Part shown: piece after piece, positions 1-64,000 of the stretch | How the letters are laid out: each line of letters begins with the position of its first letter | Position numbering within the stretch: the first letter of the stretch is position 1 | Source: a virus | DNA length: 64,000 nucleotides | Virus record (IMG/VR): IMGVR_UViG_3300032156_000001 | Coordinates: 64,001-128,000 of that record | Strand: one strand, 5' to 3' | The notes under the pieces: model-generated | The model's database searches: none | What the model was told of the DNA's origin: nothing | Seen by the model: only the letters and a program-made list of their open reading frames with translations | Translations under genes and position numbers: made by a program

Positions 1-53
1 CTCGTCATTGACGATGACGGGCAACACGAAGGTCAGAAAGGGGGCAGGATGCG

Positions 54-1502
54 ATGACGAAGGAAGAACTGCTGGAACTGTCCAGCAGGTTGCCCAAGGA
101 CCGCGTCTTCATAGGTTTCTCAAGCCTGTCGGGGCGCTTCGTGCCTTGGGTCCCGGATGTGGAACTGAACCAGACGTTGATACCGTTGGGAGACCTGACG
201 GTCGACATGGTGGGGTGGTCGAAGCCCCATCCGAAGACGGGAGTAGTCCAGGTAGAAGTGAAGTCTTCCACAGCCATAGTCGACAACAACCGCGTCCACG
301 TGGGGGGAAACAAGTATTACGTCTCGGCCGAGTCGAACGTCTTCGACTACTACGTGGAGGGAGGACAATACAGGAGGGGGCTGGTCCGCTATCGCACGCT
401 GGAACACCTGTTCGGGGAGGCGCACCCCCGGTTCGCCGACATGGCCGACCGGTGCAAGCACCTGCTCGATCCCCAGCTGCGGGAGCACTATCCGTACCTG
501 ACGAACGGCGATCAGTACGCCACGGCGCCGCAGATCCTTTGCTGCGCGGAACTGGGCGTCACGGAGAAATACCCGCTGACCCCCAGGACCGGCAGGCCGC
601 CGAGCGCGCTGGCCGCGAAGACGGAATCGGTCCCCTTGTACGAGCACGCCGCGATGATGCTCTCGAGGAACGGCATCAGCGCGCGCAATCCGTCCACCGC
701 CGCGCCGCTCCGGGGGCTGTGCTCCCCCGCGAACGGCTCCGTCGTCGGCATCGACGACGCGACGGTGGAGGTGGTCTACAAGCAGGACGGCCAGGCGATG
801 CGGGAGCGGTATTCCGCCGACGAGATGAAGCAGCAACTGGCCGGGATCTTCGACGCGCTGTTCAGGGACCCGTGCGACGTGCACCTGATCCCTGTCGTGG
901 CCAAGGGCGAGGTCAGAGTAGTCGGGCCGGGGCAGGCCCTGTTCACCCCACTGCCCATCCAGTCCCGCAACAAGCCGTACCTGCCCGAACAGATCCAGCG
1001 GCTGCAGGCCGACATCCGGATCGGCATCGAGTACCTGACCGTCCTCGCCTCGCTCAAGATCGTGGACACGAAGGTCCTGGTGGACGCGGAGTTCGCGTTC
1101 AACCGCACCGAGCCGTTCGTCCTGCTCGACCCCATGCACGCCATCCAGTCCGTATCGAAGTTCAAGGGCACGCAATGGTCTCACGTCCCCAACAAGTCGG
1201 CCTACATCGTGGACCGGGCCGACATCTTGATCGACATGTGGCACACGGCGGTCCATGTGCCGAGCGCGTACCACCAGAAGCCGGCCGTCAAGCCGGCCAA
1301 GCCGAAGCCGCAGTTCGTCAAGCCGGTCGTCAGCGACTTCGGCCAGCCGGCCTTGGACGCCGTCCTGACGGAGCTCAAGAAGATGGCGCAGTCGAAGACA
1401 ACGCCGCCGGAACCGGCGGCGCAGGCCGTTGCGGAGCCGGCACCCGCCGCCGTTCCGGAGACTGCCGAGGCGCAAGCCGCGGAAACTCAGGCAATGGTGT
1501 AA
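54..1502 (+). CDS. hypothetical phage protein (482 aa) with Pro/Ala/Glu-rich C-terminal tail
   Basis: Long ORF with GC3-biased codons, followed by an intrinsic terminator; no family recognised. Confidence 0.75.
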   Translation: MTKEELLELSSRLPKDRVFIGFSSLSGRFVPWVPDVELNQTLIPLGDLTVDMVGWSKPHPKTGVVQVEVKSSTAIVDNNRVHVGGNKYYVSAESNVFDYYVEGGQYRRGLVRYRTLEHLFGEAHPRFADMADRCKHLLDPQLREHYPYLTNGDQYATAPQILCCAELGVTEKYPLTPRTGRPPSALAAKTESVPLYEHAAMMLSRNGISARNPSTAAPLRGLCSPANGSVVGIDDATVEVVYKQDGQAMRERYSADEMKQQLAGIFDALFRDPCDVHLIPVVAKGEVRVVGPGQALFTPLPIQSRNKPYLPEQIQRLQADIRIGIEYLTVLASLKIVDTKVLVDAEFAFNRTEPFVLLDPMHAIQSVSKFKGTQWSHVPNKSAYIVDRADILIDMWHTAVHVPSAYHQKPAVKPAKPKPQFVKPVVSDFGQPALDAVLTELKKMAQSKTTPPEPAAQAVAEPAPAAVPETAEAQAAETQAMV

Positions 1503-1520
1503 CGGGCGTTAGGACCCGCG

Positions 1521-1548
1521 AACGCCGGCAGCCCCGCCGGCGTTTTTT
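1521..1548 (+). terminator. intrinsic terminator
   Basis: Stem AACGCCGGC / GCCGGCGTT, 6-nt loop, followed by a T-run. Confidence 0.8.
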
Positions 1549-1565
1549 AGCTTCTTCCCGCGGTA

Positions 1566-1594
1566 TTGACTCCCGCCGCGTGGAAGGGTACGAT
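1566..1594 (+). promoter_or_regulatory. sigma70-like promoter
   Basis: TTGACT-17 nt-TACGAT just upstream of GGAGG RBS and ATG 1611. Confidence 0.65.
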
Positions 1595-1610
1595 CCTGTG
1601 GGAGGTCCTC

Positions 1611-2258
1611 ATGGCGCACGGCGACGGCTACCAGTTCGACGGCCAGGATGGCATCCCCGGCACGGTCGTTCCCAAGGTGCGGGGCGCCAACACCGTCACG
1701 TTCTTGAACGACCAGGTCATCCCGCATAACATCGTGGACGGGCTCAACGTCTACGCGCTAACGGAGGAGGGCTTGGAGAAGCTGCGGCAGGGGAACAAGA
1801 TGGTCAACGGAAAGCCGGTCGTCAAGGTGGGCTTCCTTGATGCGGTCGACCGCAGCAGGGAGCCTTACAAGCGCAACGCGATCGCGGATCCGGGGGAAGC
1901 GGGGATCTCGCTTCCCCCGGTTCCAGACAACGTCCGCCCGGTGGGCGGCCAGAAGGCAAGGCAGGCCGATGCCGCCGGCACGCGGCCGATGGCCGTCCTG
2001 TCGCCCGGAACGGCCAAATTCGCCGGCGGCGGGTTCTCGTTCACGGCGCAGTTCGCGCACATCGGCGTCGAGGACATCTACCTCGTGATGGTGCACGACG
2101 AGGACGCGATCTCGCTGGAGCTGCCCGGTGAAGGCCAGATAACGATCTCATGGAACGGCATGCGCTACAACTGCCTGCCGGGCCCGCGGTTCAAGATGGG
2201 CGCCGGCGCGCGGGCCGTGTTCAACGTCTACCTGATCGAGTCCAGCGTACCGGAGTAG
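1611..2258 (+). CDS. hypothetical protein, first gene of portal operon
   Basis: ORF 1566-2258; start moved to ATG 1611 behind GGAGG because the TTG at 1566 is the -35 box. Confidence 0.75.
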   Translation: MAHGDGYQFDGQDGIPGTVVPKVRGANTVTFLNDQVIPHNIVDGLNVYALTEEGLEKLRQGNKMVNGKPVVKVGFLDAVDRSREPYKRNAIADPGEAGISLPPVPDNVRPVGGQKARQADAAGTRPMAVLSPGTAKFAGGGFSFTAQFAHIGVEDIYLVMVHDEDAISLELPGEGQITISWNGMRYNCLPGPRFKMGAGARAVFNVYLIESSVPE

Positions 2259-2262
2259 GCCG

Positions 2263-2448
2263 ATGAAAAAGGACGGCGAAGTAAGGGCAGGGCAGACCCG
2301 CTGCGACCGCTGCGGCGCGGTGAGCGCCTCCGTTTCCGGCAAGGCGTGCCTCTGCAAGGGCCACGGCGCCAAGTCGGCTTCGGCGGAACCGGCGCTGAAG
2401 GCCGCCGCCGACAAGCTCGCGGAACTTCATAAGGCGAAGAGCCGATGA
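2263..2448 (+). CDS. small Cys-rich protein (CxxC...CxC)
   Basis: 61 aa; overlaps portal start (ATGA coupling). Confidence 0.55.
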   Translation: MKKDGEVRAGQTRCDRCGAVSASVSGKACLCKGHGAKSASAEPALKAAADKLAELHKAKSR

Positions 2449-4316
2449 TCGAGCCGCTTTCGGTTTACCCGATCCAGGGGCAGGCGATCTCGGCCGATCT
2501 TCAGAGCCGCTTCAGAGGCGCGTTCCCCGACCCGTACTGCGACTACGCCAGCACGCAGACGCCCCGCAGCATCTACGACGTGCTGCGCTGGTCGGAGTTC
2601 ACGTGGATGATCGACGGCACCTACAGGATGGCGTCGCGCCGCGTGGTCAGGTACTTCCTCACGAAGCTGGAGTTCACCGACGCCAGCGACGACGAGAAGA
2701 AGAAGTACAACGACTACCTCGAAGACACGATGAAGATCATGAGGATCCTGGCGCTCCTCGGCGACAACTTCATCTGCTACGGCAACGTCTTTGTGTCGCT
2801 GCACGTCCCCTTCCGCCGCTACCTGAAGTGCCCGAAATGCAACCTGGAGCGGCCGATCGGCAACGTCAACTACGGGTGGTCCGACTACAGCTTCACCGCC
2901 GAGTGCAAGTGCGGGTACAGGGGGCAGCACACGCGCGTAGACAGGCGCAGCGTGGAGGCCGACCCGCCCAAGGTGGTCTTCTGGCCGCCGCAGGAGATGC
3001 GGGTCCTGTACAACGTCCTGACTGGCGACTCGGCGTACTTCTGGCAGATCCCCGGCTACGTGCGCGATTACATCCAGCGGGGGAACAAGCACTATCTGGA
3101 AGGCACGCCGTGGGAGGTCATCGAGGCGGTCAAGCAGAACAAGCTGTTCCGCTTCAACGACGACGTCATCTTCCACATGCGCGACGACTCCATTGCTGGA
3201 CTCCGGCACTTCGGCTGGGGCATACCGATGATAATGGCCAACTTCAAGCTGGCGTGGTCGATCCAGGTGCTGAAGCGGTACAACCAGGCCATCGCCCTGG
3301 ATTACATCATCCCGTTCAGGGTCGTCACGCCGCATCCCGGCAACAGCCGCGAGTCGGACCCCGTGCTGCACGTCAACCTGGGCAGCTTCAACGCCAACGT
3401 GGCGGCCATGATGCGCAGGCACAGGCTGGACCCGACGCAGATCAACTTCTTGCCGTTCCCTATCGACTTCCAGATGCTGGGAGCGGAGGGGAAGAACCTG
3501 GCGCCGGTGGAGCTGATCGACAAGACCACCGACGAGCTGCTGAATGCGCAGGGCATCCCGGCTGAGCTGTACAGGGGGACGCTCCAGGTGCAGGCCATGC
3601 CGACGGCCCTGCGCCTGTTCGAGCGCACCTGGACGCACCTCGTCAGCGGCATGAACGAATTCCTGGATTGGTTCTGCAAGCAGATCTCCGAGATCCGCAA
3701 CTGGGAGAACCTGCACGCGCGCCTGCAGCCCACCACGCTGGCCGAGGACATCGAGCGCCGGCAGATCCAGCTCCAGCTCGCGGCCGGCAGCCAGATCAGC
3801 CGGCAGACCGCGTGGGCGCCCTTCGGCATCGAGTACAGGGAAGAGGTCAAGCGGATGCTGGAGGAGAACGCCTTCGCGCAGCGCGAGCAGCAGCGGTTCC
3901 AGCAGGAGCAGCAGCAGCAGGCGCTCATGGAGGACACGGTCTACCAGATCTCGTCCGGCCAGGCGCCCGCCGGAAACGACCCCAACGCGCAGGCCCAGGC
4001 GCAGCAGCAAGGACAGCCGGTCCAGCAAGGCCAAGCCGGCCAGCAGCAGGCTGCACCGGTCCAGCAAGCCGGCATACAGATCCTGCAGCCTGCCGCCGGC
4101 ACCACGCCGGAGGACATGCTGGCGCAGGCGGAACAGATCGCCGGACAGCTGCTCAACATGCCCTACGAACAGCGGCGCGTGGAGATGACCAAAATTAAAC
4201 GTGGAAATGAAACTCTTCACAGCCTAGTTTTGTCAAAAATGGATCAGATCCGGCAGCGCGCGCAGACCCTCGGCGGCTACCAGATGATCCCGCAGCTGAC
4301 GGGCGCTGCCCAGTGA
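2445..4316 (+). CDS. putative phage portal protein with Zn-ribbon insertion and Gln-rich tail
   Basis: 623 aa; LGDNFICYGNVFVSL resembles the portal GNAF/GNAY motif; CPKC...CKC insertion; QQQ-rich C-terminus. Confidence 0.6.
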   Translation: MIEPLSVYPIQGQAISADLQSRFRGAFPDPYCDYASTQTPRSIYDVLRWSEFTWMIDGTYRMASRRVVRYFLTKLEFTDASDDEKKKYNDYLEDTMKIMRILALLGDNFICYGNVFVSLHVPFRRYLKCPKCNLERPIGNVNYGWSDYSFTAECKCGYRGQHTRVDRRSVEADPPKVVFWPPQEMRVLYNVLTGDSAYFWQIPGYVRDYIQRGNKHYLEGTPWEVIEAVKQNKLFRFNDDVIFHMRDDSIAGLRHFGWGIPMIMANFKLAWSIQVLKRYNQAIALDYIIPFRVVTPHPGNSRESDPVLHVNLGSFNANVAAMMRRHRLDPTQINFLPFPIDFQMLGAEGKNLAPVELIDKTTDELLNAQGIPAELYRGTLQVQAMPTALRLFERTWTHLVSGMNEFLDWFCKQISEIRNWENLHARLQPTTLAEDIERRQIQLQLAAGSQISRQTAWAPFGIEYREEVKRMLEENAFAQREQQRFQQEQQQQALMEDTVYQISSGQAPAGNDPNAQAQAQQQGQPVQQGQAGQQQAAPVQQAGIQILQPAAGTTPEDMLAQAEQIAGQLLNMPYEQRRVEMTKIKRGNETLHSLVLSKMDQIRQRAQTLGGYQMIPQLTGAAQ

Positions 4317-4326
4317 CGGAGCAACT

Positions 4327-4755
4327 TTGATGCTGCAGCTAGAGTTGAGCAACCTCCTCACCGTCGCGCTGGCCGCGCTGGCCCTGATGGGCGGGATGGT
4401 CGCGTTCATCGTGAGGATGTACGACGCGAAGCTCAAGGACCTGTCCTTGCGGGTGGACGGCGCTTTCCGGGCCTCGCAGGCGGCCGAAAAAGCCGCCGTG
4501 GACGAGGAGAAGAACCGCATTCTGGCGGTGCAGGCTTTGGCCGACGCTCGCAGCGCGGAGCACAAGGACGCCTTCACGAGGTCGTATAGGCGGATAGAGG
4601 ACCTTGAAAAGGAGGTCCATCAGTCCGCGATACAGACGCAGCGGCAGGTCAGCGATCTGGAAGTCACGGTATCCAGTTTCGGCGGCATGTACGTCACTAA
4701 GCATGAGCTGGAGCGCTGCCAGGACACGAACACCGGCCGTCATGGAGGTACATAG
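4327..4755 (+). CDS. N-terminal transmembrane + coiled-coil protein
   Basis: Hydrophobic LLTVALAALALMGGMVAFIV followed by a charged heptad region. Confidence 0.65.
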   Translation: MMLQLELSNLLTVALAALALMGGMVAFIVRMYDAKLKDLSLRVDGAFRASQAAEKAAVDEEKNRILAVQALADARSAEHKDAFTRSYRRIEDLEKEVHQSAIQTQRQVSDLEVTVSSFGGMYVTKHELERCQDTNTGRHGGT

Positions 4756-4756
4756 C

Positions 4757-5131
4757 ATGAGATTCCTGATATTCGACTCCAACAGGGTCTACGCCAAGAA
4801 GGTGCAGGCCCTGATCGAGGAACACATCAAGGACGCCGAGGTGGAGCTTGCGCACAACATCCCTGTGCTTCGCCAACGGCTGGACGGCGCCCGATACGAC
4901 CTGATCCTTGCCGACGTCGACACCACGCTCGATACCGCGGCGGCCCTGAAAGAGCTGAACTTGGTCGCCAAGAAGAGCATGGTCGTGGTCTGGTCCGCCG
5001 TCCGCACCCCGGTGACCAAGACGCAGGTATCGCCCCGCTGTGACGCGGCCATGGTGCTGCCGAAGGCCTTCGAGCCGAAAGCCATCCAGGTCGCGCTGGA
5101 CAAGGTGATACACGCGCGATGCGCCGTCTGA
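4757..5131 (+). CDS. stand-alone response-regulator receiver (CheY-like) domain
   Basis: MRFLIFDSN...YDLILADV...VVVWSA...VLPKAF follows the receiver beta1/D/T-S/K pattern; GGAGG RBS before ATG 4757. Confidence 0.65.
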   Translation: MRFLIFDSNRVYAKKVQALIEEHIKDAEVELAHNIPVLRQRLDGARYDLILADVDTTLDTAAALKELNLVAKKSMVVVWSAVRTPVTKTQVSPRCDAAMVLPKAFEPKAIQVALDKVIHARCAV

Positions 5132-5916
5132 TATGCGGTGTTTTCTGTGGTGAATTCGGCTGGGAACTGATGTCCTGGCAGGGCTATCTTCGTCGGCAGG
5201 CCAAGGGATTTGATGAGGTTGTCGTGGCGGCCCCGAAGGGCCACGAGCTGCTGTACGCCGACTTCTGCACGCAATATGTCCCTCATTGCGTGACGGGCGA
5301 CAAGGACTGCTGGTTCATCCGGGAGGCAAGCCCGGAGCTGGCCATCGTGGATCAGCATCTGGCCCGCATGGAAGGTACGTGGATCAAGCCGGCCAGGAAG
5401 TATTCGCTGGCCGAGCAGGACTTCGTGCCGTTCGGCGACCCCCAGCTGGCCCCGCCGGATTACCGCTTCGACGTCGTCATGCACGTGCGCGCGCTGGCGG
5501 GCCGCTCTGCTGAGCGCTCCTGGACGTCCGGCCACGCCGATGAAGTCGCTGCGCGCCTGTTGAGAGCCGGATACAAGGTCGCCGCCACCGGCCACTCCGC
5601 GCGCTGCCCGGCGGGCGCGACCGACATCCGCGGCCTGCCGCTGGCGCAGGAGGCCAACATCCTGGCGGCGGCAAGGCTGATGGTCGGCCCGTGCAGCGGC
5701 CCGATCCACTTCGCCGCGCTGTGCCGGCTGCCGGCGCTGGCCTGGACGGATAAGCGGTATTGGAGCGTTCTGGGCGGCACGAACAAGCAGCGGCTGGAGG
5801 AGCTGTGGAACCCGCTGCGGACTCCGGTCCACGTGATGGAGGACGGTTGGGAGCCGTCCATAATTGCCGTGGTCAGCACCGTAATGGCGTTGTTGGGCCT
5901 GCCGAGGGAAGTATGA
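5119..5916 (+). CDS. glycosyltransferase family 9-like protein
   Basis: C-terminal ARLMVGPCSGPIHFAALCRLP matches the GT9 DSGPxHLAAA pattern. Confidence 0.7.
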   Translation: MRRLICGVFCGEFGWELMSWQGYLRRQAKGFDEVVVAAPKGHELLYADFCTQYVPHCVTGDKDCWFIREASPELAIVDQHLARMEGTWIKPARKYSLAEQDFVPFGDPQLAPPDYRFDVVMHVRALAGRSAERSWTSGHADEVAARLLRAGYKVAATGHSARCPAGATDIRGLPLAQEANILAAARLMVGPCSGPIHFAALCRLPALAWTDKRYWSVLGGTNKQRLEELWNPLRTPVHVMEDGWEPSIIAVVSTVMALLGLPREV

Positions 5917-6713
5917 AGCGCCTTATCGCAGGGCCGTGGGCGGGGGAGCTGGGCTGGGAGCTCATGTCCTGGCAGGGGCTCGTCCGCAAGCTGAGCAGGG
6001 GTTACGACGAGACGGTCGTCTGTTCCGACGACGGCCACCAAGCCCTGTACGCCGACTTCGCGGCGTCGTACATACCGCACAAGCTGCTGGGGCAGCGGGA
6101 CTGCTACCACTTCATGCCCGCCAACCCCACGGCGTTCTTCGCGCTGATGGACAGCCTGACCAAGATGGGCGGCGACTGTGTCAGGCCGACGATACAGGCG
6201 CTGATGGCGCAGCAGGAGTTCATACGGTACGGCAACGCGGCCAGGTGCCCGGAGAACCGCCGCTACGACGTGCTGGTGCACGTGCGGCAGAAGAGGGACG
6301 TGAAGGTGCAGCGGTCGTGGCCGGAGGATCATGCTGTCGGCGTGGTGAAAACGCTGCGCGAGGCGGGGCTGCGCGTCGGCGCCATAGGCGCGCCAGGCAC
6401 GCCGATGGCCGGGGCGGCCAACGCGATCGGCTTCCCGCTGGGCGAGCTGATGGATGTGCTGGCCGCCGCTAAGCTGGTCGTCGGGCCGTGCAGCGGGCCG
6501 ATCCACCTGGCCGCGCTGTGCGGGACGCCGGCAGTCGCGTGGACGGACACGAGAAAATGGACTAGTCTGAAGTTCACCAACCGCGAGCGGCTGGAGCGGT
6601 ATTGGAACCCGCTCGGTACGCCCGTGCGCGTCGTCGACAAATACGGCTGGCTGCCGCCTGCCGACATCGTGGTCGGGCAGGCGCTGAGCTTCCTGGCGGA
6701 GATGAAGCGATAG
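5913..6713 (+). CDS. glycosyltransferase family 9-like protein (paralog of 5119-5916)
   Basis: Shares GExGWELMSWQG and VGPCSGPIHxAALC with the upstream gene; ATG 5913 overlaps the upstream stop. Confidence 0.7.
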   Translation: MKRLIAGPWAGELGWELMSWQGLVRKLSRGYDETVVCSDDGHQALYADFAASYIPHKLLGQRDCYHFMPANPTAFFALMDSLTKMGGDCVRPTIQALMAQQEFIRYGNAARCPENRRYDVLVHVRQKRDVKVQRSWPEDHAVGVVKTLREAGLRVGAIGAPGTPMAGAANAIGFPLGELMDVLAAAKLVVGPCSGPIHLAALCGTPAVAWTDTRKWTSLKFTNRERLERYWNPLGTPVRVVDKYGWLPPADIVVGQALSFLAEMKR

Positions 6714-6727
6714 GACGGGAGGGAACG

Positions 6728-6865
6728 GTGAGTGGCGTGGGCGGACAGGGACATTCGGATAAGTCCAACGGCATATCGGCTTGGATCTTCGCCGCGTGCG
6801 TCGGGTTGGGCCTGCTGGCGCTGCTGATAGCGGTGCTGGTCCACCAAATAGGCAAGGGAATCTGA
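6728..6865 (+). CDS. small single-TM protein
   Basis: GTG start; WIFAACVGLGLLALLIAVLV hydrophobic stretch fills the gap between genes. Confidence 0.4.
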   Translation: MSGVGGQGHSDKSNGISAWIFAACVGLGLLALLIAVLVHQIGKGI

Positions 6866-6874
6866 CCGAAGAAC

Positions 6875-7438
6875 ATGGTTGGACGGACGATGAGGCTCAA
6901 CGCGGCGGAGCGCGCCGCCCTTTACGACCAGCGGGGAGCGGCGTACTGCTCCCCGCTGGACCTGACGCTGCCGTTCATAGACGAGATGCTGCCGCGCAGC
7001 GTCTCCAGCGTCCTGGACATCGGCTGCGGCCGTGGCGACATCCTGGCGTATGCGGCCAAGTCGCTCAAGCTGGCGGGCGACGATGCCACAGGCGTGGATA
7101 TCAGCTCGGTGCGCATAGCGTACGCTAGGCAACAGCACCCGGCGCTGCGTTTCGTGGCCGCGGACGCCTTTGAGTTCCTTTCGGCCCCCGGGCTGCGCTA
7201 CGGAGCGGTCCTCCTGTTCGAGGTGCTGGAGCACGTCGACGACGACCTGAAGCTGCTGGCCTTGGCGCGGGCGGCCTGCGCGGGCAGGATCCTGGGGTCG
7301 CTGCCCGTCAGGGTCAAGGAGATGACGCACGCGCGCGACTTCGCCAGCCACGAGGAGGCCGCGCGGCGGTACAGGCTGACGTCGTGGCGGGCCCGCGGCC
7401 AGCACGTCCTGTTCTCGATGGAAGGAGGCACGGCGTGA
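6875..7438 (+). CDS. class I SAM-dependent methyltransferase
   Basis: VLDIGCGRG motif I, GVDIS, VLLFEVLEHV. Confidence 0.85.
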   Translation: MVGRTMRLNAAERAALYDQRGAAYCSPLDLTLPFIDEMLPRSVSSVLDIGCGRGDILAYAAKSLKLAGDDATGVDISSVRIAYARQQHPALRFVAADAFEFLSAPGLRYGAVLLFEVLEHVDDDLKLLALARAACAGRILGSLPVRVKEMTHARDFASHEEAARRYRLTSWRARGQHVLFSMEGGTA

Positions 7439-7914
7439 TCAAGGTGTACAACCCGGCGCTCACCGACATCTCGAAGGCGGCCGTCATAGGCGACGGCACC
7501 CGGATAGGGGTGTTCACGCGGATAGCGGCGCACGTGAAGATAGGCCGCAACTGCCTGATAGGATCGCACTGCAACGTGTGCGACGCCGTCGTCATAGGCG
7601 ACAACGTGTCGGTGCAGACGCGCTGCCACATCACCCGGATGACGGCGATAGGCAACGACGTGTTCATAGGCCCGGGCCTCGTAACCACTAACGACAAGTA
7701 CATGCGCAACGCCGGCCTCTGCATCGGCCCGAAGATAGAGGACGGCGCGCGGATAGGCGGCGGCGTCGTCCTCCTGCCCGGGGTAGTGGTGGGGAAGCTG
7801 GCCGTCGTGGGCGCCGGCAGCGTGGTGACGAAGGACGTCCCGGCCGGCATGCTCGTGTACGGCAACCCGGCCAGGGTGATCGGTCCCGCATCGGCGCTTG
7901 GGGAGAGGAAGTGA
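7435..7914 (+). CDS. hexapeptide-repeat (left-handed beta-helix) sugar acetyltransferase
   Basis: IGDGTRIG, IGNDVFIGPG, VGAGSVVTKDVP, GNPARVI; GTG 7435 behind GGAGG. Confidence 0.9.
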   Translation: MIKVYNPALTDISKAAVIGDGTRIGVFTRIAAHVKIGRNCLIGSHCNVCDAVVIGDNVSVQTRCHITRMTAIGNDVFIGPGLVTTNDKYMRNAGLCIGPKIEDGARIGGGVVLLPGVVVGKLAVVGAGSVVTKDVPAGMLVYGNPARVIGPASALGERK

Positions 7915-8600
7915 ACGTCTCGGTCCTGATACCCGTGCGGAACAAAGCAGGCGTCATCGGCCGCGTTCTGGCGGCGCTGGCGCCGCAGCTGGAGAGCGGC
8001 GACGAGGCCGTCGTCCTGGACGACCGATCGTCGGACGACAGCGGCGCGCAGGTAGCCGCCCATCCGGTCCGCCTGCTGACCCGCACCGGGGACCCGAAGC
8101 CGTACAGGCTGGCCAGCGCGCGCAACCTTCTCGTCCGCGAGGCGGCCAATCCCGAGCTGGTGTTCCTGGCCGCGGACTGCGTGCCGGAACCGGAGTTCAT
8201 CGCTGAGCACAAGCGTGGGCTGGCTGTGCGCACGCCGCGGATGATGGTGGCCGGCAGGGTCTGGAACCCCGGTTACGTCGGCGTGCGGCCGGAGCCGCTG
8301 CTGTCCGTGGACGACAAGTGGCGCAGGGTGTTCTCCGGCAATCTGAGCATGTCCAGGCGCGACTTCGACATGATAGGCGGGTTCGACGAGAACTTCGACG
8401 GCGCCTGGGGCCAGGAGGACGTGGAGTTCGCCTATCGCGCCGTCCGAGTTTATGGATACAGGATCCTTCGGATCGGCGCGGCCGCTTGGCACGATCCCCA
8501 TCCCAGGTGCGAACCGAGGTGCGACAGGAACTATGTCTACTTCAGGCGCAAATACAACCGATGTCCTGGTCTGCGCGGCACCGACGGGCGTGGTTCCTGA
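7911..8600 (+). CDS. glycosyltransferase family 2 (GT-A, GT7C-like C-terminus)
   Basis: VSVLIPVRN, VVLDDRSSD, GGFDENFDGAWGQEDVEF. Confidence 0.85.
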   Translation: MNVSVLIPVRNKAGVIGRVLAALAPQLESGDEAVVLDDRSSDDSGAQVAAHPVRLLTRTGDPKPYRLASARNLLVREAANPELVFLAADCVPEPEFIAEHKRGLAVRTPRMMVAGRVWNPGYVGVRPEPLLSVDDKWRRVFSGNLSMSRRDFDMIGGFDENFDGAWGQEDVEFAYRAVRVYGYRILRIGAAAWHDPHPRCEPRCDRNYVYFRRKYNRCPGLRGTDGRGS

Positions 8601-9372
8601 CAGGCAGGACAACCCGCACGTCCCGCTGTCCGTGAAGGAGATCGCGGACTGCGCGGTGGCGTGCGCCGACGCCGGCGCGGCCATGATCCATCTGCACGTC
8701 AGGGACGATGACGGTCGGGCCACGCTGTGCCCGAACAGATACACCCGCGTCATCGCTGCCATAAGGGAACGGCGGCCCGGCTTGGTGCTGTGCGTGTCGC
8801 TGAGCGGACGCGGCGGCGTGCCGGAGGCGGACCGCCATGGCCCGCTTTCGCTGGCCGGCGACGTAAAGCCCGACATGGCCAGCTTGACGCTCAGCTCGCT
8901 CAACTTTCCACGCTGCGCCAGCCCCAACCCACCTGAGCTGATCCAAGGGCTCGCCCGGCACATGTTGGATAGGGGGATCGCGCCGGAGTTGGAGGCGTTC
9001 GACCTGGGCATGGTCAACTATGCGAAGTACCTGATCGGCAAGGGGCTGCTGGAGCCGCCGTACCGGTTCAACCTGCTGCTGGGGAACATCGCGGGCGCTC
9101 AGCTGGACCCGCTGCACTTGGGCGCCATGCTGGCCGCGCTGCCGCCGGACTCGATGTGGCTCGCGGCGGGCATGGGTTTGCGCCAGCTGGCCGCCAACGC
9201 GCTCGGCATCATGTTTGGCGACGGTATCCGCGTAGGGATAGAGGACAATCCCACGGAGGGGCTGAGCAACGAGGAGCTCGTGCGTCGCGCGGTCGGGCTG
9301 GCCGCGCTGTTCGGCAGGAAACCGGCGACTGCCGTTGCGGCAAGGCAGAAACTGGGCTTGCCGGCCCGATAG
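8533..9372 (+). CDS. 3-keto-5-aminohexanoate cleavage enzyme family (BKACE/DUF849)
   Basis: CAAPTG, GAAMIHLHVRD, KPDMASL, IAPELEAFD, GIRVGIEDN. Confidence 0.85.
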   Translation: MSTSGANTTDVLVCAAPTGVVPDRQDNPHVPLSVKEIADCAVACADAGAAMIHLHVRDDDGRATLCPNRYTRVIAAIRERRPGLVLCVSLSGRGGVPEADRHGPLSLAGDVKPDMASLTLSSLNFPRCASPNPPELIQGLARHMLDRGIAPELEAFDLGMVNYAKYLIGKGLLEPPYRFNLLLGNIAGAQLDPLHLGAMLAALPPDSMWLAAGMGLRQLAANALGIMFGDGIRVGIEDNPTEGLSNEELVRRAVGLAALFGRKPATAVAARQKLGLPAR

Positions 9373-9381
9373 GAGGGATTG

Positions 9382-9834
9382 ATGGGAAACCAGTGCTGTT
9401 TCGACTGCCCGCGCTGCGAGTGCGCCGGCAGGGGACGCGAAGTGCCGGTTCTGCGGATGCGGCTGTTCGGCGTCCGCGCGTTGAGGGAGGCCGTCGCGTA
9501 TGCTGCTCAAGGGGGGTTCGCTCTTCACTTGGCGGGCTCGGCGAAGGGTTATCCGGGCGCGCTGCGTTGCTTCCAGGCGGCTAAGGAGTTCGCGCACCTG
9601 TTCGGGAAGGACGCGGGGCAGCTGTGGGGGATCGCGCGCCTGTTGGGGGTCAAGCAGGTAGTCGTTCACTACGCCGGCACGCCGCGCGCGCATGTGGATC
9701 TCTGTGGCAAGCCGCTGGAGCTTGCTAAGCGCTGGTGCGAGGAGCGCGAGGCGGTCGTGGCGGCCCAGATCGAATCGCTGAGGCCGACCGGGTTCAGCGC
9801 CCGGAAGATCAAGGCGGTGTTGGGCATCCCATGA
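9382..9834 (+). CDS. hypothetical protein, possibly DUF4031-like
   Basis: AHVDLC motif; RBS AGGAGG. Confidence 0.55.
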   Translation: MGNQCCFDCPRCECAGRGREVPVLRMRLFGVRALREAVAYAAQGGFALHLAGSAKGYPGALRCFQAAKEFAHLFGKDAGQLWGIARLLGVKQVVVHYAGTPRAHVDLCGKPLELAKRWCEEREAVVAAQIESLRPTGFSARKIKAVLGIP

Positions 9835-9850
9835 AAGGAAGCCGCATCCG

Positions 9851-10435
9851 ATGAACTTCGAGGCGATGAAGAGGTTCTGGGACGACAGGTACGGACGGAT
9901 GGAGCCCGGCTGGGCCCACAGGATGCTCGCGCAGGTTCCCGCCGTGGAGACTGAGTTGCGCAAGCACCTGGATCCCGCGCAGCCGTTCGGCACGCTCGTG
10001 GACATCGGCTGCGGCGACGGCAGGTTCCTGCCCTTCCTGGCGCTGGTGGCCAAGCACGTATGGGGAGTTGATGTCAGCCCGGTCGCCCTGCAACGGGCGA
10101 CGGGCAAGGCCAGGAACGTCACGCTGATGCAGGCCGATTGGCCGTACAATCTGCCCTTCCGTGGTGGCAGCGTAGGCGCGGCGACGGTCCTGTTCGCCTT
10201 CCAGCACATGGTCGACGACACCGTTGCCGGTGCCACGGCGGCGGAACTGCGCCGCATCCTGGCGCCCGGCGCCAAGGTGGTGGTCGTGGACAATGCGCTG
10301 GATAAGGCCGCGCACGTGAAGCCTAGGCCCGCCGACTGGTTCGTGAAGTCGCTGGGGCTGAAGGAAGCCGCCCAATGCCGGGTGGCCGTCGATGGCCGCA
10401 AGGACGGTCACTGGCTGATAGCCGGGCATACCTGA
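9851..10435 (+). CDS. class I SAM-dependent methyltransferase
   Basis: LVDIGCGDGRF, GVDVS, LRRILAPGAKVVVVD. Confidence 0.85.
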   Translation: MNFEAMKRFWDDRYGRMEPGWAHRMLAQVPAVETELRKHLDPAQPFGTLVDIGCGDGRFLPFLALVAKHVWGVDVSPVALQRATGKARNVTLMQADWPYNLPFRGGSVGAATVLFAFQHMVDDTVAGATAAELRRILAPGAKVVVVDNALDKAAHVKPRPADWFVKSLGLKEAAQCRVAVDGRKDGHWLIAGHT

Positions 10436-10437
10436 CC

Positions 10438-10455
10438 TTTCCAAGGCCTTGGAAA
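10438..10455. repeat. dispersed 18-bp palindrome, copy 1
   Basis: TTTCCAAGGCCTTGGAAA, 2 nt after a stop codon. Confidence 0.9.
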
Positions 10456-10574
10456 CCCTCCAGCTAAAATTCGGGGCTATTCGCGTTATTATGCCTTGGT
10501 GAGTCTGGCGTTGGGCTGGGCTCGTCCAAGCGTAATAACACGGCGCGGGCACCCCGCGTAGAAAGGAGTGCACT

Positions 10575-11237
10575 ATGAGTACCACAAAGGCGAAGGTGGA
10601 GATGGCCAAGGAGGCAGCCGCGTTGGAGGAGATCAAGAAGCACAATCCCGAACTGCTTGGCGATCCCAAGATGCAGGAGGGGTTGAAAGCCGTCGTGGTT
10701 CGGATGGAGGCCCACCTGATCGGATGCCCCCAGCTCGTGGACGACGTGGAGTTCAAGAAGGGCTTCGAGGCCGTCAGGAGTGCCATTCAAGGCACGGAAA
10801 AGGCTGCAGTCGAGAAGGCGACTGAGGAGATGGTCGGGCAGGTCGAACAGGGCGTACCGCCGGCGGAGGCGGCGGAAACGCTCAAGGACCGTGCACTGGC
10901 CGTGTGCGGCCGCACCAAGGAAGGTGCGGCGAAGGCGGCGCGGTGGATCTACGACAAGATCCTCACACGTGGAGCCAGGTGCATCTGTACGCTCGTCGGC
11001 GGAACCGCGTGGACGGCGTTCAAGATCGTGGTCGACGGCGTCGATGCGGCTCTTCAGCTGGTGGTCGAGACGGCCGCGTTGGCGATCGACCTGATCTGGT
11101 CGATCGTGGACCGCGTCCGCGGTCTCACGCCCGCGCTCCCCGGAAGGGGCCCTGCCATGAGGTGGATCGAGGAGCAGAAGGAGTTGGCCGCGAAGTACGA
11201 AAGGCACGTGCAGGCGGCGAACGAGTACGTCGACTAG
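10575..11237 (+). CDS. hypothetical protein
   Basis: 220 aa; AAGGAG RBS; followed by a terminator. Confidence 0.75.
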   Translation: MSTTKAKVEMAKEAAALEEIKKHNPELLGDPKMQEGLKAVVVRMEAHLIGCPQLVDDVEFKKGFEAVRSAIQGTEKAAVEKATEEMVGQVEQGVPPAEAAETLKDRALAVCGRTKEGAAKAARWIYDKILTRGARCICTLVGGTAWTAFKIVVDGVDAALQLVVETAALAIDLIWSIVDRVRGLTPALPGRGPAMRWIEEQKELAAKYERHVQAANEYVD

Positions 11238-11282
11238 GCTCCTGCCGTGGCGCCGGCCGCGGCGGGACAGGATCGGGACTTG

Positions 11283-11313
11283 CGGGCGCGATTGGAGATC
11301 GCGCCCGTTTTTT
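11283..11313 (+). terminator. intrinsic terminator
   Basis: CGGGCGCGAT / ATCGCGCCCG stem followed by T6. Confidence 0.8.
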
Positions 11314-11342
11314 CGCTACTGGCAGAGGGAAAGGAGGGCCGC

Positions 11343-11894
11343 ATGAGATCGCGAGATTACATAGACGACGGGGTGTCGGACATGACGGTTCGCGTGTACG
11401 AGACCGACTTGCGGCATAAGGCGGCGCCGAAGTTCGGCCGCTTCCTGCAGGCTTGGGATGAGACGCGGCTGTGGGACCGAAAGCTGCTGGCCCGTTGCGA
11501 CACGGTTGAATTGGCGGCATTTACCAATTTCCTCGACTGCGTGGCCGCGCGGGTCCTGCAGGAATGGCTCGTGCGCTCCGGCCTGCGCGTTGCCAACCAC
11601 AGGGACACGAGGCGTATCCTGAAGCGGCTGTGCGTCGATATGGGCCTGCCTCCCGACATCGATCCCAACTACGGCCGGTTTCATGCGCTCTTCGATCACG
11701 TCCGGGTCCTGAAGAGTGACGAAGGCCCTTACTACGCGATCTCCGAGCCGTACGACACGGCGTTCGACTGCCATCTGTTCGACGAAGCTCGGTCGAAGCT
11801 GTTGGAGAAAGGCTGGGAGGTAGGAGTAAAGGGCCGCTCGCAGCACGCCCCATTGGACGGGACGTTACGGCTCATGTTCATCATCGACAAGTGA
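11343..11894 (+). CDS. hypothetical protein
   Basis: ATG 11343 behind AAGGAGG within ORF 11247-11894. Confidence 0.7.
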   Translation: MRSRDYIDDGVSDMTVRVYETDLRHKAAPKFGRFLQAWDETRLWDRKLLARCDTVELAAFTNFLDCVAARVLQEWLVRSGLRVANHRDTRRILKRLCVDMGLPPDIDPNYGRFHALFDHVRVLKSDEGPYYAISEPYDTAFDCHLFDEARSKLLEKGWEVGVKGRSQHAPLDGTLRLMFIIDK

Positions 11895-13123
11895 TGGGAA
11901 CGGGGGGAATTGTGATGGACATCGCGGAGGCGGATAGACTGCTGGAGGAGGCGCGCGGCGCGCGCGAGAATGCCAAGCGCCTGGAGCGCGAGCACAAGAT
12001 CGAGGCGCTCCAGGCCGCGGTGGACCTGGCCAAGAAGAAGAAGGCCGCCGTGGTGGCGCAGATAGCCAGGCTGGATGCCGGAAGGGAGGGCAGGGAAGCC
12101 AAGATCAAGGAGACGGACGAACTGAAGGAGTTCCTCGGCGACGTCTATCCCCAGGTCAGGAAGCGTTTCGAGGAGGACGTCCTGAACGCCGACCTGGAAC
12201 GCCAGGCCGCGACAAGGGCCCTGATGGACCTGGACTCGGAGATATCATGCACCGTGTCCGACCTGGTGCGGCTGCGCAGGGGGCCGGCATCGGACAAGCC
12301 GCCGAAGGCGGCGGTGGAAGCGAAGTCCAGCAGCTCTGCCGAGCCCATGCCGCCGGACGAAGCCTTGCTTCCGCTATGCCGCGGGGAAGTGGGCCAGGCC
12401 TATGAGGAATGCACACTCGGTCTCGACAGCGCGGCGCGCGAACTGGGCAACGATGTGGAACTCTTGGGACAATACTGCGCGGTCGCCGCCGGCAACGTCA
12501 GGCTGCTTCTCGGTACGCCTATACCGCTGAATAGTGCCGAAAAGACCATGTTGGGCAGGGGACTAGACGCTGTCGCCTACGTGGCGACAGAGTCCAAGTG
12601 CGGCTGTGTCGAGGCGTTGAACAGGGGAATCGCGAAGGACTGGAAGAAGTACGTCGCCGAGGCGGATACTCGGCTGGCCGAGTTGGAATCGATCCGCTGG
12701 AGCATGAGGGCGAAGCCCAAGACGTACGAGGAGAAGGCGCCGCCGGAGCCGGATCCGCTCCTCGATTTCTCCCTGTTGGAAAAGGCGACGGGGCTGCGTG
12801 TCGCCGTGCTGGGCGGCATGAAGAACCCCGACATCGTGAAATGGATGTCGGTCAGGCTGGGCTTCGGAAAGGTGGCCTGGTACGGCTGCTACAGGAAGAC
12901 CAGGGAGCGGGACGGTATGGTGCAAAGCATCGGCGCCGGCGGCGTCGACCTCATTGTCCTTTACACGAAGTTCGTGGGGCACAGGCACGTCGACCTGATC
13001 CTGAAGATGGCGCGTCAGAGGGGCATACCCTTGGCGTGGTGCAACTCGACATCCAAGGCGGAGATCGCCTCGGCCGTGGCGAAGGCATTGGGCCTGGTCC
13101 CGGCCAACGGCGGTGGGAAGTGA
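11891..13123 (+). CDS. coiled-coil protein with C-terminal DUF2325-like domain
   Basis: LRVAVLGG...VDLIVLYTKFVGH...ARQRGIP resembles DUF2325. Confidence 0.6.
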   Translation: MMGTGGIVMDIAEADRLLEEARGARENAKRLEREHKIEALQAAVDLAKKKKAAVVAQIARLDAGREGREAKIKETDELKEFLGDVYPQVRKRFEEDVLNADLERQAATRALMDLDSEISCTVSDLVRLRRGPASDKPPKAAVEAKSSSSAEPMPPDEALLPLCRGEVGQAYEECTLGLDSAARELGNDVELLGQYCAVAAGNVRLLLGTPIPLNSAEKTMLGRGLDAVAYVATESKCGCVEALNRGIAKDWKKYVAEADTRLAELESIRWSMRAKPKTYEEKAPPEPDPLLDFSLLEKATGLRVAVLGGMKNPDIVKWMSVRLGFGKVAWYGCYRKTRERDGMVQSIGAGGVDLIVLYTKFVGHRHVDLILKMARQRGIPLAWCNSTSKAEIASAVAKALGLVPANGGGK

Positions 13124-13138
13124 GCTGGAGGAACTGAC

Positions 13139-14101
13139 ATGCAGCACAACTGGGGACGTTGTCCCACGTCGGAGAGCGTGATGGCCGAGGTGGCCCAACT
13201 GACGGGGACGGAGCTGAAGTACGAGTTCAGGCAGGCCGTGCCGATTTCCAGCCTGAAGATCGGGCCGTCGAAGAAGAACAACGCCCGCCTCGAGCCGGTC
13301 GAGGAGGACGTGGCCGCGCGGTACGCGGCGGACATGCGGAAGGGGGACGTGTTCCCCGCGACCGTGATCCTCGACAACGGGCTCATCCTGGCCGGCAACA
13401 CCAGGGTCAAGGCCGCGCAGATGGCCGGCGCGGACGCCGTCGCGGCCTACGTCATCTGCGGCATCACGCCGGGGCAGCAGTTCTTCTTCGTCCGCCGGGA
13501 CAACGCGAAGCACGGGGTCCCGCTGTCCATGGACATGCAGGTGGAGACCTGCGCGGAGCTGCACCTCACGTACGGGATGCCCGTCAAGACCCTGTGCGAC
13601 CTGTGGTTCGGCACGGCGCTGTCGTACTACAACCGGATCATCGACGCCGTCCACGCGCGGAAGGTGGTCGCCAAGCTGTCCGGCTGGAAGGAGATCTCCG
13701 TCGCTGGCACGGCGCGCAGCACGCTGGCCGCGCTGTACCCGCTGCTCGACAGCAGGCACGTCCTCCGCGGCGCCGCGGACGTCGTGACGCGGCACGGCTA
13801 CTCGTCGGCGCAGACGTCGGCCCTGCTGGCCAGCATCAAGGCGAAGGACAACGAGGCCGACAAGCTGGCGGTGATCGAGGAAGACAGGAGGGCCAATGAG
13901 GGCAGGGTGAAGGGCACCCCGCGGTACGACCTCGACTTCAAGAGGGAGCTCAACAGGCTGCTGAACTTCCTCGAGACGGCCGCGAACGGCAAGCCGCTGC
14001 CCGGCGTCAGCAAGATCGCGTCGGACAAGAAGATCGCCGCGGAGCTGAAGGGCGTCATCGGCAAGATGATGGCCCGGCTGCGGCAGGTGAAAGGAGGATA
14101 G
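13139..14101 (+). CDS. ParB/Srx N-terminal domain protein
   Basis: NNARL...YAADMRKGDVFPATVILDNGLILAGNTRVKAA matches the ParB/Srx GxxR arginine-patch region. Confidence 0.7.
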   Translation: MQHNWGRCPTSESVMAEVAQLTGTELKYEFRQAVPISSLKIGPSKKNNARLEPVEEDVAARYAADMRKGDVFPATVILDNGLILAGNTRVKAAQMAGADAVAAYVICGITPGQQFFFVRRDNAKHGVPLSMDMQVETCAELHLTYGMPVKTLCDLWFGTALSYYNRIIDAVHARKVVAKLSGWKEISVAGTARSTLAALYPLLDSRHVLRGAADVVTRHGYSSAQTSALLASIKAKDNEADKLAVIEEDRRANEGRVKGTPRYDLDFKRELNRLLNFLETAANGKPLPGVSKIASDKKIAAELKGVIGKMMARLRQVKGG

Positions 14102-14102
14102 G

Positions 14103-14525
14103 ATGAACCTCTCGCTGGAGGTGCTGCGGCAGCTGGGCGACGGGAGATGGCGTTCCTGCGCCCGGCTGCTGCAGAAACTGGACGGCTGCATCCAGCCGGA
14201 ACGCGCGGCAAGGCGCTACTCCGACACGGTCGAGCACGCGTCAGACATGCCGCTGGGCGACAAGATCGACGCCGGCAGGCGCATGCTCATCGTACAGGCC
14301 GTCGAGGCCTTGCGCAGGCAGGGCAGGGTGGAAGTGGACGGCAAGGGCTTCGGCAAGAGGGCCAGGCTCAAGCCGTACGGCAACGACACGCAGGGAAGGG
14401 CGGTGCTGACCGCTCTTGGTCTGGTCGGGAAGGCCATTGAGCGCTCGCATGTGTCGCCGGAGGCGAAGGCCGCTTGCCGGGGGCATTGCGAGGCGATTCG
14501 TGAGCTGGTGGAAGGAGGACGCTGA
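14103..14525 (+). CDS. hypothetical protein
   Basis: 140 aa; GGAGG RBS; operonic. Confidence 0.65.
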   Translation: MNLSLEVLRQLGDGRWRSCARLLQKLDGCIQPERAARRYSDTVEHASDMPLGDKIDAGRRMLIVQAVEALRRQGRVEVDGKGFGKRARLKPYGNDTQGRAVLTALGLVGKAIERSHVSPEAKAACRGHCEAIRELVEGGR

Positions 14526-15754
14526 TGTTGGAGATGGTTCTGACGAACAACGGCGCGCCCAGCGCGGCCGACGGGCGTGTCATGAACGCCGTGGCGAAGC
14601 TGCTCAAGGCGCATTTGGAACGGCTGGGGCTCTCAAAACAGTGGGCCTGCCGGCTGTTGGAACGCACCGGCGCTGGGGGGAACGAGACGGTCAAGTTCAG
14701 GCACATTGTCAAGGACGCGACCGGCGAGTACCCGGTGTACATGGTCAGGCCGTTCGACAGGGACACGGCCTGGAACGTTAAGGTGTTCCCGCCGCCCGGC
14801 GTGACGTGCAGGAACATCGAGGACATCGAGAAACCCATGGCGACGGCGCCCGCCGTCCCGGCGCCGGCCTCGAAGTACACGGCCTGCCAGATACACAGGG
14901 CCAAGGTGCTGGGCCATCTGTACAGCGGCACGGACTGCCGTGCGCACGGTCTTCGCATCGTCCTCGGCAACGAGGGCGTCGAAGGCTACATACCGTTGGC
15001 GGACATATCGCCGACGTACAACCGGAGGGAACTGGACAAGTATCCCGTGGGCACCGTGATCTCCCGCGTCGCCGTGGCCGATCCGACGCGGAAGCCCATG
15101 CGGTGCACGCTTCATGTGGACGGCCTGGCGAACCCGGACGACTCCAGGGACGTCTTCACGGGCAGGCCCGACAAGGCCGGCGTGCTCAACCTCGCGGGGT
15201 TCACCCGCGACATCGGCAGGACGTACGAACTGCTGGGCGAGCTGAAGACGCTGGCCGAGTGCTGCCGCCCGAAAGGCAGCGGCGACAACCCCGCGATGCC
15301 GCGGATCGACGTGCTCGCGTGCGCCTCGGAGTTCTTCCAGAGGGAATACGGGGCGAAGGTCAGCCCTGTCGGGATAGTCTCCATGCTGACCGGGCTCTGC
15401 AAGGTCGCGGAGCCGATGCTCAGGCGGGTCGCCGACGACTACCAGCTCACGGAGTTCGGCTGGACCGAGCTGGGGGCCCGCGTGGAACAGCGGCAGCCGC
15501 CGCCGGCCGACGGCACGGACGCGCGCGAGGTCTCCGAGCAGCTGAAGGCGGAAGAGGCTGCCGCGGTCGAAGCGTCACCCGGCAAGACGGAGGAACAGGG
15601 CGTGCCGATGCTCAGTCCCGACGATGTGGCGTGGCTGCGCGGGAAAGTCAAGCAGCGCGTCGCGCTGCTGGGCGAGATGGCGCGGATAGACGCCGAGCTG
15701 GCGAGGGTGGACAAGGAGTTGGCGGAGGCGTTCGGCGCGAAGCCGGGCGTGTAA
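14525..15754 (+). CDS. protein with a central S1-like (OB) nucleic-acid-binding domain
   Basis: GLRIVLGNEGVEGYIPLADIS...YPVGTVI resembles the S1 G.F/L.H.SEIS...G..V pattern. Confidence 0.55.
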   Translation: MLEMVLTNNGAPSAADGRVMNAVAKLLKAHLERLGLSKQWACRLLERTGAGGNETVKFRHIVKDATGEYPVYMVRPFDRDTAWNVKVFPPPGVTCRNIEDIEKPMATAPAVPAPASKYTACQIHRAKVLGHLYSGTDCRAHGLRIVLGNEGVEGYIPLADISPTYNRRELDKYPVGTVISRVAVADPTRKPMRCTLHVDGLANPDDSRDVFTGRPDKAGVLNLAGFTRDIGRTYELLGELKTLAECCRPKGSGDNPAMPRIDVLACASEFFQREYGAKVSPVGIVSMLTGLCKVAEPMLRRVADDYQLTEFGWTELGARVEQRQPPPADGTDAREVSEQLKAEEAAAVEASPGKTEEQGVPMLSPDDVAWLRGKVKQRVALLGEMARIDAELARVDKELAEAFGAKPGV

Positions 15755-15782
15755 AGCCGCCGGCGACGGATGAAAAGAGCCA

Positions 15783-16016
15783 ATGATGGCAGAGACTGCC
15801 GTGAAAGAAGCCATACCGAAATGGGTCTGGCGCTGTATGGACTGCCAGACCGTCAGCGAGGATGCCACATCCAGTAGCTTTCACGTCGGCTGCATAGGGC
15901 GACGCGTGCGCGTCAAGCTCCGCGAATTCAGGAAGATGCGCGAGCCGGTCGCGAGCAGGTCCGGCGAGCGCATCTGGGTGCTGAAGAAAGAGTTCAAGGA
16001 CGCAGCGCCGTTCTGA
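15783..16016 (+). CDS. small hypothetical protein
   Basis: 77 aa, CxxC; its 3' end is duplicated at 17357-17390. Confidence 0.55.
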   Translation: MMAETAVKEAIPKWVWRCMDCQTVSEDATSSSFHVGCIGRRVRVKLREFRKMREPVASRSGERIWVLKKEFKDAAPF

Positions 16017-16019
16017 CCG
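15986..16019 (+). repeat. 34-bp direct repeat, left copy
   Basis: GAAAGAGTTCAAGGACGCAGCGCCGTTCTGACCG; 31/34 identical to 17357-17390. Confidence 0.85.
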
Positions 16020-16045
16020 CTGACAGGCAGGACAGTCGTTTTCAT

Positions 16046-16077
16046 AGGACCCCGCCATGAGGCGGGGTCCTTCTTTT
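16046..16077 (+). terminator. intrinsic terminator
   Basis: AGGACCCCGCC / GGCGGGGTCCT 11-bp stem, then TCTTTT. Confidence 0.8.
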
Positions 16078-16094
16078 GAAAAGGAGAAAAGACG

Positions 16095-17351
16095 GTGTTG
16101 GAAGACCTGCATGACTTTGCTGAAAAGTGGCTGTCGATTGCCAGAAACACGACGCCTGCCACGCGGAACGAGCTGCTTCGTGCGGGCAGGTGGTTCATGG
16201 ACGTAACCTATGGCTGTTCCTACAGGCCTATCTTCGTCGCCGACTCGCCGTATTCCGCTTATCGCCTTTCGTTGCGGCTGGCCGACAGGCAGGCGGCGCG
16301 CAGGGCGCTGCGCAACCTCCGTATCTCTTTTGACCCCACGACGCGCGCTTACTCGAATCTTCGGGAGGCTATTGCCAGCCAAGAGTCGTCGTGGCGTCAG
16401 CCTATCCGCCAAGACAGCTGGCGGAGACTGTGGCACGAGGCATGGATGAAGACGGGGAAAGCTATCGAGGAAGAGTTGCGCCGGTCGATGCCGTTTTCTT
16501 TCCATGCGGTTCTCGATTGCCGTCGTAAGGCCGAAACTGCTCTCAACAATGGAATTCTCAAGCCCATCCGACGGAGGATTGGGGAGCAGATGTCCTCGGC
16601 GGCATGGTCGCGCGTGGATGAATTCATGGCCGAGCGCGTCGACAAGAAGTCGGCCAAGTTGGCCGAAATCTTTCGGGGCCAGGGTAGTCTGCTGCTCGGC
16701 TGCTTAAGCGACCGTTTGTGCGGCCCTTACCAGTTCAGTTCCGATGGGTGCGCGGCCATCGACTATTGTCGTTCGGTGCTCGGCGTGAGACTGACGAGGG
16801 AGTGGCCCGCGTATAGACGAATGGCCTCGCTTGGCCCCGTGTTCGTGGTGCCGCGCGGGGCGTGCGTCGTGTCGAATCGACCTATAGAGCTGCATTGCAA
16901 CGATGATGGGCTGCACAGGGAAGGCGGTCCGGCTCTCGTGTACGCGGACGGCTGGTGCCTGTGGGCGTTGAATGGCGCGGTCGTCCCGAGGTGGCTGGCC
17001 GAAACCGACGCGGAGAAGATCGACGGCCGTAGCTTGGAGCGGCTGTACCACCCGGATCCACGCAACGATGACGGCCTTTATGCGAACGCGGGTGCCCGGA
17101 GGGAATTCATACGCAAAGTAGGAGTCGATCCGCTGCTTAAGACTTTGGACGCGCGCGTCATCGACTCGCGTGCCGACAAGACGTTGTTATCGGTTAGCTT
17201 CCGCGAAAGGCGCCTGCCGCTATTAAAACAGCCGGGCGCAGCGCCGGGCGACTGGGAATTGAAATTCACCGATTTGTCTTTGCAGGAAGCCTGGAGCTCT
17301 AGCTGCTGGCGGATACTTGAGGAGAGACCGAGCCGGCCAGAGGACGAATGA
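16095..17351 (+). CDS. DUF6745-like domain protein (lower-GC insertion)
   Basis: LHCNDDGLHREGGPALVYADGWCLWALNGAVVP; visibly more A/T at third codon positions than neighbours. Confidence 0.65.
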   Translation: MLEDLHDFAEKWLSIARNTTPATRNELLRAGRWFMDVTYGCSYRPIFVADSPYSAYRLSLRLADRQAARRALRNLRISFDPTTRAYSNLREAIASQESSWRQPIRQDSWRRLWHEAWMKTGKAIEEELRRSMPFSFHAVLDCRRKAETALNNGILKPIRRRIGEQMSSAAWSRVDEFMAERVDKKSAKLAEIFRGQGSLLLGCLSDRLCGPYQFSSDGCAAIDYCRSVLGVRLTREWPAYRRMASLGPVFVVPRGACVVSNRPIELHCNDDGLHREGGPALVYADGWCLWALNGAVVPRWLAETDAEKIDGRSLERLYHPDPRNDDGLYANAGARREFIRKVGVDPLLKTLDARVIDSRADKTLLSVSFRERRLPLLKQPGAAPGDWELKFTDLSLQEAWSSSCWRILEERPSRPEDE

Positions 17352-17356
17352 AGGGA

Positions 17357-17390
17357 GAAAGAGTTCAAGGATGTGGCGCCGTTCTGACCG
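17357..17390 (+). repeat. 34-bp direct repeat, right copy
   Basis: GAAAGAGTTCAAGGATGTGGCGCCGTTCTGACCG. Confidence 0.85.
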
Positions 17391-17408
17391 GCGGTACGGC
17401 TGGTTTGC

Positions 17409-17437
17409 TTGCCGCGCGCCTCCGGCGGGGTTATGAT
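17409..17437 (+). promoter_or_regulatory. sigma70-like promoter
   Basis: TTGCCG-17 nt-TATGAT upstream of ATG 17455. Confidence 0.55.
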
Positions 17438-17454
17438 GCCCGCCGGAGGCGCGC

Positions 17455-35430: not shown

Positions 35431-36939
35431 GTGAAGATCCCGCTGAAACAGATCGCGATGGACGTTAGCGGCTACCGGGTCGGCGGCAACTTCTACTCCG
35501 ACCTTGCCAGCGTAGCCGCCGCGGAGCGTTCCACCGTCGTGGACGGCCTGATCGCCACGGTCGTGGACGATACCGCCGTCCTGTCCGGGCCGGGGCTGTC
35601 GCTCCTCGACGACGCCTACGCGGGCGGCTTCCTGATACTTGCGTCCGAGCCGTTTCCGGCGCCCAGCTCCAGCAGTTCCAGCCCCAGCAGCAGCCGCAGC
35701 TCCAGTTCCAGTTCCAGCCTGAGCAGCAGCTCCAGTCCCAGCAGTTCGAGCAGCCCCAGCAGCTCCAGTTCGAGCTCCGGCGTGCCTTCGCGGGCGCCGT
35801 ACCTGTACGTCTGCAGCATCGCCTCCTACCTGGCCGCGTCGAGGACGGTCAGGCTGGGCCAGCGCGCGCGGGTGGACGGCGACTACTACGCGCTCGTCGT
35901 CATGCCGATCCACATCTGGATGGACGGGATGATCGGCGTCAAAGCGGACGACCTGAACGCCCTGCCCGACCACTTCGTCCTGACCGGGCGCGGTTGGGAC
36001 GCCGACATCCTGCTGCCCACGGCGCCGGCGCAGCCGCCGGGCAAGCTGCAGGTCTTCGAGAACCTTACCGTCGCGGGCAAGAACGCGTCCTGGCTCGTTG
36101 ACGGCGCGCAGCACGGCATGCTCATCTTCCGCAGGGCCAGGGTGGGCCGCGGCGCGCCGGTCCAGCCGTCCGCGCCGGGCAGCTCCAGCAGCTCCAGCTC
36201 GATGTCCAGCAGCAGCTCCAGCTCCAGCGGGGCGGGCGGCCTGGACGCCGCCGTGGCGCTCATGAACGGGCCCGCGAAGGGCCACTGGGTCGAGTTCGTC
36301 GACTCCGAGCTGTACGGCGACGTCCTGTTCGCCAACGGCTACGCGCGGCTGACGGCGCTGCGGCTGGACCAGCGGGCCGGCAGGATCTCCGTTGCCCACG
36401 CGGACGGCAGGTTCGTCAGCGGCGGCTACTCGCTGGAAGGCAACGTGGCCGTGCTGGAAGACTGCTCGCTCACGGACGTCCGGCTGGCCTCCGCCAACGA
36501 CACGTACGGCGCGGTGTCGCTCAACGCCGTGACGCCGCTGCTCAGCCTGCTCGGCTGCAAGCTGGCCAAGTCGCCGATTTTCATTGACAACGCAGGGTGC
36601 GTGGTATCATGGGATCAGCCCGTGCTGCAGGCGCGGGGGTGCGAGTTCGAGGGCGGCTTCTCGCTGTTCTCGGGCGCCATCAACGGCCTGCACGGGGCGC
36701 ACGGCGCGTTGGTCGACCTCTGCGGCTGCCGGTTCGGCGGCCGGATCGACCTCGTGAACGGCTGGTACGTCGGCAGGTTCGACATGCGCGACTGCGACAG
36801 CACGTTCGCCGGCGGCTACTCGGTGTGCACCGGCGGCATCGATCCGACGATCTATCGCATTCTCGACACCAGGCTGGGGGGCACCGCCGAGGAGGCGGGC
36901 GGCCTGGTCGCCGTGGACTTGACGGAGTCGGTCGCCTAG
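35431..36939 (+). CDS. putative structural protein with two poly-Ser linkers
   Basis: 502 aa; (S)n/P tracts at about 35665-35778 and 36181-36228. Confidence 0.65.
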   Translation: MKIPLKQIAMDVSGYRVGGNFYSDLASVAAAERSTVVDGLIATVVDDTAVLSGPGLSLLDDAYAGGFLILASEPFPAPSSSSSSPSSSRSSSSSSSLSSSSSPSSSSSPSSSSSSSGVPSRAPYLYVCSIASYLAASRTVRLGQRARVDGDYYALVVMPIHIWMDGMIGVKADDLNALPDHFVLTGRGWDADILLPTAPAQPPGKLQVFENLTVAGKNASWLVDGAQHGMLIFRRARVGRGAPVQPSAPGSSSSSSSMSSSSSSSSGAGGLDAAVALMNGPAKGHWVEFVDSELYGDVLFANGYARLTALRLDQRAGRISVAHADGRFVSGGYSLEGNVAVLEDCSLTDVRLASANDTYGAVSLNAVTPLLSLLGCKLAKSPIFIDNAGCVVSWDQPVLQARGCEFEGGFSLFSGAINGLHGAHGALVDLCGCRFGGRIDLVNGWYVGRFDMRDCDSTFAGGYSVCTGGIDPTIYRILDTRLGGTAEEAGGLVAVDLTESVA

Positions 36940-36963
36940 CCGGCTGCGTCGGGGGGCAACGAC

Positions 36964-39900
36964 ATGCCTAGCAGCGAGGACCGCGCGCTCCTGGTGACGT
37001 CCGAGCTCATCGTCGAGCCTGGCTACACCTCCGGCCGGTGCCCGTGCGCGCTGACGCTGGACCTCTTCCACAAGGACGACTGGGGCCGCATACCGCATCC
37101 CGTCAACGACGACATCGTCGGCCTGCGCGCGTTCGCAAGGGGCGCGCGCCCCGGCGGGGCGAACGCCGGCGACTACGTGGAACTGTCCCAGTACGGCGCC
37201 AACAGCCGCCTGTTCGCCACCGGCGGGCAGCTGCAGCTGATGCGCGCGCCGTACACTGCCGTCCCGACCGCCAACGCCATCGTAACCGCCACGGGCGCGG
37301 CCAAAGTCCCGCTCGTGGTCGAGTCGGCGGACGGCCAGTCGGCGCACCTGCTGGAGTTCCGCGACTCCGGCGGCAACATCCTCAGCTACTTCGACATAGA
37401 CGGCACGTTCTCCGGCGACGTCCACCCCATCCTCAGCGATGACGAGCCGCTGTGGTTCGGGAACGACAACGACTACGGGTTCATGTACGACGTGGCCACG
37501 TGGGGCACGCAGGCGCTAACGTTCGTGGCGGGGCCCGGCGGCAGCAAGACCGGCCTGTTCGCCATGGGGAACTCCGTGATATCGGCCTACGAGGCCGTGG
37601 TCGGGGCCAACGGCCCGTCCGTGTACGTCCGGCTGTCGGATGGGCCCGACCGCGCCGCGGGCGGCTACGCGGCCGGCACCGTCAACGTAACGGCCGGCGC
37701 GGGCGGGGACGCCTCGGCGGGCGCCGGCGGGGCGGGCGGCGGCTACAGCTTCGTTGCCGGCCCGGGCGGGGCGGGGACCGCGGCCGGCGGCAGCGGCGGC
37801 GGGTTCGAGTTCGTCGTCGGCGCGGCCGGCGCTGGCGGAACGGGAGTAGAAGGGCAGTTTTTAGTTCGCGGGACAATCGTTTTCAGCGACATCGCGGGCA
37901 CGAGCACGGGCGTCATACGGTCGGTCGGAGCCCTTGGAGCCACGCCGTTCCTGAGCATCGTTGACAGCGCCGGAACGGTCAACATTGCCCGATTCTACGA
38001 CAGCCAGGACACGGCATCGCGAAGGCCATACGTTCTGTTCGGAAATGGACTGGCCACAGATGCATGGGCAGCGCAGGGACGTGTCGTAGACATCAACGCC
38101 AAGTTCACTGGACCGTCTTCCGATGTCCCGATGGGGTTGTCGGTGGAAACGGAATTGGCGTATGTTGTGGCCGATTCAACCCCGATGGCCGGGGTCTTCA
38201 ACATCAATTACACCGATGCGACCACGCCGAACGCCAACAACGTCAGCATCACCGCGTTGAATTCCCATTTGTACTTGAGCAGCGCCGTCAACTTTTCCCA
38301 TGCGAGCCCGTATTTTCACGGCGGCCAGTTCTCGTCAACCACTAATGCGGCTGTCACTGTAGCCGGTACGGTCGCAGGTTCGGCGTCATTCGTGAATCCC
38401 AAAACGGCAGGAGCCAGTATCGCCACTGCGATTGGTGCACGCGGGTACATCTCCCAATCCGACGGAGCGACGACCAACGCCATCGGCGTCAGCGGACACA
38501 TCTCGTTGTCCGGCGGGACGATAACGAGCGCCTGCGCGCTGCGCGGGTATCTCAGCTCCGGCACTCCGACGAACTACACGGACCTCGTCCTCGGCCAGAG
38601 CACGATACCGACGGGCAACTACGGCATCTACAGCGCCGGGACGAGCGGCAGTTACTTTGCCGGCAGCATACTGCACGCGGATCAGAAGGGCGCGATCTTC
38701 GGCACGGACAGTGACTGGAGCCTGTACTACGACGAGACCACGACGGACGCCCTGGTCCTGTCGGAAGTGGCGGTCGGCGCCCTTGCAATCAAGGGCGCGA
38801 CGCTTGCCGGAGGCTTCGTAGCTGCCGCCGACACGGTAGGCAACAACCTCTTCGCCGCGCTCCAGTCCGGCGGGACAGCGACAGCCGCGGGGAAGAAAGC
38901 CGCGGACTTCACGTTTGAGGGAGGCGCCGGTTCCGTCGGCGTGGGGGCGACGACAAGCGGCGCTGGCAGCGTCATCACGATCACGAACGGCGCTGGCGGG
39001 CCTTCGATTGACAACGCGGGTTCCACAGGCGGAGCGGGCGGGATCACGCGGGTAATCTGCGGGGCTGGCGGGGCGAAGGTCGGGGCTGGCACCGCGGGCG
39101 CGCAGGGGTACTTTGCGGTGCGAGGATCTAGTGGTACGGACGAACTTAGGTTCAGCATGTCTGGCGGTTATGGAACAGTGAACGTCGTCGCTACAACGCC
39201 GGTCTATTATGTCCAGATAAATGGATCGAGCAGACTGTTAATAGATGCGACGAATACTACCCACTACACAAACCAGATACAGTCCACCACTAACACGGTT
39301 AACCTTGGCAGTCCAACGGCTGCCTGGAAAGCAATCTATGGTGGTGAATCCACCGCCTTCGTCAACACAACCGGCCTCTACCTCGGCGCATCGCAGCAAT
39401 GGCGCTTGTGGACGAACTCGGCTCAGAACGCGAGTGAGGCGACGTGCCCGGCCAACAGTTTGGTGCTCAACGAGGGCACCGTCCCGGCGCTGTGCATACT
39501 CGGCAGCGCCATCAGCGGGTTCACGGCGGCGGCTGATACCGCCGGGAATGACATCTATCAGGCGACCCAAACGGCCGGAGCCGGGGCGACGGTCGGCAAG
39601 AACGGCGCTATGTCCTACTGGAACTTCGGAGCGGGTTCCAACGCGGCGTCTGGCAGCAACGCATACGCGGGCGGCGTCGGCGGCGGAAGCACGCTCACCT
39701 TCGGCGCTGGCGGGAACGGCGACACGACCGGGACCGGGGGCAACGCTGGCGGGGTTACGTTCACCGGCGCGGCTGGCGGAACGGGCGCTGTCGGCGGGAT
39801 CGGGACATCGTACGCATGGACCGCGGGCACTGGCGGCAACGGGACGACGACGGGCGGGGCTGGCGGTGGGATTACGTTCACGACTGGCAACGCCGGGACG

Positions 39901-40770
39901 GGCGGGAACGCGGCTGGCGGGAACTTCACGGTCAACTTGGGAACAAATACGGGGTCCGGGGCGACGGGATGCTTCTACGTGACGGGACAGGCGAAGGCCG
40001 GGACGATAGCGCAATTTTCGTCTGGGTCAATAAATGGATCTACATACTACAATTTCCTCAATCCGAACAACGGTACTGCTACCGCCGTTTACATGAACCT
40101 TGGAACATCCTCATCGGTCGGCCTGCAAATGTTGTGGCTTCCTTCTGCGTACACGACCAATGGGATCTATGTTGGAGGCAGGGCATTGTGGACTTCCTCC
40201 GGCGACAACGGGATTGTCATAGACGCCTTAAACGCCAGCGCTCCAATCGTGTTTTTGACCGATGGCGCGAACTACTCGAAAGAGCGGGCGCGGATTGACG
40301 CGACCTACGGCCTTCGCGTCGCCTGCAACGGCACGACCACCGTTGCGAACTGCGCTTACCTGAACATGCAATCGGTCACCGAGGAACTGACCTGCGCAAC
40401 CGGAGCGACAACGTTCACGTCCACGACCGCCGCGCTGCCAGCGAACGCCTACATTGTCGGTGTAACGATGGTCGTCACTCAGGCTTGCACGGACGCGATT
40501 ACCTGGAAGGCCGGCATCGCCGGGGCCGACGACGTGACCGGGCTACAGAAGTTTGCGGAAGCCCTGCAACCGAAGACGCTTGGGCAGAAGACATCCTCGT
40601 GGGGCGCGGGACATGCCGCCGGAACCGGCGGACCGCCCACGATGCTCACGCCGTACACCAACGCGGCGGCGGCTGGCGTGGTCGTGACGACGAGCGGCGA
40701 CCCCGGCGCGACCGCGCTGAAGGTTCGGATAACGACCTTCTACTTCACGTTCACGGCACCGGCTGGATAA
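36964..40770 (+). CDS. large Gly/Ala/Thr-rich tail fibre / adhesin-like protein
   Basis: 1268 aa; repeated GGxG-rich segments; internal module repeated here and in 41266-42621. Confidence 0.7.
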   Translation: MPSSEDRALLVTSELIVEPGYTSGRCPCALTLDLFHKDDWGRIPHPVNDDIVGLRAFARGARPGGANAGDYVELSQYGANSRLFATGGQLQLMRAPYTAVPTANAIVTATGAAKVPLVVESADGQSAHLLEFRDSGGNILSYFDIDGTFSGDVHPILSDDEPLWFGNDNDYGFMYDVATWGTQALTFVAGPGGSKTGLFAMGNSVISAYEAVVGANGPSVYVRLSDGPDRAAGGYAAGTVNVTAGAGGDASAGAGGAGGGYSFVAGPGGAGTAAGGSGGGFEFVVGAAGAGGTGVEGQFLVRGTIVFSDIAGTSTGVIRSVGALGATPFLSIVDSAGTVNIARFYDSQDTASRRPYVLFGNGLATDAWAAQGRVVDINAKFTGPSSDVPMGLSVETELAYVVADSTPMAGVFNINYTDATTPNANNVSITALNSHLYLSSAVNFSHASPYFHGGQFSSTTNAAVTVAGTVAGSASFVNPKTAGASIATAIGARGYISQSDGATTNAIGVSGHISLSGGTITSACALRGYLSSGTPTNYTDLVLGQSTIPTGNYGIYSAGTSGSYFAGSILHADQKGAIFGTDSDWSLYYDETTTDALVLSEVAVGALAIKGATLAGGFVAAADTVGNNLFAALQSGGTATAAGKKAADFTFEGGAGSVGVGATTSGAGSVITITNGAGGPSIDNAGSTGGAGGITRVICGAGGAKVGAGTAGAQGYFAVRGSSGTDELRFSMSGGYGTVNVVATTPVYYVQINGSSRLLIDATNTTHYTNQIQSTTNTVNLGSPTAAWKAIYGGESTAFVNTTGLYLGASQQWRLWTNSAQNASEATCPANSLVLNEGTVPALCILGSAISGFTAAADTAGNDIYQATQTAGAGATVGKNGAMSYWNFGAGSNAASGSNAYAGGVGGGSTLTFGAGGNGDTTGTGGNAGGVTFTGAAGGTGAVGGIGTSYAWTAGTGGNGTTTGGAGGGITFTTGNAGTGGNAAGGNFTVNLGTNTGSGATGCFYVTGQAKAGTIAQFSSGSINGSTYYNFLNPNNGTATAVYMNLGTSSSVGLQMLWLPSAYTTNGIYVGGRALWTSSGDNGIVIDALNASAPIVFLTDGANYSKERARIDATYGLRVACNGTTTVANCAYLNMQSVTEELTCATGATTFTSTTAALPANAYIVGVTMVVTQACTDAITWKAGIAGADDVTGLQKFAEALQPKTLGQKTSSWGAGHAAGTGGPPTMLTPYTNAAAAGVVVTTSGDPGATALKVRITTFYFTFTAPAG

Positions 40771-40779
40771 GGAGGAATC

Positions 40780-41178
40780 ATGGACGGGAGGACGAACATG
40801 CGGCACCTGTTTCTGGTCTTGCTGGCGATCTGCGGCTCTGCCCTGTGCGCCGAGCCGAAGGTCAAGGTGGTCGAGTCCGGTGACAGCTTCGTCGTCACCG
40901 TGACGTTCACGAAGGCGTCTGTCATCGAGTCTCAGGCCGGGAACCTCATGGCCATCGCCGTGCTCGAACAGGCCAAGCGGGAGATCGGCGCGGCTCAGGC
41001 GAACGTCGGGAAGACGCCGACCACGATAGACGCCGAAGCCGTCAAGGCCAAGGCCGCGATTGACCTTGCGGCAACGGCAGCGAAGGCGGCGCTGACGCCG
41101 ATGAAGGCGAAGACCGAGGAGCTGGCGGAAGGGGAGGCCAAGCCGCGCTCGGCGGCGAGGACGAGATCGAAGCGCTGA
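40780..41178 (+). CDS. signal-peptide-bearing small protein
   Basis: MRHLFLVLLAICGSALCA (ATG 40798 possible), then an Ala/Lys-rich helix. Confidence 0.55.
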   Translation: MDGRTNMRHLFLVLLAICGSALCAEPKVKVVESGDSFVVTVTFTKASVIESQAGNLMAIAVLEQAKREIGAAQANVGKTPTTIDAEAVKAKAAIDLAATAAKAALTPMKAKTEELAEGEAKPRSAARTRSKR

Positions 41179-41265
41179 CGCGGTTCGCCAAAGGGCCGTG
41201 AATCTTGACGATCGACGCCCGGGAAGAGGGCGCCCGGTAGCGGGGGCGCCGGAGGAAAGCGCCCG

Positions 41266-42621
41266 ATGGCTTCTGCCGACCCGAAGTCCGTCATGTTCCT
41301 GGGTTCAGAACTGGCCATTGAGACGGCCCGCGAATCCGCGGGGGGACTTGCGGTCACCGTCATAGACTTCGCCCACAGGGAAGACCGCGGCCTCGTTGTC
41401 GCCCCGTCCGGCACCGACGAGATCGGCATCCGCATCTGGGCCAAGGGCGCGCGGCCCGGCGGCGCGCACGACGGCATCCACCTGGAGCTGACCCAGGACG
41501 ACGACGACGACAGCTACGTGTTCGCCGTCGGCGGCGACCTGAACCTGCTGGCCGACGGGGACATCGTCTTCGCCCCGATCGGTTCGCTCGTCGTCGGCGA
41601 CGACATCCCCCTGTATTTCGGCACCGGCAAGGACTGGAGTCTCAAGTACGACGAGACGACGACCGACAGCCTGATACTCAGCGAGGGCGCGGTCGGGACG
41701 CTGGCCGTCAATGGCGCGGCGGTCGTCGGCTTCGCCGCCGCCTCGGACACGCCGGGCAACGACGTGTACGTGGCGACTCAGGCCGCCGGGACCAACGCGG
41801 GGGGCAATCCGCGCGGCGGCAACCTGCACGTCATCCCGGGGACCGGCACGGGGACCGGCAAGCCGGGGCAGATCGTCCTCGGCGTCGAGCCGACGACGCC
41901 GGCGACGACCCTGGACGGGCACGTCGTGATCGGCAACGCCGTCGCGGCGCACAAGAACCTGATACTGCAGAGCTTCGACATCGCGCCGGGGGGCGAGATC
42001 CTGCTGGAGTTCCAGATCGGCAGCGGAACGGCTAGGGCCAGCGTCCACCGGGACGGCGGAAACATAGGCTTCACGGGGGACTGGTACAAGTCGCACGACG
42101 GCAGGTTCAGCCTCAGCTACGTCGGCGCGTCGTACGTGAACCTTCAGCTCCACGACACGGCCAGGATCTCGTGGGGGCCGAACGCCACGGTAGGGGCCGA
42201 CGACACTGGGCTCGCCCGCGCGGCCGTGGACGTTCTCAGGATCACGGACGGCTCGACGGGCATCGGCTCGCTGCTGTTCGGGCGCTACGTCCTGCCGAAG
42301 ACAGGCGGCGTCGGCTCGCCCTACTCGGTCCTGGGCACCGACTCCAACGCGGTCTTCACGAACGAGGGCGCGACGGCGGAGGTCTACCTGAACCTGCCGA
42401 CCGCCGTGGCGAACCTGACCTACACGGTGATGGTGCAGGACGCCGACGGCGTGCGCGTCGTCGCCTCCGGGGGCGATACGATCCGCCTCGGGACGGGCGT
42501 GTCCGCGGCGGCCGGCTACGTCCGGTCGTCGGAGATAGGCGCCGCGCTCAAGCTGGTCGCCATCAACGCGACGGAGTGGCTGGTCGAGAGCATCGTGGGG
42601 ACCTGGACCATAGATTCATAG
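41266..42621 (+). CDS. tail fibre-like protein, partial paralog of 36964-40770
   Basis: Shares KGARPGG and WSLxYDETTTDxLxLSE...AAxDTxGN modules. Confidence 0.7.
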   Translation: MASADPKSVMFLGSELAIETARESAGGLAVTVIDFAHREDRGLVVAPSGTDEIGIRIWAKGARPGGAHDGIHLELTQDDDDDSYVFAVGGDLNLLADGDIVFAPIGSLVVGDDIPLYFGTGKDWSLKYDETTTDSLILSEGAVGTLAVNGAAVVGFAAASDTPGNDVYVATQAAGTNAGGNPRGGNLHVIPGTGTGTGKPGQIVLGVEPTTPATTLDGHVVIGNAVAAHKNLILQSFDIAPGGEILLEFQIGSGTARASVHRDGGNIGFTGDWYKSHDGRFSLSYVGASYVNLQLHDTARISWGPNATVGADDTGLARAAVDVLRITDGSTGIGSLLFGRYVLPKTGGVGSPYSVLGTDSNAVFTNEGATAEVYLNLPTAVANLTYTVMVQDADGVRVVASGGDTIRLGTGVSAAAGYVRSSEIGAALKLVAINATEWLVESIVGTWTIDS

Positions 42622-42685
42622 GGGCTTTGTCGCGCGGGCCGGCGGCTGTCGGTTTCGTCATTAGGACGATAAGTCTAGGAGGAGC

Positions 42686-43426
42686 GTGTTGAAACAAGTT
42701 ATTACGGGATCGGGAGCCGCAAGCAAAACGGCCGCTTCCGTCAGCGGGGACGTTACCGCGTGGGCCGACCTGGACGGCGCGCTCGTACGGATGTCCGCGA
42801 CCTCTGTTGCGCACATTCACGGCGTCCTGGAGGGATACGACGGACAGACGGTCTATTTGATCAACGTTGGAAGTTTCGACATCTATATCGAGCACGAGTC
42901 CGCGATGGAACAGGTCGAAGCTAATCGGCTCCTTGCGCCAAACGAAGAGGCCCTGCTGGTTGGAACGGGCAAATCGACGCAGATAATCTACGATTCTGCC
43001 GTTGGGCGTTGGCGCATCTTTAGAGGGCGAGGCGACCCCGGCGATTCCGGAGCCAAAGGCGATCCCGGAGATCCCGGAACGCCCGGAGCCAAAGGCGATC
43101 CCGGAGATCCCGGAGCCAAAGGCGATCCCGGCGATCCTGGAACGCCCGGAGCCAAAGGAGATCCCGGAGATCCCGGCGATCCTGGAACGCCCGGAGCCAA
43201 AGGCGATCCCGGAGAGCCCGGAGATCCCGGCGATCCCGGAGCCAAAGGCGATCCCGGCGATCCTGGAGCCAAAGGCGATCCCGGAGATCCCGGAACGCCC
43301 GGAGCCAAAGGCGAGCCCGGAGATCCCGGCGCGAAGGGCGACAAAGGCGATACCGGCGATCCAGGCACGCCGGGTGCGGACGGACTGACGCAGGCGCAGG
43401 TTTTGGCGCGAGGAATGGGGGCGTGA
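42686..43426 (+). CDS. collagen-like triple-helix (Gly-X-Y) protein
   Basis: Uninterrupted GDP/GAK/GTP/GEP triplets at about 43030-43380. Confidence 0.85.
43030..43380 (+). repeat. 9-nt-unit coding tandem repeats of the collagen region
   Basis: GGCGATCCC / GGAGATCCC / GGAACGCCC / GGAGCCAAA units shuffled. Confidence 0.85.
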
Positions 43427-43427
43427 G

Positions 43428-44780
43428 ATGATCGTCTTGACTGCGGACACAGACACCCTCAAGGCCGTCTTAGAGGCGGCGGGCGGCGCGTTGGTGCAGT
43501 GCTTTGCGTCCTGGCGCGATCTCACCGCGGTCACATACACGCCGGGACGTACGGCTGTTGCATCGAACGGAAACACTCCGGTTACGGTCGTTGCGGCGCC
43601 GACTACCGGACATCAGATCGTCATCGACTTCCTCTCCTTCCGCAACGCCGACACGGTTGCGCGCACGTTGACCGTTAGTTTTTATGCGGATACGACGCCG
43701 TGGATGCTCTGGGCGGGCGTGCTCCAAGCCGGTGAAGCGTTGGTCTACACGGACGGCGGGGGCTGGCAGCGCCTTGGACCGGGCGGCGTTCCATCCTTGA
43801 GCTATCCCGCTTCCCCGACAGACGTGCAGATATTCACTGCTCCGGGCGCGGGCGCCTGGACGAAGCCTGCGGCGTTTGTGCCGAAACAGGTTTTGGTCGT
43901 TTGCATCGGCGCAGGAGGCGGGGGCGGGGCCGGCGGATCGGCGGCGAACGCAGCGATCAAAATGGGCGGGGCCGGCGGCGGCGGCGCTTACGCGGCCAAG
44001 ATGTTCAATGCTTCCGATCTTGGCGCATCCGAACCCCTGAATGCCGGGGTAGGCGGTTCCGCAGGCGTGGCGGGGGCCTCCGGTGCAGCGGGCGGCGACG
44101 GCGGAGTCGGAGGCGTCTCATCGTTTGGCACCGGCGGCACCTGGTTGCGCGCGTTTGGCGGCGGGGGTGGACGGGGCGGCGCGGTCTCTGCCGCAGCGGG
44201 CGGCGGAGGAGGGGGCGGGGGCAGGGCCGGTGCGGGCGCGACCGGCACCACATCGGCGGGCGTGGGGGGCGATCCCAAACCGACCGCGATCACCGGCGTC
44301 AACGGCGGCTCCGGCTCGAACGGTCCGATTACGGTCATTACTACGCACTGCGCCGAATACGGCGGAGGCGGCGGCGGCGGGTATACGAACGTTCCTGCAT
44401 GTTGCGTCGGCGGCAGTTCGATGTTTGGGGGCGGCGGAGGCGGCGCAGGCGTAGGAACGACGGCTGTTCCCGCTCTGGCTGCGGCCTCGGCGGGCGGGTT
44501 GTCAAATGCCTATGTTGGCGGCGGCGGAGCGGCCGCCGGTACGAGCACCCCGCCTGTTGCCGGCGGCGCGGGCGCAGCCGGCACGTCGAAACTTGCCGGC
44601 GGCGGTGGCGGAGGCGGCGGCACTTCAGTGGGCGCGAATGCCAACGGCGCAGTTGGCGGCGAGGGCGGCGCGTGCGGCGGCGGAGGTGGCGGAGGCGGGG
44701 CCGGGTGCACGGGCGGTTCAAACTTCGGCGGCGCGGGCGGCGCGGGCGGACGGGGAGAAGTGCGAGTGTACTCGTGGTGA
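43428..44780 (+). CDS. glycine-rich tail fibre protein
   Basis: DVQIFTAPGAGAWTKP...VVCIGAGGGGGAGG...GGRGEVRVYSW, typical phage Gly-rich domain. Confidence 0.8.
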   Translation: MIVLTADTDTLKAVLEAAGGALVQCFASWRDLTAVTYTPGRTAVASNGNTPVTVVAAPTTGHQIVIDFLSFRNADTVARTLTVSFYADTTPWMLWAGVLQAGEALVYTDGGGWQRLGPGGVPSLSYPASPTDVQIFTAPGAGAWTKPAAFVPKQVLVVCIGAGGGGGAGGSAANAAIKMGGAGGGGAYAAKMFNASDLGASEPLNAGVGGSAGVAGASGAAGGDGGVGGVSSFGTGGTWLRAFGGGGGRGGAVSAAAGGGGGGGGRAGAGATGTTSAGVGGDPKPTAITGVNGGSGSNGPITVITTHCAEYGGGGGGGYTNVPACCVGGSSMFGGGGGGAGVGTTAVPALAAASAGGLSNAYVGGGGAAAGTSTPPVAGGAGAAGTSKLAGGGGGGGGTSVGANANGAVGGEGGACGGGGGGGGAGCTGGSNFGGAGGAGGRGEVRVYSW

Positions 44781-45114
44781 TACTGAAGTCCGTCAGGCCC
44801 GGCGGCGATGTGTCGGCCGCTGTGCCGGAGATCGTCTCGCTGCGACCGGTCAAGCCGGGGCCCGCCGTCATCGTCTCCGGCCTCGAAGGCGGCAGACTAT
44901 AGCTCCCTCCTCGCTTCGGTTGCTGGCGCTGGCCGCCGACATCGTCCTGTCGGTCGTCGGCGTCATAGCCGTTTTGTGGTTCCTGCTGTGGTCCTTCGGC
45001 GGGAAGCCGAAGGGTCCGGGCCCCTGGGGCCGAGCATGAGTCCGCGTTTTCTTCAACAATTCCATTGATATTCCCGCTGAGGACTATACACTGTACCGCC
45101 AAGGAGGGAACCCC

Positions 45115-45972
45115 ATGCCGCTGCCCGGCACGCCCGAGCCGCCGAATCCCGGCGAGACCGTCGAGGAAGTCGTGCGGAGGCGTATCCGCGAGGACGAAGC
45201 CTTCCGCACCGCCATTTCGCCCAACGACTATACCGACCGGCTGCCCGGCGAGTCGGGCGCGGCTTATCTCGAGCGCCGGCGGCGCGAACAGCGCGAGGCG
45301 TACGAGGCAGCCCTGACAAGGCGAATGAACGAGGACTGGCAGCGCCTGTCGCGCGAAAGCACGGGCCTCTTCGGGCTGACGGAGCGCTATCGGCAGGCTC
45401 CGTCGCCCCCCGATCTCGCGGTCCGCGAAATCAGGGCGGCCGAGGTCCGCGAACTCAGGGCGGCCCTGGAGCAAGGCAGGCCCAGTCTCCTCGGGGACGG
45501 CATTCAACGGCGCATTCTGCCGCCGGTGCCGGTCGAGAGGACTGGAGCGGGCGACACCGGCAACACGCCGTCGTACACCGCGATCACGGTACAGGAGCGG
45601 GGGCCGGCCGGGGCGAGAGCCGCCAGCTGGGAATGGTCGGCAGACGCGGCGACATTTCTGCTGCCGACGCGTGAAGTCGCTGCGACGCTTTCGGACCAGG
45701 AGAGGGAGCAGATCGCCGGAATGGCGGCCGCGTTGGGCGACTGGCCTGTACGGGTGGTCATCGGCGGTGAGCACGTCGGCGACATGCGGCCCAACGATGC
45801 GCTTGCTGCGCTCGGCTTGGCGGTACGGCGCGGGACGGTCGAGCTGGTTGCTCGTGAGGTCATCGGTGCCGCCATTACTAACGCGGCCGCAATAGGCCGC
45901 CTTAACGTCACCGCCGGTGACAGGGAACCGTCCCTGTTCGACCCGAAATGGATGGGGGAAGTCCGTTGGTGA
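45115..45972 (+). CDS. hypothetical protein
   Basis: 285 aa; AAGGAGG RBS; preceded by TTGATA-16-TACACT. Confidence 0.65.
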   Translation: MPLPGTPEPPNPGETVEEVVRRRIREDEAFRTAISPNDYTDRLPGESGAAYLERRRREQREAYEAALTRRMNEDWQRLSRESTGLFGLTERYRQAPSPPDLAVREIRAAEVRELRAALEQGRPSLLGDGIQRRILPPVPVERTGAGDTGNTPSYTAITVQERGPAGARAASWEWSADAATFLLPTREVAATLSDQEREQIAGMAAALGDWPVRVVIGGEHVGDMRPNDALAALGLAVRRGTVELVAREVIGAAITNAAAIGRLNVTAGDREPSLFDPKWMGEVRW

Positions 45973-46562
45973 GACCTAAGAAGGCCAAAAAGGCGTGGCA
46001 GGGCAAGGGGTCCGCCACGCTGTTCATGGAGCGCCTGCGCGCAAGGAGGACGGAGATGAGACTGGTCCTGAAGCCCGACATGGCGACGTTCGTGCACTTC
46101 GCGCTGAACAGCCCCGGCTCGTTCAACCAGTTCGGCACGATGCAGGTCCGCAGCTTCACCTCGGACGACTTCAACGTCGTGAAGCAGATGGCGCGGATCA
46201 AGAAGTGGTTCCGCGAGCACGTGCTCATGAAGGAGGACGCCAAGGCGCCGGATGAGGACGCCAAGTTCAGGCTGCCGAAGAAAGAGGTCGCGGTCGGCAT
46301 CCCCCAGGGGTACGCCGACATCCTCAAGACGCTCCTGGAGCACTACAAGCCGGCCGGGCACACCGCCGAATGGTGCGAGGCCTACGCCCCGCTGATGTGC
46401 CAGCTCAAGGGCGAGAAGTTCGTCGAGGAGGACATCTGGCTGGACCCCGACGAGGAGGCGCGGAAGGAGAAGGAGGCCGAGGACAAGCGGGCTGCCGAGG
46501 AGAAGGAAAAGGCCGAGAAGAGAGCCGCCGAGAAGGCCGCCAAGGAGGCCGAAAAGAAGTAG
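45969..46562 (+). CDS. hypothetical protein with a Lys/Glu/Ala-rich tail
   Basis: GTG 45969 overlaps the upstream stop; strong GC3 bias. Confidence 0.7.
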   Translation: MRPKKAKKAWQGKGSATLFMERLRARRTEMRLVLKPDMATFVHFALNSPGSFNQFGTMQVRSFTSDDFNVVKQMARIKKWFREHVLMKEDAKAPDEDAKFRLPKKEVAVGIPQGYADILKTLLEHYKPAGHTAEWCEAYAPLMCQLKGEKFVEEDIWLDPDEEARKEKEAEDKRAAEEKEKAEKRAAEKAAKEAEKK

Positions 46563-46584
46563 GTTTCCAAGGCCTTGGAAACCT
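46561..46584. repeat. dispersed palindrome, copy 5 (extends to 24 bp)
   Basis: AGGTTTCCAAGGCCTTGGAAACCT overlapping a stop codon. Confidence 0.9.
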
Positions 46585-46606
46585 TGTGGCGGCCGCGGAG
46601 GGAGCG

Positions 46607-46837
46607 ATGACTGACTACGCGCGAGCGCGCGAACGGCTCCGGCGGAAGATGCTGAAGGACGATGAGACTGCTGCAATTCATGCGGCGGTCCTGCGCGGCT
46701 TCGAGAAGGGCTGGATATCGGGATTGGGCGCTGCATTCCGCAAGCGGCAGGCCGTGAAGACGGAGGACGGCGCCAAGGTCTTCGTCTGCCCGTCAGAGAT
46801 CAGGGCCCTGTGGAGGCAGCCACGCTACGGAGGTTGA
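46607..46837 (+). CDS. hypothetical protein
   Basis: ATG 46607 behind GGAGGGAG. Confidence 0.55.
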   Translation: MTDYARARERLRRKMLKDDETAAIHAAVLRGFEKGWISGLGAAFRKRQAVKTEDGAKVFVCPSEIRALWRQPRYGG

Positions 46838-46852
46838 GGAAGGGGGTGCGGC

Positions 46853-47146
46853 GTGCACGACGGACCGTTGACGGAGATCGCGAAAGCGCGGGCGGAGCGC
46901 GACTGGAAGCCTATGCCGAACCCCACAGCCGTGGACTTGAAGGACCCGCTGTTCGAGGCGATCTGGCGGGCGACGAAGTCTTGGGACGTGAGCGTGCCGG
47001 AGTCCTACTGCGGTTACTGCGGGATGAACGGCAGCCATGTGATGGTGATCCTGAACGCGGTCCACGCCGTCATGGCGGCTAGAATCCATGAGCTGGCGGC
47101 CGAGGTCCGCGAAGGGAAGCCCGACGGGAAGGCCAAAACCACCTGA
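46853..47146 (+). CDS. hypothetical protein
   Basis: 97 aa; KSWDVxVPExYxGYCGMNGSHV. Confidence 0.6.
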   Translation: MHDGPLTEIAKARAERDWKPMPNPTAVDLKDPLFEAIWRATKSWDVSVPESYCGYCGMNGSHVMVILNAVHAVMAARIHELAAEVREGKPDGKAKTT

Positions 47147-47155
47147 GGACTCGTC

Positions 47156-47401
47156 GTGGGCTGCATCGAATGCGGGGCCGTCAGGGGGCACGCGCCGGGC
47201 TGCGGGCAGCAGACGCGCGAGGAGCTGGCCGCGCAGTTCAAGGTCTATCTGGCCAATTGGCGGTCGATGAGCTTTCAGCACGCCAACAGGCAGAAGGAGC
47301 TCCAGGACCTGGTGACGTTCTGGCAGGGCAAGTTCAGGATCGTGGCCGCCGAGAACAACGCCCTGCGGCGGAAACTCAAGGGAACCGAGGCCAAGGCGTG
47401 A
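47156..47401 (+). CDS. small Zn-knuckle/coiled-coil protein
   Basis: CIECG...HAPGC followed by a coiled coil. Confidence 0.5.
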   Translation: MGCIECGAVRGHAPGCGQQTREELAAQFKVYLANWRSMSFQHANRQKELQDLVTFWQGKFRIVAAENNALRRKLKGTEAKA

Positions 47402-48090
47402 ACGCGATAATGACCGTCATCATCGGCCCGGAATACGAGGAGATCGCCGGGCTGACGCTGCCGCACATCCGCGCGTACGTGGACAGGCTGGGCGCCGCCA
47501 TGGTCGAGACGCGCAAGGCGGAACTGTCGCGCGGGATACTGCACTACGAGAAGCTGGGCATGCGGCAGTGGCTGGACAAATTCGACAGGATGGCGTTCAT
47601 AGACGTCGACTGCCTGGTGCGCAAGGACTGCCCCAGCCTGTTCGCCGAGGTCCCGCCCGAGAAATTCGGCATCATGGACGACAGCCAGTTCGGCGACCGC
47701 GAGAAGGCGATCGACCACATGGCGCGCAGCTTCGGCGCGCGCGGGCTGAAGCGCGGGAACCACAAGTACGGCAACACGGGCGTCATGGTGGCTTCAGCCT
47801 GCCACCGCGCCGTGTTCGAGCTGCCCGCGAAGCAGCCGCAATCGTGGATGGAGCAGGGCTGGATCAACCTTCGGCTCTTCCAGCTGGACGTGCCGACGCA
47901 CTACCTGCCGTACCGGTTCAACCACATGCCCACCTACGAGAAGGCGTACTACGCCTGCCAGCATCCGATCTTGACGCCGCGGCTTAACAGTTGGATCATC
48001 CACTACTCCGGCGGGCGGCGCGACCACGCGGCGAACATGGCCGCGATGCGCGCCGACATCGCCGCGTGGAAGGGGCTCGACCTGCTGTAG
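47398..48090 (+). CDS. glycosyltransferase family 8-like protein
   Basis: FIDVDCLVRKDCPSLF (DxD), NTGVMV, EQGWIN, IIHYSG. Confidence 0.75.
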   Translation: MNAIMTVIIGPEYEEIAGLTLPHIRAYVDRLGAAMVETRKAELSRGILHYEKLGMRQWLDKFDRMAFIDVDCLVRKDCPSLFAEVPPEKFGIMDDSQFGDREKAIDHMARSFGARGLKRGNHKYGNTGVMVASACHRAVFELPAKQPQSWMEQGWINLRLFQLDVPTHYLPYRFNHMPTYEKAYYACQHPILTPRLNSWIIHYSGGRRDHAANMAAMRADIAAWKGLDLL

Positions 48091-48098
48091 GAGGCGCG

Positions 48099-48644
48099 AT
48101 GCGCGAAGCCGACCAGATGTTCACCAGCCGCGACGCCCTGACGCTGAAGCTGTGCCGGGACAAGGTCTGCGCCGAGGTGGGCGTCTGCCGCGGCGTCCAT
48201 GCCGCGGTCATGCTGTCCGCCGGGCCCGTGAGGCTGTACCTCGTCGACCCGTGGCGGCGCCAGAAGTGGCAGTCGCGCGGGGCCCCGTGCGACAGGAAGT
48301 ACAACGCCGCCTACGAGGAGCACTACAAGCACGTCGTCGAGACGCTCGGCAGGGACCCGCGCGTCATCGTGGTCCGGTCCACTTCCGTGGAGGCCGCGGC
48401 GACGTTCGGCGACGGGCTGTTCGACGTAGTTCACATTGACGCCGACCATAGCGAGAAAGCGTGCGCCGCGGACACAGAGGCGTGGTGGCTGAAGGTAAAG
48501 CCCGGCGGCTGGCTGTACGGCCACGACTACGACCCGGCCTCGCCGGGCGTGGTGGCCGCCGTGGGGAAGTTCCTGGACAAGCTGAAGCGCGAGCGGCTCG
48601 ACGCCAGGACCGAGAAGGATTCGTCGTGGGGGATCAGGAAGTAG
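48099..48644 (+). CDS. class I SAM methyltransferase (Methyltransf_24-like)
   Basis: AEVGVCRG, LYLVDPW, HIDADHS, GGWLYGHDY. Confidence 0.85.
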   Translation: MREADQMFTSRDALTLKLCRDKVCAEVGVCRGVHAAVMLSAGPVRLYLVDPWRRQKWQSRGAPCDRKYNAAYEEHYKHVVETLGRDPRVIVVRSTSVEAAATFGDGLFDVVHIDADHSEKACAADTEAWWLKVKPGGWLYGHDYDPASPGVVAAVGKFLDKLKRERLDARTEKDSSWGIRK

Positions 48645-48653
48645 GAGGCCGCG

Positions 48654-49214
48654 ATGCGTCCTGCCGTCCGGATGGTGCCCGATCGCGCTACGCTGGACAG
48701 GGAAGTGTGCGCCGGCAAGTATTGCGCCGAGGTGGGCGTGCTGCGCGGCAAGCACGCCGCCGTCATGCTGGCCGCCGGCCCCGACATGCTGTACCTCGTC
48801 GACCTGTGGAAGCACCAGGACGAGCGGATCTACGACGAGGAGCTCAACAGGGAATCCGACGACGCCAAGTTCGAGACGTTCTACCGGCACGTCGCCGACA
48901 CGCTGGGCAAGGACCCGCGTGTGGAGATCTTCCGGATGGATTCGCTGAGGGCGGCGAAGATCTTCAGGAAGCGGTCGCTGGGTGCCGTCTACGTCGACGG
49001 CAACCACGGCTACGAGGCGTGCGCCGCCGACCTGCACGCGTGGTGGCCGCGCGTGGCGCGCGGCGGCTGGCTGTACGGCCATGACTACAAGTTCGATTTC
49101 CCCGGCGTGGTGGGGGCCGTGGACGAGTTCCTCGACGAGCTGGGCAGGAAGGCGCTGGACGTGCTGACGGAGGACGACCCACCGTCGTGGGGGATCAGGA
49201 AAGCCGCGATATGA
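48654..49214 (+). CDS. class I SAM methyltransferase (paralog of 48099-48644)
   Basis: AEVGVLRG, VYVDGNHGY, GGWLYGHDY. Confidence 0.85.
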   Translation: MRPAVRMVPDRATLDREVCAGKYCAEVGVLRGKHAAVMLAAGPDMLYLVDLWKHQDERIYDEELNRESDDAKFETFYRHVADTLGKDPRVEIFRMDSLRAAKIFRKRSLGAVYVDGNHGYEACAADLHAWWPRVARGGWLYGHDYKFDFPGVVGAVDEFLDELGRKALDVLTEDDPPSWGIRKAAI

Positions 49215-49897
49215 ACGCCGTCGTGACGGTCTGCATCGGCGACTTCTTCAGGCGGATCGCCAGGTTGACGCACCCGCCGATGCGGAAGTACGCCGAGCGG
49301 CTCGGCGCCGACTTCGTGGTCCTCGACAGGATGCTGACCGCCGAGAAGTACCCGCACTACGAGAAGTTCCGCATCCGCGACCTGCTGGACGACTACGCCA
49401 GGGCCGCCTACATCGACACGGACGCGCTCGTGCGGAACGACTGCCCCGACCTGTTCGCCGAGGTCCCGCCGGCAAAGCTGGGCGCGTTCCCGGAAGGCAG
49501 CCACGTCGACAGGACCGCGGCCGTGAAGCTGGCCTGCGAACAGTACGGATTGGAGTATGCCAGGTTCAGGGACAAGCCATACTTCAACACCGGCGTCATG
49601 GTGGTGTCGCGCTGCCACGCCAGGGCGTTCGTGAAGCCCGCGGTGGAGGTGCGCGACTTCTGGGAGCAGTCCTACCTGAACCTGCGGTTCGTCATCGAGG
49701 ACGTCGAGATGCACGAACTGTCCCACAGGTTCAACCGGCTGCCCGCCTTCGACTACGCGTCGGCCAAATGCTGCGTCCCCATCGACGAGCCCCGCCTGGA
49801 CAGTTGGATCGTGCACCACGCGGGCGGGATCAAGGCGGGCGTCATCAGCCGCATCGCCTGCGACCTGGCGGCGTGGCGCGCCCGCGGCCTCGCGTAG
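49211..49897 (+). CDS. glycosyltransferase family 8-like protein (paralog of 47398-48090)
   Basis: YIDTDALVRNDCPDLF, FNTGVMV, EQSYLN, IVHHAG. Confidence 0.75.
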   Translation: MNAVVTVCIGDFFRRIARLTHPPMRKYAERLGADFVVLDRMLTAEKYPHYEKFRIRDLLDDYARAAYIDTDALVRNDCPDLFAEVPPAKLGAFPEGSHVDRTAAVKLACEQYGLEYARFRDKPYFNTGVMVVSRCHARAFVKPAVEVRDFWEQSYLNLRFVIEDVEMHELSHRFNRLPAFDYASAKCCVPIDEPRLDSWIVHHAGGIKAGVISRIACDLAAWRARGLA

Positions 49898-49926
49898 TTG
49901 ACTGCCCGCCCCTTCCGACCGATAAT
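49898..49926 (+). promoter_or_regulatory. sigma70-like promoter
   Basis: TTGACT-17 nt-GATAAT. Confidence 0.65.
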
Positions 49927-49950
49927 GGCCCTATGAAGGGGGAACGGCCA

Positions 49951-50784
49951 ATGGCGGAGGAAAAACCCATGCGAAAAGCCCTTCTTGTTGGCATCAACCA
50001 GTACAGCGCGCCGTACGCGCTGCAGGGCTGCGTCAACGACGTCATGGCGATGCGCAGCCTGCTGCGCGACTACCTGGGCTTCCCGGCGTCGGGCATCCTG
50101 ATCCTGAAGGACAAGCAGGCGACCACGAGGAACATCCTGAACGGCCTGAGGTGGCTGGCCAACATCAACGCCGGCGGCATCGCCCTGTTCCACTATTCCG
50201 GTCACGGCGCGCAGGTGCTCACCAGCGACCCCGGCGAGCCGGACGGATTGGCCGAGTGCATCTGCCCGGTCGACTTCAACTGGACGCCGCAGCGCATGAT
50301 CACCGACAAGCAGCTTGTCGCGGCGCTGGCGTTGCTGCCGTCCACCGCGGCTACGAACTGGTTGTCGGATTCCTGCCATGCGGGAGGACTGGACGAGACC
50401 GACCGCGGCGCCAAATCGCTCGCGACCGACAAGCGGACCCTGCGGCACATGATACTGCCGCCTGCCATGGCCGCCGAGGTGGAGCGCCTGAGGAAGAAGA
50501 AAAAGACCAAGGTGCGGACGATGGCGAAGTCGCTGAAGGCGGCGGAACTGGCCGTAGGCTTCATGGCGGCCTGCAGGGCCAACCAGACGGCGTCCGACAC
50601 GTACGAGGACGGTCGGTGGTGCGGCGCGTTCACGTGGGCGTTCCTGAAGGCCGTGAAGGCCAATACCCGCGCGGCGCTGACCGACCTCTGCGCGACCACG
50701 CGTTCGACCCTGTCGAAGGCGCGCTACTCGCAGGCCCCGCAGGTGGAAGGCACGAGGATCGACAAGCCGTTCCTGTCCTGGTGA
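49951..50784 (+). CDS. caspase-family cysteine protease (metacaspase, peptidase C14)
   Basis: KALLVGINQY, LQGCVND, FHYSGHG (catalytic His), SDSCH (catalytic Cys), GAFT. Confidence 0.9.
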   Translation: MAEEKPMRKALLVGINQYSAPYALQGCVNDVMAMRSLLRDYLGFPASGILILKDKQATTRNILNGLRWLANINAGGIALFHYSGHGAQVLTSDPGEPDGLAECICPVDFNWTPQRMITDKQLVAALALLPSTAATNWLSDSCHAGGLDETDRGAKSLATDKRTLRHMILPPAMAAEVERLRKKKKTKVRTMAKSLKAAELAVGFMAACRANQTASDTYEDGRWCGAFTWAFLKAVKANTRAALTDLCATTRSTLSKARYSQAPQVEGTRIDKPFLSW

Positions 50785-50798
50785 CGGAAGGAGGTCCG

Positions 50799-51050
50799 AT
50801 GGCGACCGCGCTGAACGCCGGCCGCGGCTTCACGAGCCGCAAGTTCATCGTAGTCATCGTGGCGCTGGTGTGCTTCACCGTCCTGGCGTACTCGATGATC
50901 ATGCCGATAGAGCTGTACGCGGACCTGGTGACGTGGCTGCTGATCGCGTACATGGCCGTCGAGGGCGGCGGGGACGCCATCAGCCGCACGAAATGGGCCC
51001 GGCCGACGGAGCTGATGCCGCCCAAGGACGCGCCGCCGCCCAAGCCTTGA
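50799..51050 (+). CDS. holin-like small two-TM protein
   Basis: FTSRKF followed by two hydrophobic helices. Confidence 0.55.
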   Translation: MATALNAGRGFTSRKFIVVIVALVCFTVLAYSMIMPIELYADLVTWLLIAYMAVEGGGDAISRTKWARPTELMPPKDAPPPKP

Positions 51051-51075
51051 CTTTTCGGCACCGCGCGCGAACAAT
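51047..51075 (+). promoter_or_regulatory. possible sigma70-like promoter
   Basis: TTGACT-17 nt-AACAAT. Confidence 0.45.
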
Positions 51076-51104
51076 GCGGGGGGACGACAAAGGAGGCCGA
51101 CGCC

Positions 51105-51986
51105 ATGCCGTTCAAGTCGAAGTCGCAGTGGCATAAGTTCTTCGCGATGGCCAACCGCGGGGAGATCTCCGAGGGAAAGGCGAAAGAGTGGGCAGAAGAG
51201 ACCAAGACGCCCTTCAAGAGCCTGCCGGAAAAGAAGAAGGAGAAGGCCGAGAAGAAGTCCGCCGCCGACGTCTCCAGGGCCGCCCAGATAGCGGAAGGCA
51301 CGCCGATGGAGAAGAAGGAGCACGGTGTCGGCACCGCCGCGGCCAGGCAGATCGCTACCGATCACGTCGATGAGCATCCCGGCAAGGATGTCTACGGCGA
51401 GTTGAAGAAAGTGGACGCGAAGCTGGAGAAGAAGGAGGCGAGCCAAGTGGACAACTTCGAGAAGGTGCGCGCGCTGCTGGCCAAGGCGGCCGAAGGCCTG
51501 ATGCCCGAACAGGAAGACGGCGTCACGGGGTCCATGGGGCCCGGGGCCGCCGCGCCGGGTATCTGGTCGCAGCTGGCGCAGGCGCTCGGCGGGGCCGGCG
51601 AGTCCATCAAGGGCATGGCCAGCAAGGGCCTCGGGTTCGCGAAGAGCCTGCCCGGCAAGTTCGAGGCGATGCCCGGCTGGCAGAAAGGCCTGGCGGGGGC
51701 CGGCGTCGGCGGAGCGGGAGTGCTCGGCGGGGTCGGCCTGTACAGCCTGATCCGGCACATCCTGGCCAACCGCGCGGAGAAGGAAGGCGCGGCGCACGAC
51801 CTGCCCTGCGGCGGCTTCGCGGACGGCTTCCTGTCCTACTGCATCGATAACAAGCTGACCGACGACCAGACGCTGGAGCTGCTCGAGAAGGGCGCGGCGC
51901 TGGAAGGGCCGGCCGGCGAGGAGCTCGTCGACCTGGCCGGCCAGTTGGCCAAGGTGGGCATGCAGAAGGCGGCGGAGACGAAGTGA
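51105..51986 (+). CDS. putative virion-associated protein (MPFKS N-terminal motif + DUF5661-like segment)
   Basis: MPFKSKSQW...; EKKEHG...ARQIATDHVDEH...YGEL; several K-x-A motifs. Confidence 0.65.
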   Translation: MPFKSKSQWHKFFAMANRGEISEGKAKEWAEETKTPFKSLPEKKKEKAEKKSAADVSRAAQIAEGTPMEKKEHGVGTAAARQIATDHVDEHPGKDVYGELKKVDAKLEKKEASQVDNFEKVRALLAKAAEGLMPEQEDGVTGSMGPGAAAPGIWSQLAQALGGAGESIKGMASKGLGFAKSLPGKFEAMPGWQKGLAGAGVGGAGVLGGVGLYSLIRHILANRAEKEGAAHDLPCGGFADGFLSYCIDNKLTDDQTLELLEKGAALEGPAGEELVDLAGQLAKVGMQKAAETK

Positions 51987-52357
51987 CGCCGGCCAGGATC
52001 CTCTCCTACAAGGCCGGCTTCCTGCGCAAGCTCGCGGAAGCCGGCGTCCTGCCCTCCGAGGCCATGGCCGCCGTGAAGGTAGCGGCGGGCAAGCCGGAGG
52101 GCGGCGGGGGCGGCATGCCGTCCATAAGCAAGGCGCTCGGCCAGCTGGCGTCCCTGGCGCCGTCGGCCGTGAAGGGGACCGCCGCGGTGGCCGTCGGCGC
52201 ACCCTTGGCCCTGGGCGCCGGCGCGGGCGCGCTGGACGCCGTCATGGACGCGCCGGTGCTCGACGCGGACATGCTGCACAAGATGGAGCTCATGGCCGCG
52301 TACCGGCAGGCGACGAAGGAGATCCTTAACCGGCAGGCGGCGCGCAAGGGCGGGTAG
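51983..52357 (+). CDS. hypothetical Ala/Gly-rich protein
   Basis: 124 aa; operonic overlap. Confidence 0.65.
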   Translation: MTPARILSYKAGFLRKLAEAGVLPSEAMAAVKVAAGKPEGGGGGMPSISKALGQLASLAPSAVKGTAAVAVGAPLALGAGAGALDAVMDAPVLDADMLHKMELMAAYRQATKEILNRQAARKGG

Positions 52358-52372
52358 CCGCGAAGGAGCGAC

Positions 52373-52822
52373 ATGCCTGACGAGCCGTCCGCGGCCAGCA
52401 GCAGCGCGGAACAGGAAGTGCGGCCCGTCGGCGTCGCCGAAAGCGCCGACTCCCTTCCCGATGAAGTCGAGCGCCCGCCGCTCCCTGCGCACCTGCTCGA
52501 TCCCGCCAACGTGCTCGGCAAGGAATCCGTCCTGCCCGGCATGGACGGCCTGCCGTTCAGGGGGCCGATCCCCGACCTGCGCGAGACGGACCCCGACCAC
52601 ATGCGCCCGCAGGTGGGTTACGGGGCGCACGTGCAGCTGTTCGTGCTGAGCAAGCCGAAGGACTTGGCGTATTACCAGCAGGTGATCCAGCTCATGGCGA
52701 ACGGGTTCGCGGTGATGGGCGCCGAGGACAGGGTCTACGATAAGGACATCAAGTCGTGGCGGATACTGCTGCGCTGGTACGAGCAGTTCGCCACCATGAA
52801 GCCGAGGGGCATGGTCCCGTAG
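52373..52822 (+). CDS. hypothetical protein
   Basis: 149 aa; AAGGAG RBS. Confidence 0.7.
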   Translation: MPDEPSAASSSAEQEVRPVGVAESADSLPDEVERPPLPAHLLDPANVLGKESVLPGMDGLPFRGPIPDLRETDPDHMRPQVGYGAHVQLFVLSKPKDLAYYQQVIQLMANGFAVMGAEDRVYDKDIKSWRILLRWYEQFATMKPRGMVP

Positions 52823-52830
52823 GGGGCGCC

Positions 52831-53754
52831 GTGGGAAAGATAGCCGAACGGCTGATAGCGATGGGCCTGGCCAAGAAGGCCGAACCGCCCGACTGGGAGG
52901 GCCGCCTGTCGGAGCAGGAGGACCGCCTTCGCCAGATCATGCCGCCGTCGAGGGACGAGGCGCAGGCGGAGGCCAAGACGCGCATCGACGCCATGCGCCG
53001 CAAGGCGTACATCCTCGGCTACGCGATGCGCGGCCAGCACGCGCCCAAGGCGGAGCAGCAGCTGGCCGAGCTGTCCGGCGCGATACAGCCGCAGCAGGAG
53101 ACCGTGGAAGTTCCGGCCGTGAAGGCCGGTGAGGACAAGAAGGCACTGCTGGGCCCGATCATCGAGCCCATCCAGGCGCTGCTGCAGTCCGCGCGGCACA
53201 CGGTGCCCATGAATGCGCGGCTGGCGCTCCAGGGGCCGACGGCCGTGACCGCCGACCCCACCACGCTGCCCGGCTACGGCGCGCAGGCTTCCGGCGCGGT
53301 CGCGAGCGGCTTCCAGGAGGGCGTCGGCCACGCCACCGAGGACATGAAGAAGGACATCCACGGCAAGCTCGACACTGAGCTGGCCCAGGCGAAGACCGAG
53401 TTCGAGGCCGCCATGGCCAGCGAGACCGCCGGCGCCAAGGAGGCGGGCGAGCTGGGCCGGCTGCTCGACAAGGCCGCGGCGGAGAAGTCCGCCGAGGGCG
53501 AGCTGAACAAGCTGCTCAACCTCTACCTGGCTGCGGCGGGCCTCGTCGGCGCCGCCGGCCACGCCGCCGGGCGCAGCGCCGTGGCGGGCAGGCTGCCGGA
53601 ATACGCGCGCGCCAAGGCGATCAAGGACCTGGCGCGCCAGCGCACGCAGGAGGCGCCGGTCCTCATCGCGCCGCAGAAGGAGCTCGCCCTGGACGAACCC
53701 GACGCCGGCGAAGAGGAACCCGAGCCGGCCGTCACGCAGCCGGTAACGGCATGA
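52831..53754 (+). CDS. hypothetical Ala-rich protein
   Basis: GTG 52831 within ORF 52756-53754. Confidence 0.65.
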   Translation: MGKIAERLIAMGLAKKAEPPDWEGRLSEQEDRLRQIMPPSRDEAQAEAKTRIDAMRRKAYILGYAMRGQHAPKAEQQLAELSGAIQPQQETVEVPAVKAGEDKKALLGPIIEPIQALLQSARHTVPMNARLALQGPTAVTADPTTLPGYGAQASGAVASGFQEGVGHATEDMKKDIHGKLDTELAQAKTEFEAAMASETAGAKEAGELGRLLDKAAAEKSAEGELNKLLNLYLAAAGLVGAAGHAAGRSAVAGRLPEYARAKAIKDLARQRTQEAPVLIAPQKELALDEPDAGEEEPEPAVTQPVTA

Positions 53755-53764
53755 GGAGGGGCGG

Positions 53765-56700
53765 ATGCCCGACAGCGACCTTCCGCTCGGCCTCCCGGCC
53801 GCCCAGCCGCTCCAGTTGCGCCGCTTCGACGACCACCACGCCGCGCGCGTCAATATCCTGAACGGCGTCGTGTCGGCGCTGCAGGAGAAGTATCCCGTCG
53901 AGAACGAGCGGTACAGGTTGGAGCTTTCCGGCCTGCACTACAAGCAGCCCAACAGCTACTCGCTGGAGGAGCAGAAGAAGGCGATCATCCACGGCGACTC
54001 GCTGCACGCCAAGCTGCACGGCACGTGGGCGCTGATTGACAAGGCCAGCGGCAAGCCGGTAGACACCAAGGAGACCGTCGTGGCGCACGTGCCGTGGCTG
54101 ACCGAGCGCGGCACGCTCATCCACAACGGGTCCGAGTATTTAATAAGTTCGCAATTCCGTTTGAAGCCCGGCGTCTACTCGCGCATGAAGGACAACGGCA
54201 TCCTGGAGGCCCACGTCAACGTGAAGCCCGGGACCGGGCCGTCCTTCCGCGTCTACATGGAGCCGGAGACCGGCGTGTTCCGCATGGCGGTCGGGCAGTC
54301 CACGCTGAAGCTCTACCCGATCCTGCGATCCATGGGCGTGTCCGACAAGGAGCTGCGCGACGCCTGGGGCGAGGAGCTGCTGCACAAGAACGTCGAGGCC
54401 GAGGACCCGCGCGCGGTAGGCCGCGCGTTCGCGAAGCTGGTCGAGAAGCCCGTCGAGGAAGGGCACCCGACGATCGTGTCTGCCGCGATGCCGGAGCTGC
54501 CGAAGGCGGCCAGCGAGACGCCCGAGACGGTCAAGAAGCTGCAGAAGATCGTCGATGCGCACAAACTTAAAGGCGGATATGGCGACGTTGCCTGGGACGA
54601 GGAGACCGGCGAGACCCACCTGTCCGTCGGCGACTGGCACGAGCAGGAAGACTATGCCGGGCTTGAGAAGGCCATCAAGGCCGTCCCGGGCGTGAAGAAG
54701 TTCCAGGTCGAGGCGGAAATAGGTCCGCCCGACGGCTGGTGGGCCGTCAACCACGGTCGTGAGCCGAAGATCTGGCACAAGCCGAAGCCGCGCGATCCCG
54801 AGCAGGAAGCCGCATTCATGGCCAGCCTCGACGGGCCGCCGCTCAAGATTGTCGGGCAGACGCTCAAGGAGGCCCAGGCGCCGATCGGCCAGAAGACCAC
54901 GGACCGCAAGTGGAAGTACCTGTGGTTCCACGGCGAGCTGTACACGAACCCGCCCGACAAGGAGCACCCGGATCCGTGGGTGCTGCTGAAGGTCCACAAG
55001 GGCCTGCCGCAGGCCGCCTATGCCACGCTGAAGGGCGAGGGCGTCGACTGCGAGCCGCACTACGACGACCCGCACGTCTCCGTCCTGCGCGGCGAGGAAG
55101 TCCGCGAGCTCATAAAGAAGTATGGCGACCAGTGGCAAGGCGCGGCCAAGATCGGTCAGAAGATGCGCTTCCGCCTGAGCAAGATCGTCAGCCTCGTGCC
55201 GGGCGGCTGGCCGGAGATGGACCGCGTGTGGTTCATCGAGGTAGAGTCGCCCGAGCTGGAGGAGTACCGGAAGGACCTCGGCTTCCGCAATCTGCCGCTC
55301 CAGCCGAAGACTGGCAACGAGGTCAGGTTCCATGTCACTTTCGCCGTGAAGCCGAACGTCGCGAGCAAGGCCGCCGCGGCGCTGACCGAGCCGCCCGAGG
55401 AAGGGGCGACGGCGCCGGCGGTCAAGCCGCCCGGCGAGGAAGGCCGGAAGATCCTGCACGCGCTCCAGCAGATGGAGCTCGACCCCGACGTCACGGAGTC
55501 GACGCTAGGCGAGCGGCACGTGAACGTGACGCCGAAGATGATGGTCCGGGCGACAAAGAAGCTGCTGGGCATCCAGAAGGGGACCGAGGAGACCGACGAC
55601 CGCGACTCGCTGGCCTACCAGACGCTGCACTCGCCGGAGGACTTCTTCGCGGAGCGGATCAGGCGCGATGCCGGCGGGCTGGGCAGGCGGATGCTGTGGC
55701 ACGCGACCAGGAAGGGCAACCTCGACTACGTCCAGAGCGGCGCGCTGACGCCGCAGATGCACGCCGTCCTGCTGAGCAGCGGGCTGGCCGCCGCGGCCGA
55801 GGAAACGAACCCGCTCGAGCTGGCCGATCAGCATCATCGCGTCGTGCGCACGGGCGAGGGAGGGATGTCGTGTTATTCGGAAGATACCGAAGTGCTAACG
55901 ATAGAAGGATGGAAACACTGGGGAACCGTCGTCGCTGCTGACGAACTTGCCTGTCGGGTGAACGGTCGGTTGGAGTTCCACCGACCGACGCGTCTTTTTA
56001 GCGGCGCATATCGCGGAAAGCTCTTATCTGCCGATACCCGGGTGATCAACTACGCGGTTACTCCGGATCATAGGGTGTTCGTGTCTTGGGATACGACGAC
56101 GGCCGGCCACGAATCGGTTCGGTCTCCGTTCCGGTTTCGGCCGGCTTTCGATATCCACGGCAAAAGAGTGCGGCATTTGGTTTCCGCTGAACCGTATCTG
56201 GGTGGCAGCCGGCCGGACAAACACGTTTTGCCGCCTGCGCCCGTTGACCGGGAAAACGCAGGATCCGCGAGAAGAGAGGCACTAGAGCTTGATTTTCTGG
56301 ACTGGGTGGAGTTCCTCGGTTGCTACCTGGCTGACGGCAGTTTCAGGTACGATGGCGACCGGCACGAATACCGAACGGAAGTTGGGAAAGTCCGATCATT
56401 GAATCCTGGCGAATACGCTACGATTGACGCCGTTTTGCGCCGATTGGGATTCACTTACAGATATGAGCAGAATCGTCGGTTTATCGTTCACGGGAAACAT
56501 CTGGCACACTACTTGTCGAAGTTTGGTAAAGCATGGACGAAGTACGTGCCGGAATACGTGATGCGCGGCGATATAGAAACGCGAAAGCGTTTCTTCTTTG
56601 CCATAACGACGATGGATCACACGGCGGCGTGCCCTGGACTGTCCTTCAAATATATGTCCGCTTCACCTAAGCTGGCCGAGCAGGTGGCTTGGCTGGCTGT

Positions 56701-59700
56701 TTCTCTCGGATACGCAGTTCACTACCTGACTCGCGTCAACCACAACAGGACCAATCCGATACATGTCATTCATATTTCTGAAGCCTCGGAAAGTCTCGTC
56801 TATCGGCAACACGCCGGCTTGCAGTATCGTGAACTTGATTATGCTGGAACGGTCTATTGCGCGTCTGTTCCTGGGGAGCTGGTATTTATACGTAGACACG
56901 GAAAAACGATGTGGTGTGGCAACTCCTTAGATGCAGTCCCCGAGGAGGCCAGGGTGGTGCAGCCGTCCCACTTCGGCTTCGTCGATCCGAGCCGCGCGCC
57001 CGAATCTGCAAGAATGGGTTTGGACAGCAGGATCGCCCACGGCGCGCTGCGCGGCAGCGACGGCCAGGTCCATGCGCCGATGCTGGACCTGAAGACCGGC
57101 AAGACCGAACTAGTGTCCGCGGCGCAGGCCGTCAAGAGCGTGGTCGCGTTCCCCGGCGAGATGGCCAGGACCGGCGCCACCGCCCGCGCCATGGTGCGCG
57201 GCAAGCGCATCGAGAACGTGCCGAAGGGCGAGGTGGACTTCGAGCTGCCCCACCACGCGCACATGTTCTCCGGGGTGACGAACCTCGTCCCCATGGCCGG
57301 CGCGCTGAAGGGCGGCCGGCTCATGATGGGCGCGAAGTTCTTCAGCCAGGCGCTGCCGCTCCAGCACAGCGAGGCGCCGCTGGTCCAGAACCTGTCGCCG
57401 GACGGCCGCAGCTTCGACGAGATCATGGGCGAGAAGGTCGGCGCGGTGCGGGCGGCCAAGCGCGGCGTCGTTATCGGCATCGACAAGAACAAGGTCCTCG
57501 TCCGCGAGGAGGGCGGCGGCAAGCGCGAGTACCCGCTGTACGACAACTTCGTCTTCAACAGGCGCACCGCGATCCACAACACGCCCGCCGTCGGCATCGG
57601 CGAGACGGTCGAGCCGGGCGCGCTGCTGGCCAGGAGCAACTATACGGACGCCAAGGGCGACACGGCGGTCGGGCTGAACTTGCGGACCGCGTACATGCCG
57701 TTCAAGGGCCTGAACTACGAGGACGCCGTCGTCATCAGCGAGAGCGCCGCCCAGCGGCTCAGCTCCGAGCACATGTTCCAGCGGACGCTCGAGAAGGACG
57801 ACCGCGACATGGAGTTCGGCAAGAAGCCGTTCATGTCGGTCTTCCCGGCCAAGTACGTCAAGGACCAGCTGGGCCGGATGGACGAGCACGGCGTGGTCAG
57901 ACCCGGGACCGTCGTGAAGAAGGGCGACCCGCTGATCCTCGGCATGGAGAAGACGCGGTTCACGCACACGCACCGCGGCCACAAGCCCATCTACACCGAC
58001 GCGTCGGAGACGTGGGACCACGAGGCGGACGGCACCGTCACGGACGTGTCGCCCACCAAGGGCGGCGGCTGGAACGTCACCGTGAAGACGTACCTGCCGG
58101 CGCAGACGGGCGACAAGCTGGCCGCGCGGTTCGGCGACAAGGGCGTCATCTCCGAGGTGATGCCGGACCACCAAATGCCGCACGACTCGCAGGGCAGGCC
58201 CATCGAGCTGTGCCTGAACCCGCTGGGGGTCATCAGCCGCGGCAACCCCGCGCAGGTCTACGAGGCGCTGCTGGGCAAGATCGCCCGGAAGACCGGGCGC
58301 GCGTACGTGGTGCCGTCCTTCCGAAACGGCAGCTGGATCGACTTCGTCCAGGGCGAGCTGCGCAAGAACGGCCTGAGCGACACGGAGGACCTGACCGACC
58401 CCTCGACGGGGACGAAGATCCCCGGCGTCCTGACCGGCGAGCGCTTCATGATGAAGCTGCACCATACCGCCGAGTCGAAGGGCAAGGGCAGGGACGTCGG
58501 CAGCTACACGTCGGAGGGGCTGCCCGCCATAGGGAGCAAGCGGATAGGCCAGATGGAGACCAGCGCGCTGGTCTCGCACAACGTCATGGACGTGCTCAAG
58601 GACGCCAAGCTGGTCCGCGGCCAGAGGAACGACGACTACTGGCGCGAGTTCCGCATGGGCAACGTGCCCGCGTCGCCGCAGACGCCGCTGGTCTACAGGA
58701 AGTTCCTGGCCAGCCTCACGGGCGCCGGCATCAACGTGAAGAAGGAGGGCAACAAGCTCAACCTGTTCGCCCTGACGGACAAGGACGTCGACAAGCTCAG
58801 CGCCGGCGAGGTCAAGGCCCCGCATACCGTCGCCGGCAACGATCTCGCGGAGATAGAGGGCGGCCTGTTCGACAAGGGGCTAACGGGCGGGCATGGCGGT
58901 TCGCGGTGGAGCCACGTGAATCTCGACGAGCCGACGCCCAACCCCGTCATGGAGGAGCCCACTCGCAGGCTGCTCGGCATGACGCAGAAGCAGTTCGAGG
59001 CGGCCATCTCGGCGCGCGGCGGCCAGGGGATCAAGGACGCGCTCTCGAAGATGGACGTGGACCGCGAGATCACTCGGTACGAGGACGAGGTCAAGACGGG
59101 CGCGCGGTCGCGGCGCGATAACGCCGTGAAGTGCCTCGGCTATCTTGAGGCCATGCGGACGCAGGGTTACAAGCCGGAAGAGCTGGTGATGTCGAAGGTC
59201 CCCGTCCTGCCGCCGGGCATGCGCCCCATCGTCCCGTTCCAGGGCAGGCCGCTGGTGTCGGACCCGAACTATCTGTACCGCGACCTGATGCACGCGAACC
59301 AGGATCTGAAGGACGCGAAGGGCGAGCTCGGCGCGGAGCGCGCCGGCGCAGAGCGGCTACGGCTGTACAACGCCTTCAAGGCGGTGACCGGCCTGGGCGA
59401 CCCCGTGCAGGCGAAGACCCGCGAGGCCAACGTGCGCGGCCTGCTGGCGCACGTGTTCGGGACCGGCGGACCCAAGACTTCGATGTTCCAGCGTCGTGTC
59501 CTCAGCACGCCGGTGGACGTGGTCGGGCGCGCGGTCATCACGCCGAACCCGCAGCTGTCGATGGACCAGGTCGGCCTGCCCGAGGAGAAGGCCTGGACGA
59601 TCTACAGACCGTTCATAACCCGCAGGCTGATCCGGCGCGGCATGCCCGCCACCGAGGCCGCGCGCGCCGTGGCGGACAGGCACCCCACGGCGAAGAACGC

Positions 59701-60139
59701 GCTGCTGGAGGAGATGCAGGCCCGGCCCGTCCTCATCAACCGCGCGCCGACGCTGCACAAGTACGGCTTCATGGCGGCGTGGCCGACGCTGGTGAAGGGC
59801 GACACGCTGCAGATCTCGCCGGTGGTGACGCCGGGCTTCGGCGCGGACTTCGACGGCGACGCGATGAACTACCACGTGCCGGTGTCCGACGCCGCCGTCC
59901 GCGAGGCCAAGGAGAAGATGCTGCCGTCGGCGAACTTGCGCGACGTCCGCGGGTTCAAGCTGCACTACCTGCCTCGACACGAGTTCCTGCTTGGGCTATA
60001 CTTGGCCAGCACGGCGGACAACCGCAACGAGCCGCGGTCGTTCCGCACGAGACAGGACGCGCTGCGCGCCTACCGCCGCGGCGAGCTCGGGCTTGGCGAC
60101 CGCGTGGCCACGCTGGACGAAGGGGAGAAGAAGAAATGA
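53765..60139 (+). CDS. phage multisubunit RNA polymerase, beta subunit fused to the N-terminal/catalytic part of beta'; contains an intein and inserted domains
   Basis: beta: GDKLAARFGDKGVI, NPLGVISRGN, FMMKLHH, SKRIGQME. beta': VPVLPPGMRP, SDPNYLYRDL, VDVVGRAVITP, NRAPTLH, GADFDGDAM (DFDGD at 59846-59860). Confidence 0.92.
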   Translation: MPDSDLPLGLPAAQPLQLRRFDDHHAARVNILNGVVSALQEKYPVENERYRLELSGLHYKQPNSYSLEEQKKAIIHGDSLHAKLHGTWALIDKASGKPVDTKETVVAHVPWLTERGTLIHNGSEYLISSQFRLKPGVYSRMKDNGILEAHVNVKPGTGPSFRVYMEPETGVFRMAVGQSTLKLYPILRSMGVSDKELRDAWGEELLHKNVEAEDPRAVGRAFAKLVEKPVEEGHPTIVSAAMPELPKAASETPETVKKLQKIVDAHKLKGGYGDVAWDEETGETHLSVGDWHEQEDYAGLEKAIKAVPGVKKFQVEAEIGPPDGWWAVNHGREPKIWHKPKPRDPEQEAAFMASLDGPPLKIVGQTLKEAQAPIGQKTTDRKWKYLWFHGELYTNPPDKEHPDPWVLLKVHKGLPQAAYATLKGEGVDCEPHYDDPHVSVLRGEEVRELIKKYGDQWQGAAKIGQKMRFRLSKIVSLVPGGWPEMDRVWFIEVESPELEEYRKDLGFRNLPLQPKTGNEVRFHVTFAVKPNVASKAAAALTEPPEEGATAPAVKPPGEEGRKILHALQQMELDPDVTESTLGERHVNVTPKMMVRATKKLLGIQKGTEETDDRDSLAYQTLHSPEDFFAERIRRDAGGLGRRMLWHATRKGNLDYVQSGALTPQMHAVLLSSGLAAAAEETNPLELADQHHRVVRTGEGGMSCYSEDTEVLTIEGWKHWGTVVAADELACRVNGRLEFHRPTRLFSGAYRGKLLSADTRVINYAVTPDHRVFVSWDTTTAGHESVRSPFRFRPAFDIHGKRVRHLVSAEPYLGGSRPDKHVLPPAPVDRENAGSARREALELDFLDWVEFLGCYLADGSFRYDGDRHEYRTEVGKVRSLNPGEYATIDAVLRRLGFTYRYEQNRRFIVHGKHLAHYLSKFGKAWTKYVPEYVMRGDIETRKRFFFAITTMDHTAACPGLSFKYMSASPKLAEQVAWLAVSLGYAVHYLTRVNHNRTNPIHVIHISEASESLVYRQHAGLQYRELDYAGTVYCASVPGELVFIRRHGKTMWCGNSLDAVPEEARVVQPSHFGFVDPSRAPESARMGLDSRIAHGALRGSDGQVHAPMLDLKTGKTELVSAAQAVKSVVAFPGEMARTGATARAMVRGKRIENVPKGEVDFELPHHAHMFSGVTNLVPMAGALKGGRLMMGAKFFSQALPLQHSEAPLVQNLSPDGRSFDEIMGEKVGAVRAAKRGVVIGIDKNKVLVREEGGGKREYPLYDNFVFNRRTAIHNTPAVGIGETVEPGALLARSNYTDAKGDTAVGLNLRTAYMPFKGLNYEDAVVISESAAQRLSSEHMFQRTLEKDDRDMEFGKKPFMSVFPAKYVKDQLGRMDEHGVVRPGTVVKKGDPLILGMEKTRFTHTHRGHKPIYTDASETWDHEADGTVTDVSPTKGGGWNVTVKTYLPAQTGDKLAARFGDKGVISEVMPDHQMPHDSQGRPIELCLNPLGVISRGNPAQVYEALLGKIARKTGRAYVVPSFRNGSWIDFVQGELRKNGLSDTEDLTDPSTGTKIPGVLTGERFMMKLHHTAESKGKGRDVGSYTSEGLPAIGSKRIGQMETSALVSHNVMDVLKDAKLVRGQRNDDYWREFRMGNVPASPQTPLVYRKFLASLTGAGINVKKEGNKLNLFALTDKDVDKLSAGEVKAPHTVAGNDLAEIEGGLFDKGLTGGHGGSRWSHVNLDEPTPNPVMEEPTRRLLGMTQKQFEAAISARGGQGIKDALSKMDVDREITRYEDEVKTGARSRRDNAVKCLGYLEAMRTQGYKPEELVMSKVPVLPPGMRPIVPFQGRPLVSDPNYLYRDLMHANQDLKDAKGELGAERAGAERLRLYNAFKAVTGLGDPVQAKTREANVRGLLAHVFGTGGPKTSMFQRRVLSTPVDVVGRAVITPNPQLSMDQVGLPEEKAWTIYRPFITRRLIRRGMPATEAARAVADRHPTAKNALLEEMQARPVLINRAPTLHKYGFMAAWPTLVKGDTLQISPVVTPGFGADFDGDAMNYHVPVSDAAVREAKEKMLPSANLRDVRGFKLHYLPRHEFLLGLYLASTADNRNEPRSFRTRQDALRAYRRGELGLGDRVATLDEGEKKK
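54940..55350 (+). other. 2H-phosphoesterase-like domain inserted in the RNAP beta region
   Basis: Two HxS/T motifs: PHVSV (55073) and FHVTF (55331). Confidence 0.65.
55871..56923 (+). mobile_element. intein (351 aa) with LAGLIDADG-type homing endonuclease domain
   Basis: Starts CYSEDTEVLT, ends VYCASVPGELVFIRRHGKTMWCGN, +1 Ser; FLGCYLADGSF block; lower GC than the exteins. Confidence 0.9.
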
Positions 60140-61029
60140 GCCAGGATCTTGCTACCTTGAAGCTCGTCATGGAGACCGTGGCGGAGGTCCAGCGGCGCTG
60201 GGAGAAGCGGGGCTTCGTCCCGCTCGATTCCTCCGGCATGATGGTGCAGCCGCAGCAGCAGATGGATCCCTCGATGGGCGGGATGCCCGGCGGGCAGCCG
60301 CCGGGAGCTCCTCCGGGGCCCATGCCCCCCGGCGGCGCGCCCCCGCCCGGCGCGGGCGGAATGCCCCCGGGAGCGCCACCGGAAGCCGGTGGAATGCCGC
60401 CGGAAGCCGGCGGCGCTGCTCCCGGTGGGGCTCCTCCCGGCCAGCCCGTCATGGTCAGCCTGAACGACCTGATCCAGCTGTTCCAGATGATCGTCCAGCA
60501 GCTCGGCGGCGCGGCTGCCCCTGGCGGGGCGGCCGCCCCGGCGCAGGCCCCCGCGGAAGCGCCCAAGAAGGGCAAGGTCGCCGTGGAAGAACAGCTGGCG
60601 CAACTGAACGCGAAGCTCGATCAGCTGCTCGGCGCGCTGGGCGGCGGCTCCGCTCCGGCTCCCGCTCCCACCGGGGGCCCTCCTGCTGCCGCCCCCGCCG
60701 AGCCGACGCAGGCCGGCCCCGTCGCGCCCGCGGCGCCGATGCAGGTCCAGGCCAGCGCGATCGGCAAGCCGGAAGAGGACCCCGGCGAGCCGCCTTCGCT
60801 GTCCGACCCGATCAAGACGGCCGAGATCCCGACGAGCGGCCCGGCGAACCCCGCGCTTGGCGCGGCGACCCCGGCCGCCGCAGTTCCTCCGCCGGCGCTT
60901 CCCCCGCCGGCCTCGATGCAGCCGCCCACCGCTGTCGCCATGCAGCAGCCGGCAGGTGGGCTGGCGGGTGCCAAGGCGCAGTCGATGGCCAAGAGGATAA
61001 CCGAACTGAGAGGAGCGCCCAAGAAGTGA
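60136..61029 (+). CDS. Pro/Gly/Ala-rich low-complexity protein
   Basis: ATG 60136 overlaps the RNAP stop; PPGA/APA tracts around short helices. Confidence 0.7.
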   Translation: MSQDLATLKLVMETVAEVQRRWEKRGFVPLDSSGMMVQPQQQMDPSMGGMPGGQPPGAPPGPMPPGGAPPPGAGGMPPGAPPEAGGMPPEAGGAAPGGAPPGQPVMVSLNDLIQLFQMIVQQLGGAAAPGGAAAPAQAPAEAPKKGKVAVEEQLAQLNAKLDQLLGALGGGSAPAPAPTGGPPAAAPAEPTQAGPVAPAAPMQVQASAIGKPEEDPGEPPSLSDPIKTAEIPTSGPANPALGAATPAAAVPPPALPPPASMQPPTAVAMQQPAGGLAGAKAQSMAKRITELRGAPKK

Positions 61030-61253
61030 AGGTGCGCGTGCAGTCAGGCGACATGAGCTCCGTGGAGTTGGAGGACGCCCGCAGCGCGGTGGTCATAGAC
61101 GACCACGGGCAGCCGATCGTGCTGGTGCAGTCGATGGCGCCTGGCCAAGTCCTGGTAGCGCGGGCGTCGGACCCGAACTTCAGGAAGCAGATCGAGGCGC
61201 TCGGCATAGGGTTGCGAGCCGATTTCGAGGTGCGAAAGGGCCATGCGAGCTGA
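61026..61253 (+). CDS. small hypothetical protein
   Basis: GTG 61026 overlaps the upstream stop; 75 aa. Confidence 0.55.
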   Translation: MKVRVQSGDMSSVELEDARSAVVIDDHGQPIVLVQSMAPGQVLVARASDPNFRKQIEALGIGLRADFEVRKGHAS

Positions 61254-64000
61254 CTGGTTCACGGACGCCGTTTACGCCTCCGCGTTGCCGCCGGCTGTCA
61301 AGGAAGTGGCAGGGTGGGGCGGCGCCGGTCGGGCTTTCGGGGGGCGCACGTTCGCCGCCCCGGTCTTCGGGCGGCTCTTCGGACGGACGGCGGCGCCTGC
61401 GGCAGAACAGGCCGCTGCAGGCGCCGCTGCGCGCATCGTGCCGGTAGCAAAGGGGACCGCTGCGGCTGCCGGAACGGCCGCGCGGCCGGGCGCTTTGGCT
61501 GCACTCGGGCAACAGTTCCGGCCGGGCAACGTGGCGTCCCAGTTTTCCCGGCAGCTCGGCTTGGGCGGGTTGGGGACCGCCGCAAGAGGGGAACTGACGT
61601 CGCAATTGCGTTCCGGCGGGCGCATAGGGGAAGAACTGGTAAGGCAGTTCGGCCTTGGCAGCCCCGCGATGGCCGCGCTGGCGCCTGGCATAGCGACACG
61701 GCGCATGGCGGCGCAGCTGGCCCTTCGACCGCCGGTTCCCGCCTTGCAAGGCATCAAGTGGCAGGCGGGTGAAGCGGGTCCGCCCGGCTTGCGTTCCTTG
61801 GTGCCGTCGAGAATGCCGCACGAGCCGGGAGGGACAGTGGAACGCGCCGTCCCGGGGGAACAGTTGGGCGGCGTTCGCATCGGCGGGCGCACGCAGGCGT
61901 ACGCGGAGTCTCCCTCCGGGACCGCCACCGTGCTTCCCATCCTGTATCGGCCGCGGCCTGCGCCCGTACCGGCGCCGGCGGCGTCGATGACTACGCACGT
62001 CACGCCCGCGCAGGCGGCATCAGGCACGCCGGCAGCTGCGAAGACGCCCACGCCAGCGCAGGCCGCTTCGGGGACCATGACAACGTCGAGAAGCCGCGGC
62101 ATGAGCATGGCACCGGCGCAAGGCGAGCAGCCGGCCGCGCCCGGCCAGCCGCCGGCAGGGACCCCGTTGACGCAGGAAGCGTTCATGAAAGGCATCGAGT
62201 CGATACGGCCGGAGACGGGCTTCATGGCCGGCGTCAAGGGCATGCTTCCGTGGATGGCGCTAAGCTACGGACCGCAGATGCTCTCGGGTCTTTATCGCGG
62301 ATTCGTCAAGCCGGACGAGGAGGAAGGCCGCGCGCAGGAAGCGCAGGGCCCGCGCTATAGCCACGGCGTTTCGCCGTACGCTAGCCCAGTCGCCGAGTCG
62401 GAACGGTATCGGTACTGGCCGAAAGGCGCTGCGGACGTTTCCAAGGCCTTGGAAAAGTCGGCTAAGCGGACGTGGCGCTCGAAGTCCTTCCGCAAGTTCA
62501 CGCTGCTGCACAGGTTCCCCGGCAAGACGAGGATGTCGGCCATGCGCAGGAAGACCGTCGCGCGCAGCATGCCGTTCGCTGCCAAGTCGGCCTTCTACTG
62601 CGGCTTGGCGAAGCGTTGCGCCGAGCTCGGCCTTGACAGGGACGACGGCAGGGCCGTCGTGGAAGCCCTGCAGAAGCTGGCCTTCGACGGGGAAAATCCA
62701 CGGCCGGAAGAGGAGGAAATAGACCCGCTGTACACTTATGCCCCGGCGGTTGGCGCCGCCGGCGCGGGTCTTCTTGCTGGCGCCGGGACTGGCGGAGGTC
62801 TGCTGGCTTCCGGCGTGGGCGGCACAATGGTTGGCGGCATGGCGCTCTCTCCATTTGAAAGGTTCGCCGAGGGGGTGCGGAGGAGCCACGCGACTGAAGG
62901 TTGGGGAAAGAATTGGCCGCTGCTGTATTCGACCGGTCAGGGCTTCAAGAACATGGTGACCGGCGAATACGGATCCGATCCCTACGGGTCCGCCCCCGCT
63001 TCGGCGGGGAAGGCGGGAAAGGGCGGCGTCGGCACCGACCCGATGGCACTCGACAAGGCAATAGGCACGCTTAAAGATCCGGAAGTGTATAAGCGGATGA
63101 TTCGGGAGGAGAAAGAAAAGTTCGGGCCGATGAACGCGGAAAGATTGAAAGGTTTTCTCAATCTTGCGTATGAGCAAGCGCGAGTAGGCGGCGAGGTGTC
63201 CCCCGGCGAGGCCGCCGCGTCGGCCACCACGGGGATGATCCCCGGCATACGGGGGCTTGACCGCGCCCAAAAGAGCAAGATCCTTCGCAGGCTTCATCCC
63301 GAGTTGGACGCCGTGAAAACATTGCCGGCATTCCAGACGCCGGGGATCGGCGCGGCGCCCGGGGTAGGAACAGCGCCCGGAGTTAGCAGGCCGTCTGGCG
63401 CTGTCGGGCCGCAGGGCACAGCCGCTGCGCCCATGCCGGGTTCGCCGGCAGCTGCCCGAAGGCCCATGAGCGGCCAGAAGTCCACGCGCGACCAGGTCAG
63501 CCTGATAAGGCAGGAAGCAGCCACGCGGCAGGCGCCGGCCGCTCCGAAGGCCCCGGCGCCGACCGGCTCGCCCAGCGCCGCTGCGGCTCCGGCATCGACT
63601 GGTGCGGCACCGCGACCGTGGTCCGCCCGCGGCGGATTCGAGGGCGCTGAGGGGACCCGTTACGGCATGGCGCAGTCCGGCGGCGAATACGTGCCGCTCA
63701 GCGGCGGCGCCAACACGGAACCTGGCCAGACATACGGCGGCGCGGGGAGCTTCGACATAGACCGAAGGCGCGGCAGCATCGGACTGCCCGTGGCCGCGCG
63801 ACAAGCAATGCAATCGTTCCGTCAACCGCCCAGCGGCGCTTACGCTGCCCCGGAAGGAGCGGTCTACGGCCGCGGGTCCGCAATGGGCGGTCCCGAGCGG
63901 TTCTCGTTCGACCCGTCGGAACGGCTTGTGGGGACTGCGCTGTCAGCGCTGACGGGAGCGGGCGGCGGACAACCCGCCCCGGCGGCCCAGGGCGTGCCGG
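61243..64000 (+). CDS. large Ala/Gly/Pro-rich protein, truncated by the window end (over 900 aa; missing from the supplied ORF track)
   Basis: ATG 61243 (MRADWFTDAVY...); frame read open to 64000; its absence from the track is consistent with no stop in the window. Confidence 0.7.
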   Translation, partial: MRADWFTDAVYASALPPAVKEVAGWGGAGRAFGGRTFAAPVFGRLFGRTAAPAAEQAAAGAAARIVPVAKGTAAAAGTAARPGALAALGQQFRPGNVASQFSRQLGLGGLGTAARGELTSQLRSGGRIGEELVRQFGLGSPAMAALAPGIATRRMAAQLALRPPVPALQGIKWQAGEAGPPGLRSLVPSRMPHEPGGTVERAVPGEQLGGVRIGGRTQAYAESPSGTATVLPILYRPRPAPVPAPAASMTTHVTPAQAASGTPAAAKTPTPAQAASGTMTTSRSRGMSMAPAQGEQPAAPGQPPAGTPLTQEAFMKGIESIRPETGFMAGVKGMLPWMALSYGPQMLSGLYRGFVKPDEEEGRAQEAQGPRYSHGVSPYASPVAESERYRYWPKGAADVSKALEKSAKRTWRSKSFRKFTLLHRFPGKTRMSAMRRKTVARSMPFAAKSAFYCGLAKRCAELGLDRDDGRAVVEALQKLAFDGENPRPEEEEIDPLYTYAPAVGAAGAGLLAGAGTGGGLLASGVGGTMVGGMALSPFERFAEGVRRSHATEGWGKNWPLLYSTGQGFKNMVTGEYGSDPYGSAPASAGKAGKGGVGTDPMALDKAIGTLKDPEVYKRMIREEKEKFGPMNAERLKGFLNLAYEQARVGGEVSPGEAAASATTGMIPGIRGLDRAQKSKILRRLHPELDAVKTLPAFQTPGIGAAPGVGTAPGVSRPSGAVGPQGTAAAPMPGSPAAARRPMSGQKSTRDQVSLIRQEAATRQAPAAPKAPAPTGSPSAAAAPASTGAAPRPWSARGGFEGAEGTRYGMAQSGGEYVPLSGGANTEPGQTYGGAGSFDIDRRRGSIGLPVAARQAMQSFRQPPSGAYAAPEGAVYGRGSAMGGPERFSFDPSERLVGTALSALTGAGGGQPAPAAQGVP
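62438..62455. repeat. dispersed 18-bp palindrome, copy 6 (in-frame, encodes SKALE)
   Basis: TTTCCAAGGCCTTGGAAA. Confidence 0.9.

Follow-up and report, generated by a model that had tools for sequence, protein, structure and literature searches.

A dispersed 18-bp palindrome in a large RNA polymerase-encoding phage: candidate docking sites for a putative dimeric DNA-binding protein

Introduction

The palindrome TTTCCAAGGCCTTGGAAA recurs six times in a 64,000-nucleotide stretch of phage DNA, referred to here as the window (G000:C1:64001-128000), and raises the question of what such a site does and at which level, DNA or RNA, it is kept. The full record, G000, is the 188,118-bp genome of an uncultured large myovirus-like phage that encodes its own RNA polymerase. 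A sequence-only reading of the window had proposed that the palindrome is under selection at the DNA level as the binding site of a dimeric protein, and had named a ParB-like and an XRE-type protein as possible readers. We mapped the sites in G000 and its relatives and weighed this proposal against other explanations.

Results

The count of six was confirmed, with exact copies starting at window positions 10438, 19118, 25105, 46564 and 62438 and a copy at 32628 carrying one mismatch (...GGAGA). The chance expectation for the 18-mer in the window is 0, 100 dinucleotide-preserving shuffles of the window yielded no match, and no further match with up to three mismatches was found in the window. 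Mapping across the complete genome raised the number to 14 copies (nine exact, four with one mismatch and one with two). As the best remaining matches in G000 already differ at four to five positions, the family is sharply bounded; isolated half-sites were not enriched in G000. The dyad is built of 7-bp arms, TTTCCAA and TTGGAAA, flanking a GGCC centre, and in four copies it is extended by GG...CC, giving the 22-bp duplex GGTTTCCAAGGCCTTGGAAACC. With 44% G+C compared to 66% for the genome, it is indeed an AT-rich site in a high-GC background. An exact search of IMG/VR gave no further occurrence. The exact 18-mer was matched 32 times among 185,579 species genomes and 58 times in metagenome contigs, always as a single match, and no relationship of these genomes and contigs to G000 was detected by blastn or tblastn; thus the exact motif revealed neither a multi-copy host nor a close relative.

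The copies in the window are located as follows (window coordinates; no strand is assigned to the palindrome).

10438..10455, no strand: exact copy, 2 nt past the TGA of a SAM-methyltransferase gene (9851-10435); the next gene (10575) follows 119 nt on.
19118..19135, no strand: exact copy within the gene (17455-21495) of a 1346-aa SNF2 helicase / DNA ligase / Zn-peptidase fusion.
25105..25122, no strand: exact copy, 8 nt past the TAG of a 170-aa gene (24584-25096); the next start is ~58 nt downstream.
32628..32645, no strand: copy with one mismatch (A17>G, ...GGAGA), situated where a break of ~60 nt separates blocks of a TIGR-like array of 36-nt units.
46564..46581, no strand: exact copy with GG..CC extension (22-bp dyad), 1 nt past the TAG of gene 45948-46562.
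62438..62455, no strand: exact copy within a 1032-aa ORF running from 61243 to about 64341.

These locations bear out the earlier description, in which three copies (10438, 25105 and 46564) lay no more than 10 nt from a stop codon, two (19118 and 62438) lay in long genes in a common frame and one (32628) fell within the guide array. Both coding copies read TCC AAG GCC TTG GAA (S-K-A-L-E), corresponding to codons 556-560 of the fusion gene, in the non-conserved helicase-ligase linker (aa 484-589), and to codons 400-404 of the 1032-aa ORF, which has a GC3 of 0.77, is without homologue in the relatives and is positioned between the RNA polymerase beta::beta'N and beta'C genes. The 170-aa gene preceding copy 25105 was judged to be real (GC3 0.82) and comes after a gene for a protein with XRE-type HTH and sigma-region-4 (23808-24545). 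Copy 46564 is found 25 nt upstream of an ATG (46607) that has GGAGGGAG in front of it, and copy 32628 forms a 26-nt dyad together with its flanks. One unit of the 7.4-kb TIGR-like array holds CTTCCAAGG, which is within chance expectation for an array of that length. Scans of the window for tRNAs and Rfam families detected nothing.

Over the whole genome, 10 of the 14 copies are outside genes although about 86% of the sequence is coding (P about 2e-6). Most of the intergenic copies follow a stop codon by 1-12 nt, and seven precede the next start by 0-25 nt with the ribosome-binding site between copy and start. The remaining four copies, all reading S-K-A/P-L-E, occupy non-conserved linkers or ends of proteins, in the sole frame compatible with high-GC3 codons and in segments without alignable homologue. 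Almost all genes lie on the + strand, and along this genome the copies follow each other at intervals of about 13,000 bases, more evenly than random (CV 0.41, P = 0.0006). The sites do not mark mosaic breakpoints, as in the tables inspected just one (74438) coincided with a junction of conserved and non-conserved sequence.

Mapping in related phages, which the earlier reading had put forward as a check, proved informative. Two phages collinear with G000, namely G001 and G006, each carry a dispersed dyad of the same build but of their own sequence: 18 copies of the 18-bp TTCGGAACCGGTTCCGAA in G001, and 13 copies of a 20-bp dyad (TTCCGRTGCC followed by GGCAYCGRAA) in G006. The palindrome of G000 is private to this phage. 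Compared with it, the G001 dyad has its eight inner G/C positions swapped G<->C and otherwise differs only at positions 3 and 16. In both relatives the order of stop codon, dyad, Shine-Dalgarno sequence and start is the same as in G000, but the junctions concerned are not orthologous. Spacing is again more even than random both in G006 (CV 0.42, P = 0.001) and in G001 (CV 0.65, P = 0.05). Coding copies located within conserved proteins of G001 and G006 align to the orthologues free of gaps, demonstrating that they arose by substitution and not by insertion. The more distant relatives G002, G003 and G005 contain denser palindrome lattices, mostly in genes and in all frames, which is, judged by sequence, a pattern at the DNA level. 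In two further relatives, G007 and Salmonella phage Arash, no such dyad was found.

Two proteins encoded in the window had been suggested as readers of the site.

13139..14101, + strand: the earlier ParB-like candidate, 320 aa, with a weak ParB-N-like stretch (LILAGNTRVKAA).
23808..24545, + strand: weak candidate reader, 245 aa, N-terminal XRE-type HTH and sigma-70 region-4 HTH.

Neither suggestion was borne out. The ParB-like protein matched only a PHROG (phrog_620, 'ParB-like partition protein', aa 46-114 and thus ~70 residues, E 3e-5), a match confined to G000; a six-frame search with Pfam ParB_N gave no match, no solved relative was found in the PDB by sequence, and a single-sequence AF2 model was unusable (pLDDT 39). 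Its gene is part of a 7-kb accessory block missing from G001 and G006, though both carry analogous dyads, and no homologue was found in these or the other relatives. The XRE protein, likewise without homologue in the relatives, remains a weak candidate. Among the conserved small proteins scanned, none had a recognisable DNA-binding domain. Genes present in G001 and G006 and absent from G007 were those for a methyltransferase, two unknown proteins and the helicase-ligase fusion, as well as genome positions 145146-146153 and 161627-162550, the products of which are taken to be late repeat-domain proteins; no evident DNA-binding protein was among them.

Discussion

The even spacing, the sister dyads and the origin of coding copies by substitution argue for a strongly selected signal in the DNA that acts on regions and not on individual genes. 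Since the relatives have different palindromes in like style, a DNA-binding protein of the phage most likely docks at the site, and we give a probability of about 0.5 to the reading that the copies are docked by a putative dimeric protein of the phage and divide the one-directional genome into domains. The general proposal of the sequence-only reading, DNA-level selection on a site for a dimer, therefore gains support from the bounded family, the even spacing, the enrichment outside genes and the half-site-like sister dyads, whereas the readers that it named do not. We infer binding, the protein responsible and the effect of binding from these features. A phage-encoded, sequence-specific protein would bind the palindrome as a symmetric dimer, at fourteen sites maintained ~13 kb apart on a genome transcribed almost entirely one way. 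They would occupy the least harmful places, namely gaps between stop codon and ribosome-binding site, protein linkers and the space between blocks of the RNA array. Once bound, the protein would most likely delimit chromosomal domains, by blocking or insulating the transcription that runs through the train of genes or by providing the point at which a spreading factor loads. Several observations speak against this reading: none of the conserved small proteins scanned has a recognisable DNA-binding domain, nine exact 18-mers are tighter than most operator families, the HTH and ParB-like proteins of G000 are without homologue in G001 and G006, and the relatives G007 and Arash are without a dyad.

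An element acting in RNA is an unlikely alternative, though one that deserves consideration. On the + strand, the palindrome would form a 7-10-bp hairpin after the stop codon and before the next ribosome-binding site, which might be a target for binding or cleavage by an RNA-binding protein of the phage, shield the mRNA upstream or adjust translation of the gene downstream. Such a role would suit the near-uniform + strand orientation of the genes and a phage rich in RNA biology (Ro60-like gene, TIGR-like array), and the GG..CC extension lengthens the helix in four copies. It is further favoured by the fact that all five variant copies of G000 retain the 7-bp stem on the coding strand (GGCG/GCCT loops; A17>G giving a U-G wobble) and that seven copies are located 0-25 nt 5' of a start codon with the Shine-Dalgarno sequence between. 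However, the motif by itself gives a weak hairpin (-5.6 kcal/mol, z near 0), which in several copies is not more stable than in shuffled sequence. In G006, A-C mismatches are as frequent as G-U pairs (R/Y pair tally: A..T 4, A..C 4, G..T 4, G..C 0) and the orientation of the sites is independent of transcription; in G001, the lower stem is broken in many copies, and four copies have a G-G clash. This variation fits independent half-sites rather than RNA pairing. Furthermore, four copies of G000 are within genes, where cutting would be harmful, and gene-specific RNA control does not predict even spacing.

A ParB/KorB-type system, in which the protein encoded at 13139-14101 would clamp at the palindromes, spread over ~10 kb and silence or compact the genome, is improbable. 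The phrog_620 match together with the LILAGNTRVKAA motif favours it, the 13-kb intervals match the spreading distances of ParB, and the TTTCC...GGAAA ends of the palindrome presumably resemble Noc (NBS) and ParB (parS) sites. Against this stand the negative ParB_N and PDB searches and the sister dyads of relatives that do not possess the gene.

We regard it as still less probable that the palindrome is a signal for the phage RNA polymerase, whether a promoter read by one of the sigma factors of the phage, a pause site or a terminator of non-canonical type. Genes for beta::beta'N, beta'C and three sigma-like proteins are present, and one site (51283) lies 2 nt past one sigma gene and another (160885) 13 nt before a second, yet G001 and G006 do not share this adjacency. 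A sigma factor as the reader was rejected because the recognition helix of region 4 (SPGAVSQR) does not vary within the clade, in which the dyads differ; sigma homologues closer to those of G000 are encoded on other contigs (76% and 60% identity). The site is symmetric and has no conserved flank or second element within 70 nt, and a sigma-70-type promoter was discarded as, over +/-70 nt, the 18-22 bp dyad alone carried information. The sequence ATAGAC upstream of two copies is simply the codon pair ATA-GAC, which is frequent throughout the genes. An intrinsic terminator was also dismissed: the stem is A/U-rich (-5.6 kcal/mol) and is followed by CC instead of a T tract, whereas the canonical GC-rich hairpin plus T-tract terminators occur at other places in the genome, never at the palindrome.

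Least probable of all is a selfish, REP-like miniature palindrome copying itself into intergenic gaps, as suggested by copies that are near-identical per genome and different between genomes, by positions that differ among relatives and by the REP-like location just past stop codons, since a Y1/HUH (RAYT) transposase (PF01797) is absent from G000, G001 and G006, the coding copies were not inserted (gap-free orthologue alignment), the spacing is more regular than random and the element has just 18 bp.

Returning to the docking-site reading, we tentatively put forward a broader idea, which we consider rather unlikely to hold in full: a group of large phages carrying an RNA polymerase might keep a private-palindrome 'ruler' with a mark every 10-16 kb, which would co-evolve with its reader and partition the one-directional chromosome into domains; the marks could, for instance, insulate transcription or be the places where a spreading clamp loads. 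If true, the ruler would represent a previously undescribed form of phage chromosome organisation.

Several groups of phages, most clearly the Cluster O mycobacteriophages, have been seen to carry dispersed dyad repeats, none of which is known to have a defined function. Systems such as KorB-OB of plasmid RK2, ParB-parS and Noc-NBS use dispersed near-perfect palindromes of 13-16 bp, identical per replicon, which are read by a dimer acting at a distance. The site described here shares the dispersal, the near-perfect symmetry and the identity within the replicon, but the G000 protein is no more than a candidate for the ParB-family reader that defines these systems, and it is missing from the relatives with sister dyads, G001 and G006.

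The closest described case are the 17-bp dyad repeats 5'-TGTTCGGNNNCCGAACA of the Cluster O mycobacteriophages, Corndog and its relatives, for which a dimeric regulator was proposed by the authors (PMC4351075). Many of these repeats are in short intergenic gaps, some at the 5' ends of genes and about a third in genes (PMC4351075). Both repeats have 7-bp inverted arms, a short spacer and genome-wide scatter, and neither is linked to promoters or terminators; G000 shows the hallmarks of the type, with short inverted arms, a small spacer and at least 10 near-identical copies between and within genes. Cluster O differs in having >30 copies in about 70 kb compared to 14 in 188 kb, a variable spacer of 3 nt compared to a conserved one of 4 nt, repeats denser at one end rather than significantly even, and one repeat common to all genomes rather than a distinct dyad per relative. 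Moreover, the G000 repeat resides in a large, myovirus-like phage that encodes an RNA polymerase.

The stoperators of Cluster A mycobacteriophages (PMC4351075) are similar in that many copies of one site are found in short gaps between co-directional genes over the whole genome. Stoperators, however, are asymmetric, oriented with transcription and read by one known immunity repressor, whereas the site of G000 is a perfect palindrome and no repressor or integrase was identified in this phage; unlike stoperators, imperfect copies in G006 have an orientation that does not track the gene strand. The start-associated sequences of Cluster K mycobacteriophages, short and conserved just upstream of some starts (PMC4351075), resemble the half of the G000 copies that are 0-25 nt before a start codon. 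The other half are in genes, in the RNA array or at a distance of 58-119 nt from the following gene, and the G000 element is palindromic without a Shine-Dalgarno sequence inside.

To these systems the G000 locus adds a spacing that is statistically even in each of three related phages, sister dyads of altered sequence but unchanged build, and sites written into conserved genes through point substitution. The three collinear genomes also provide a handle on the reader, which would be an orthologous protein with DNA-contacting residues that vary in step with the dyads, and such a reader, if found, would account for a recurrent feature of phage genomes.

Copies and spacing of the palindrome

The 18-bp palindrome TTTCCAAGGCCTTGGAAA was found exactly at window 10438, 19118, 25105, 46564 and 62438 and with one mismatch at window 32628, in full agreement with the six copies claimed by the sequence-only reading. 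No additional match with up to three mismatches was detected in the window, and shuffled sequence yielded none either. The genome-wide count which that reading had proposed was performed on the whole phage record (G000; IMG/VR, 188,118 bp with the window at 64001-128000, 66% G+C, estimated completeness about 90%) and yielded 14 copies, nine of them exact, four with one mismatch and one with two.

Palindrome copies in G000 (genome positions)
Copies 1-7: 4782, 9428, 24731, 38240, 51283, 74438, 83118
Copies 8-14: 89105, 96628, 110564, 126438, 147785, 160885, 181532

Beyond these, the next-best matches in the genome already carry 4-5 mismatches, and no enrichment of lone half-sites was found in G000; the 14 copies are one sharply bounded family. 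Their intervals (CV 0.41) are more even than random (P=0.0006 versus 20,000 random placements). A GG..CC extension of the dyad is present in four copies and was the sole information detected outside the dyad within +/-70 nt.

Genome setting and placement of the copies

Genes of G000 were called from third-position G+C (GC3), and several missed genes were then added by hand. Nearly all real genes are located on the + strand.

Main features of G000
Genome 2502-4340, - strand: large terminase gene (main exception)
Genome 182.6-185.8 kb, - strand: gene block (main exception)
Genome 50426-51280: sigma-like gene
Window 23808-24545: sigma-like gene
Genome 160916-161617: sigma-like gene, the only one of the three conserved in relatives
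Window 53765-60139: RNA polymerase beta::beta'N fusion, 2124 aa, with beta'C just past the window end

A palindrome copy directly abuts two of the three sigma-like genes. The phage also encodes a DNA polymerase, a UvsX-like recombinase, a Ro60-like protein and an IS110-like gene flanked by a 7.4-kb array of 36-nt units. This very large array (window 27350-34790) consists of several blocks with the unit GATCGAGACA-N8-GNGNGAACCA-N8, and the gene in its midst (window 29726-31051, 441 aa) showed a weak match to IS110-family transposases. A 9-nt periodic repeat at window 42995-43403 encodes a collagen-like Gly-X-Y tract. The Ile codon ATA is used frequently despite the 66% G+C, and coding-strand sequence across the genome contains 49 instances of ATA followed by GAC (Ile-Asp), for example at window 18862 and 19819.

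Ten of the 14 copies are non-coding in a genome that is about 86% coding (P about 2e-6 for at least ten). Eight lie 1-12 nt downstream of a + strand stop codon, and seven (4782, 24731, 38240, 51283, 110564, 147785 and 160885) lie 0-25 nt before a start codon, separated from it by the Shine-Dalgarno sequence (SD). The three window copies reported to lie close to stops do so, at distances of 2 nt (10438, methyltransferase gene), 1 nt (46564) and 8 nt (25105), the last behind a 170-aa gene absent from the first gene call; the copy assigned to the repeat array (window 32628) was located in a break of ~60 nt between two blocks of the 36-nt array.

All four coding copies are framed TCC AAG GCC/CCT TTG GAA, encoding S-K-A/P-L-E, which is the sole frame with mostly G/C-ending codons. 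These include the two at window 19118 and 62438 (genome 83118 and 126438), correctly described beforehand as sharing one frame within long genes. The helicase copy lies within a linker (aa 484-589) unalignable to the closest homologue, copy 181532 in a non-conserved N-terminal extension, copy 126438 in an ORF without homologues and copy 9428 in an indel-rich stretch of a calcineurin-like phosphoesterase. The helicase gene itself (window 17455-21495) is a single ORF of 1346 aa that pairs an SNF2-type helicase with an ATP-dependent DNA ligase domain and, at the C-terminus, a Zn-metallopeptidase-like part; tblastn matches in more distant relatives span the helicase part only (aa 1 to about 500).

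Relatives carry dyads of their own

Relatives were gathered via a helicase search and an alignment of sigma homologues, and whole records were then read. Cultured relatives are distant, namely Salmonella phage Arash, in whose particles polymerase subunits and sigma are abundant (PMC10585845), and three Vibrio phages (sigma identity 27-28%). Closer relatives are represented in the protein collection by sigma proteins of 76% and 60% identity.

The 163-kb genome G001 is collinear with G000 but reversed, with proteins 30-66% identical. Its dyad TTCGGAACCGGTTCCGAA occurs in 18 copies (up to four mismatches), likewise between a stop codon and the following SD or start. Compared with the G000 dyad, G and C trade places at the inner eight G/C positions and otherwise only positions 3 and 16 differ, every A/T position of the G001 dyad being retained. 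The collinear G006 (211 kb, complete with terminal repeats) carries 13 copies of a dyad with the halves TTCCGRTGCC and GGCAYCGRAA, placed like those of G000. Spacing was also even in these genomes (G006, CV 0.42, P=0.001; G001, CV 0.65, P=0.05). Instead of the 36-nt array of G000, both bear CRISPR-like arrays with a 61-nt period and repeats of about 29 nt (G001 133738-134329, 11 units; G006 4400-5879, 18 units).

As the relatives are 30-60% identical in protein, intergenic DNA is unalignable. Site positions are non-orthologous: the junctions before sigma and before gene 147815-148819 are occupied in G000 and empty in G001 and G006, with rough regional correspondence only close to the terminase, ahead of UvsX and inside or right behind the RNA polymerase beta gene. 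Copies in conserved proteins align gap-free to their orthologues (G001 VGISSE to VLLSAG and VGVDSV; G006 HSDAGIDP to HYDVGLDP and HIDDTVDQ) and thus arose by substitution in place.

Farther helicase-bearing relatives possess denser lattices, which fall mostly within genes, use all frames and are likewise evenly spaced. No comparable dyad was found in G007 (sigma 53% identical, 49% G+C) or Arash.

Dyads of farther relatives
G002: TTCAC-N3-GTGAA, parS-like; 38 copies in 88 kb; mostly coding, evenly spaced
G003: TTCACGSCGTGAA, parS-like; 18 exact copies in 131 kb; mostly coding, evenly spaced
G005 (G004 listed alongside): TACGSCGTA, often lengthened to CAATACGSCGTATTG; 92 copies in 173 kb against about 1 expected, roughly one per 1.9 kb

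Interpretation of the palindrome

We suggest, with a probability of about 0.5, that the palindrome is the docking site of a putative phage DNA-binding protein. Its symmetry, the independent half-sites in relatives, the presence of copies within genes, the regular intervals in three genomes and the change of sequence while the build is kept all fit a DNA site of a symmetric dimer set at a given density along the chromosome. Any specific consequence of binding is less probable than docking itself. On this reading, the gap between stop codon and SD is simply where an invariant 18-mer costs a densely coding genome least; such placement would also suit a transcription block or insulator along a one-directional gene train.

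The main rival, a role of the palindrome at the RNA level, appears unlikely. The stem is kept on the coding strand in all five G000 variants, and half of the copies adjoin a ribosome-binding site. Folded by itself as RNA, the motif reaches -5.6 kcal/mol, and several copies fold no better than shuffles. The R/Y arm combinations in G006 (A..T 4, A..C 4, G..T 4, G..C 0) are what independent half-sites give, A-C clashes being as common as G-U pairs and orientation independent of gene strand; in G001, four copies contain a G-G clash and others have lost outer pairs.

Further identities were rejected. Copies were not made by insertion, given the gap-free orthologue alignments, and no Y1 transposase was found in G000, G001 or G006, which disposes of a REP/RAYT element. 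A sigma-type promoter does not fit a symmetric element lacking a second one, and the conserved sigma has an invariant recognition helix across relatives with differing dyads. Ordinary terminators, G+C-rich hairpins that run into T tracts (-20 to -32 kcal/mol), lie elsewhere in this phage and never at the palindrome, which is followed by CC. A loan from the host was dismissed, the exact 18-mer giving unrelated single hits only among 185,579 species genomes and metagenome contigs and none in other IMG/VR contigs.

Of the two proteins proposed beforehand as binding the palindrome, the ParB-like one appears unlikely and the XRE one is a weak candidate. The ParB-like protein (window 13139-14101) has a weak PHROG family match alone, over about 70 residues with a GxxR-like stretch; Pfam ParB_N failed, no solved relative was found by sequence, and the single-sequence model was unusable. 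Its gene belongs to a 7-kb block (genome 74.5-81.4 kb) missing from the dyad-bearing G001 and G006. The XRE protein (window 23808-24545), an XRE-HTH/sigma-region-4 protein, is without homologues in relatives, as is the second sigma (genome 50426-51280), whose stop lies 2 nt ahead of site 51283. Searches of Pfam and PHROGs detected no DNA-binding domain in the conserved small proteins common to G000, G001 and G006.

Comparison with known repeats

Among described cases, Cluster O mycobacteriophages offer the closest parallel, a 17-bp dyad repeat with 7-bp arms, a 3-bp spacer and >30 copies in intergenic and coding positions, for which a dimeric regulator has been proposed and the function is not known (PMC4351075). 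The G000 palindrome belongs to this descriptive kind and is a further instance of an already described but unexplained repeat. It differs from the Cluster O repeats in being sparser and significantly evenly spaced, in residing in a phage with its own polymerase, and in having sister phages with different dyads.

Follow-up and report, generated by a model that had tools for sequence, protein, structure and literature searches.

The open reading frame (ORF) at positions 53765 to 60139 very probably encodes, as an intein-bearing precursor, the large subunit of the phage's own two-barrel RNA polymerase (RNAP) of bacterial type, which would pair with a β′C protein encoded downstream. The ORF lies in a 64,000-nucleotide stretch of DNA (the window) from a 188-kb virus contig. 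As the initial annotation had proposed, it belongs to a viral RNAP with a distinct gene layout; the bridge helix and trigger loop, which that annotation took to be either elsewhere or absent, are encoded elsewhere. The layout is not unique to this genome, GADFDGD is not a fixed signature, and the proposed packaging of the enzyme in the virion was put too strongly.

We propose that the polymerase subunit is made as a precursor from which a LAGLIDADG intein (residues 703 to 1053) would have to splice out, restoring a conserved β motif and leaving a chain of ~1,773 residues. The spliced chain would consist of a complete β joined head to tail with the N-terminal portion of β′, the latter comprising a clamp without its Zn ribbon and the Mg-binding GADFDGD barrel. 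A separate 614-amino-acid (aa) β′C would bring the trigger loop, in which a His is conserved, together with the bridge helix, a second Zn site, and the jaw, and the two proteins would assemble into one catalytic core. Promoter choice would probably be made through three sigma-70-like proteins of the phage, and, by analogy with Salmonella phage Arash, the enzyme might be packaged in the virion for early transcription.

The fused β-β′N protein and the separate β′C

The ORF and its polymerase parts are the following.

53765-60139, + strand: whole ORF, RNAP β plus the β′ N-terminal part, with intein and lobe insertion (ORF list, translation, Pfam, BLASTP)
53765-54388, + strand: residues 1-208, the β N-terminal part, corresponding to E. 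coli/Salmonella β 22-231 (BLASTP)
56924-58747, + strand: β C-terminal part with the β double-psi barrel, residues 1054-1661 (Pfam Rpb2_6, E = 9.5e-48; PDB matches; BLASTP)
58748-60136, + strand: β′ N-terminal part, residues ~1662-2124, clamp N terminus without Zn ribbon plus catalytic barrel (Pfam, PDB, BLASTP)

The ORF list and translation gave a single ORF of 2,124 aa in which β passes straight into β′. Pfam identified Rpb2 domain 6 (Rpb2_6; residues 1263 to 1582), Rpb1 domain 1 (Rpb1_1; 1794 to 1852), and Rpb1 domain 2 (Rpb1_2; 1986 to 2051), as well as a 2H-SAK domain, with E values for the ORF domains of 1e-10 to 1e-48, far beyond chance. BLASTP against Salmonella RpoB and RpoC aligned residues 8-208 with β 22-231, 593-723 with β 425-559, 1061-1428 with β 546-931, 1440-1661 with β 1050-1340, and 1743-2114 with β′ 175-548. 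Because the map to RpoB stops there, we placed the end of β (1,342 aa) at about residue 1661. The β/β′ junction is essentially without a linker, KKEGNKLNLF...GGLFDK aligning with Thermus β′ 2-51, and the β′ portion amounts to the first third to ~40% of that subunit, up to about E. coli β′ 558 (BLASTP).

The β barrel contains GDKLAARFGDKGVIS at about residues 1449 to 1463 and the Lys pair (GDK...GxKG), K1451 and K1459 being invariant in 18 relatives; PDB sequence matches for the β C-terminal part were to Thermus and other β subunits (1e-59). The catalytic motif GADFDGD occupies residues 2026 to 2032 (59840 to 59860) and is followed by 92 residues and the stop codon. Residues D2028, F2029, D2030, G2031, and D2032 of this Mg-binding motif are invariant among the relatives compared, whereas Gly stands here in place of the leading Asn. 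Between GGLFDK (1699) and RWSHVNL (1714) lies only GLTGGHGGS, with no Cys, so the β′ N-terminal Zn ribbon is missing. The β-to-β′ continuity, the absent Zn-binding cysteines, the Gly-for-Asn replacement, and a stop about 90 aa later had all been read correctly in the initial annotation.

A search of the genome found the remainder of β′ 4,206 nt 3′ of the fusion ORF, as a 614-aa gene at genome positions 128346 to 130190 (window-equivalent 64346 to 66190) that begins 346 nt beyond the window end. Its product matched Pfam Rpb1_5 (E = 4e-18; PF04998 in the genome search) and, in BLASTP against Salmonella RpoC, β′ 677-939 and 1194-1266. It carries the bridge-helix motif SGSRGNKVQF and the trigger loop AAHALSEPLSQGSLGAKHLGG, with G144, N145, and Q148 and also K326 and H327 conserved, and the second Zn site (DCGT...TCQ...CGKC). 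The orthologues of this protein all begin at M-x-T-T-x-G-Q-L-L, and BLASTP placed the split at about E. coli β′ 558-575. Judged by their sequences, the ORF and β′C together appear to hold the core of a bacterial-type two-double-psi-barrel RNAP: β barrel, β′ barrel, and bridge helix/trigger loop.

Three ORFs lie between the two polymerase genes, and a sigma-70-like gene is found elsewhere in the window.

60136-61029, + strand: Pro/Ala-rich ORF of 297 aa, its ATG overlapping the RNAP stop (ATGA) (sequence; gene calls in other assemblies)
61026-61253, + strand: 75-aa ORF between the two RNAP genes (kept in relatives, 46% and 28% identity)
61243-64000, + strand: Ala/Gly/Pro-rich ORF of 1,033 codons that starts in the window and ends at window-equivalent 64341 (sequence)
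23808-24545, + strand: sigma-70-like gene (PF04545, 43.5 bits; PHROG sigma-factor families)

Neither the 297-aa nor the 75-aa ORF had a Pfam match. A low-complexity gene similar to the former lies 3′ of the RNAP gene in relatives (alignment with the L012 and L014 neighbors), and the product of the latter is a candidate small accessory protein. The genome holds a single RNAP set, with only one β barrel, and three sigma-70-like genes, of which the two outside the list are at genome positions 50663 to 51211 and 161447 to 161590; the product of the listed gene probably serves this polymerase as a specificity factor. A Pfam six-frame search of the genome with the alpha/omega models PF01193 and PF01192 gave no match, while the controls matched in 14 of 14 cases, and the alpha and omega subunits of the phage polymerase may be divergent or host supplied.

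An intein and a 2H domain within β

The same ORF holds an intein and a lobe insertion with a 2H phosphoesterase domain, both of which the earlier reading had overlooked.

55871-56923, + strand: LAGLIDADG intein, residues 703-1053 (C703 ... G1052-N1053, +1 residue S1054) (orthologues, phmmer, AF2, Foldseek, GC)
54389-55540, + strand: lineage-specific β-lobe insertion, residues 209-592 (~380 aa) (gap in the BLASTP map)
54956-55369, + strand: residues ~398-535, a 2H phosphoesterase domain containing HVSV (H437) and HVTF (H523) (Pfam, conservation, AF2, VIA-align, BLASTP)

The 351-aa intein sits inside the conserved β motif GEGGMS/SLDAVPEEARVVQPSH, at a site that is uninterrupted in Arash (GGMS-SERQ) and in Vibrio phage D69 (GGIA-SSQG). 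Pfam and PDB sequence searches with the segment alone found nothing; phmmer returned 6,059 full-length matches within other RNAP and PolB proteins. Conserved positions include C1, TxxH (TPDH), G350, and N351, followed by Ser at +1. An AF2 model (pLDDT 92.4, pTM 0.91) matched the TliVMA intein (E = 3e-18) and PI-SceI (1e-12) in Foldseek. The GC content of the intein is 53.8% and its GC3 0.57, versus 67 to 68% and 0.92 to 0.95 for the exteins. Its penultimate residue is Gly rather than His (WCGN/S); this Gly is invariant in 22 homologues and is therefore a subfamily trait. By its HINT and LAGLIDADG features the segment is an intein, and its splicing is predicted.

The lobe insertion takes the place of the stretch matching β 232-424, where SI1 of E. 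coli β is located, and Arash and D69 have ~100 residues at this position. In its model, the flanks matched the E. coli and M. tuberculosis β lobe (Z = 5.5 to 5.6); its GC content (66.8%) and GC3 (0.90) are similar to those of the remainder of the gene. The domain within it matched Pfam 2H-SAK (PF22547) at 30.3 bits (cutoff 27, segment search), was modeled by AF2 with pLDDT >90, and has both catalytic His residues invariant in 26 relatives. A stand-alone 2H-SAK protein, encoded by a separate gene in one relative, matched it by BLASTP (E = 3e-10). VIA-align against 2H phosphodiesterases gave Z scores of 6.3 to 7.0 over 106 to 126 aligned residues, middling values in a range (Z < 8) that can reflect a common arrangement, and we therefore chose no single 2H subfamily. 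Acb1, the poxvirus cGAMP PDE, coronavirus ns2, the Burkholderia phage BCSR5 PDE, and LigT/Usb1 share the two HxS/T motifs and the fold but are free proteins, whereas here the domain is inserted within an RNAP β lobe. The phosphoesterase is apparently active and, because of its location in the lobe, would travel with the polymerase.

Conservation of the layout and alternative readings

The stop and restart points are kept across >120 clusters of metagenomic proteins; four isolates share them, namely Arash and Vibrio phages D69, D148, and D181. All 120 best relatives have Rpb2_6 and Rpb1_2 in one protein. Of the 113 proteins in which DFDGD was found, 102 have a tail of 84 to 92 aa after it. Ten tail-length outliers that we tested had insertions yet ended in the same terminal tail, and none contained β′C. 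The N-terminal Zn ribbon is missing in Arash, in D69, and in all 62 relatives, out of 120, whose flanking motif matched the search pattern; the other 58 did not match that pattern. The first position of GADFDGD alternates between Asn (56 relatives) and Gly (49) and is not a fixed signature. Gene order in the relatives is β-β′N, two to four small genes, and β′C. Given the ORF end, the downstream β′C, and the grouping with the isolates, our phage shares the Arash-like layout. Far from being peculiar to this genome, the layout is the norm across a sizeable group of ~180-kb phages that has scarcely been described, and our literature search found no paper describing it.

We built an unrooted tree from 32 β′N sequences (371 columns), among them five cellular β′ from four phyla and no archaeal or phiKZ rows. 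The fused family lay on one side of a branch with support of 100/99, and the five cellular β′ lay on one side of another (100/98). A bipartition with support of 100/98 divided the family plus Arash and D69 from the cellular sequences plus the unsplit β′ of Rhizobium phage RHph_Y65 (1,127 aa), whose very long branch lay on the cellular side. Capture from a cell might be argued from the best PDB sequence matches, which are bacterial β and β′, and from the identity of the ORF β′N to bacterial β′N (31 to 34%), as high as that to Arash and D69 (32 to 34%). However, a cellular rpoB-rpoC operon or recent capture, fused and truncated by frameshift, misassembly, or decay, is extremely improbable: the contig is a virus record, the identical 2,124-aa protein occurs in two other, independent assemblies, GC3 is 0.88 over the full length of the ORF, and >100 relatives keep the stop and restart, which are separated by 4 kb containing other genes. 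We found no frameshift, the stop is conserved, and the protein falls outside cellular β′, so that the outcome named beforehand as fatal to a viral origin (grouping within cellular RpoB/RpoC plus a frameshift) did not occur; a broken cellular rpoBC is refuted by the conserved architecture.

We also consider it unlikely that the fusion is a mere polyprotein, cut by a maturation protease (for example, at Lys-x-Ala on either side of the 2H domain or where β meets β′) into separate subunits as in phiKZ-type enzymes. In large phages the prohead protease often trims virion proteins, and a K/R-A pair directly follows the 2H domain in 20 to 24 of 26 relatives, but the K-x-A before the lobe insertion is not conserved and the β/β′ junction has no linker. 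Moreover, rpoBC fusions at the same junction work, both the natural one of Helicobacter and, reportedly, one engineered by Severinov et al. in 1997. Fragments are unreported in the Arash paper, which did not look for them.

Packaging is a matter of finer balance. In Arash virion preparations, gp206 (β-β′N) gave more spectra (3,516) than any other protein, the major capsid protein included, and its coverage was 100%; gp216 (β′C) gave 1,210, and the sigma factor gp10 was also detected (PMC10585845). The RNAP gene of Arash and D69 lies among structural genes, two genes past the one for the portal, which is annotated as such in Arash only. Both observations speak against a polymerase that is real but unpackaged, expressed after infection from early genes that the host transcribes and serving, with the phage sigmas, middle and late genes only. 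That possibility nevertheless deserves serious consideration, if somewhat short of an even chance. Among the 116 proteins in the Arash "virion" proteome are primase and ribonucleotide reductases (PMC10585845), which leaves room for carry-over of abundant proteins, and the many nonstructural enzymes suggest contamination. One RNAP set is present here, whereas phiKZ-type phages, which inject one virion-packaged RNAP, own a second, nonvirion set (PMC7824862). In addition, the phage's own sigma-70-like factors suit a T4-like temporal cascade. The earlier wording "probably virion-packaged" was therefore too strong: the evidence for packaging is the proteomics of Arash, a 33%-identical phage, on a preparation in which many replication enzymes were present too.

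Comparison with known polymerases

Cellular rpoBC fusions, found in Helicobacter and Wolbachia, join the β C terminus to the β′ N terminus at the natural junction, as the ORF does, but have a full-length β′. Conserved regions D and E bracket the cyanobacterial/plastid rpoC1-rpoC2 split, which is downstream of NADFDGD. The split here is likewise downstream of the catalytic motif, at a point that we take to be somewhat upstream of the plastid site. We know of no cellular lineage that combines an rpoBC fusion with a β′ split.

RNAPs of the phiKZ/AR9 type resemble this one in that β′ is divided, past the catalytic barrel, into N and C polypeptides. In those phages, however, β is also in two or three pieces, nothing is fused, and there are two paralogous sets and no sigma-70, whereas this genome has an unsplit β, one set, and three sigma-like genes and falls outside that type. 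Their sequences are also far more divergent, with 18 to 25% of the query matched at E values of 1e-5 to 1e-11.

The mReC phages (Weinheimer & Aylward 2020, PMC7481178) are, like this one, tailed and metagenomic, and their multisubunit RNAP is likewise bacterial-like, alignable, and deep branching. Within parts 9 and 10 of sheet 1 of their Supplementary Data 2, the phage entries list separate β (about 900 to 1,560 aa) and β′ (about 900 to 1,390 aa), and a ~615-aa β′ piece is absent; the paper text mentions fusion for crAssphage only (PMC7481178). Going by those entries, gene layout sets the two apart: β and β′ are separate and unsplit in mReC phages, whereas here β′ comes in two pieces, the N part being joined to β.

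Arash gp206 and gp216 (OQ632216; PMC10585845) and their counterparts in D69, D148, and D181 consist of a 1,525- to 1,527-aa β-β′N and, a few genes downstream, a 606- to 609-aa β′C. The Arash paper labels the two proteins plain β and β′, leaving the fusion and split undescribed (PMC10585845). Arash and D69 are only ~33% identical to the ORF, form a separate long branch in the tree, and lack the intein, the 2H domain, and the lobe insertion; in D148 and D181, a homing-endonuclease insertion breaks the gene. These isolates nonetheless share with the ORF the β/β′ junction, the stop and restart points, and the missing N-terminal Zn ribbon; their catalytic motif, AADYDGD, likewise does not begin with Asn, and their genomes, of ~180 to 187 kb, also encode a sigma factor.

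The fused gene and its beta' partner

The ORF that encodes the fused polymerase is open over 2124 codons, with a GC3 of 0.88 throughout, and lies in a window of about 65% G+C in which nearly all genes are on the plus strand. The record as a whole is 188,118 bp long and has a CheckV completeness estimate of 90%; coordinates marked "genome" below refer to it. The initial annotation had described beta motifs running straight into beta' motifs, and both the order of the Pfam domains and a BLASTP map against the Salmonella subunits bore this out.

Features of the fusion protein (gene at window 53765-60139, plus strand)
Residues 8-208: Salmonella RpoB beta 22-231 (BLASTP)
Residues 209-592 (window 54389-55540): lobe insertion, in place of beta 232-424 (BLASTP map)
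Residues 593-723: Salmonella RpoB beta 425-559 (BLASTP)
Residues 703-1053 (window 55871-56923): LAGLIDADG intein
Residues 1061-1428: Salmonella RpoB beta 546-931 (BLASTP)
Residues 1263-1582: Rpb2 domain 6 (Pfam)
Residues 1440-1661: Salmonella RpoB beta 1050-1340 (BLASTP)
Residues 1743-2114: Salmonella RpoC beta' 175-548 (BLASTP)
Residues 1794-1852: Rpb1 domain 1 (Pfam)
Residues 1986-2051: Rpb1 domain 2 (Pfam)

Since Salmonella beta ends at residue 1342, the end of beta in the fusion protein falls at about residue 1661. The fusion-protein stretch KKEGNKLNLF...GGLFDK aligns to residues 2-51 of Thermus beta', so that the natural ends of the two subunits are joined with essentially no linker. Judged by where the BLASTP map has gaps, the polymerase lacks the insertions specific to E. 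coli, namely beta 932-1049 and, in the trigger loop, the one that follows beta' residue 939. Cellular beta' carries a four-Cys Zn ribbon between the GLFxxxIFG and RMGHIEL motifs. The fusion protein has only GLTGGHGGS at this position and therefore lacks the N-terminal Zn ribbon of beta', as the missing cysteines had first indicated. The catalytic motif does read GADFDGD (residues 2026-2032), and the ORF stops 92 residues further on. All the elements named in the initial annotation were thus found.

The early stop had implied that the bridge helix and trigger loop were encoded elsewhere or were absent, and a search of the remaining genome settled the matter in favor of a separate gene. In a six-frame search, Pfam Rpb1 domain 5 matched at a single place (genome 128877-129755), within an ATG-started ORF of 614 aa (genome 128346-130190), here called beta'C, that begins 4206 nt after the stop codon of the fusion gene and 346 nt past the end of the window. 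By BLASTP, beta'C aligns to Salmonella beta' 677-939 and 1194-1266. Its bridge-helix motif reads SGSRGNKVQF, and its trigger loop (AAHALSEPLSQGSLGAKHLGG) retains the conserved His; the Cys residues of the second Zn site and a sandwich-barrel jaw are present as well. Extrapolating from the alignments to E. coli beta', the fusion protein ends at about residue 558 and beta'C starts at about residue 575; judged by this mapping, no part of beta' is missing between the two.

Genes next to and between the two polymerase genes
Window 52861-53754: gene of about 300 aa, directly upstream of the fusion gene
Window 60136-61029: Pro/Ala-rich ORF of 297 aa
Window 61026-61253: ORF of 75 aa
Window 61243-64000, running on to 64341: Ala/Gly/Pro-rich ORF of 1033 codons, ending just before beta'C

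The ATG of the 297-aa ORF overlaps the stop codon of the fusion gene (ATGA, 60136-60139), and the ORF is predicted to be translationally coupled to the polymerase gene through this overlap; it has low-complexity counterparts in relatives. Two relatives have a small gene in the position of the 75-aa ORF, with 46% and 28% identity to it, and its product is a candidate accessory protein of the polymerase. Pfam gave no match for five ORFs between and after the polymerase genes. The position of the upstream gene is conserved in two relatives' loci (L012 and L014). We considered it as an alpha-like subunit, but this was unsupported: it had no Pfam or PHROG match, contains hydrophobic or low-complexity stretches, and had only one homologue in a search of 5.8 billion proteins. 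Scans of window 51000-64000 for promoter and terminator consensus sequences gave no excess over shuffled sequences.

There is only one beta barrel in the genome and hence a single RNA polymerase set. Neither the alpha N-terminal domain nor omega was found in the genome with Pfam models that hit 14 of 14 control genomes. Three sigma-70-like genes are present.

Sigma-70-like genes
Genome 50663-51211: regions 2 and 4
Window 23808-24545: region 4 (43.5 bits) and PHROG sigma families
Genome 161447-161590: sigma-70-like

Distribution and phylogeny of the fused/split family

We looked for the same arrangement in other phages. Among 50,697 phage records searched by tblastn, a one-piece beta-beta'N, about 33% identical to the present protein, occurred in four only: Salmonella phage Arash and Vibrio phages D69, D148, and D181. 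Arash encodes gp206 (1525 aa) with gp216 (606 aa), and D69 a pair of 1527 and 609 aa. Both share with the present fusion gene the junction, the end, the restart motif, and the absent Zn ribbon. In Vibrio phage D181 (L004:9474-10422), and also in D148, the beta-beta'N gene is broken by a homing-endonuclease-gene insertion, which may be a group I intron; the D69 gene is intact.

Closer relatives came from the collection of 5.8 billion proteins. All of the best 120 carried Rpb2 domain 6 and Rpb1 domain 2 in one protein (49 to 63% identity, 1297 to 2907 aa, contigs of up to 216 kb). The tail after DFDGD measured 84 to 92 residues in 102 of the 113 relatives in which the motif was found, and the 10 length outliers that we tested had large insertions yet the same terminal tail of about 85 residues. 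None of these proteins contained beta'C sequence, and stand-alone beta'C proteins of about 610 to 620 aa formed more than 120 clusters. The fused layout itself is widespread, being present in more than 120 clusters at 90% identity and in the four isolates. Two relatives viewed in context had the order beta-beta'N, two to four small genes, beta'C. The first position of the catalytic motif was Asn in 56 family members, Gly in 49, and Thr or Ala in a few, so GADFDGD is a common variant rather than a signature. A search of viral contigs with the fusion protein alone as the query found no relative. The genome-contig scan matched only mis-binned phage contigs within MAGs of many phyla and for that reason gave no clue to the host.

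Could the gene be an artifact, or a cellular gene with a frameshift explaining its truncation? Contigs from two further assemblies (Logan SRR9617952 and ENA ERZ27248148) encode the identical 2124-aa protein, so it is not an assembly artifact. As to a cellular origin, we built an unrooted maximum-likelihood tree of beta'N (IQ-TREE, LG+C20+F+G4; 32 rows, 371 columns) from 24 family members, Arash, D69, the unsplit beta' of Rhizobium phage RHph_Y65, and five cellular beta' sequences (Salmonella, Acinetobacter, Staphylococcus, and the own rpoC of Acholeplasmataceae and Cytophagia MAGs). The rows did not include archaeal, mReC, phiKZ, AR9, or crAss sequences; the last three were left out because the matched part of the fusion protein was too small for reliable alignment (phiKZ-type proteins match only 18 to 25% of the query). 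The family formed one side of a branch with support of 100/99, and the cellular rows formed one side of another (100/98). Arash and D69 grouped on the same side of the tree as the family, on a long branch of their own. With few cellular rows, this unrooted tree rejects nesting in cellular RpoC with a frameshift, the outcome that the initial annotation had named as its refutation. It is not sufficient to place the family in the RNA polymerase tree of life. The identity of family beta'N to bacterial sequences (31 to 34%) equals that to Arash and D69 (32 to 34%), so the group is old and divergent. The idea of a distinct viral architecture stood in substance, but not as a peculiarity of this genome, since the layout is conserved in a large phage group that includes isolates.

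The RHph_Y65 protein (L032:8752-12135) is an unsplit beta' of 1127 aa on a very long branch of the beta'N tree. Kleczkowskaviridae phages have a different phage polymerase layout, with an unsplit beta'.

The beta-lobe insertion and the intein

The lobe insertion contains a 2H phosphoesterase domain (Pfam 2H-SAK, 30.3 bits on the segment against a cutoff of 27). The corresponding stretch of Arash and D69 is just ~100 residues long. The histidines of the two HxS/T motifs, H437 and H523, were invariant in 26 relatives, and the domain was modeled by AlphaFold with pLDDT above 90. Foldseek found no hit at E <= 0.001 for the 426-aa insertion model, and we used VIA-align against 48,161 PDB chains. 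The top matches of the 2H domain included penguinpox cGAMP PDE (Z 7.0), Usb1 (6.6), Burkholderia phage BCSR5 PDE (6.6), Acb1 (6.4), MHV ns2 (6.4), LigT (6.3), and CPDase (6.1); these middling values confirm the 2H superfamily but not a subfamily. The flanks of the model matched the beta lobe of E. coli and M. tuberculosis (Z 5.5 to 5.6). A small domain at residues ~249-321 matched only generic alpha/beta sandwiches (ACT, BON, and the ring-building motif; Z 6 to 7). Lys-x-Ala motifs, putative cleavage sites of a maturation protease, flank the 2H domain at residues 247, 368, and 535 (window ~54500-55380). Of these, the K/R-A immediately following the domain is the only one with good conservation (20 to 24 of 26 relatives).

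The composition of the insertion is native, and it is therefore old. The 2H domain is present in most close relatives and forms the constant part of a modular insertion. Extras in some of the relatives examined (proteins P0014, P0053, P0018, and P0060) were SET, DUF5661, an LNS2/HAD-like module, an N-terminal GNAT, and an InPase fragment. In one less closely related case (P0103, 1469 aa), beta is short and the polymerase has no insertion; the genome of this relative encodes a stand-alone 479-aa protein with 2H-SAK and DUF5661 (L014:825-2264), 9 kb upstream of the polymerase gene, that aligns to the lobe insertion at E 3e-10, and the alignment pairs both His motifs. No other 2H-SAK gene was found in the present genome. 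The occurrence of the domain free in one genome and fused in another suggests a functional link between phosphoesterase and polymerase, a Rosetta-stone hint that processing of RNA ends or nucleotide signals may be coupled to phage transcription.

We can put these features together, although we think the resulting picture improbable as a whole. The beta lobe of a sigma-dependent and possibly injected polymerase, with a minimal two-chain core devoid of alpha and omega, would be a docking site for swappable enzymes: 2H here, with SET, GNAT, HAD/LNS2-like, and DUF5661 modules alongside it in relatives. In this way the polymerase would bring in an antidefense or host-takeover activity, such as Acb1-like destruction of cyclic-nucleotide alarm signals or the healing of cleaved RNA ends, when and where the first transcription occurs.

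The intein interrupts the conserved beta motif GEGGMS/SLDAVPEEARVVQPSH at the slash, a motif equivalent to a 21-residue stretch in E. coli; Arash and D69 read through the site uninterrupted. It begins with Cys, has the block B sequence TPDH and the LAGLIDADG-type motif LGCYLADGSF, and ends in Gly-Asn followed by Ser, the penultimate residue being Gly and not His. The segment alone had no match in Pfam (E up to 5) or in a PDB sequence search, so it was recognized only through its homologues and its fold. A phmmer search of 1.84 billion representatives returned 6059 hits. End-to-end matches lay at the same site in other beta-beta'N proteins and also within PolB, in a region to which Pfam assigns intein and LAGLIDADG models. 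Cys1, TxxH, Gly350, and Asn351 were conserved across 22 homologues. The AlphaFold model (pLDDT 92.4, pTM 0.91) matched the homing-endonuclease inteins TliVMA (E 3e-18), PI-SceI (1e-12), and PI-PfuI (5e-11). The G+C content (53.8%, GC3 0.57) is below that of the exteins (67 to 68%, GC3 0.92 to 0.95), indicating a recent arrival. Relatives have inteins at other sites, including in or adjoining the DFDGD motif and in beta'C.

Comparison with known phage RNA polymerases

Three kinds of phage multisubunit RNA polymerase are currently discussed: the phiKZ/AR9 type, with four or five split subunits and no sigma factor; the crAss/YonO type, made of single chains; and the mReC type, in which beta and beta' are separate. 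In the phiKZ-type splits described by Iyer et al. (PMC7824862), the cut in beta' likewise follows the catalytic barrel. In the phiKZ type, however, beta is cut as well (PMC7824862), whereas it is unsplit in the fusion gene. The mReC phages of Weinheimer and Aylward (PMC7481178) have a beta and a beta' that branch deeply, and in the text of that paper crAssphage is the only case for which fusion is mentioned. The mReC phage entries compared from Supplementary Data 2 (PMC7481178) list separate beta (~900 to 1560 aa) and beta' (~900 to 1390 aa) proteins, and in none of these entries is there a beta' piece of about 615 aa. Compared on layout alone with those entries, the fused/split family differs in gene structure from the described mReC phages.

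The Arash paper (PMC10585845) names gp206 "beta" and gp216 "beta prime" and notes neither fusion nor split. In its virion preparations gp206 was top in spectra (3516), with gp216 at 1210 and the sigma factor gp10 present (PMC10585845). By analogy, the present polymerase may be packaged in the virion, as the initial annotation had thought probable. Arash grows on Salmonella ATCC 14028 and so offers a tractable system. The fused/split layout is not mentioned in a 2026 review of jumbo phages (PMC13282480), full-text searches of the literature returned no description of it, and it appears to be undescribed in print.

The locus represents a fourth gene layout of phage multisubunit RNA polymerase, with beta fused to beta'N and beta'C separate. 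It lacks the N-terminal Zn ribbon, alpha and omega are not detectable, and the sigma factors are its own. Beside the layout, it has two extra features, an intein of recent arrival and a 2H phosphoesterase built into the beta lobe. Set against the three known kinds, this layout offers a natural test of how the polymerase's two barrels can be wired and assembled.

Follow-up and report, generated by a model that had tools for sequence, protein, structure and literature searches.

The 64,000-nucleotide window analysed here, that is, the whole stretch of DNA under study, derives from an uncultured 188 kb phage and contains a gene for a fused subunit of a multisubunit RNA polymerase (RNAP), in which beta is joined to the N-terminal half of beta' (Table 1). 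The reading frame is open and in frame across all 2124 residues, and the gene also holds an intein. The encoded protein is 34% identical to gp206 of Salmonella phage Arash and to the corresponding protein of Vibrio phage D69. With Arash gp206 (PMC10585845) it shares the fused subunit and a neighbourhood adjoining the head genes, whereas both Arash and D69 are without the insert described below, the intein or a detectable 2H-SAK gene.

Alignments to D69 and to Arash gp206 stop at about residue 232 and restart at about residue 558, with 4-6 residues between in these relatives. The initial annotation had described a stretch foreign to beta at this position, and the breakpoints bear this out while placing the borders of the insert slightly wider than first drawn. 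It had also suggested looking for the insert in homologous polymerases, and this comparison showed a gap of only 2-13 aa at the insertion site, and thus no insert, in 68 of 80 related IMG/VR RNAP loci. The architecture of polymerase and insert found here recurs on many independent contigs.

Table 1. Features of the polymerase gene and its insert (positions are those of the window).
Feature	Position	Strand	Basis
Host gene, RNAP beta::beta' N-half subunit, 2124 aa	53765..60139	+	Pfam Rpb2_6, Rpb1_1, Rpb1_2
Whole insert, residues 233-557, ~325 aa	54461..55435	+	Alignment breakpoints vs insert-free relatives
K-x-A site 1, K247-A-A-S (ELP-KAA-S), beta-N/module 1 junction	54503..54511	+	
Module 1, small ferredoxin/ACT-like alpha-beta domain	54512..54784	+	AF2 pLDDT 65-82
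K-x-A site 2, K368-E-A-Q (TL-KEA-Q), N-flank of 2H domain	54866..54874	+	
2H phosphoesterase domain (2H-SAK), residues ~382-532	54908..55360	+	Pfam PF22547; AF2 model
First catalytic motif, H437-V-S439	55073..55081	+	PH[IV][ST] in 19/19 RNAP copies
Second catalytic motif, H523-V-T525	55331..55339	+	FH[IV]T in 19/19 RNAP copies
K-x-A site 3, K535-A-A-A (AS-KAA-A), C-flank of 2H domain	55367..55375	+	

To locate the insert on the bacterial enzyme, we used hhalign to compare beta N-termini without the insert to Salmonella RpoB (probability 98.7%). Around the insertion point, the phage sequence bridges RpoB template residues ~226-350, a position accurate to ~20 residues either way. In this alignment the insertion site lies in the beta lobe, where E. 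coli and Salmonella beta carry ~110 extra residues. The insertion point thus appears to fall at the region of enterobacterial SI1 (beta-i4), which comprises E. coli residues ~225-343 in the lobe. The lobe region is the same by profile alignment, but SI1 has a non-enzymatic fold that is fixed in its bacterial lineage, whereas the enzyme modules at the phage site are interchangeable and most relatives have none. In one relative (L057), beta is split exactly at the insertion site. Three other proteins (P0006, P0010 and P0012) open with a short leader, after which come a K-x-A-type motif (K-x-G in P0012), a 2H domain and then beta; these are apparently split forms. As part of an overall explanation that we favour by a modest margin of confidence, we propose that the site is a loop on the surface of the lobe that tolerates insertions and even splitting of the gene.

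The 2H phosphoesterase domain

The insert contains two modules. Module 1 matched ACT and MgtC-C domains with VIA Z scores of ~6, as expected of a generic fold, and has homologues in P0002, P0019, P0079 and P0126; a search of the ESM Atlas returned no usable match for it. The second module had been assigned to the 2H phosphoesterases in the initial annotation, and this assignment holds. It matches the Pfam 2H-SAK family (PF22547) with 31.2 bits when the insert is searched alone and 27.3 bits within the whole protein, both above the gathering cut-off of 27 bits, and it has 438 library matches. The initial annotation had placed the KAAS, KEAQ and KAAA motifs correctly and had noted the two catalytic motifs. 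The latter are spaced by 86 residues (H437-V-S-V to H523-V-T-F), within the range of ~80-90 that characterizes the superfamily. Across two family alignments, of 54 and of 77 members, both histidines and the threonine of the second motif are nearly invariant, and none of the 19 active copies embedded in RNAPs of this clade has lost either motif.

An AlphaFold model of the insert from its single sequence was unusable (pLDDT 38), so we used a model based on the 54-sequence alignment, in which the 2H domain has a pLDDT of 87-98. The top PDB structural matches of this part of the model are all 2H enzymes, with Z scores of 5-7.2 across 104-124 aligned residues and Foldseek probabilities of 0.8-0.9. 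The highest Z scores were those of the penguinpox cGAMP phosphodiesterase (PDE; 7.2) and a Burkholderia phage PDE (6.6), followed by Usb1, Acb1 of phage FBB1 and LigT (6.4 each) and by MHV ns2 and CPDase (6.2 each). Matches in BFVD include 2H-SAK and Acb1 models. We conclude that the domain is predicted to adopt the 2H fold, which has two pseudo-symmetric lobes built on beta-sheets; the individual Z scores are moderate, and it is the consistency of the matches that carries the argument.

A PDB-sequence profile search with the domain found no 2H chain and only spurious matches to ribosomal protein L15, and tblastn of the domain and of a typical member (P0056) against 50,697 cultured-phage records found no match. 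The LigT_PEase, 2_5_RNA_ligase2 and NCBIfam ThpR models did not match this protein, while relatives match LigT/ThpR-type models below threshold (P0022, 8.5e-4; L005, 3.8e-3; L108, 2.9e-3). The domain resembles Acb1 (T4/FBB1), the poxvirus cGAMP PDE, LigT/ThpR and Usb1 in its predicted fold (Z 6-7) and its two H-x-T/S motifs, but differs from them in lacking membership of their sequence families and in being embedded in a polymerase rather than free-standing. Together, these analyses support the conclusion that the insert carries, as a passenger in RNAP beta, a 2H phosphoesterase domain with intact catalytic motifs.

Related cassettes and polyvalent proteins

Relatives of this phage carry other combinations of modules at the same site of the polymerase. 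We observed cassettes of SET, HAD-like and 2H domains, of SET and 2H, of HAD-like and 2H, and of a Cys-rich domain and 2H, where the HAD-like call is made from a sequence motif in L004 and a sub-cut-off LNS2 match in L008. DUF5661 also occurs at the insertion site in relatives. Judged from these domain assignments, the site appears to draw several unrelated effector domains from the repertoire of phage polyvalent proteins, as with the 2H and ferredoxin-like modules here.

The same type of RNAP is encoded by 21 of 23 other IMG/VR contigs with a 2H-SAK gene. On those contigs the 2H-SAK domain is N-terminal in proteins of ~170-1580 aa, after a short leader that in most such proteins ends in K-x-A. 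Its fusion partners in 77 proteins include InPase (11), SET (8), DUF5661 (5), SNF2 (4), NUDIX (3), LigD 3'-phosphoesterase (3) and kinase-like P-loops. One protein (L118) joins a 2H domain to a P-loop and a LigD phosphoesterase, and also contains a segment homologous to the ligase portion of the polyvalent protein that the phage studied here encodes at 17455-21495. An Rnl2-type RNA ligase was not found in this genome, and a search for Rnl1-type ligases gave no match in any genome searched.

A 2H family has been described in phage polyvalent proteins that are predicted to be packaged and injected, and the authors raised the possibility that its members break down nucleotides used in defence (Iyer et al. 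2017; PMC5512222). The domain in the polymerase has in common with that group its family (PF22547), the paired H-x-[ST] motifs, the short leader, the K-x-A borders, the partners InPase, SET, SNF2 and DUF5661, and predicted delivery by the virion. It differs in position, as the known domains are N-terminal in MuF-, portal- or stand-alone polyvalent proteins (PMC5512222), whereas here the domain is internal to the lobe of an essential multisubunit RNAP beta. Among polymerases, only the single-subunit N4-like virion enzyme was listed with polyvalent-protein domains in that study (PMC5512222). It likewise reported no association of ligases with the 2H domain, unlike the sister phages here, in which it is fused with a LigD phosphoesterase and with a region homologous to a ligase.

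In sister clade B (L018-22, L037 and L054), a 2H domain occupies the same site of the polymerase without both histidines. This domain is under strong purifying selection (pN 0.14-0.26 against saturated pS). As a catalytically dead 2H domain is thus maintained by selection, we conclude that the domain can serve a non-catalytic role.

K-x-A motifs at module borders

The initial annotation had proposed that K-x-A motifs flank the passenger. By number alone they are unremarkable, as the whole protein contains 11 (11.9 expected) and the insert 3 (2.95 expected), but their positions are conserved both in the polymerase copies and across the family. Among 149 family representatives, a K-x-A lies 56-64 residues ahead of the first histidine in 92 and 10-19 residues past the second histidine in 104, where ~12 of 149 would be expected by chance for either window. 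The active RNAP-embedded copies have K-x-A on the C-flank in every case (19/19), and on the N-flank 17 have K-x-A and 2 have K-x-G. The junction motif at site 1 has a counterpart in L004, L005, L006, L008 and L013, and at site 3 neither K535 nor A536 varies among 6 RNAP homologues. K-x-A also occurs at every module junction in the related polymerase cassettes with SET, HAD-like or Cys-rich domains. These comparisons support the view that the K-x-A motifs bordering the 2H module are conserved with it, their placement, not their number, exceeding chance.

The motif is also found in head proteins. Arash head proteins gp220, gp223 and gp225 contain 7-8 K-x-A each within 200-307 aa, and the Arash major capsid protein shares G-[LM]-V-K-E-A at residue ~25 with that of this phage. 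In T4, internal head proteins are targeted to the capsid and cleaved by gp21 at L/I-x-E, and in phiKZ gp175 processes internal head proteins at S/A/G-x-E. The arrangement is similar here, with a short three-residue motif at leaders and domain junctions of head-module proteins, but the motif is K-x-A and a putative cleavage site only. On its distribution, K-x-A looks like a head-protease code; the motifs could instead be linker or helix-capping elements.

We also searched for a protease that might recognize this motif. A caspase-like ORF at 49768-50784 (Pfam C14, 105 bits) was rejected as the general K-x-A protease, since we found it in just 5 of 33 genomes and not in L005 (100% complete), L013 or L054, although each of these three carries a cassette flanked by K-x-A. 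A single-sequence search for the Zn-peptidase tail of the phage's polyvalent protein detected it only sporadically (5 of 24 genomes). The prohead protease Pfams S78 and ClpP had no match in this genome; S77 had none either, but it also matched none of the control genomes. Among these candidates (C14, Zn-peptidase and classical prohead proteases), none co-varies with K-x-A.

Candidate roles of the cassette

The explanation that we favour, with somewhat better than even confidence, is that residues 233-557 form a two-module cassette of the polyvalent type in a probable virion RNAP, bordered by K-x-A and carrying an enzyme that would be delivered with it and probably released by a protease. Such a 'Swiss-army-knife' cassette would consist of the ferredoxin-like domain and a competent 2H domain, held in frame with the polymerase. 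Because this type of polymerase appears to be a virion component, infection would bring the 2H enzyme into the host cell along with it. In support of packaging, the gp206 polymerase gave the highest spectral count in mass spectrometry of Arash virions, a study whose authors warn that enzymes present in large amounts may co-purify with the particles (PMC10585845). The K-x-A motifs at the module borders are most likely recognition sites for a phage maturation protease, and cleavage there would release the modules, with beta remaining as two pieces that stay associated. Given that the domain belongs to a family that occurs in multi-tool phage proteins predicted to be injected and has conserved Lys-x-Ala borders, we regard it as probably cargo delivered with the polymerase. 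The proposal in the initial annotation that the enzyme hitch-hikes into the virion is accordingly plausible, if unproven, and a reading as pure enzyme cargo does not explain the dead 2H domain of clade B.

Once delivered, the 2H enzyme would most likely hydrolyse a 2',3'-cyclic or 2'-5' phosphodiester. For its substrate, we put slightly less than an even chance on RNA ends left by host ribonucleases, which the enzyme would help to heal, and a somewhat lower chance, near one in three, on nucleotides that act as host immune signals; RNase or non-catalytic roles take up what is left.

A bolder version of this model, which we consider possible but doubtful, treats the essential enzyme as a polyprotein carrier. 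Here beta would host exchangeable effector enzymes in its surface loop, and a Lys-x-Ala protease would excise the cassette in the capsid, setting the effectors free (in this phage a 2H phosphoesterase) and leaving a polymerase that is split yet functional, and the same code would process capsid, scaffold and 'Swiss-army-knife' proteins throughout the group.

The strongest competing explanation, which we judge unlikely, at about one chance in four, is that the insert stays uncut as a permanent part of the polymerase, a lineage-specific domain acting in cis like SI1 of E. coli beta. It would, for example, bind or trim RNA or nucleotides close to the enzyme, dock a partner or aid packaging, and K-x-A would be a mere conserved linker motif. 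This is consistent with the location of the site in the part of the lobe that also holds the large insertion of enterobacterial beta, with the strong purifying selection on the dead 2H domain of clade B at the same site, with the chance-level number of K-x-A motifs in this protein, and with the failure to assign a protease among the candidates tried. However, the same 2H domain with its flanking motifs and leader is N-terminal in unrelated multi-domain proteins of sister phages, and the free swapping of SET, HAD-like and Cys-rich modules at the site suits cargo better. The absence of any insert from 68 of 80 relatives and the natural split of L057 beta at the insertion site also argue against a permanent domain.

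The initial annotation had drawn attention to Acb1, and the 2H domain could be an anti-CBASS enzyme of the Acb1 type, which would destroy the cyclic oligonucleotides of immune signalling as soon as it enters the cell. We consider this specific assignment improbable, more so than a permanent domain. Its structural neighbours do include the penguinpox cGAMP PDE, FBB1 Acb1 and the Acb1 models in BFVD, in keeping with the idea of defence-nucleotide degradation put forward by Iyer et al. 2017 (PMC5512222). Yet Usb1, LigT, CPDase, ns2 and CNPase all have Z scores that differ from that of Acb1 by less than 1 unit, so the structural match does not discriminate among them; of the two enzymes named for comparison at the outset, Acb1 and LigT, both were matched and neither was singled out. 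By sequence, no Acb1 family was matched: Pfam returned only 2H-SAK, with E up to 1, and neither NCBIfam nor the PDB profile search returned a match. In addition, the partners of the domain in sister phages (kinase-like P-loops, LigD phosphoesterase and the ligase-homologous region) point to end healing. Finally, an assembly chimera, or a chance His-x-Ser/Thr pair in a low-complexity linker, might be suspected from the metagenomic origin of the contig and the poor single-sequence fold, but is refuted by the uninterrupted frame of 2124 residues, the recurrence of the architecture on independent contigs, the 438 library matches and a pLDDT of >90 across the domain once an alignment is used.

If the cassette reading that we favour is correct, large uncultured Arash-like phages (~150-250 kb) would deliver interchangeable enzymes by way of a packaged multisubunit RNAP, with module borders marked by a simple three-residue code. 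This would offer a case in which the delivery of effectors by a multisubunit virion polymerase can be tested, point to a candidate new specificity among head-maturation proteases, and identify a naturally permissive position in a phage polymerase where cargo could be engineered. What the 2H enzyme hydrolyses would in turn show whether these phages counter RNA-cleaving defences, nucleotide-signalling defences or both.

The insert in the polymerase beta lobe

The source record is 188,118 bp long, and the window (its bases 64001-128000) has a G+C content of ~65% and carries nearly all of its genes on the + strand. Most of its large ORFs other than those in the table had no PHROG match. The closest cultured relatives of the polymerase ORF, Salmonella phage Arash gp206 and proteins of Vibrio phages D69, D148 and D181, are ~33-34% identical to it, and relative to them it contains two big additional pieces, a 2H-bearing insert and a LAGLIDADG intein. 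As the D69 alignment ends at query residue 232 and restarts at 558 with six residues between, and the Arash alignment does the same, we place the insert at residues 233-557 (54461-55435). The coordinates that the initial annotation had quoted for motifs of the insert were all correct on recheck of the sequence.

Features of the window and of related polymerase loci (residues are those of the polymerase ORF)
Feature	Position	Strand	Description
ParB-like ORF	13139-14101	+	phrog_620, weak
Polyvalent protein	17455-21495	+	1346 aa; SNF2 helicase, LigD 3'-phosphoesterase, LigD-like ATP-dependent ligase, Zn-metallopeptidase-like tail
Transposase-like ORF	29726-31051	+	phrog_4285, E 3.5e-37
Caspase-like protease	49768-50784	+	Pfam Peptidase_C14, 105 bits; NCBIfam caspase_w_EACC1, weak; 3 kb upstream of the polymerase gene
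Fused RNAP beta::beta' N-half	53765-60139	+	2124 aa; Pfam Rpb2_6, Rpb2_3, Rpb2_2, then Rpb1_1, Rpb1_2
K-A-A-S site	K247	+	after the last beta-N residues
Module 1	residues ~250-340	+	~90 aa; predicted ferredoxin/ACT-like alpha-beta sandwich; AlphaFold pLDDT 65-82
Linker ending K-E-A-Q	K368, between module 1 and 2H	+	low-confidence in AlphaFold
2H domain (2H-SAK)	residues ~382-532	+	Pfam PF22547, 31.2 bits (cut-off 27)
First signature motif, H-V-S	residue 437	+	His nearly invariant across the family
Second signature motif, H-V-T	residue 523	+	His and Thr nearly invariant across the family
K-A-A-A site	K535, 12 residues past the second His	+	C-flank of the 2H domain
Intein	55871-56923	+	351 aa, residues 703-1053; LAGLIDADG homing-endonuclease core; first residue Cys, end ...WCGN|S
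Alternative-module inserts of relatives	L008:3643-5004, L013:3643-4665, L004:3679-4716, L005:3649-4797, L006:3670-3948		

Two further features of the polymerase concern regions outside the insert. Inteins occur in related polymerases at the same and at other positions (e.g., homologues P0009, P0013 and P0003). The beta' catalytic loop (residue 2026, window 59840 region) reads G-A-D-F-D-G-D in place of the usual N-A-D-F-D-G-D, and all six of the closest homologues share its Gly.

A HMMER search of 1.8 billion representatives recovered 438 relatives of the 2H domain (E <=1e-3), and AlphaFold, using a 54-sequence alignment, modelled the domain with a pLDDT of 87-98 throughout. The proposal that the insert contains a 2H phosphoesterase was borne out by a Foldseek-independent structural search with this predicted model, in which the top matches for the 2H part were all 2H enzymes: penguinpox cGAMP PDE (Z 7.2), Burkholderia phage BCSR5 PDE (6.6), human Usb1, phage FBB1 Acb1 and Pyrococcus LigT (6.4 each), MHV ns2 and Deinococcus CPDase (6.2 each) and CNPase (6.1). 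Foldseek against the PDB and BFVD agreed. These Z values, being moderate and tied, fix the predicted superfamily but not the subfamily. Both His motifs are kept in 19/19 RNAP-embedded copies of this clade. Module 1 matched many unrelated small domains at Z ~6, so its fold is generic; it returned no usable match in the ESM Atlas, and it is also present in another RNAP (P0002) and in P0019, P0079 and P0126. We consider it very probable that the insert holds a genuine 2H-SAK domain of the 2H superfamily, with intact catalytic motifs, placed in an insertion-tolerant loop of the beta lobe.

When the presence of the insert was examined in 80 related IMG/VR RNAP loci, 11 had a 2H-containing insert, 68 had just 2-13 residues at the insertion point, one had a 93-aa Cys/His-rich insert there and one (L057) had its beta gene divided at this point. 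In the polymerase-core tree, 2H occupies this site in two separate clades. A profile alignment of insert-free phage beta N-termini with Salmonella RpoB (probability 98.7%) maps the site to the beta lobe, within a stretch where enterobacterial beta has ~110 extra residues, which we take to correspond to the lineage-specific insertion SI1 (beta-i4).

Relationship to polyvalent proteins

This phage has a single 2H copy in its whole genome, that in the polymerase; its polyvalent protein contains no 2H domain. Among further IMG/VR contigs with a 2H-SAK gene outside the polymerase, 21/23 encode the same RNAP type, most matches having 43-50% identity, and the 2H-SAK family, at least in IMG/VR, is largely a property of one phage group. 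The domain is N-terminal in these phages' proteins, which are ~170-1580 aa long. Fusion partners in 77 stand-alone 2H-SAK proteins include InPase (11), SET (8), DUF5661 (5), SNF2 helicase (4), NUDIX (3) and LigD 3'-phosphoesterase (3), together with GNAT, kinase-like P-loops and HAD. The polyvalent proteins of Iyer et al. 2017 (PMC5512222) draw on this same repertoire; those authors count 2H and InPase among the phage-type polyvalent domains that are likely packaged and injected. They never saw polyvalent 2H domains with ligases, whereas in two related loci (L118 and L130) a part homologous to the LigD/ligase region of this phage's polyvalent protein lies directly behind 2H-SAK, in L118 with an additional P-loop.

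In the 2H-domain tree, RNAP-embedded copies cluster with a few stand-alone proteins and are separate from most other family members. Other modules found at the same RNAP site in relatives are SET methyltransferase, HAD-like phosphatase (a call made from a sequence motif, with only a below-cut-off LNS2 Pfam match in L008), Cys-rich domains and, in P0007, DUF5661.

The 2H-SAK family, the polyvalent-protein concept, the Arash-type polymerase and insertions in the beta lobe are each already known. In the literature consulted, we found no account of a multisubunit RNAP whose beta subunit houses a cassette of polyvalent-protein enzymes marked by a conserved junction motif; among polymerases, the polyvalent context in Iyer et al. 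2017 (PMC5512222) covers only the single-subunit N4-like virion polymerase.

K-x-A borders and candidate proteases

The initial annotation described the passenger as flanked by K-x-A motifs. Their number in this protein is at chance (11 observed, 11.9 expected; within the insert, 3 and 2.95), but their positions across homologues are clearly beyond it. Among 149 representatives of the family, taken from clusters at 50% identity, for which a background rate of 0.8% per residue gives ~12 expected per position range, K-x-A lies 56-64 residues before the first His in 92 and 10-19 residues after the second in 104. The border consensus is L-x-K-[AST]-A-[AG]-D upstream and N-[ED]-V-[ST]-K-A-A-[SAE] downstream. 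In stand-alone 2H-SAK proteins the upstream motif falls at residues 10-36, closing a short leader, and RNAP cassettes of five relatives (L004, L005, L006, L008 and L013) have K-x-A at every module junction (beta-N|SET, SET|HAD-like, HAD-like|2H, Cys-rich|2H and 2H|beta). Because the conserved upstream motif sits in a linker that is disordered in the AlphaFold model (pLDDT 43-49), a recognition site would fit better than a fold element.

Cleavage at K-x-A would free the modules of the insert. A polymerase cut here would be viable, since beta is naturally split at the site: in locus L057 it consists of two ORFs in the same frame (L057:2992-3750 and L057:3787-8703) that break exactly at the insertion site, with stops between them and a new ATG for the second, and P0006, P0010 and P0012 start with a leader, a K-x-A-type motif and 2H. 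Head proteins would lend independent, circumstantial support to K-x-A as a head-protease code. Arash gp220, gp221, gp222, gp223, gp225 and gp226 (locus L087, Arash 139000-165000) are dense in [LMI]-x-K-x-A-[SAG], with 7-8 K-x-A in each of gp220, gp223 and gp225 (200-307 aa), and G-[LM]-V-K-E-A lies ~25 residues from the N-terminus of the major capsid proteins of both phages (G-L-V-K-E-A at residue 27 in Arash; G-M-V-K-E-A at the same place in this phage, gene at about 141800-142731 of the genome, outside the window). Published tryptic data cannot decide such cleavage, because trypsin cuts after Lys.

Searches of this genome for prohead protease S78 and ClpP found none, and one for S77 was uninformative, as it gave no match in any control genome either. 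The polyvalent protein's Zn-peptidase-like tail, of the domain type proposed by Iyer et al. (PMC5512222) for processing, was detected in just 5/24 genomes by single-sequence search. The caspase-like gene is a lineage-specific accessory gene, since only 5/33 related genomes carry it, and we rejected its product as a general K-x-A reader because it is missing from complete genomes with K-x-A-flanked polymerase cassettes.

The main rival reading is that the insert stays permanently in beta and works in cis, which is favored by dead yet conserved 2H copies in a sister clade (L018-22, L037 and L054). Their 166-170-aa insert occupies this site too (roughly 3650-4210 in each locus); it still matches the family HMM (E 1e-6 to 1e-8) and retains its K-x-A flanks, with neither His motif. 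Between members pN is 0.14-0.26 against a saturated pS of 0.70-0.95, which indicates purifying selection, and the role of these copies, judged from their sequence, is presumably not catalysis. Release by cleavage at K-x-A is a reading that we hold only tentatively, and we rather doubt it.

Possible substrate and delivery

For the intact domain, we slightly favor a role in healing the ends of RNA cut by host ribonucleases, because the fusion partners of 2H in sister phages include kinase-like modules, LigD phosphoesterase and a ligase-homologous region. The second choice would be breakdown of nucleotide signals, either 2'-5' or cyclic, in view of the partners InPase, NUDIX and HAD and of the viral PDEs among the structural neighbors; the rest of the probability goes to a Usb1-like RNase or to non-catalytic binding.

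Arash gp206 gave the most spectra (3516) of any protein in gradient-purified virions, which also yielded the beta' C-half, a sigma factor, two RNA ligases and a helicase, although, as the authors warn, enzymes of high abundance could have co-purified with virions (PMC10585845). From orthology with gp206 and the position of the gene beside head genes, we infer that the polymerase of this phage may likewise be packaged. On balance, we lean slightly towards the view that the insert is cargo of the polyvalent-protein type, which would enter the host alongside the virion polymerase and act early in infection.
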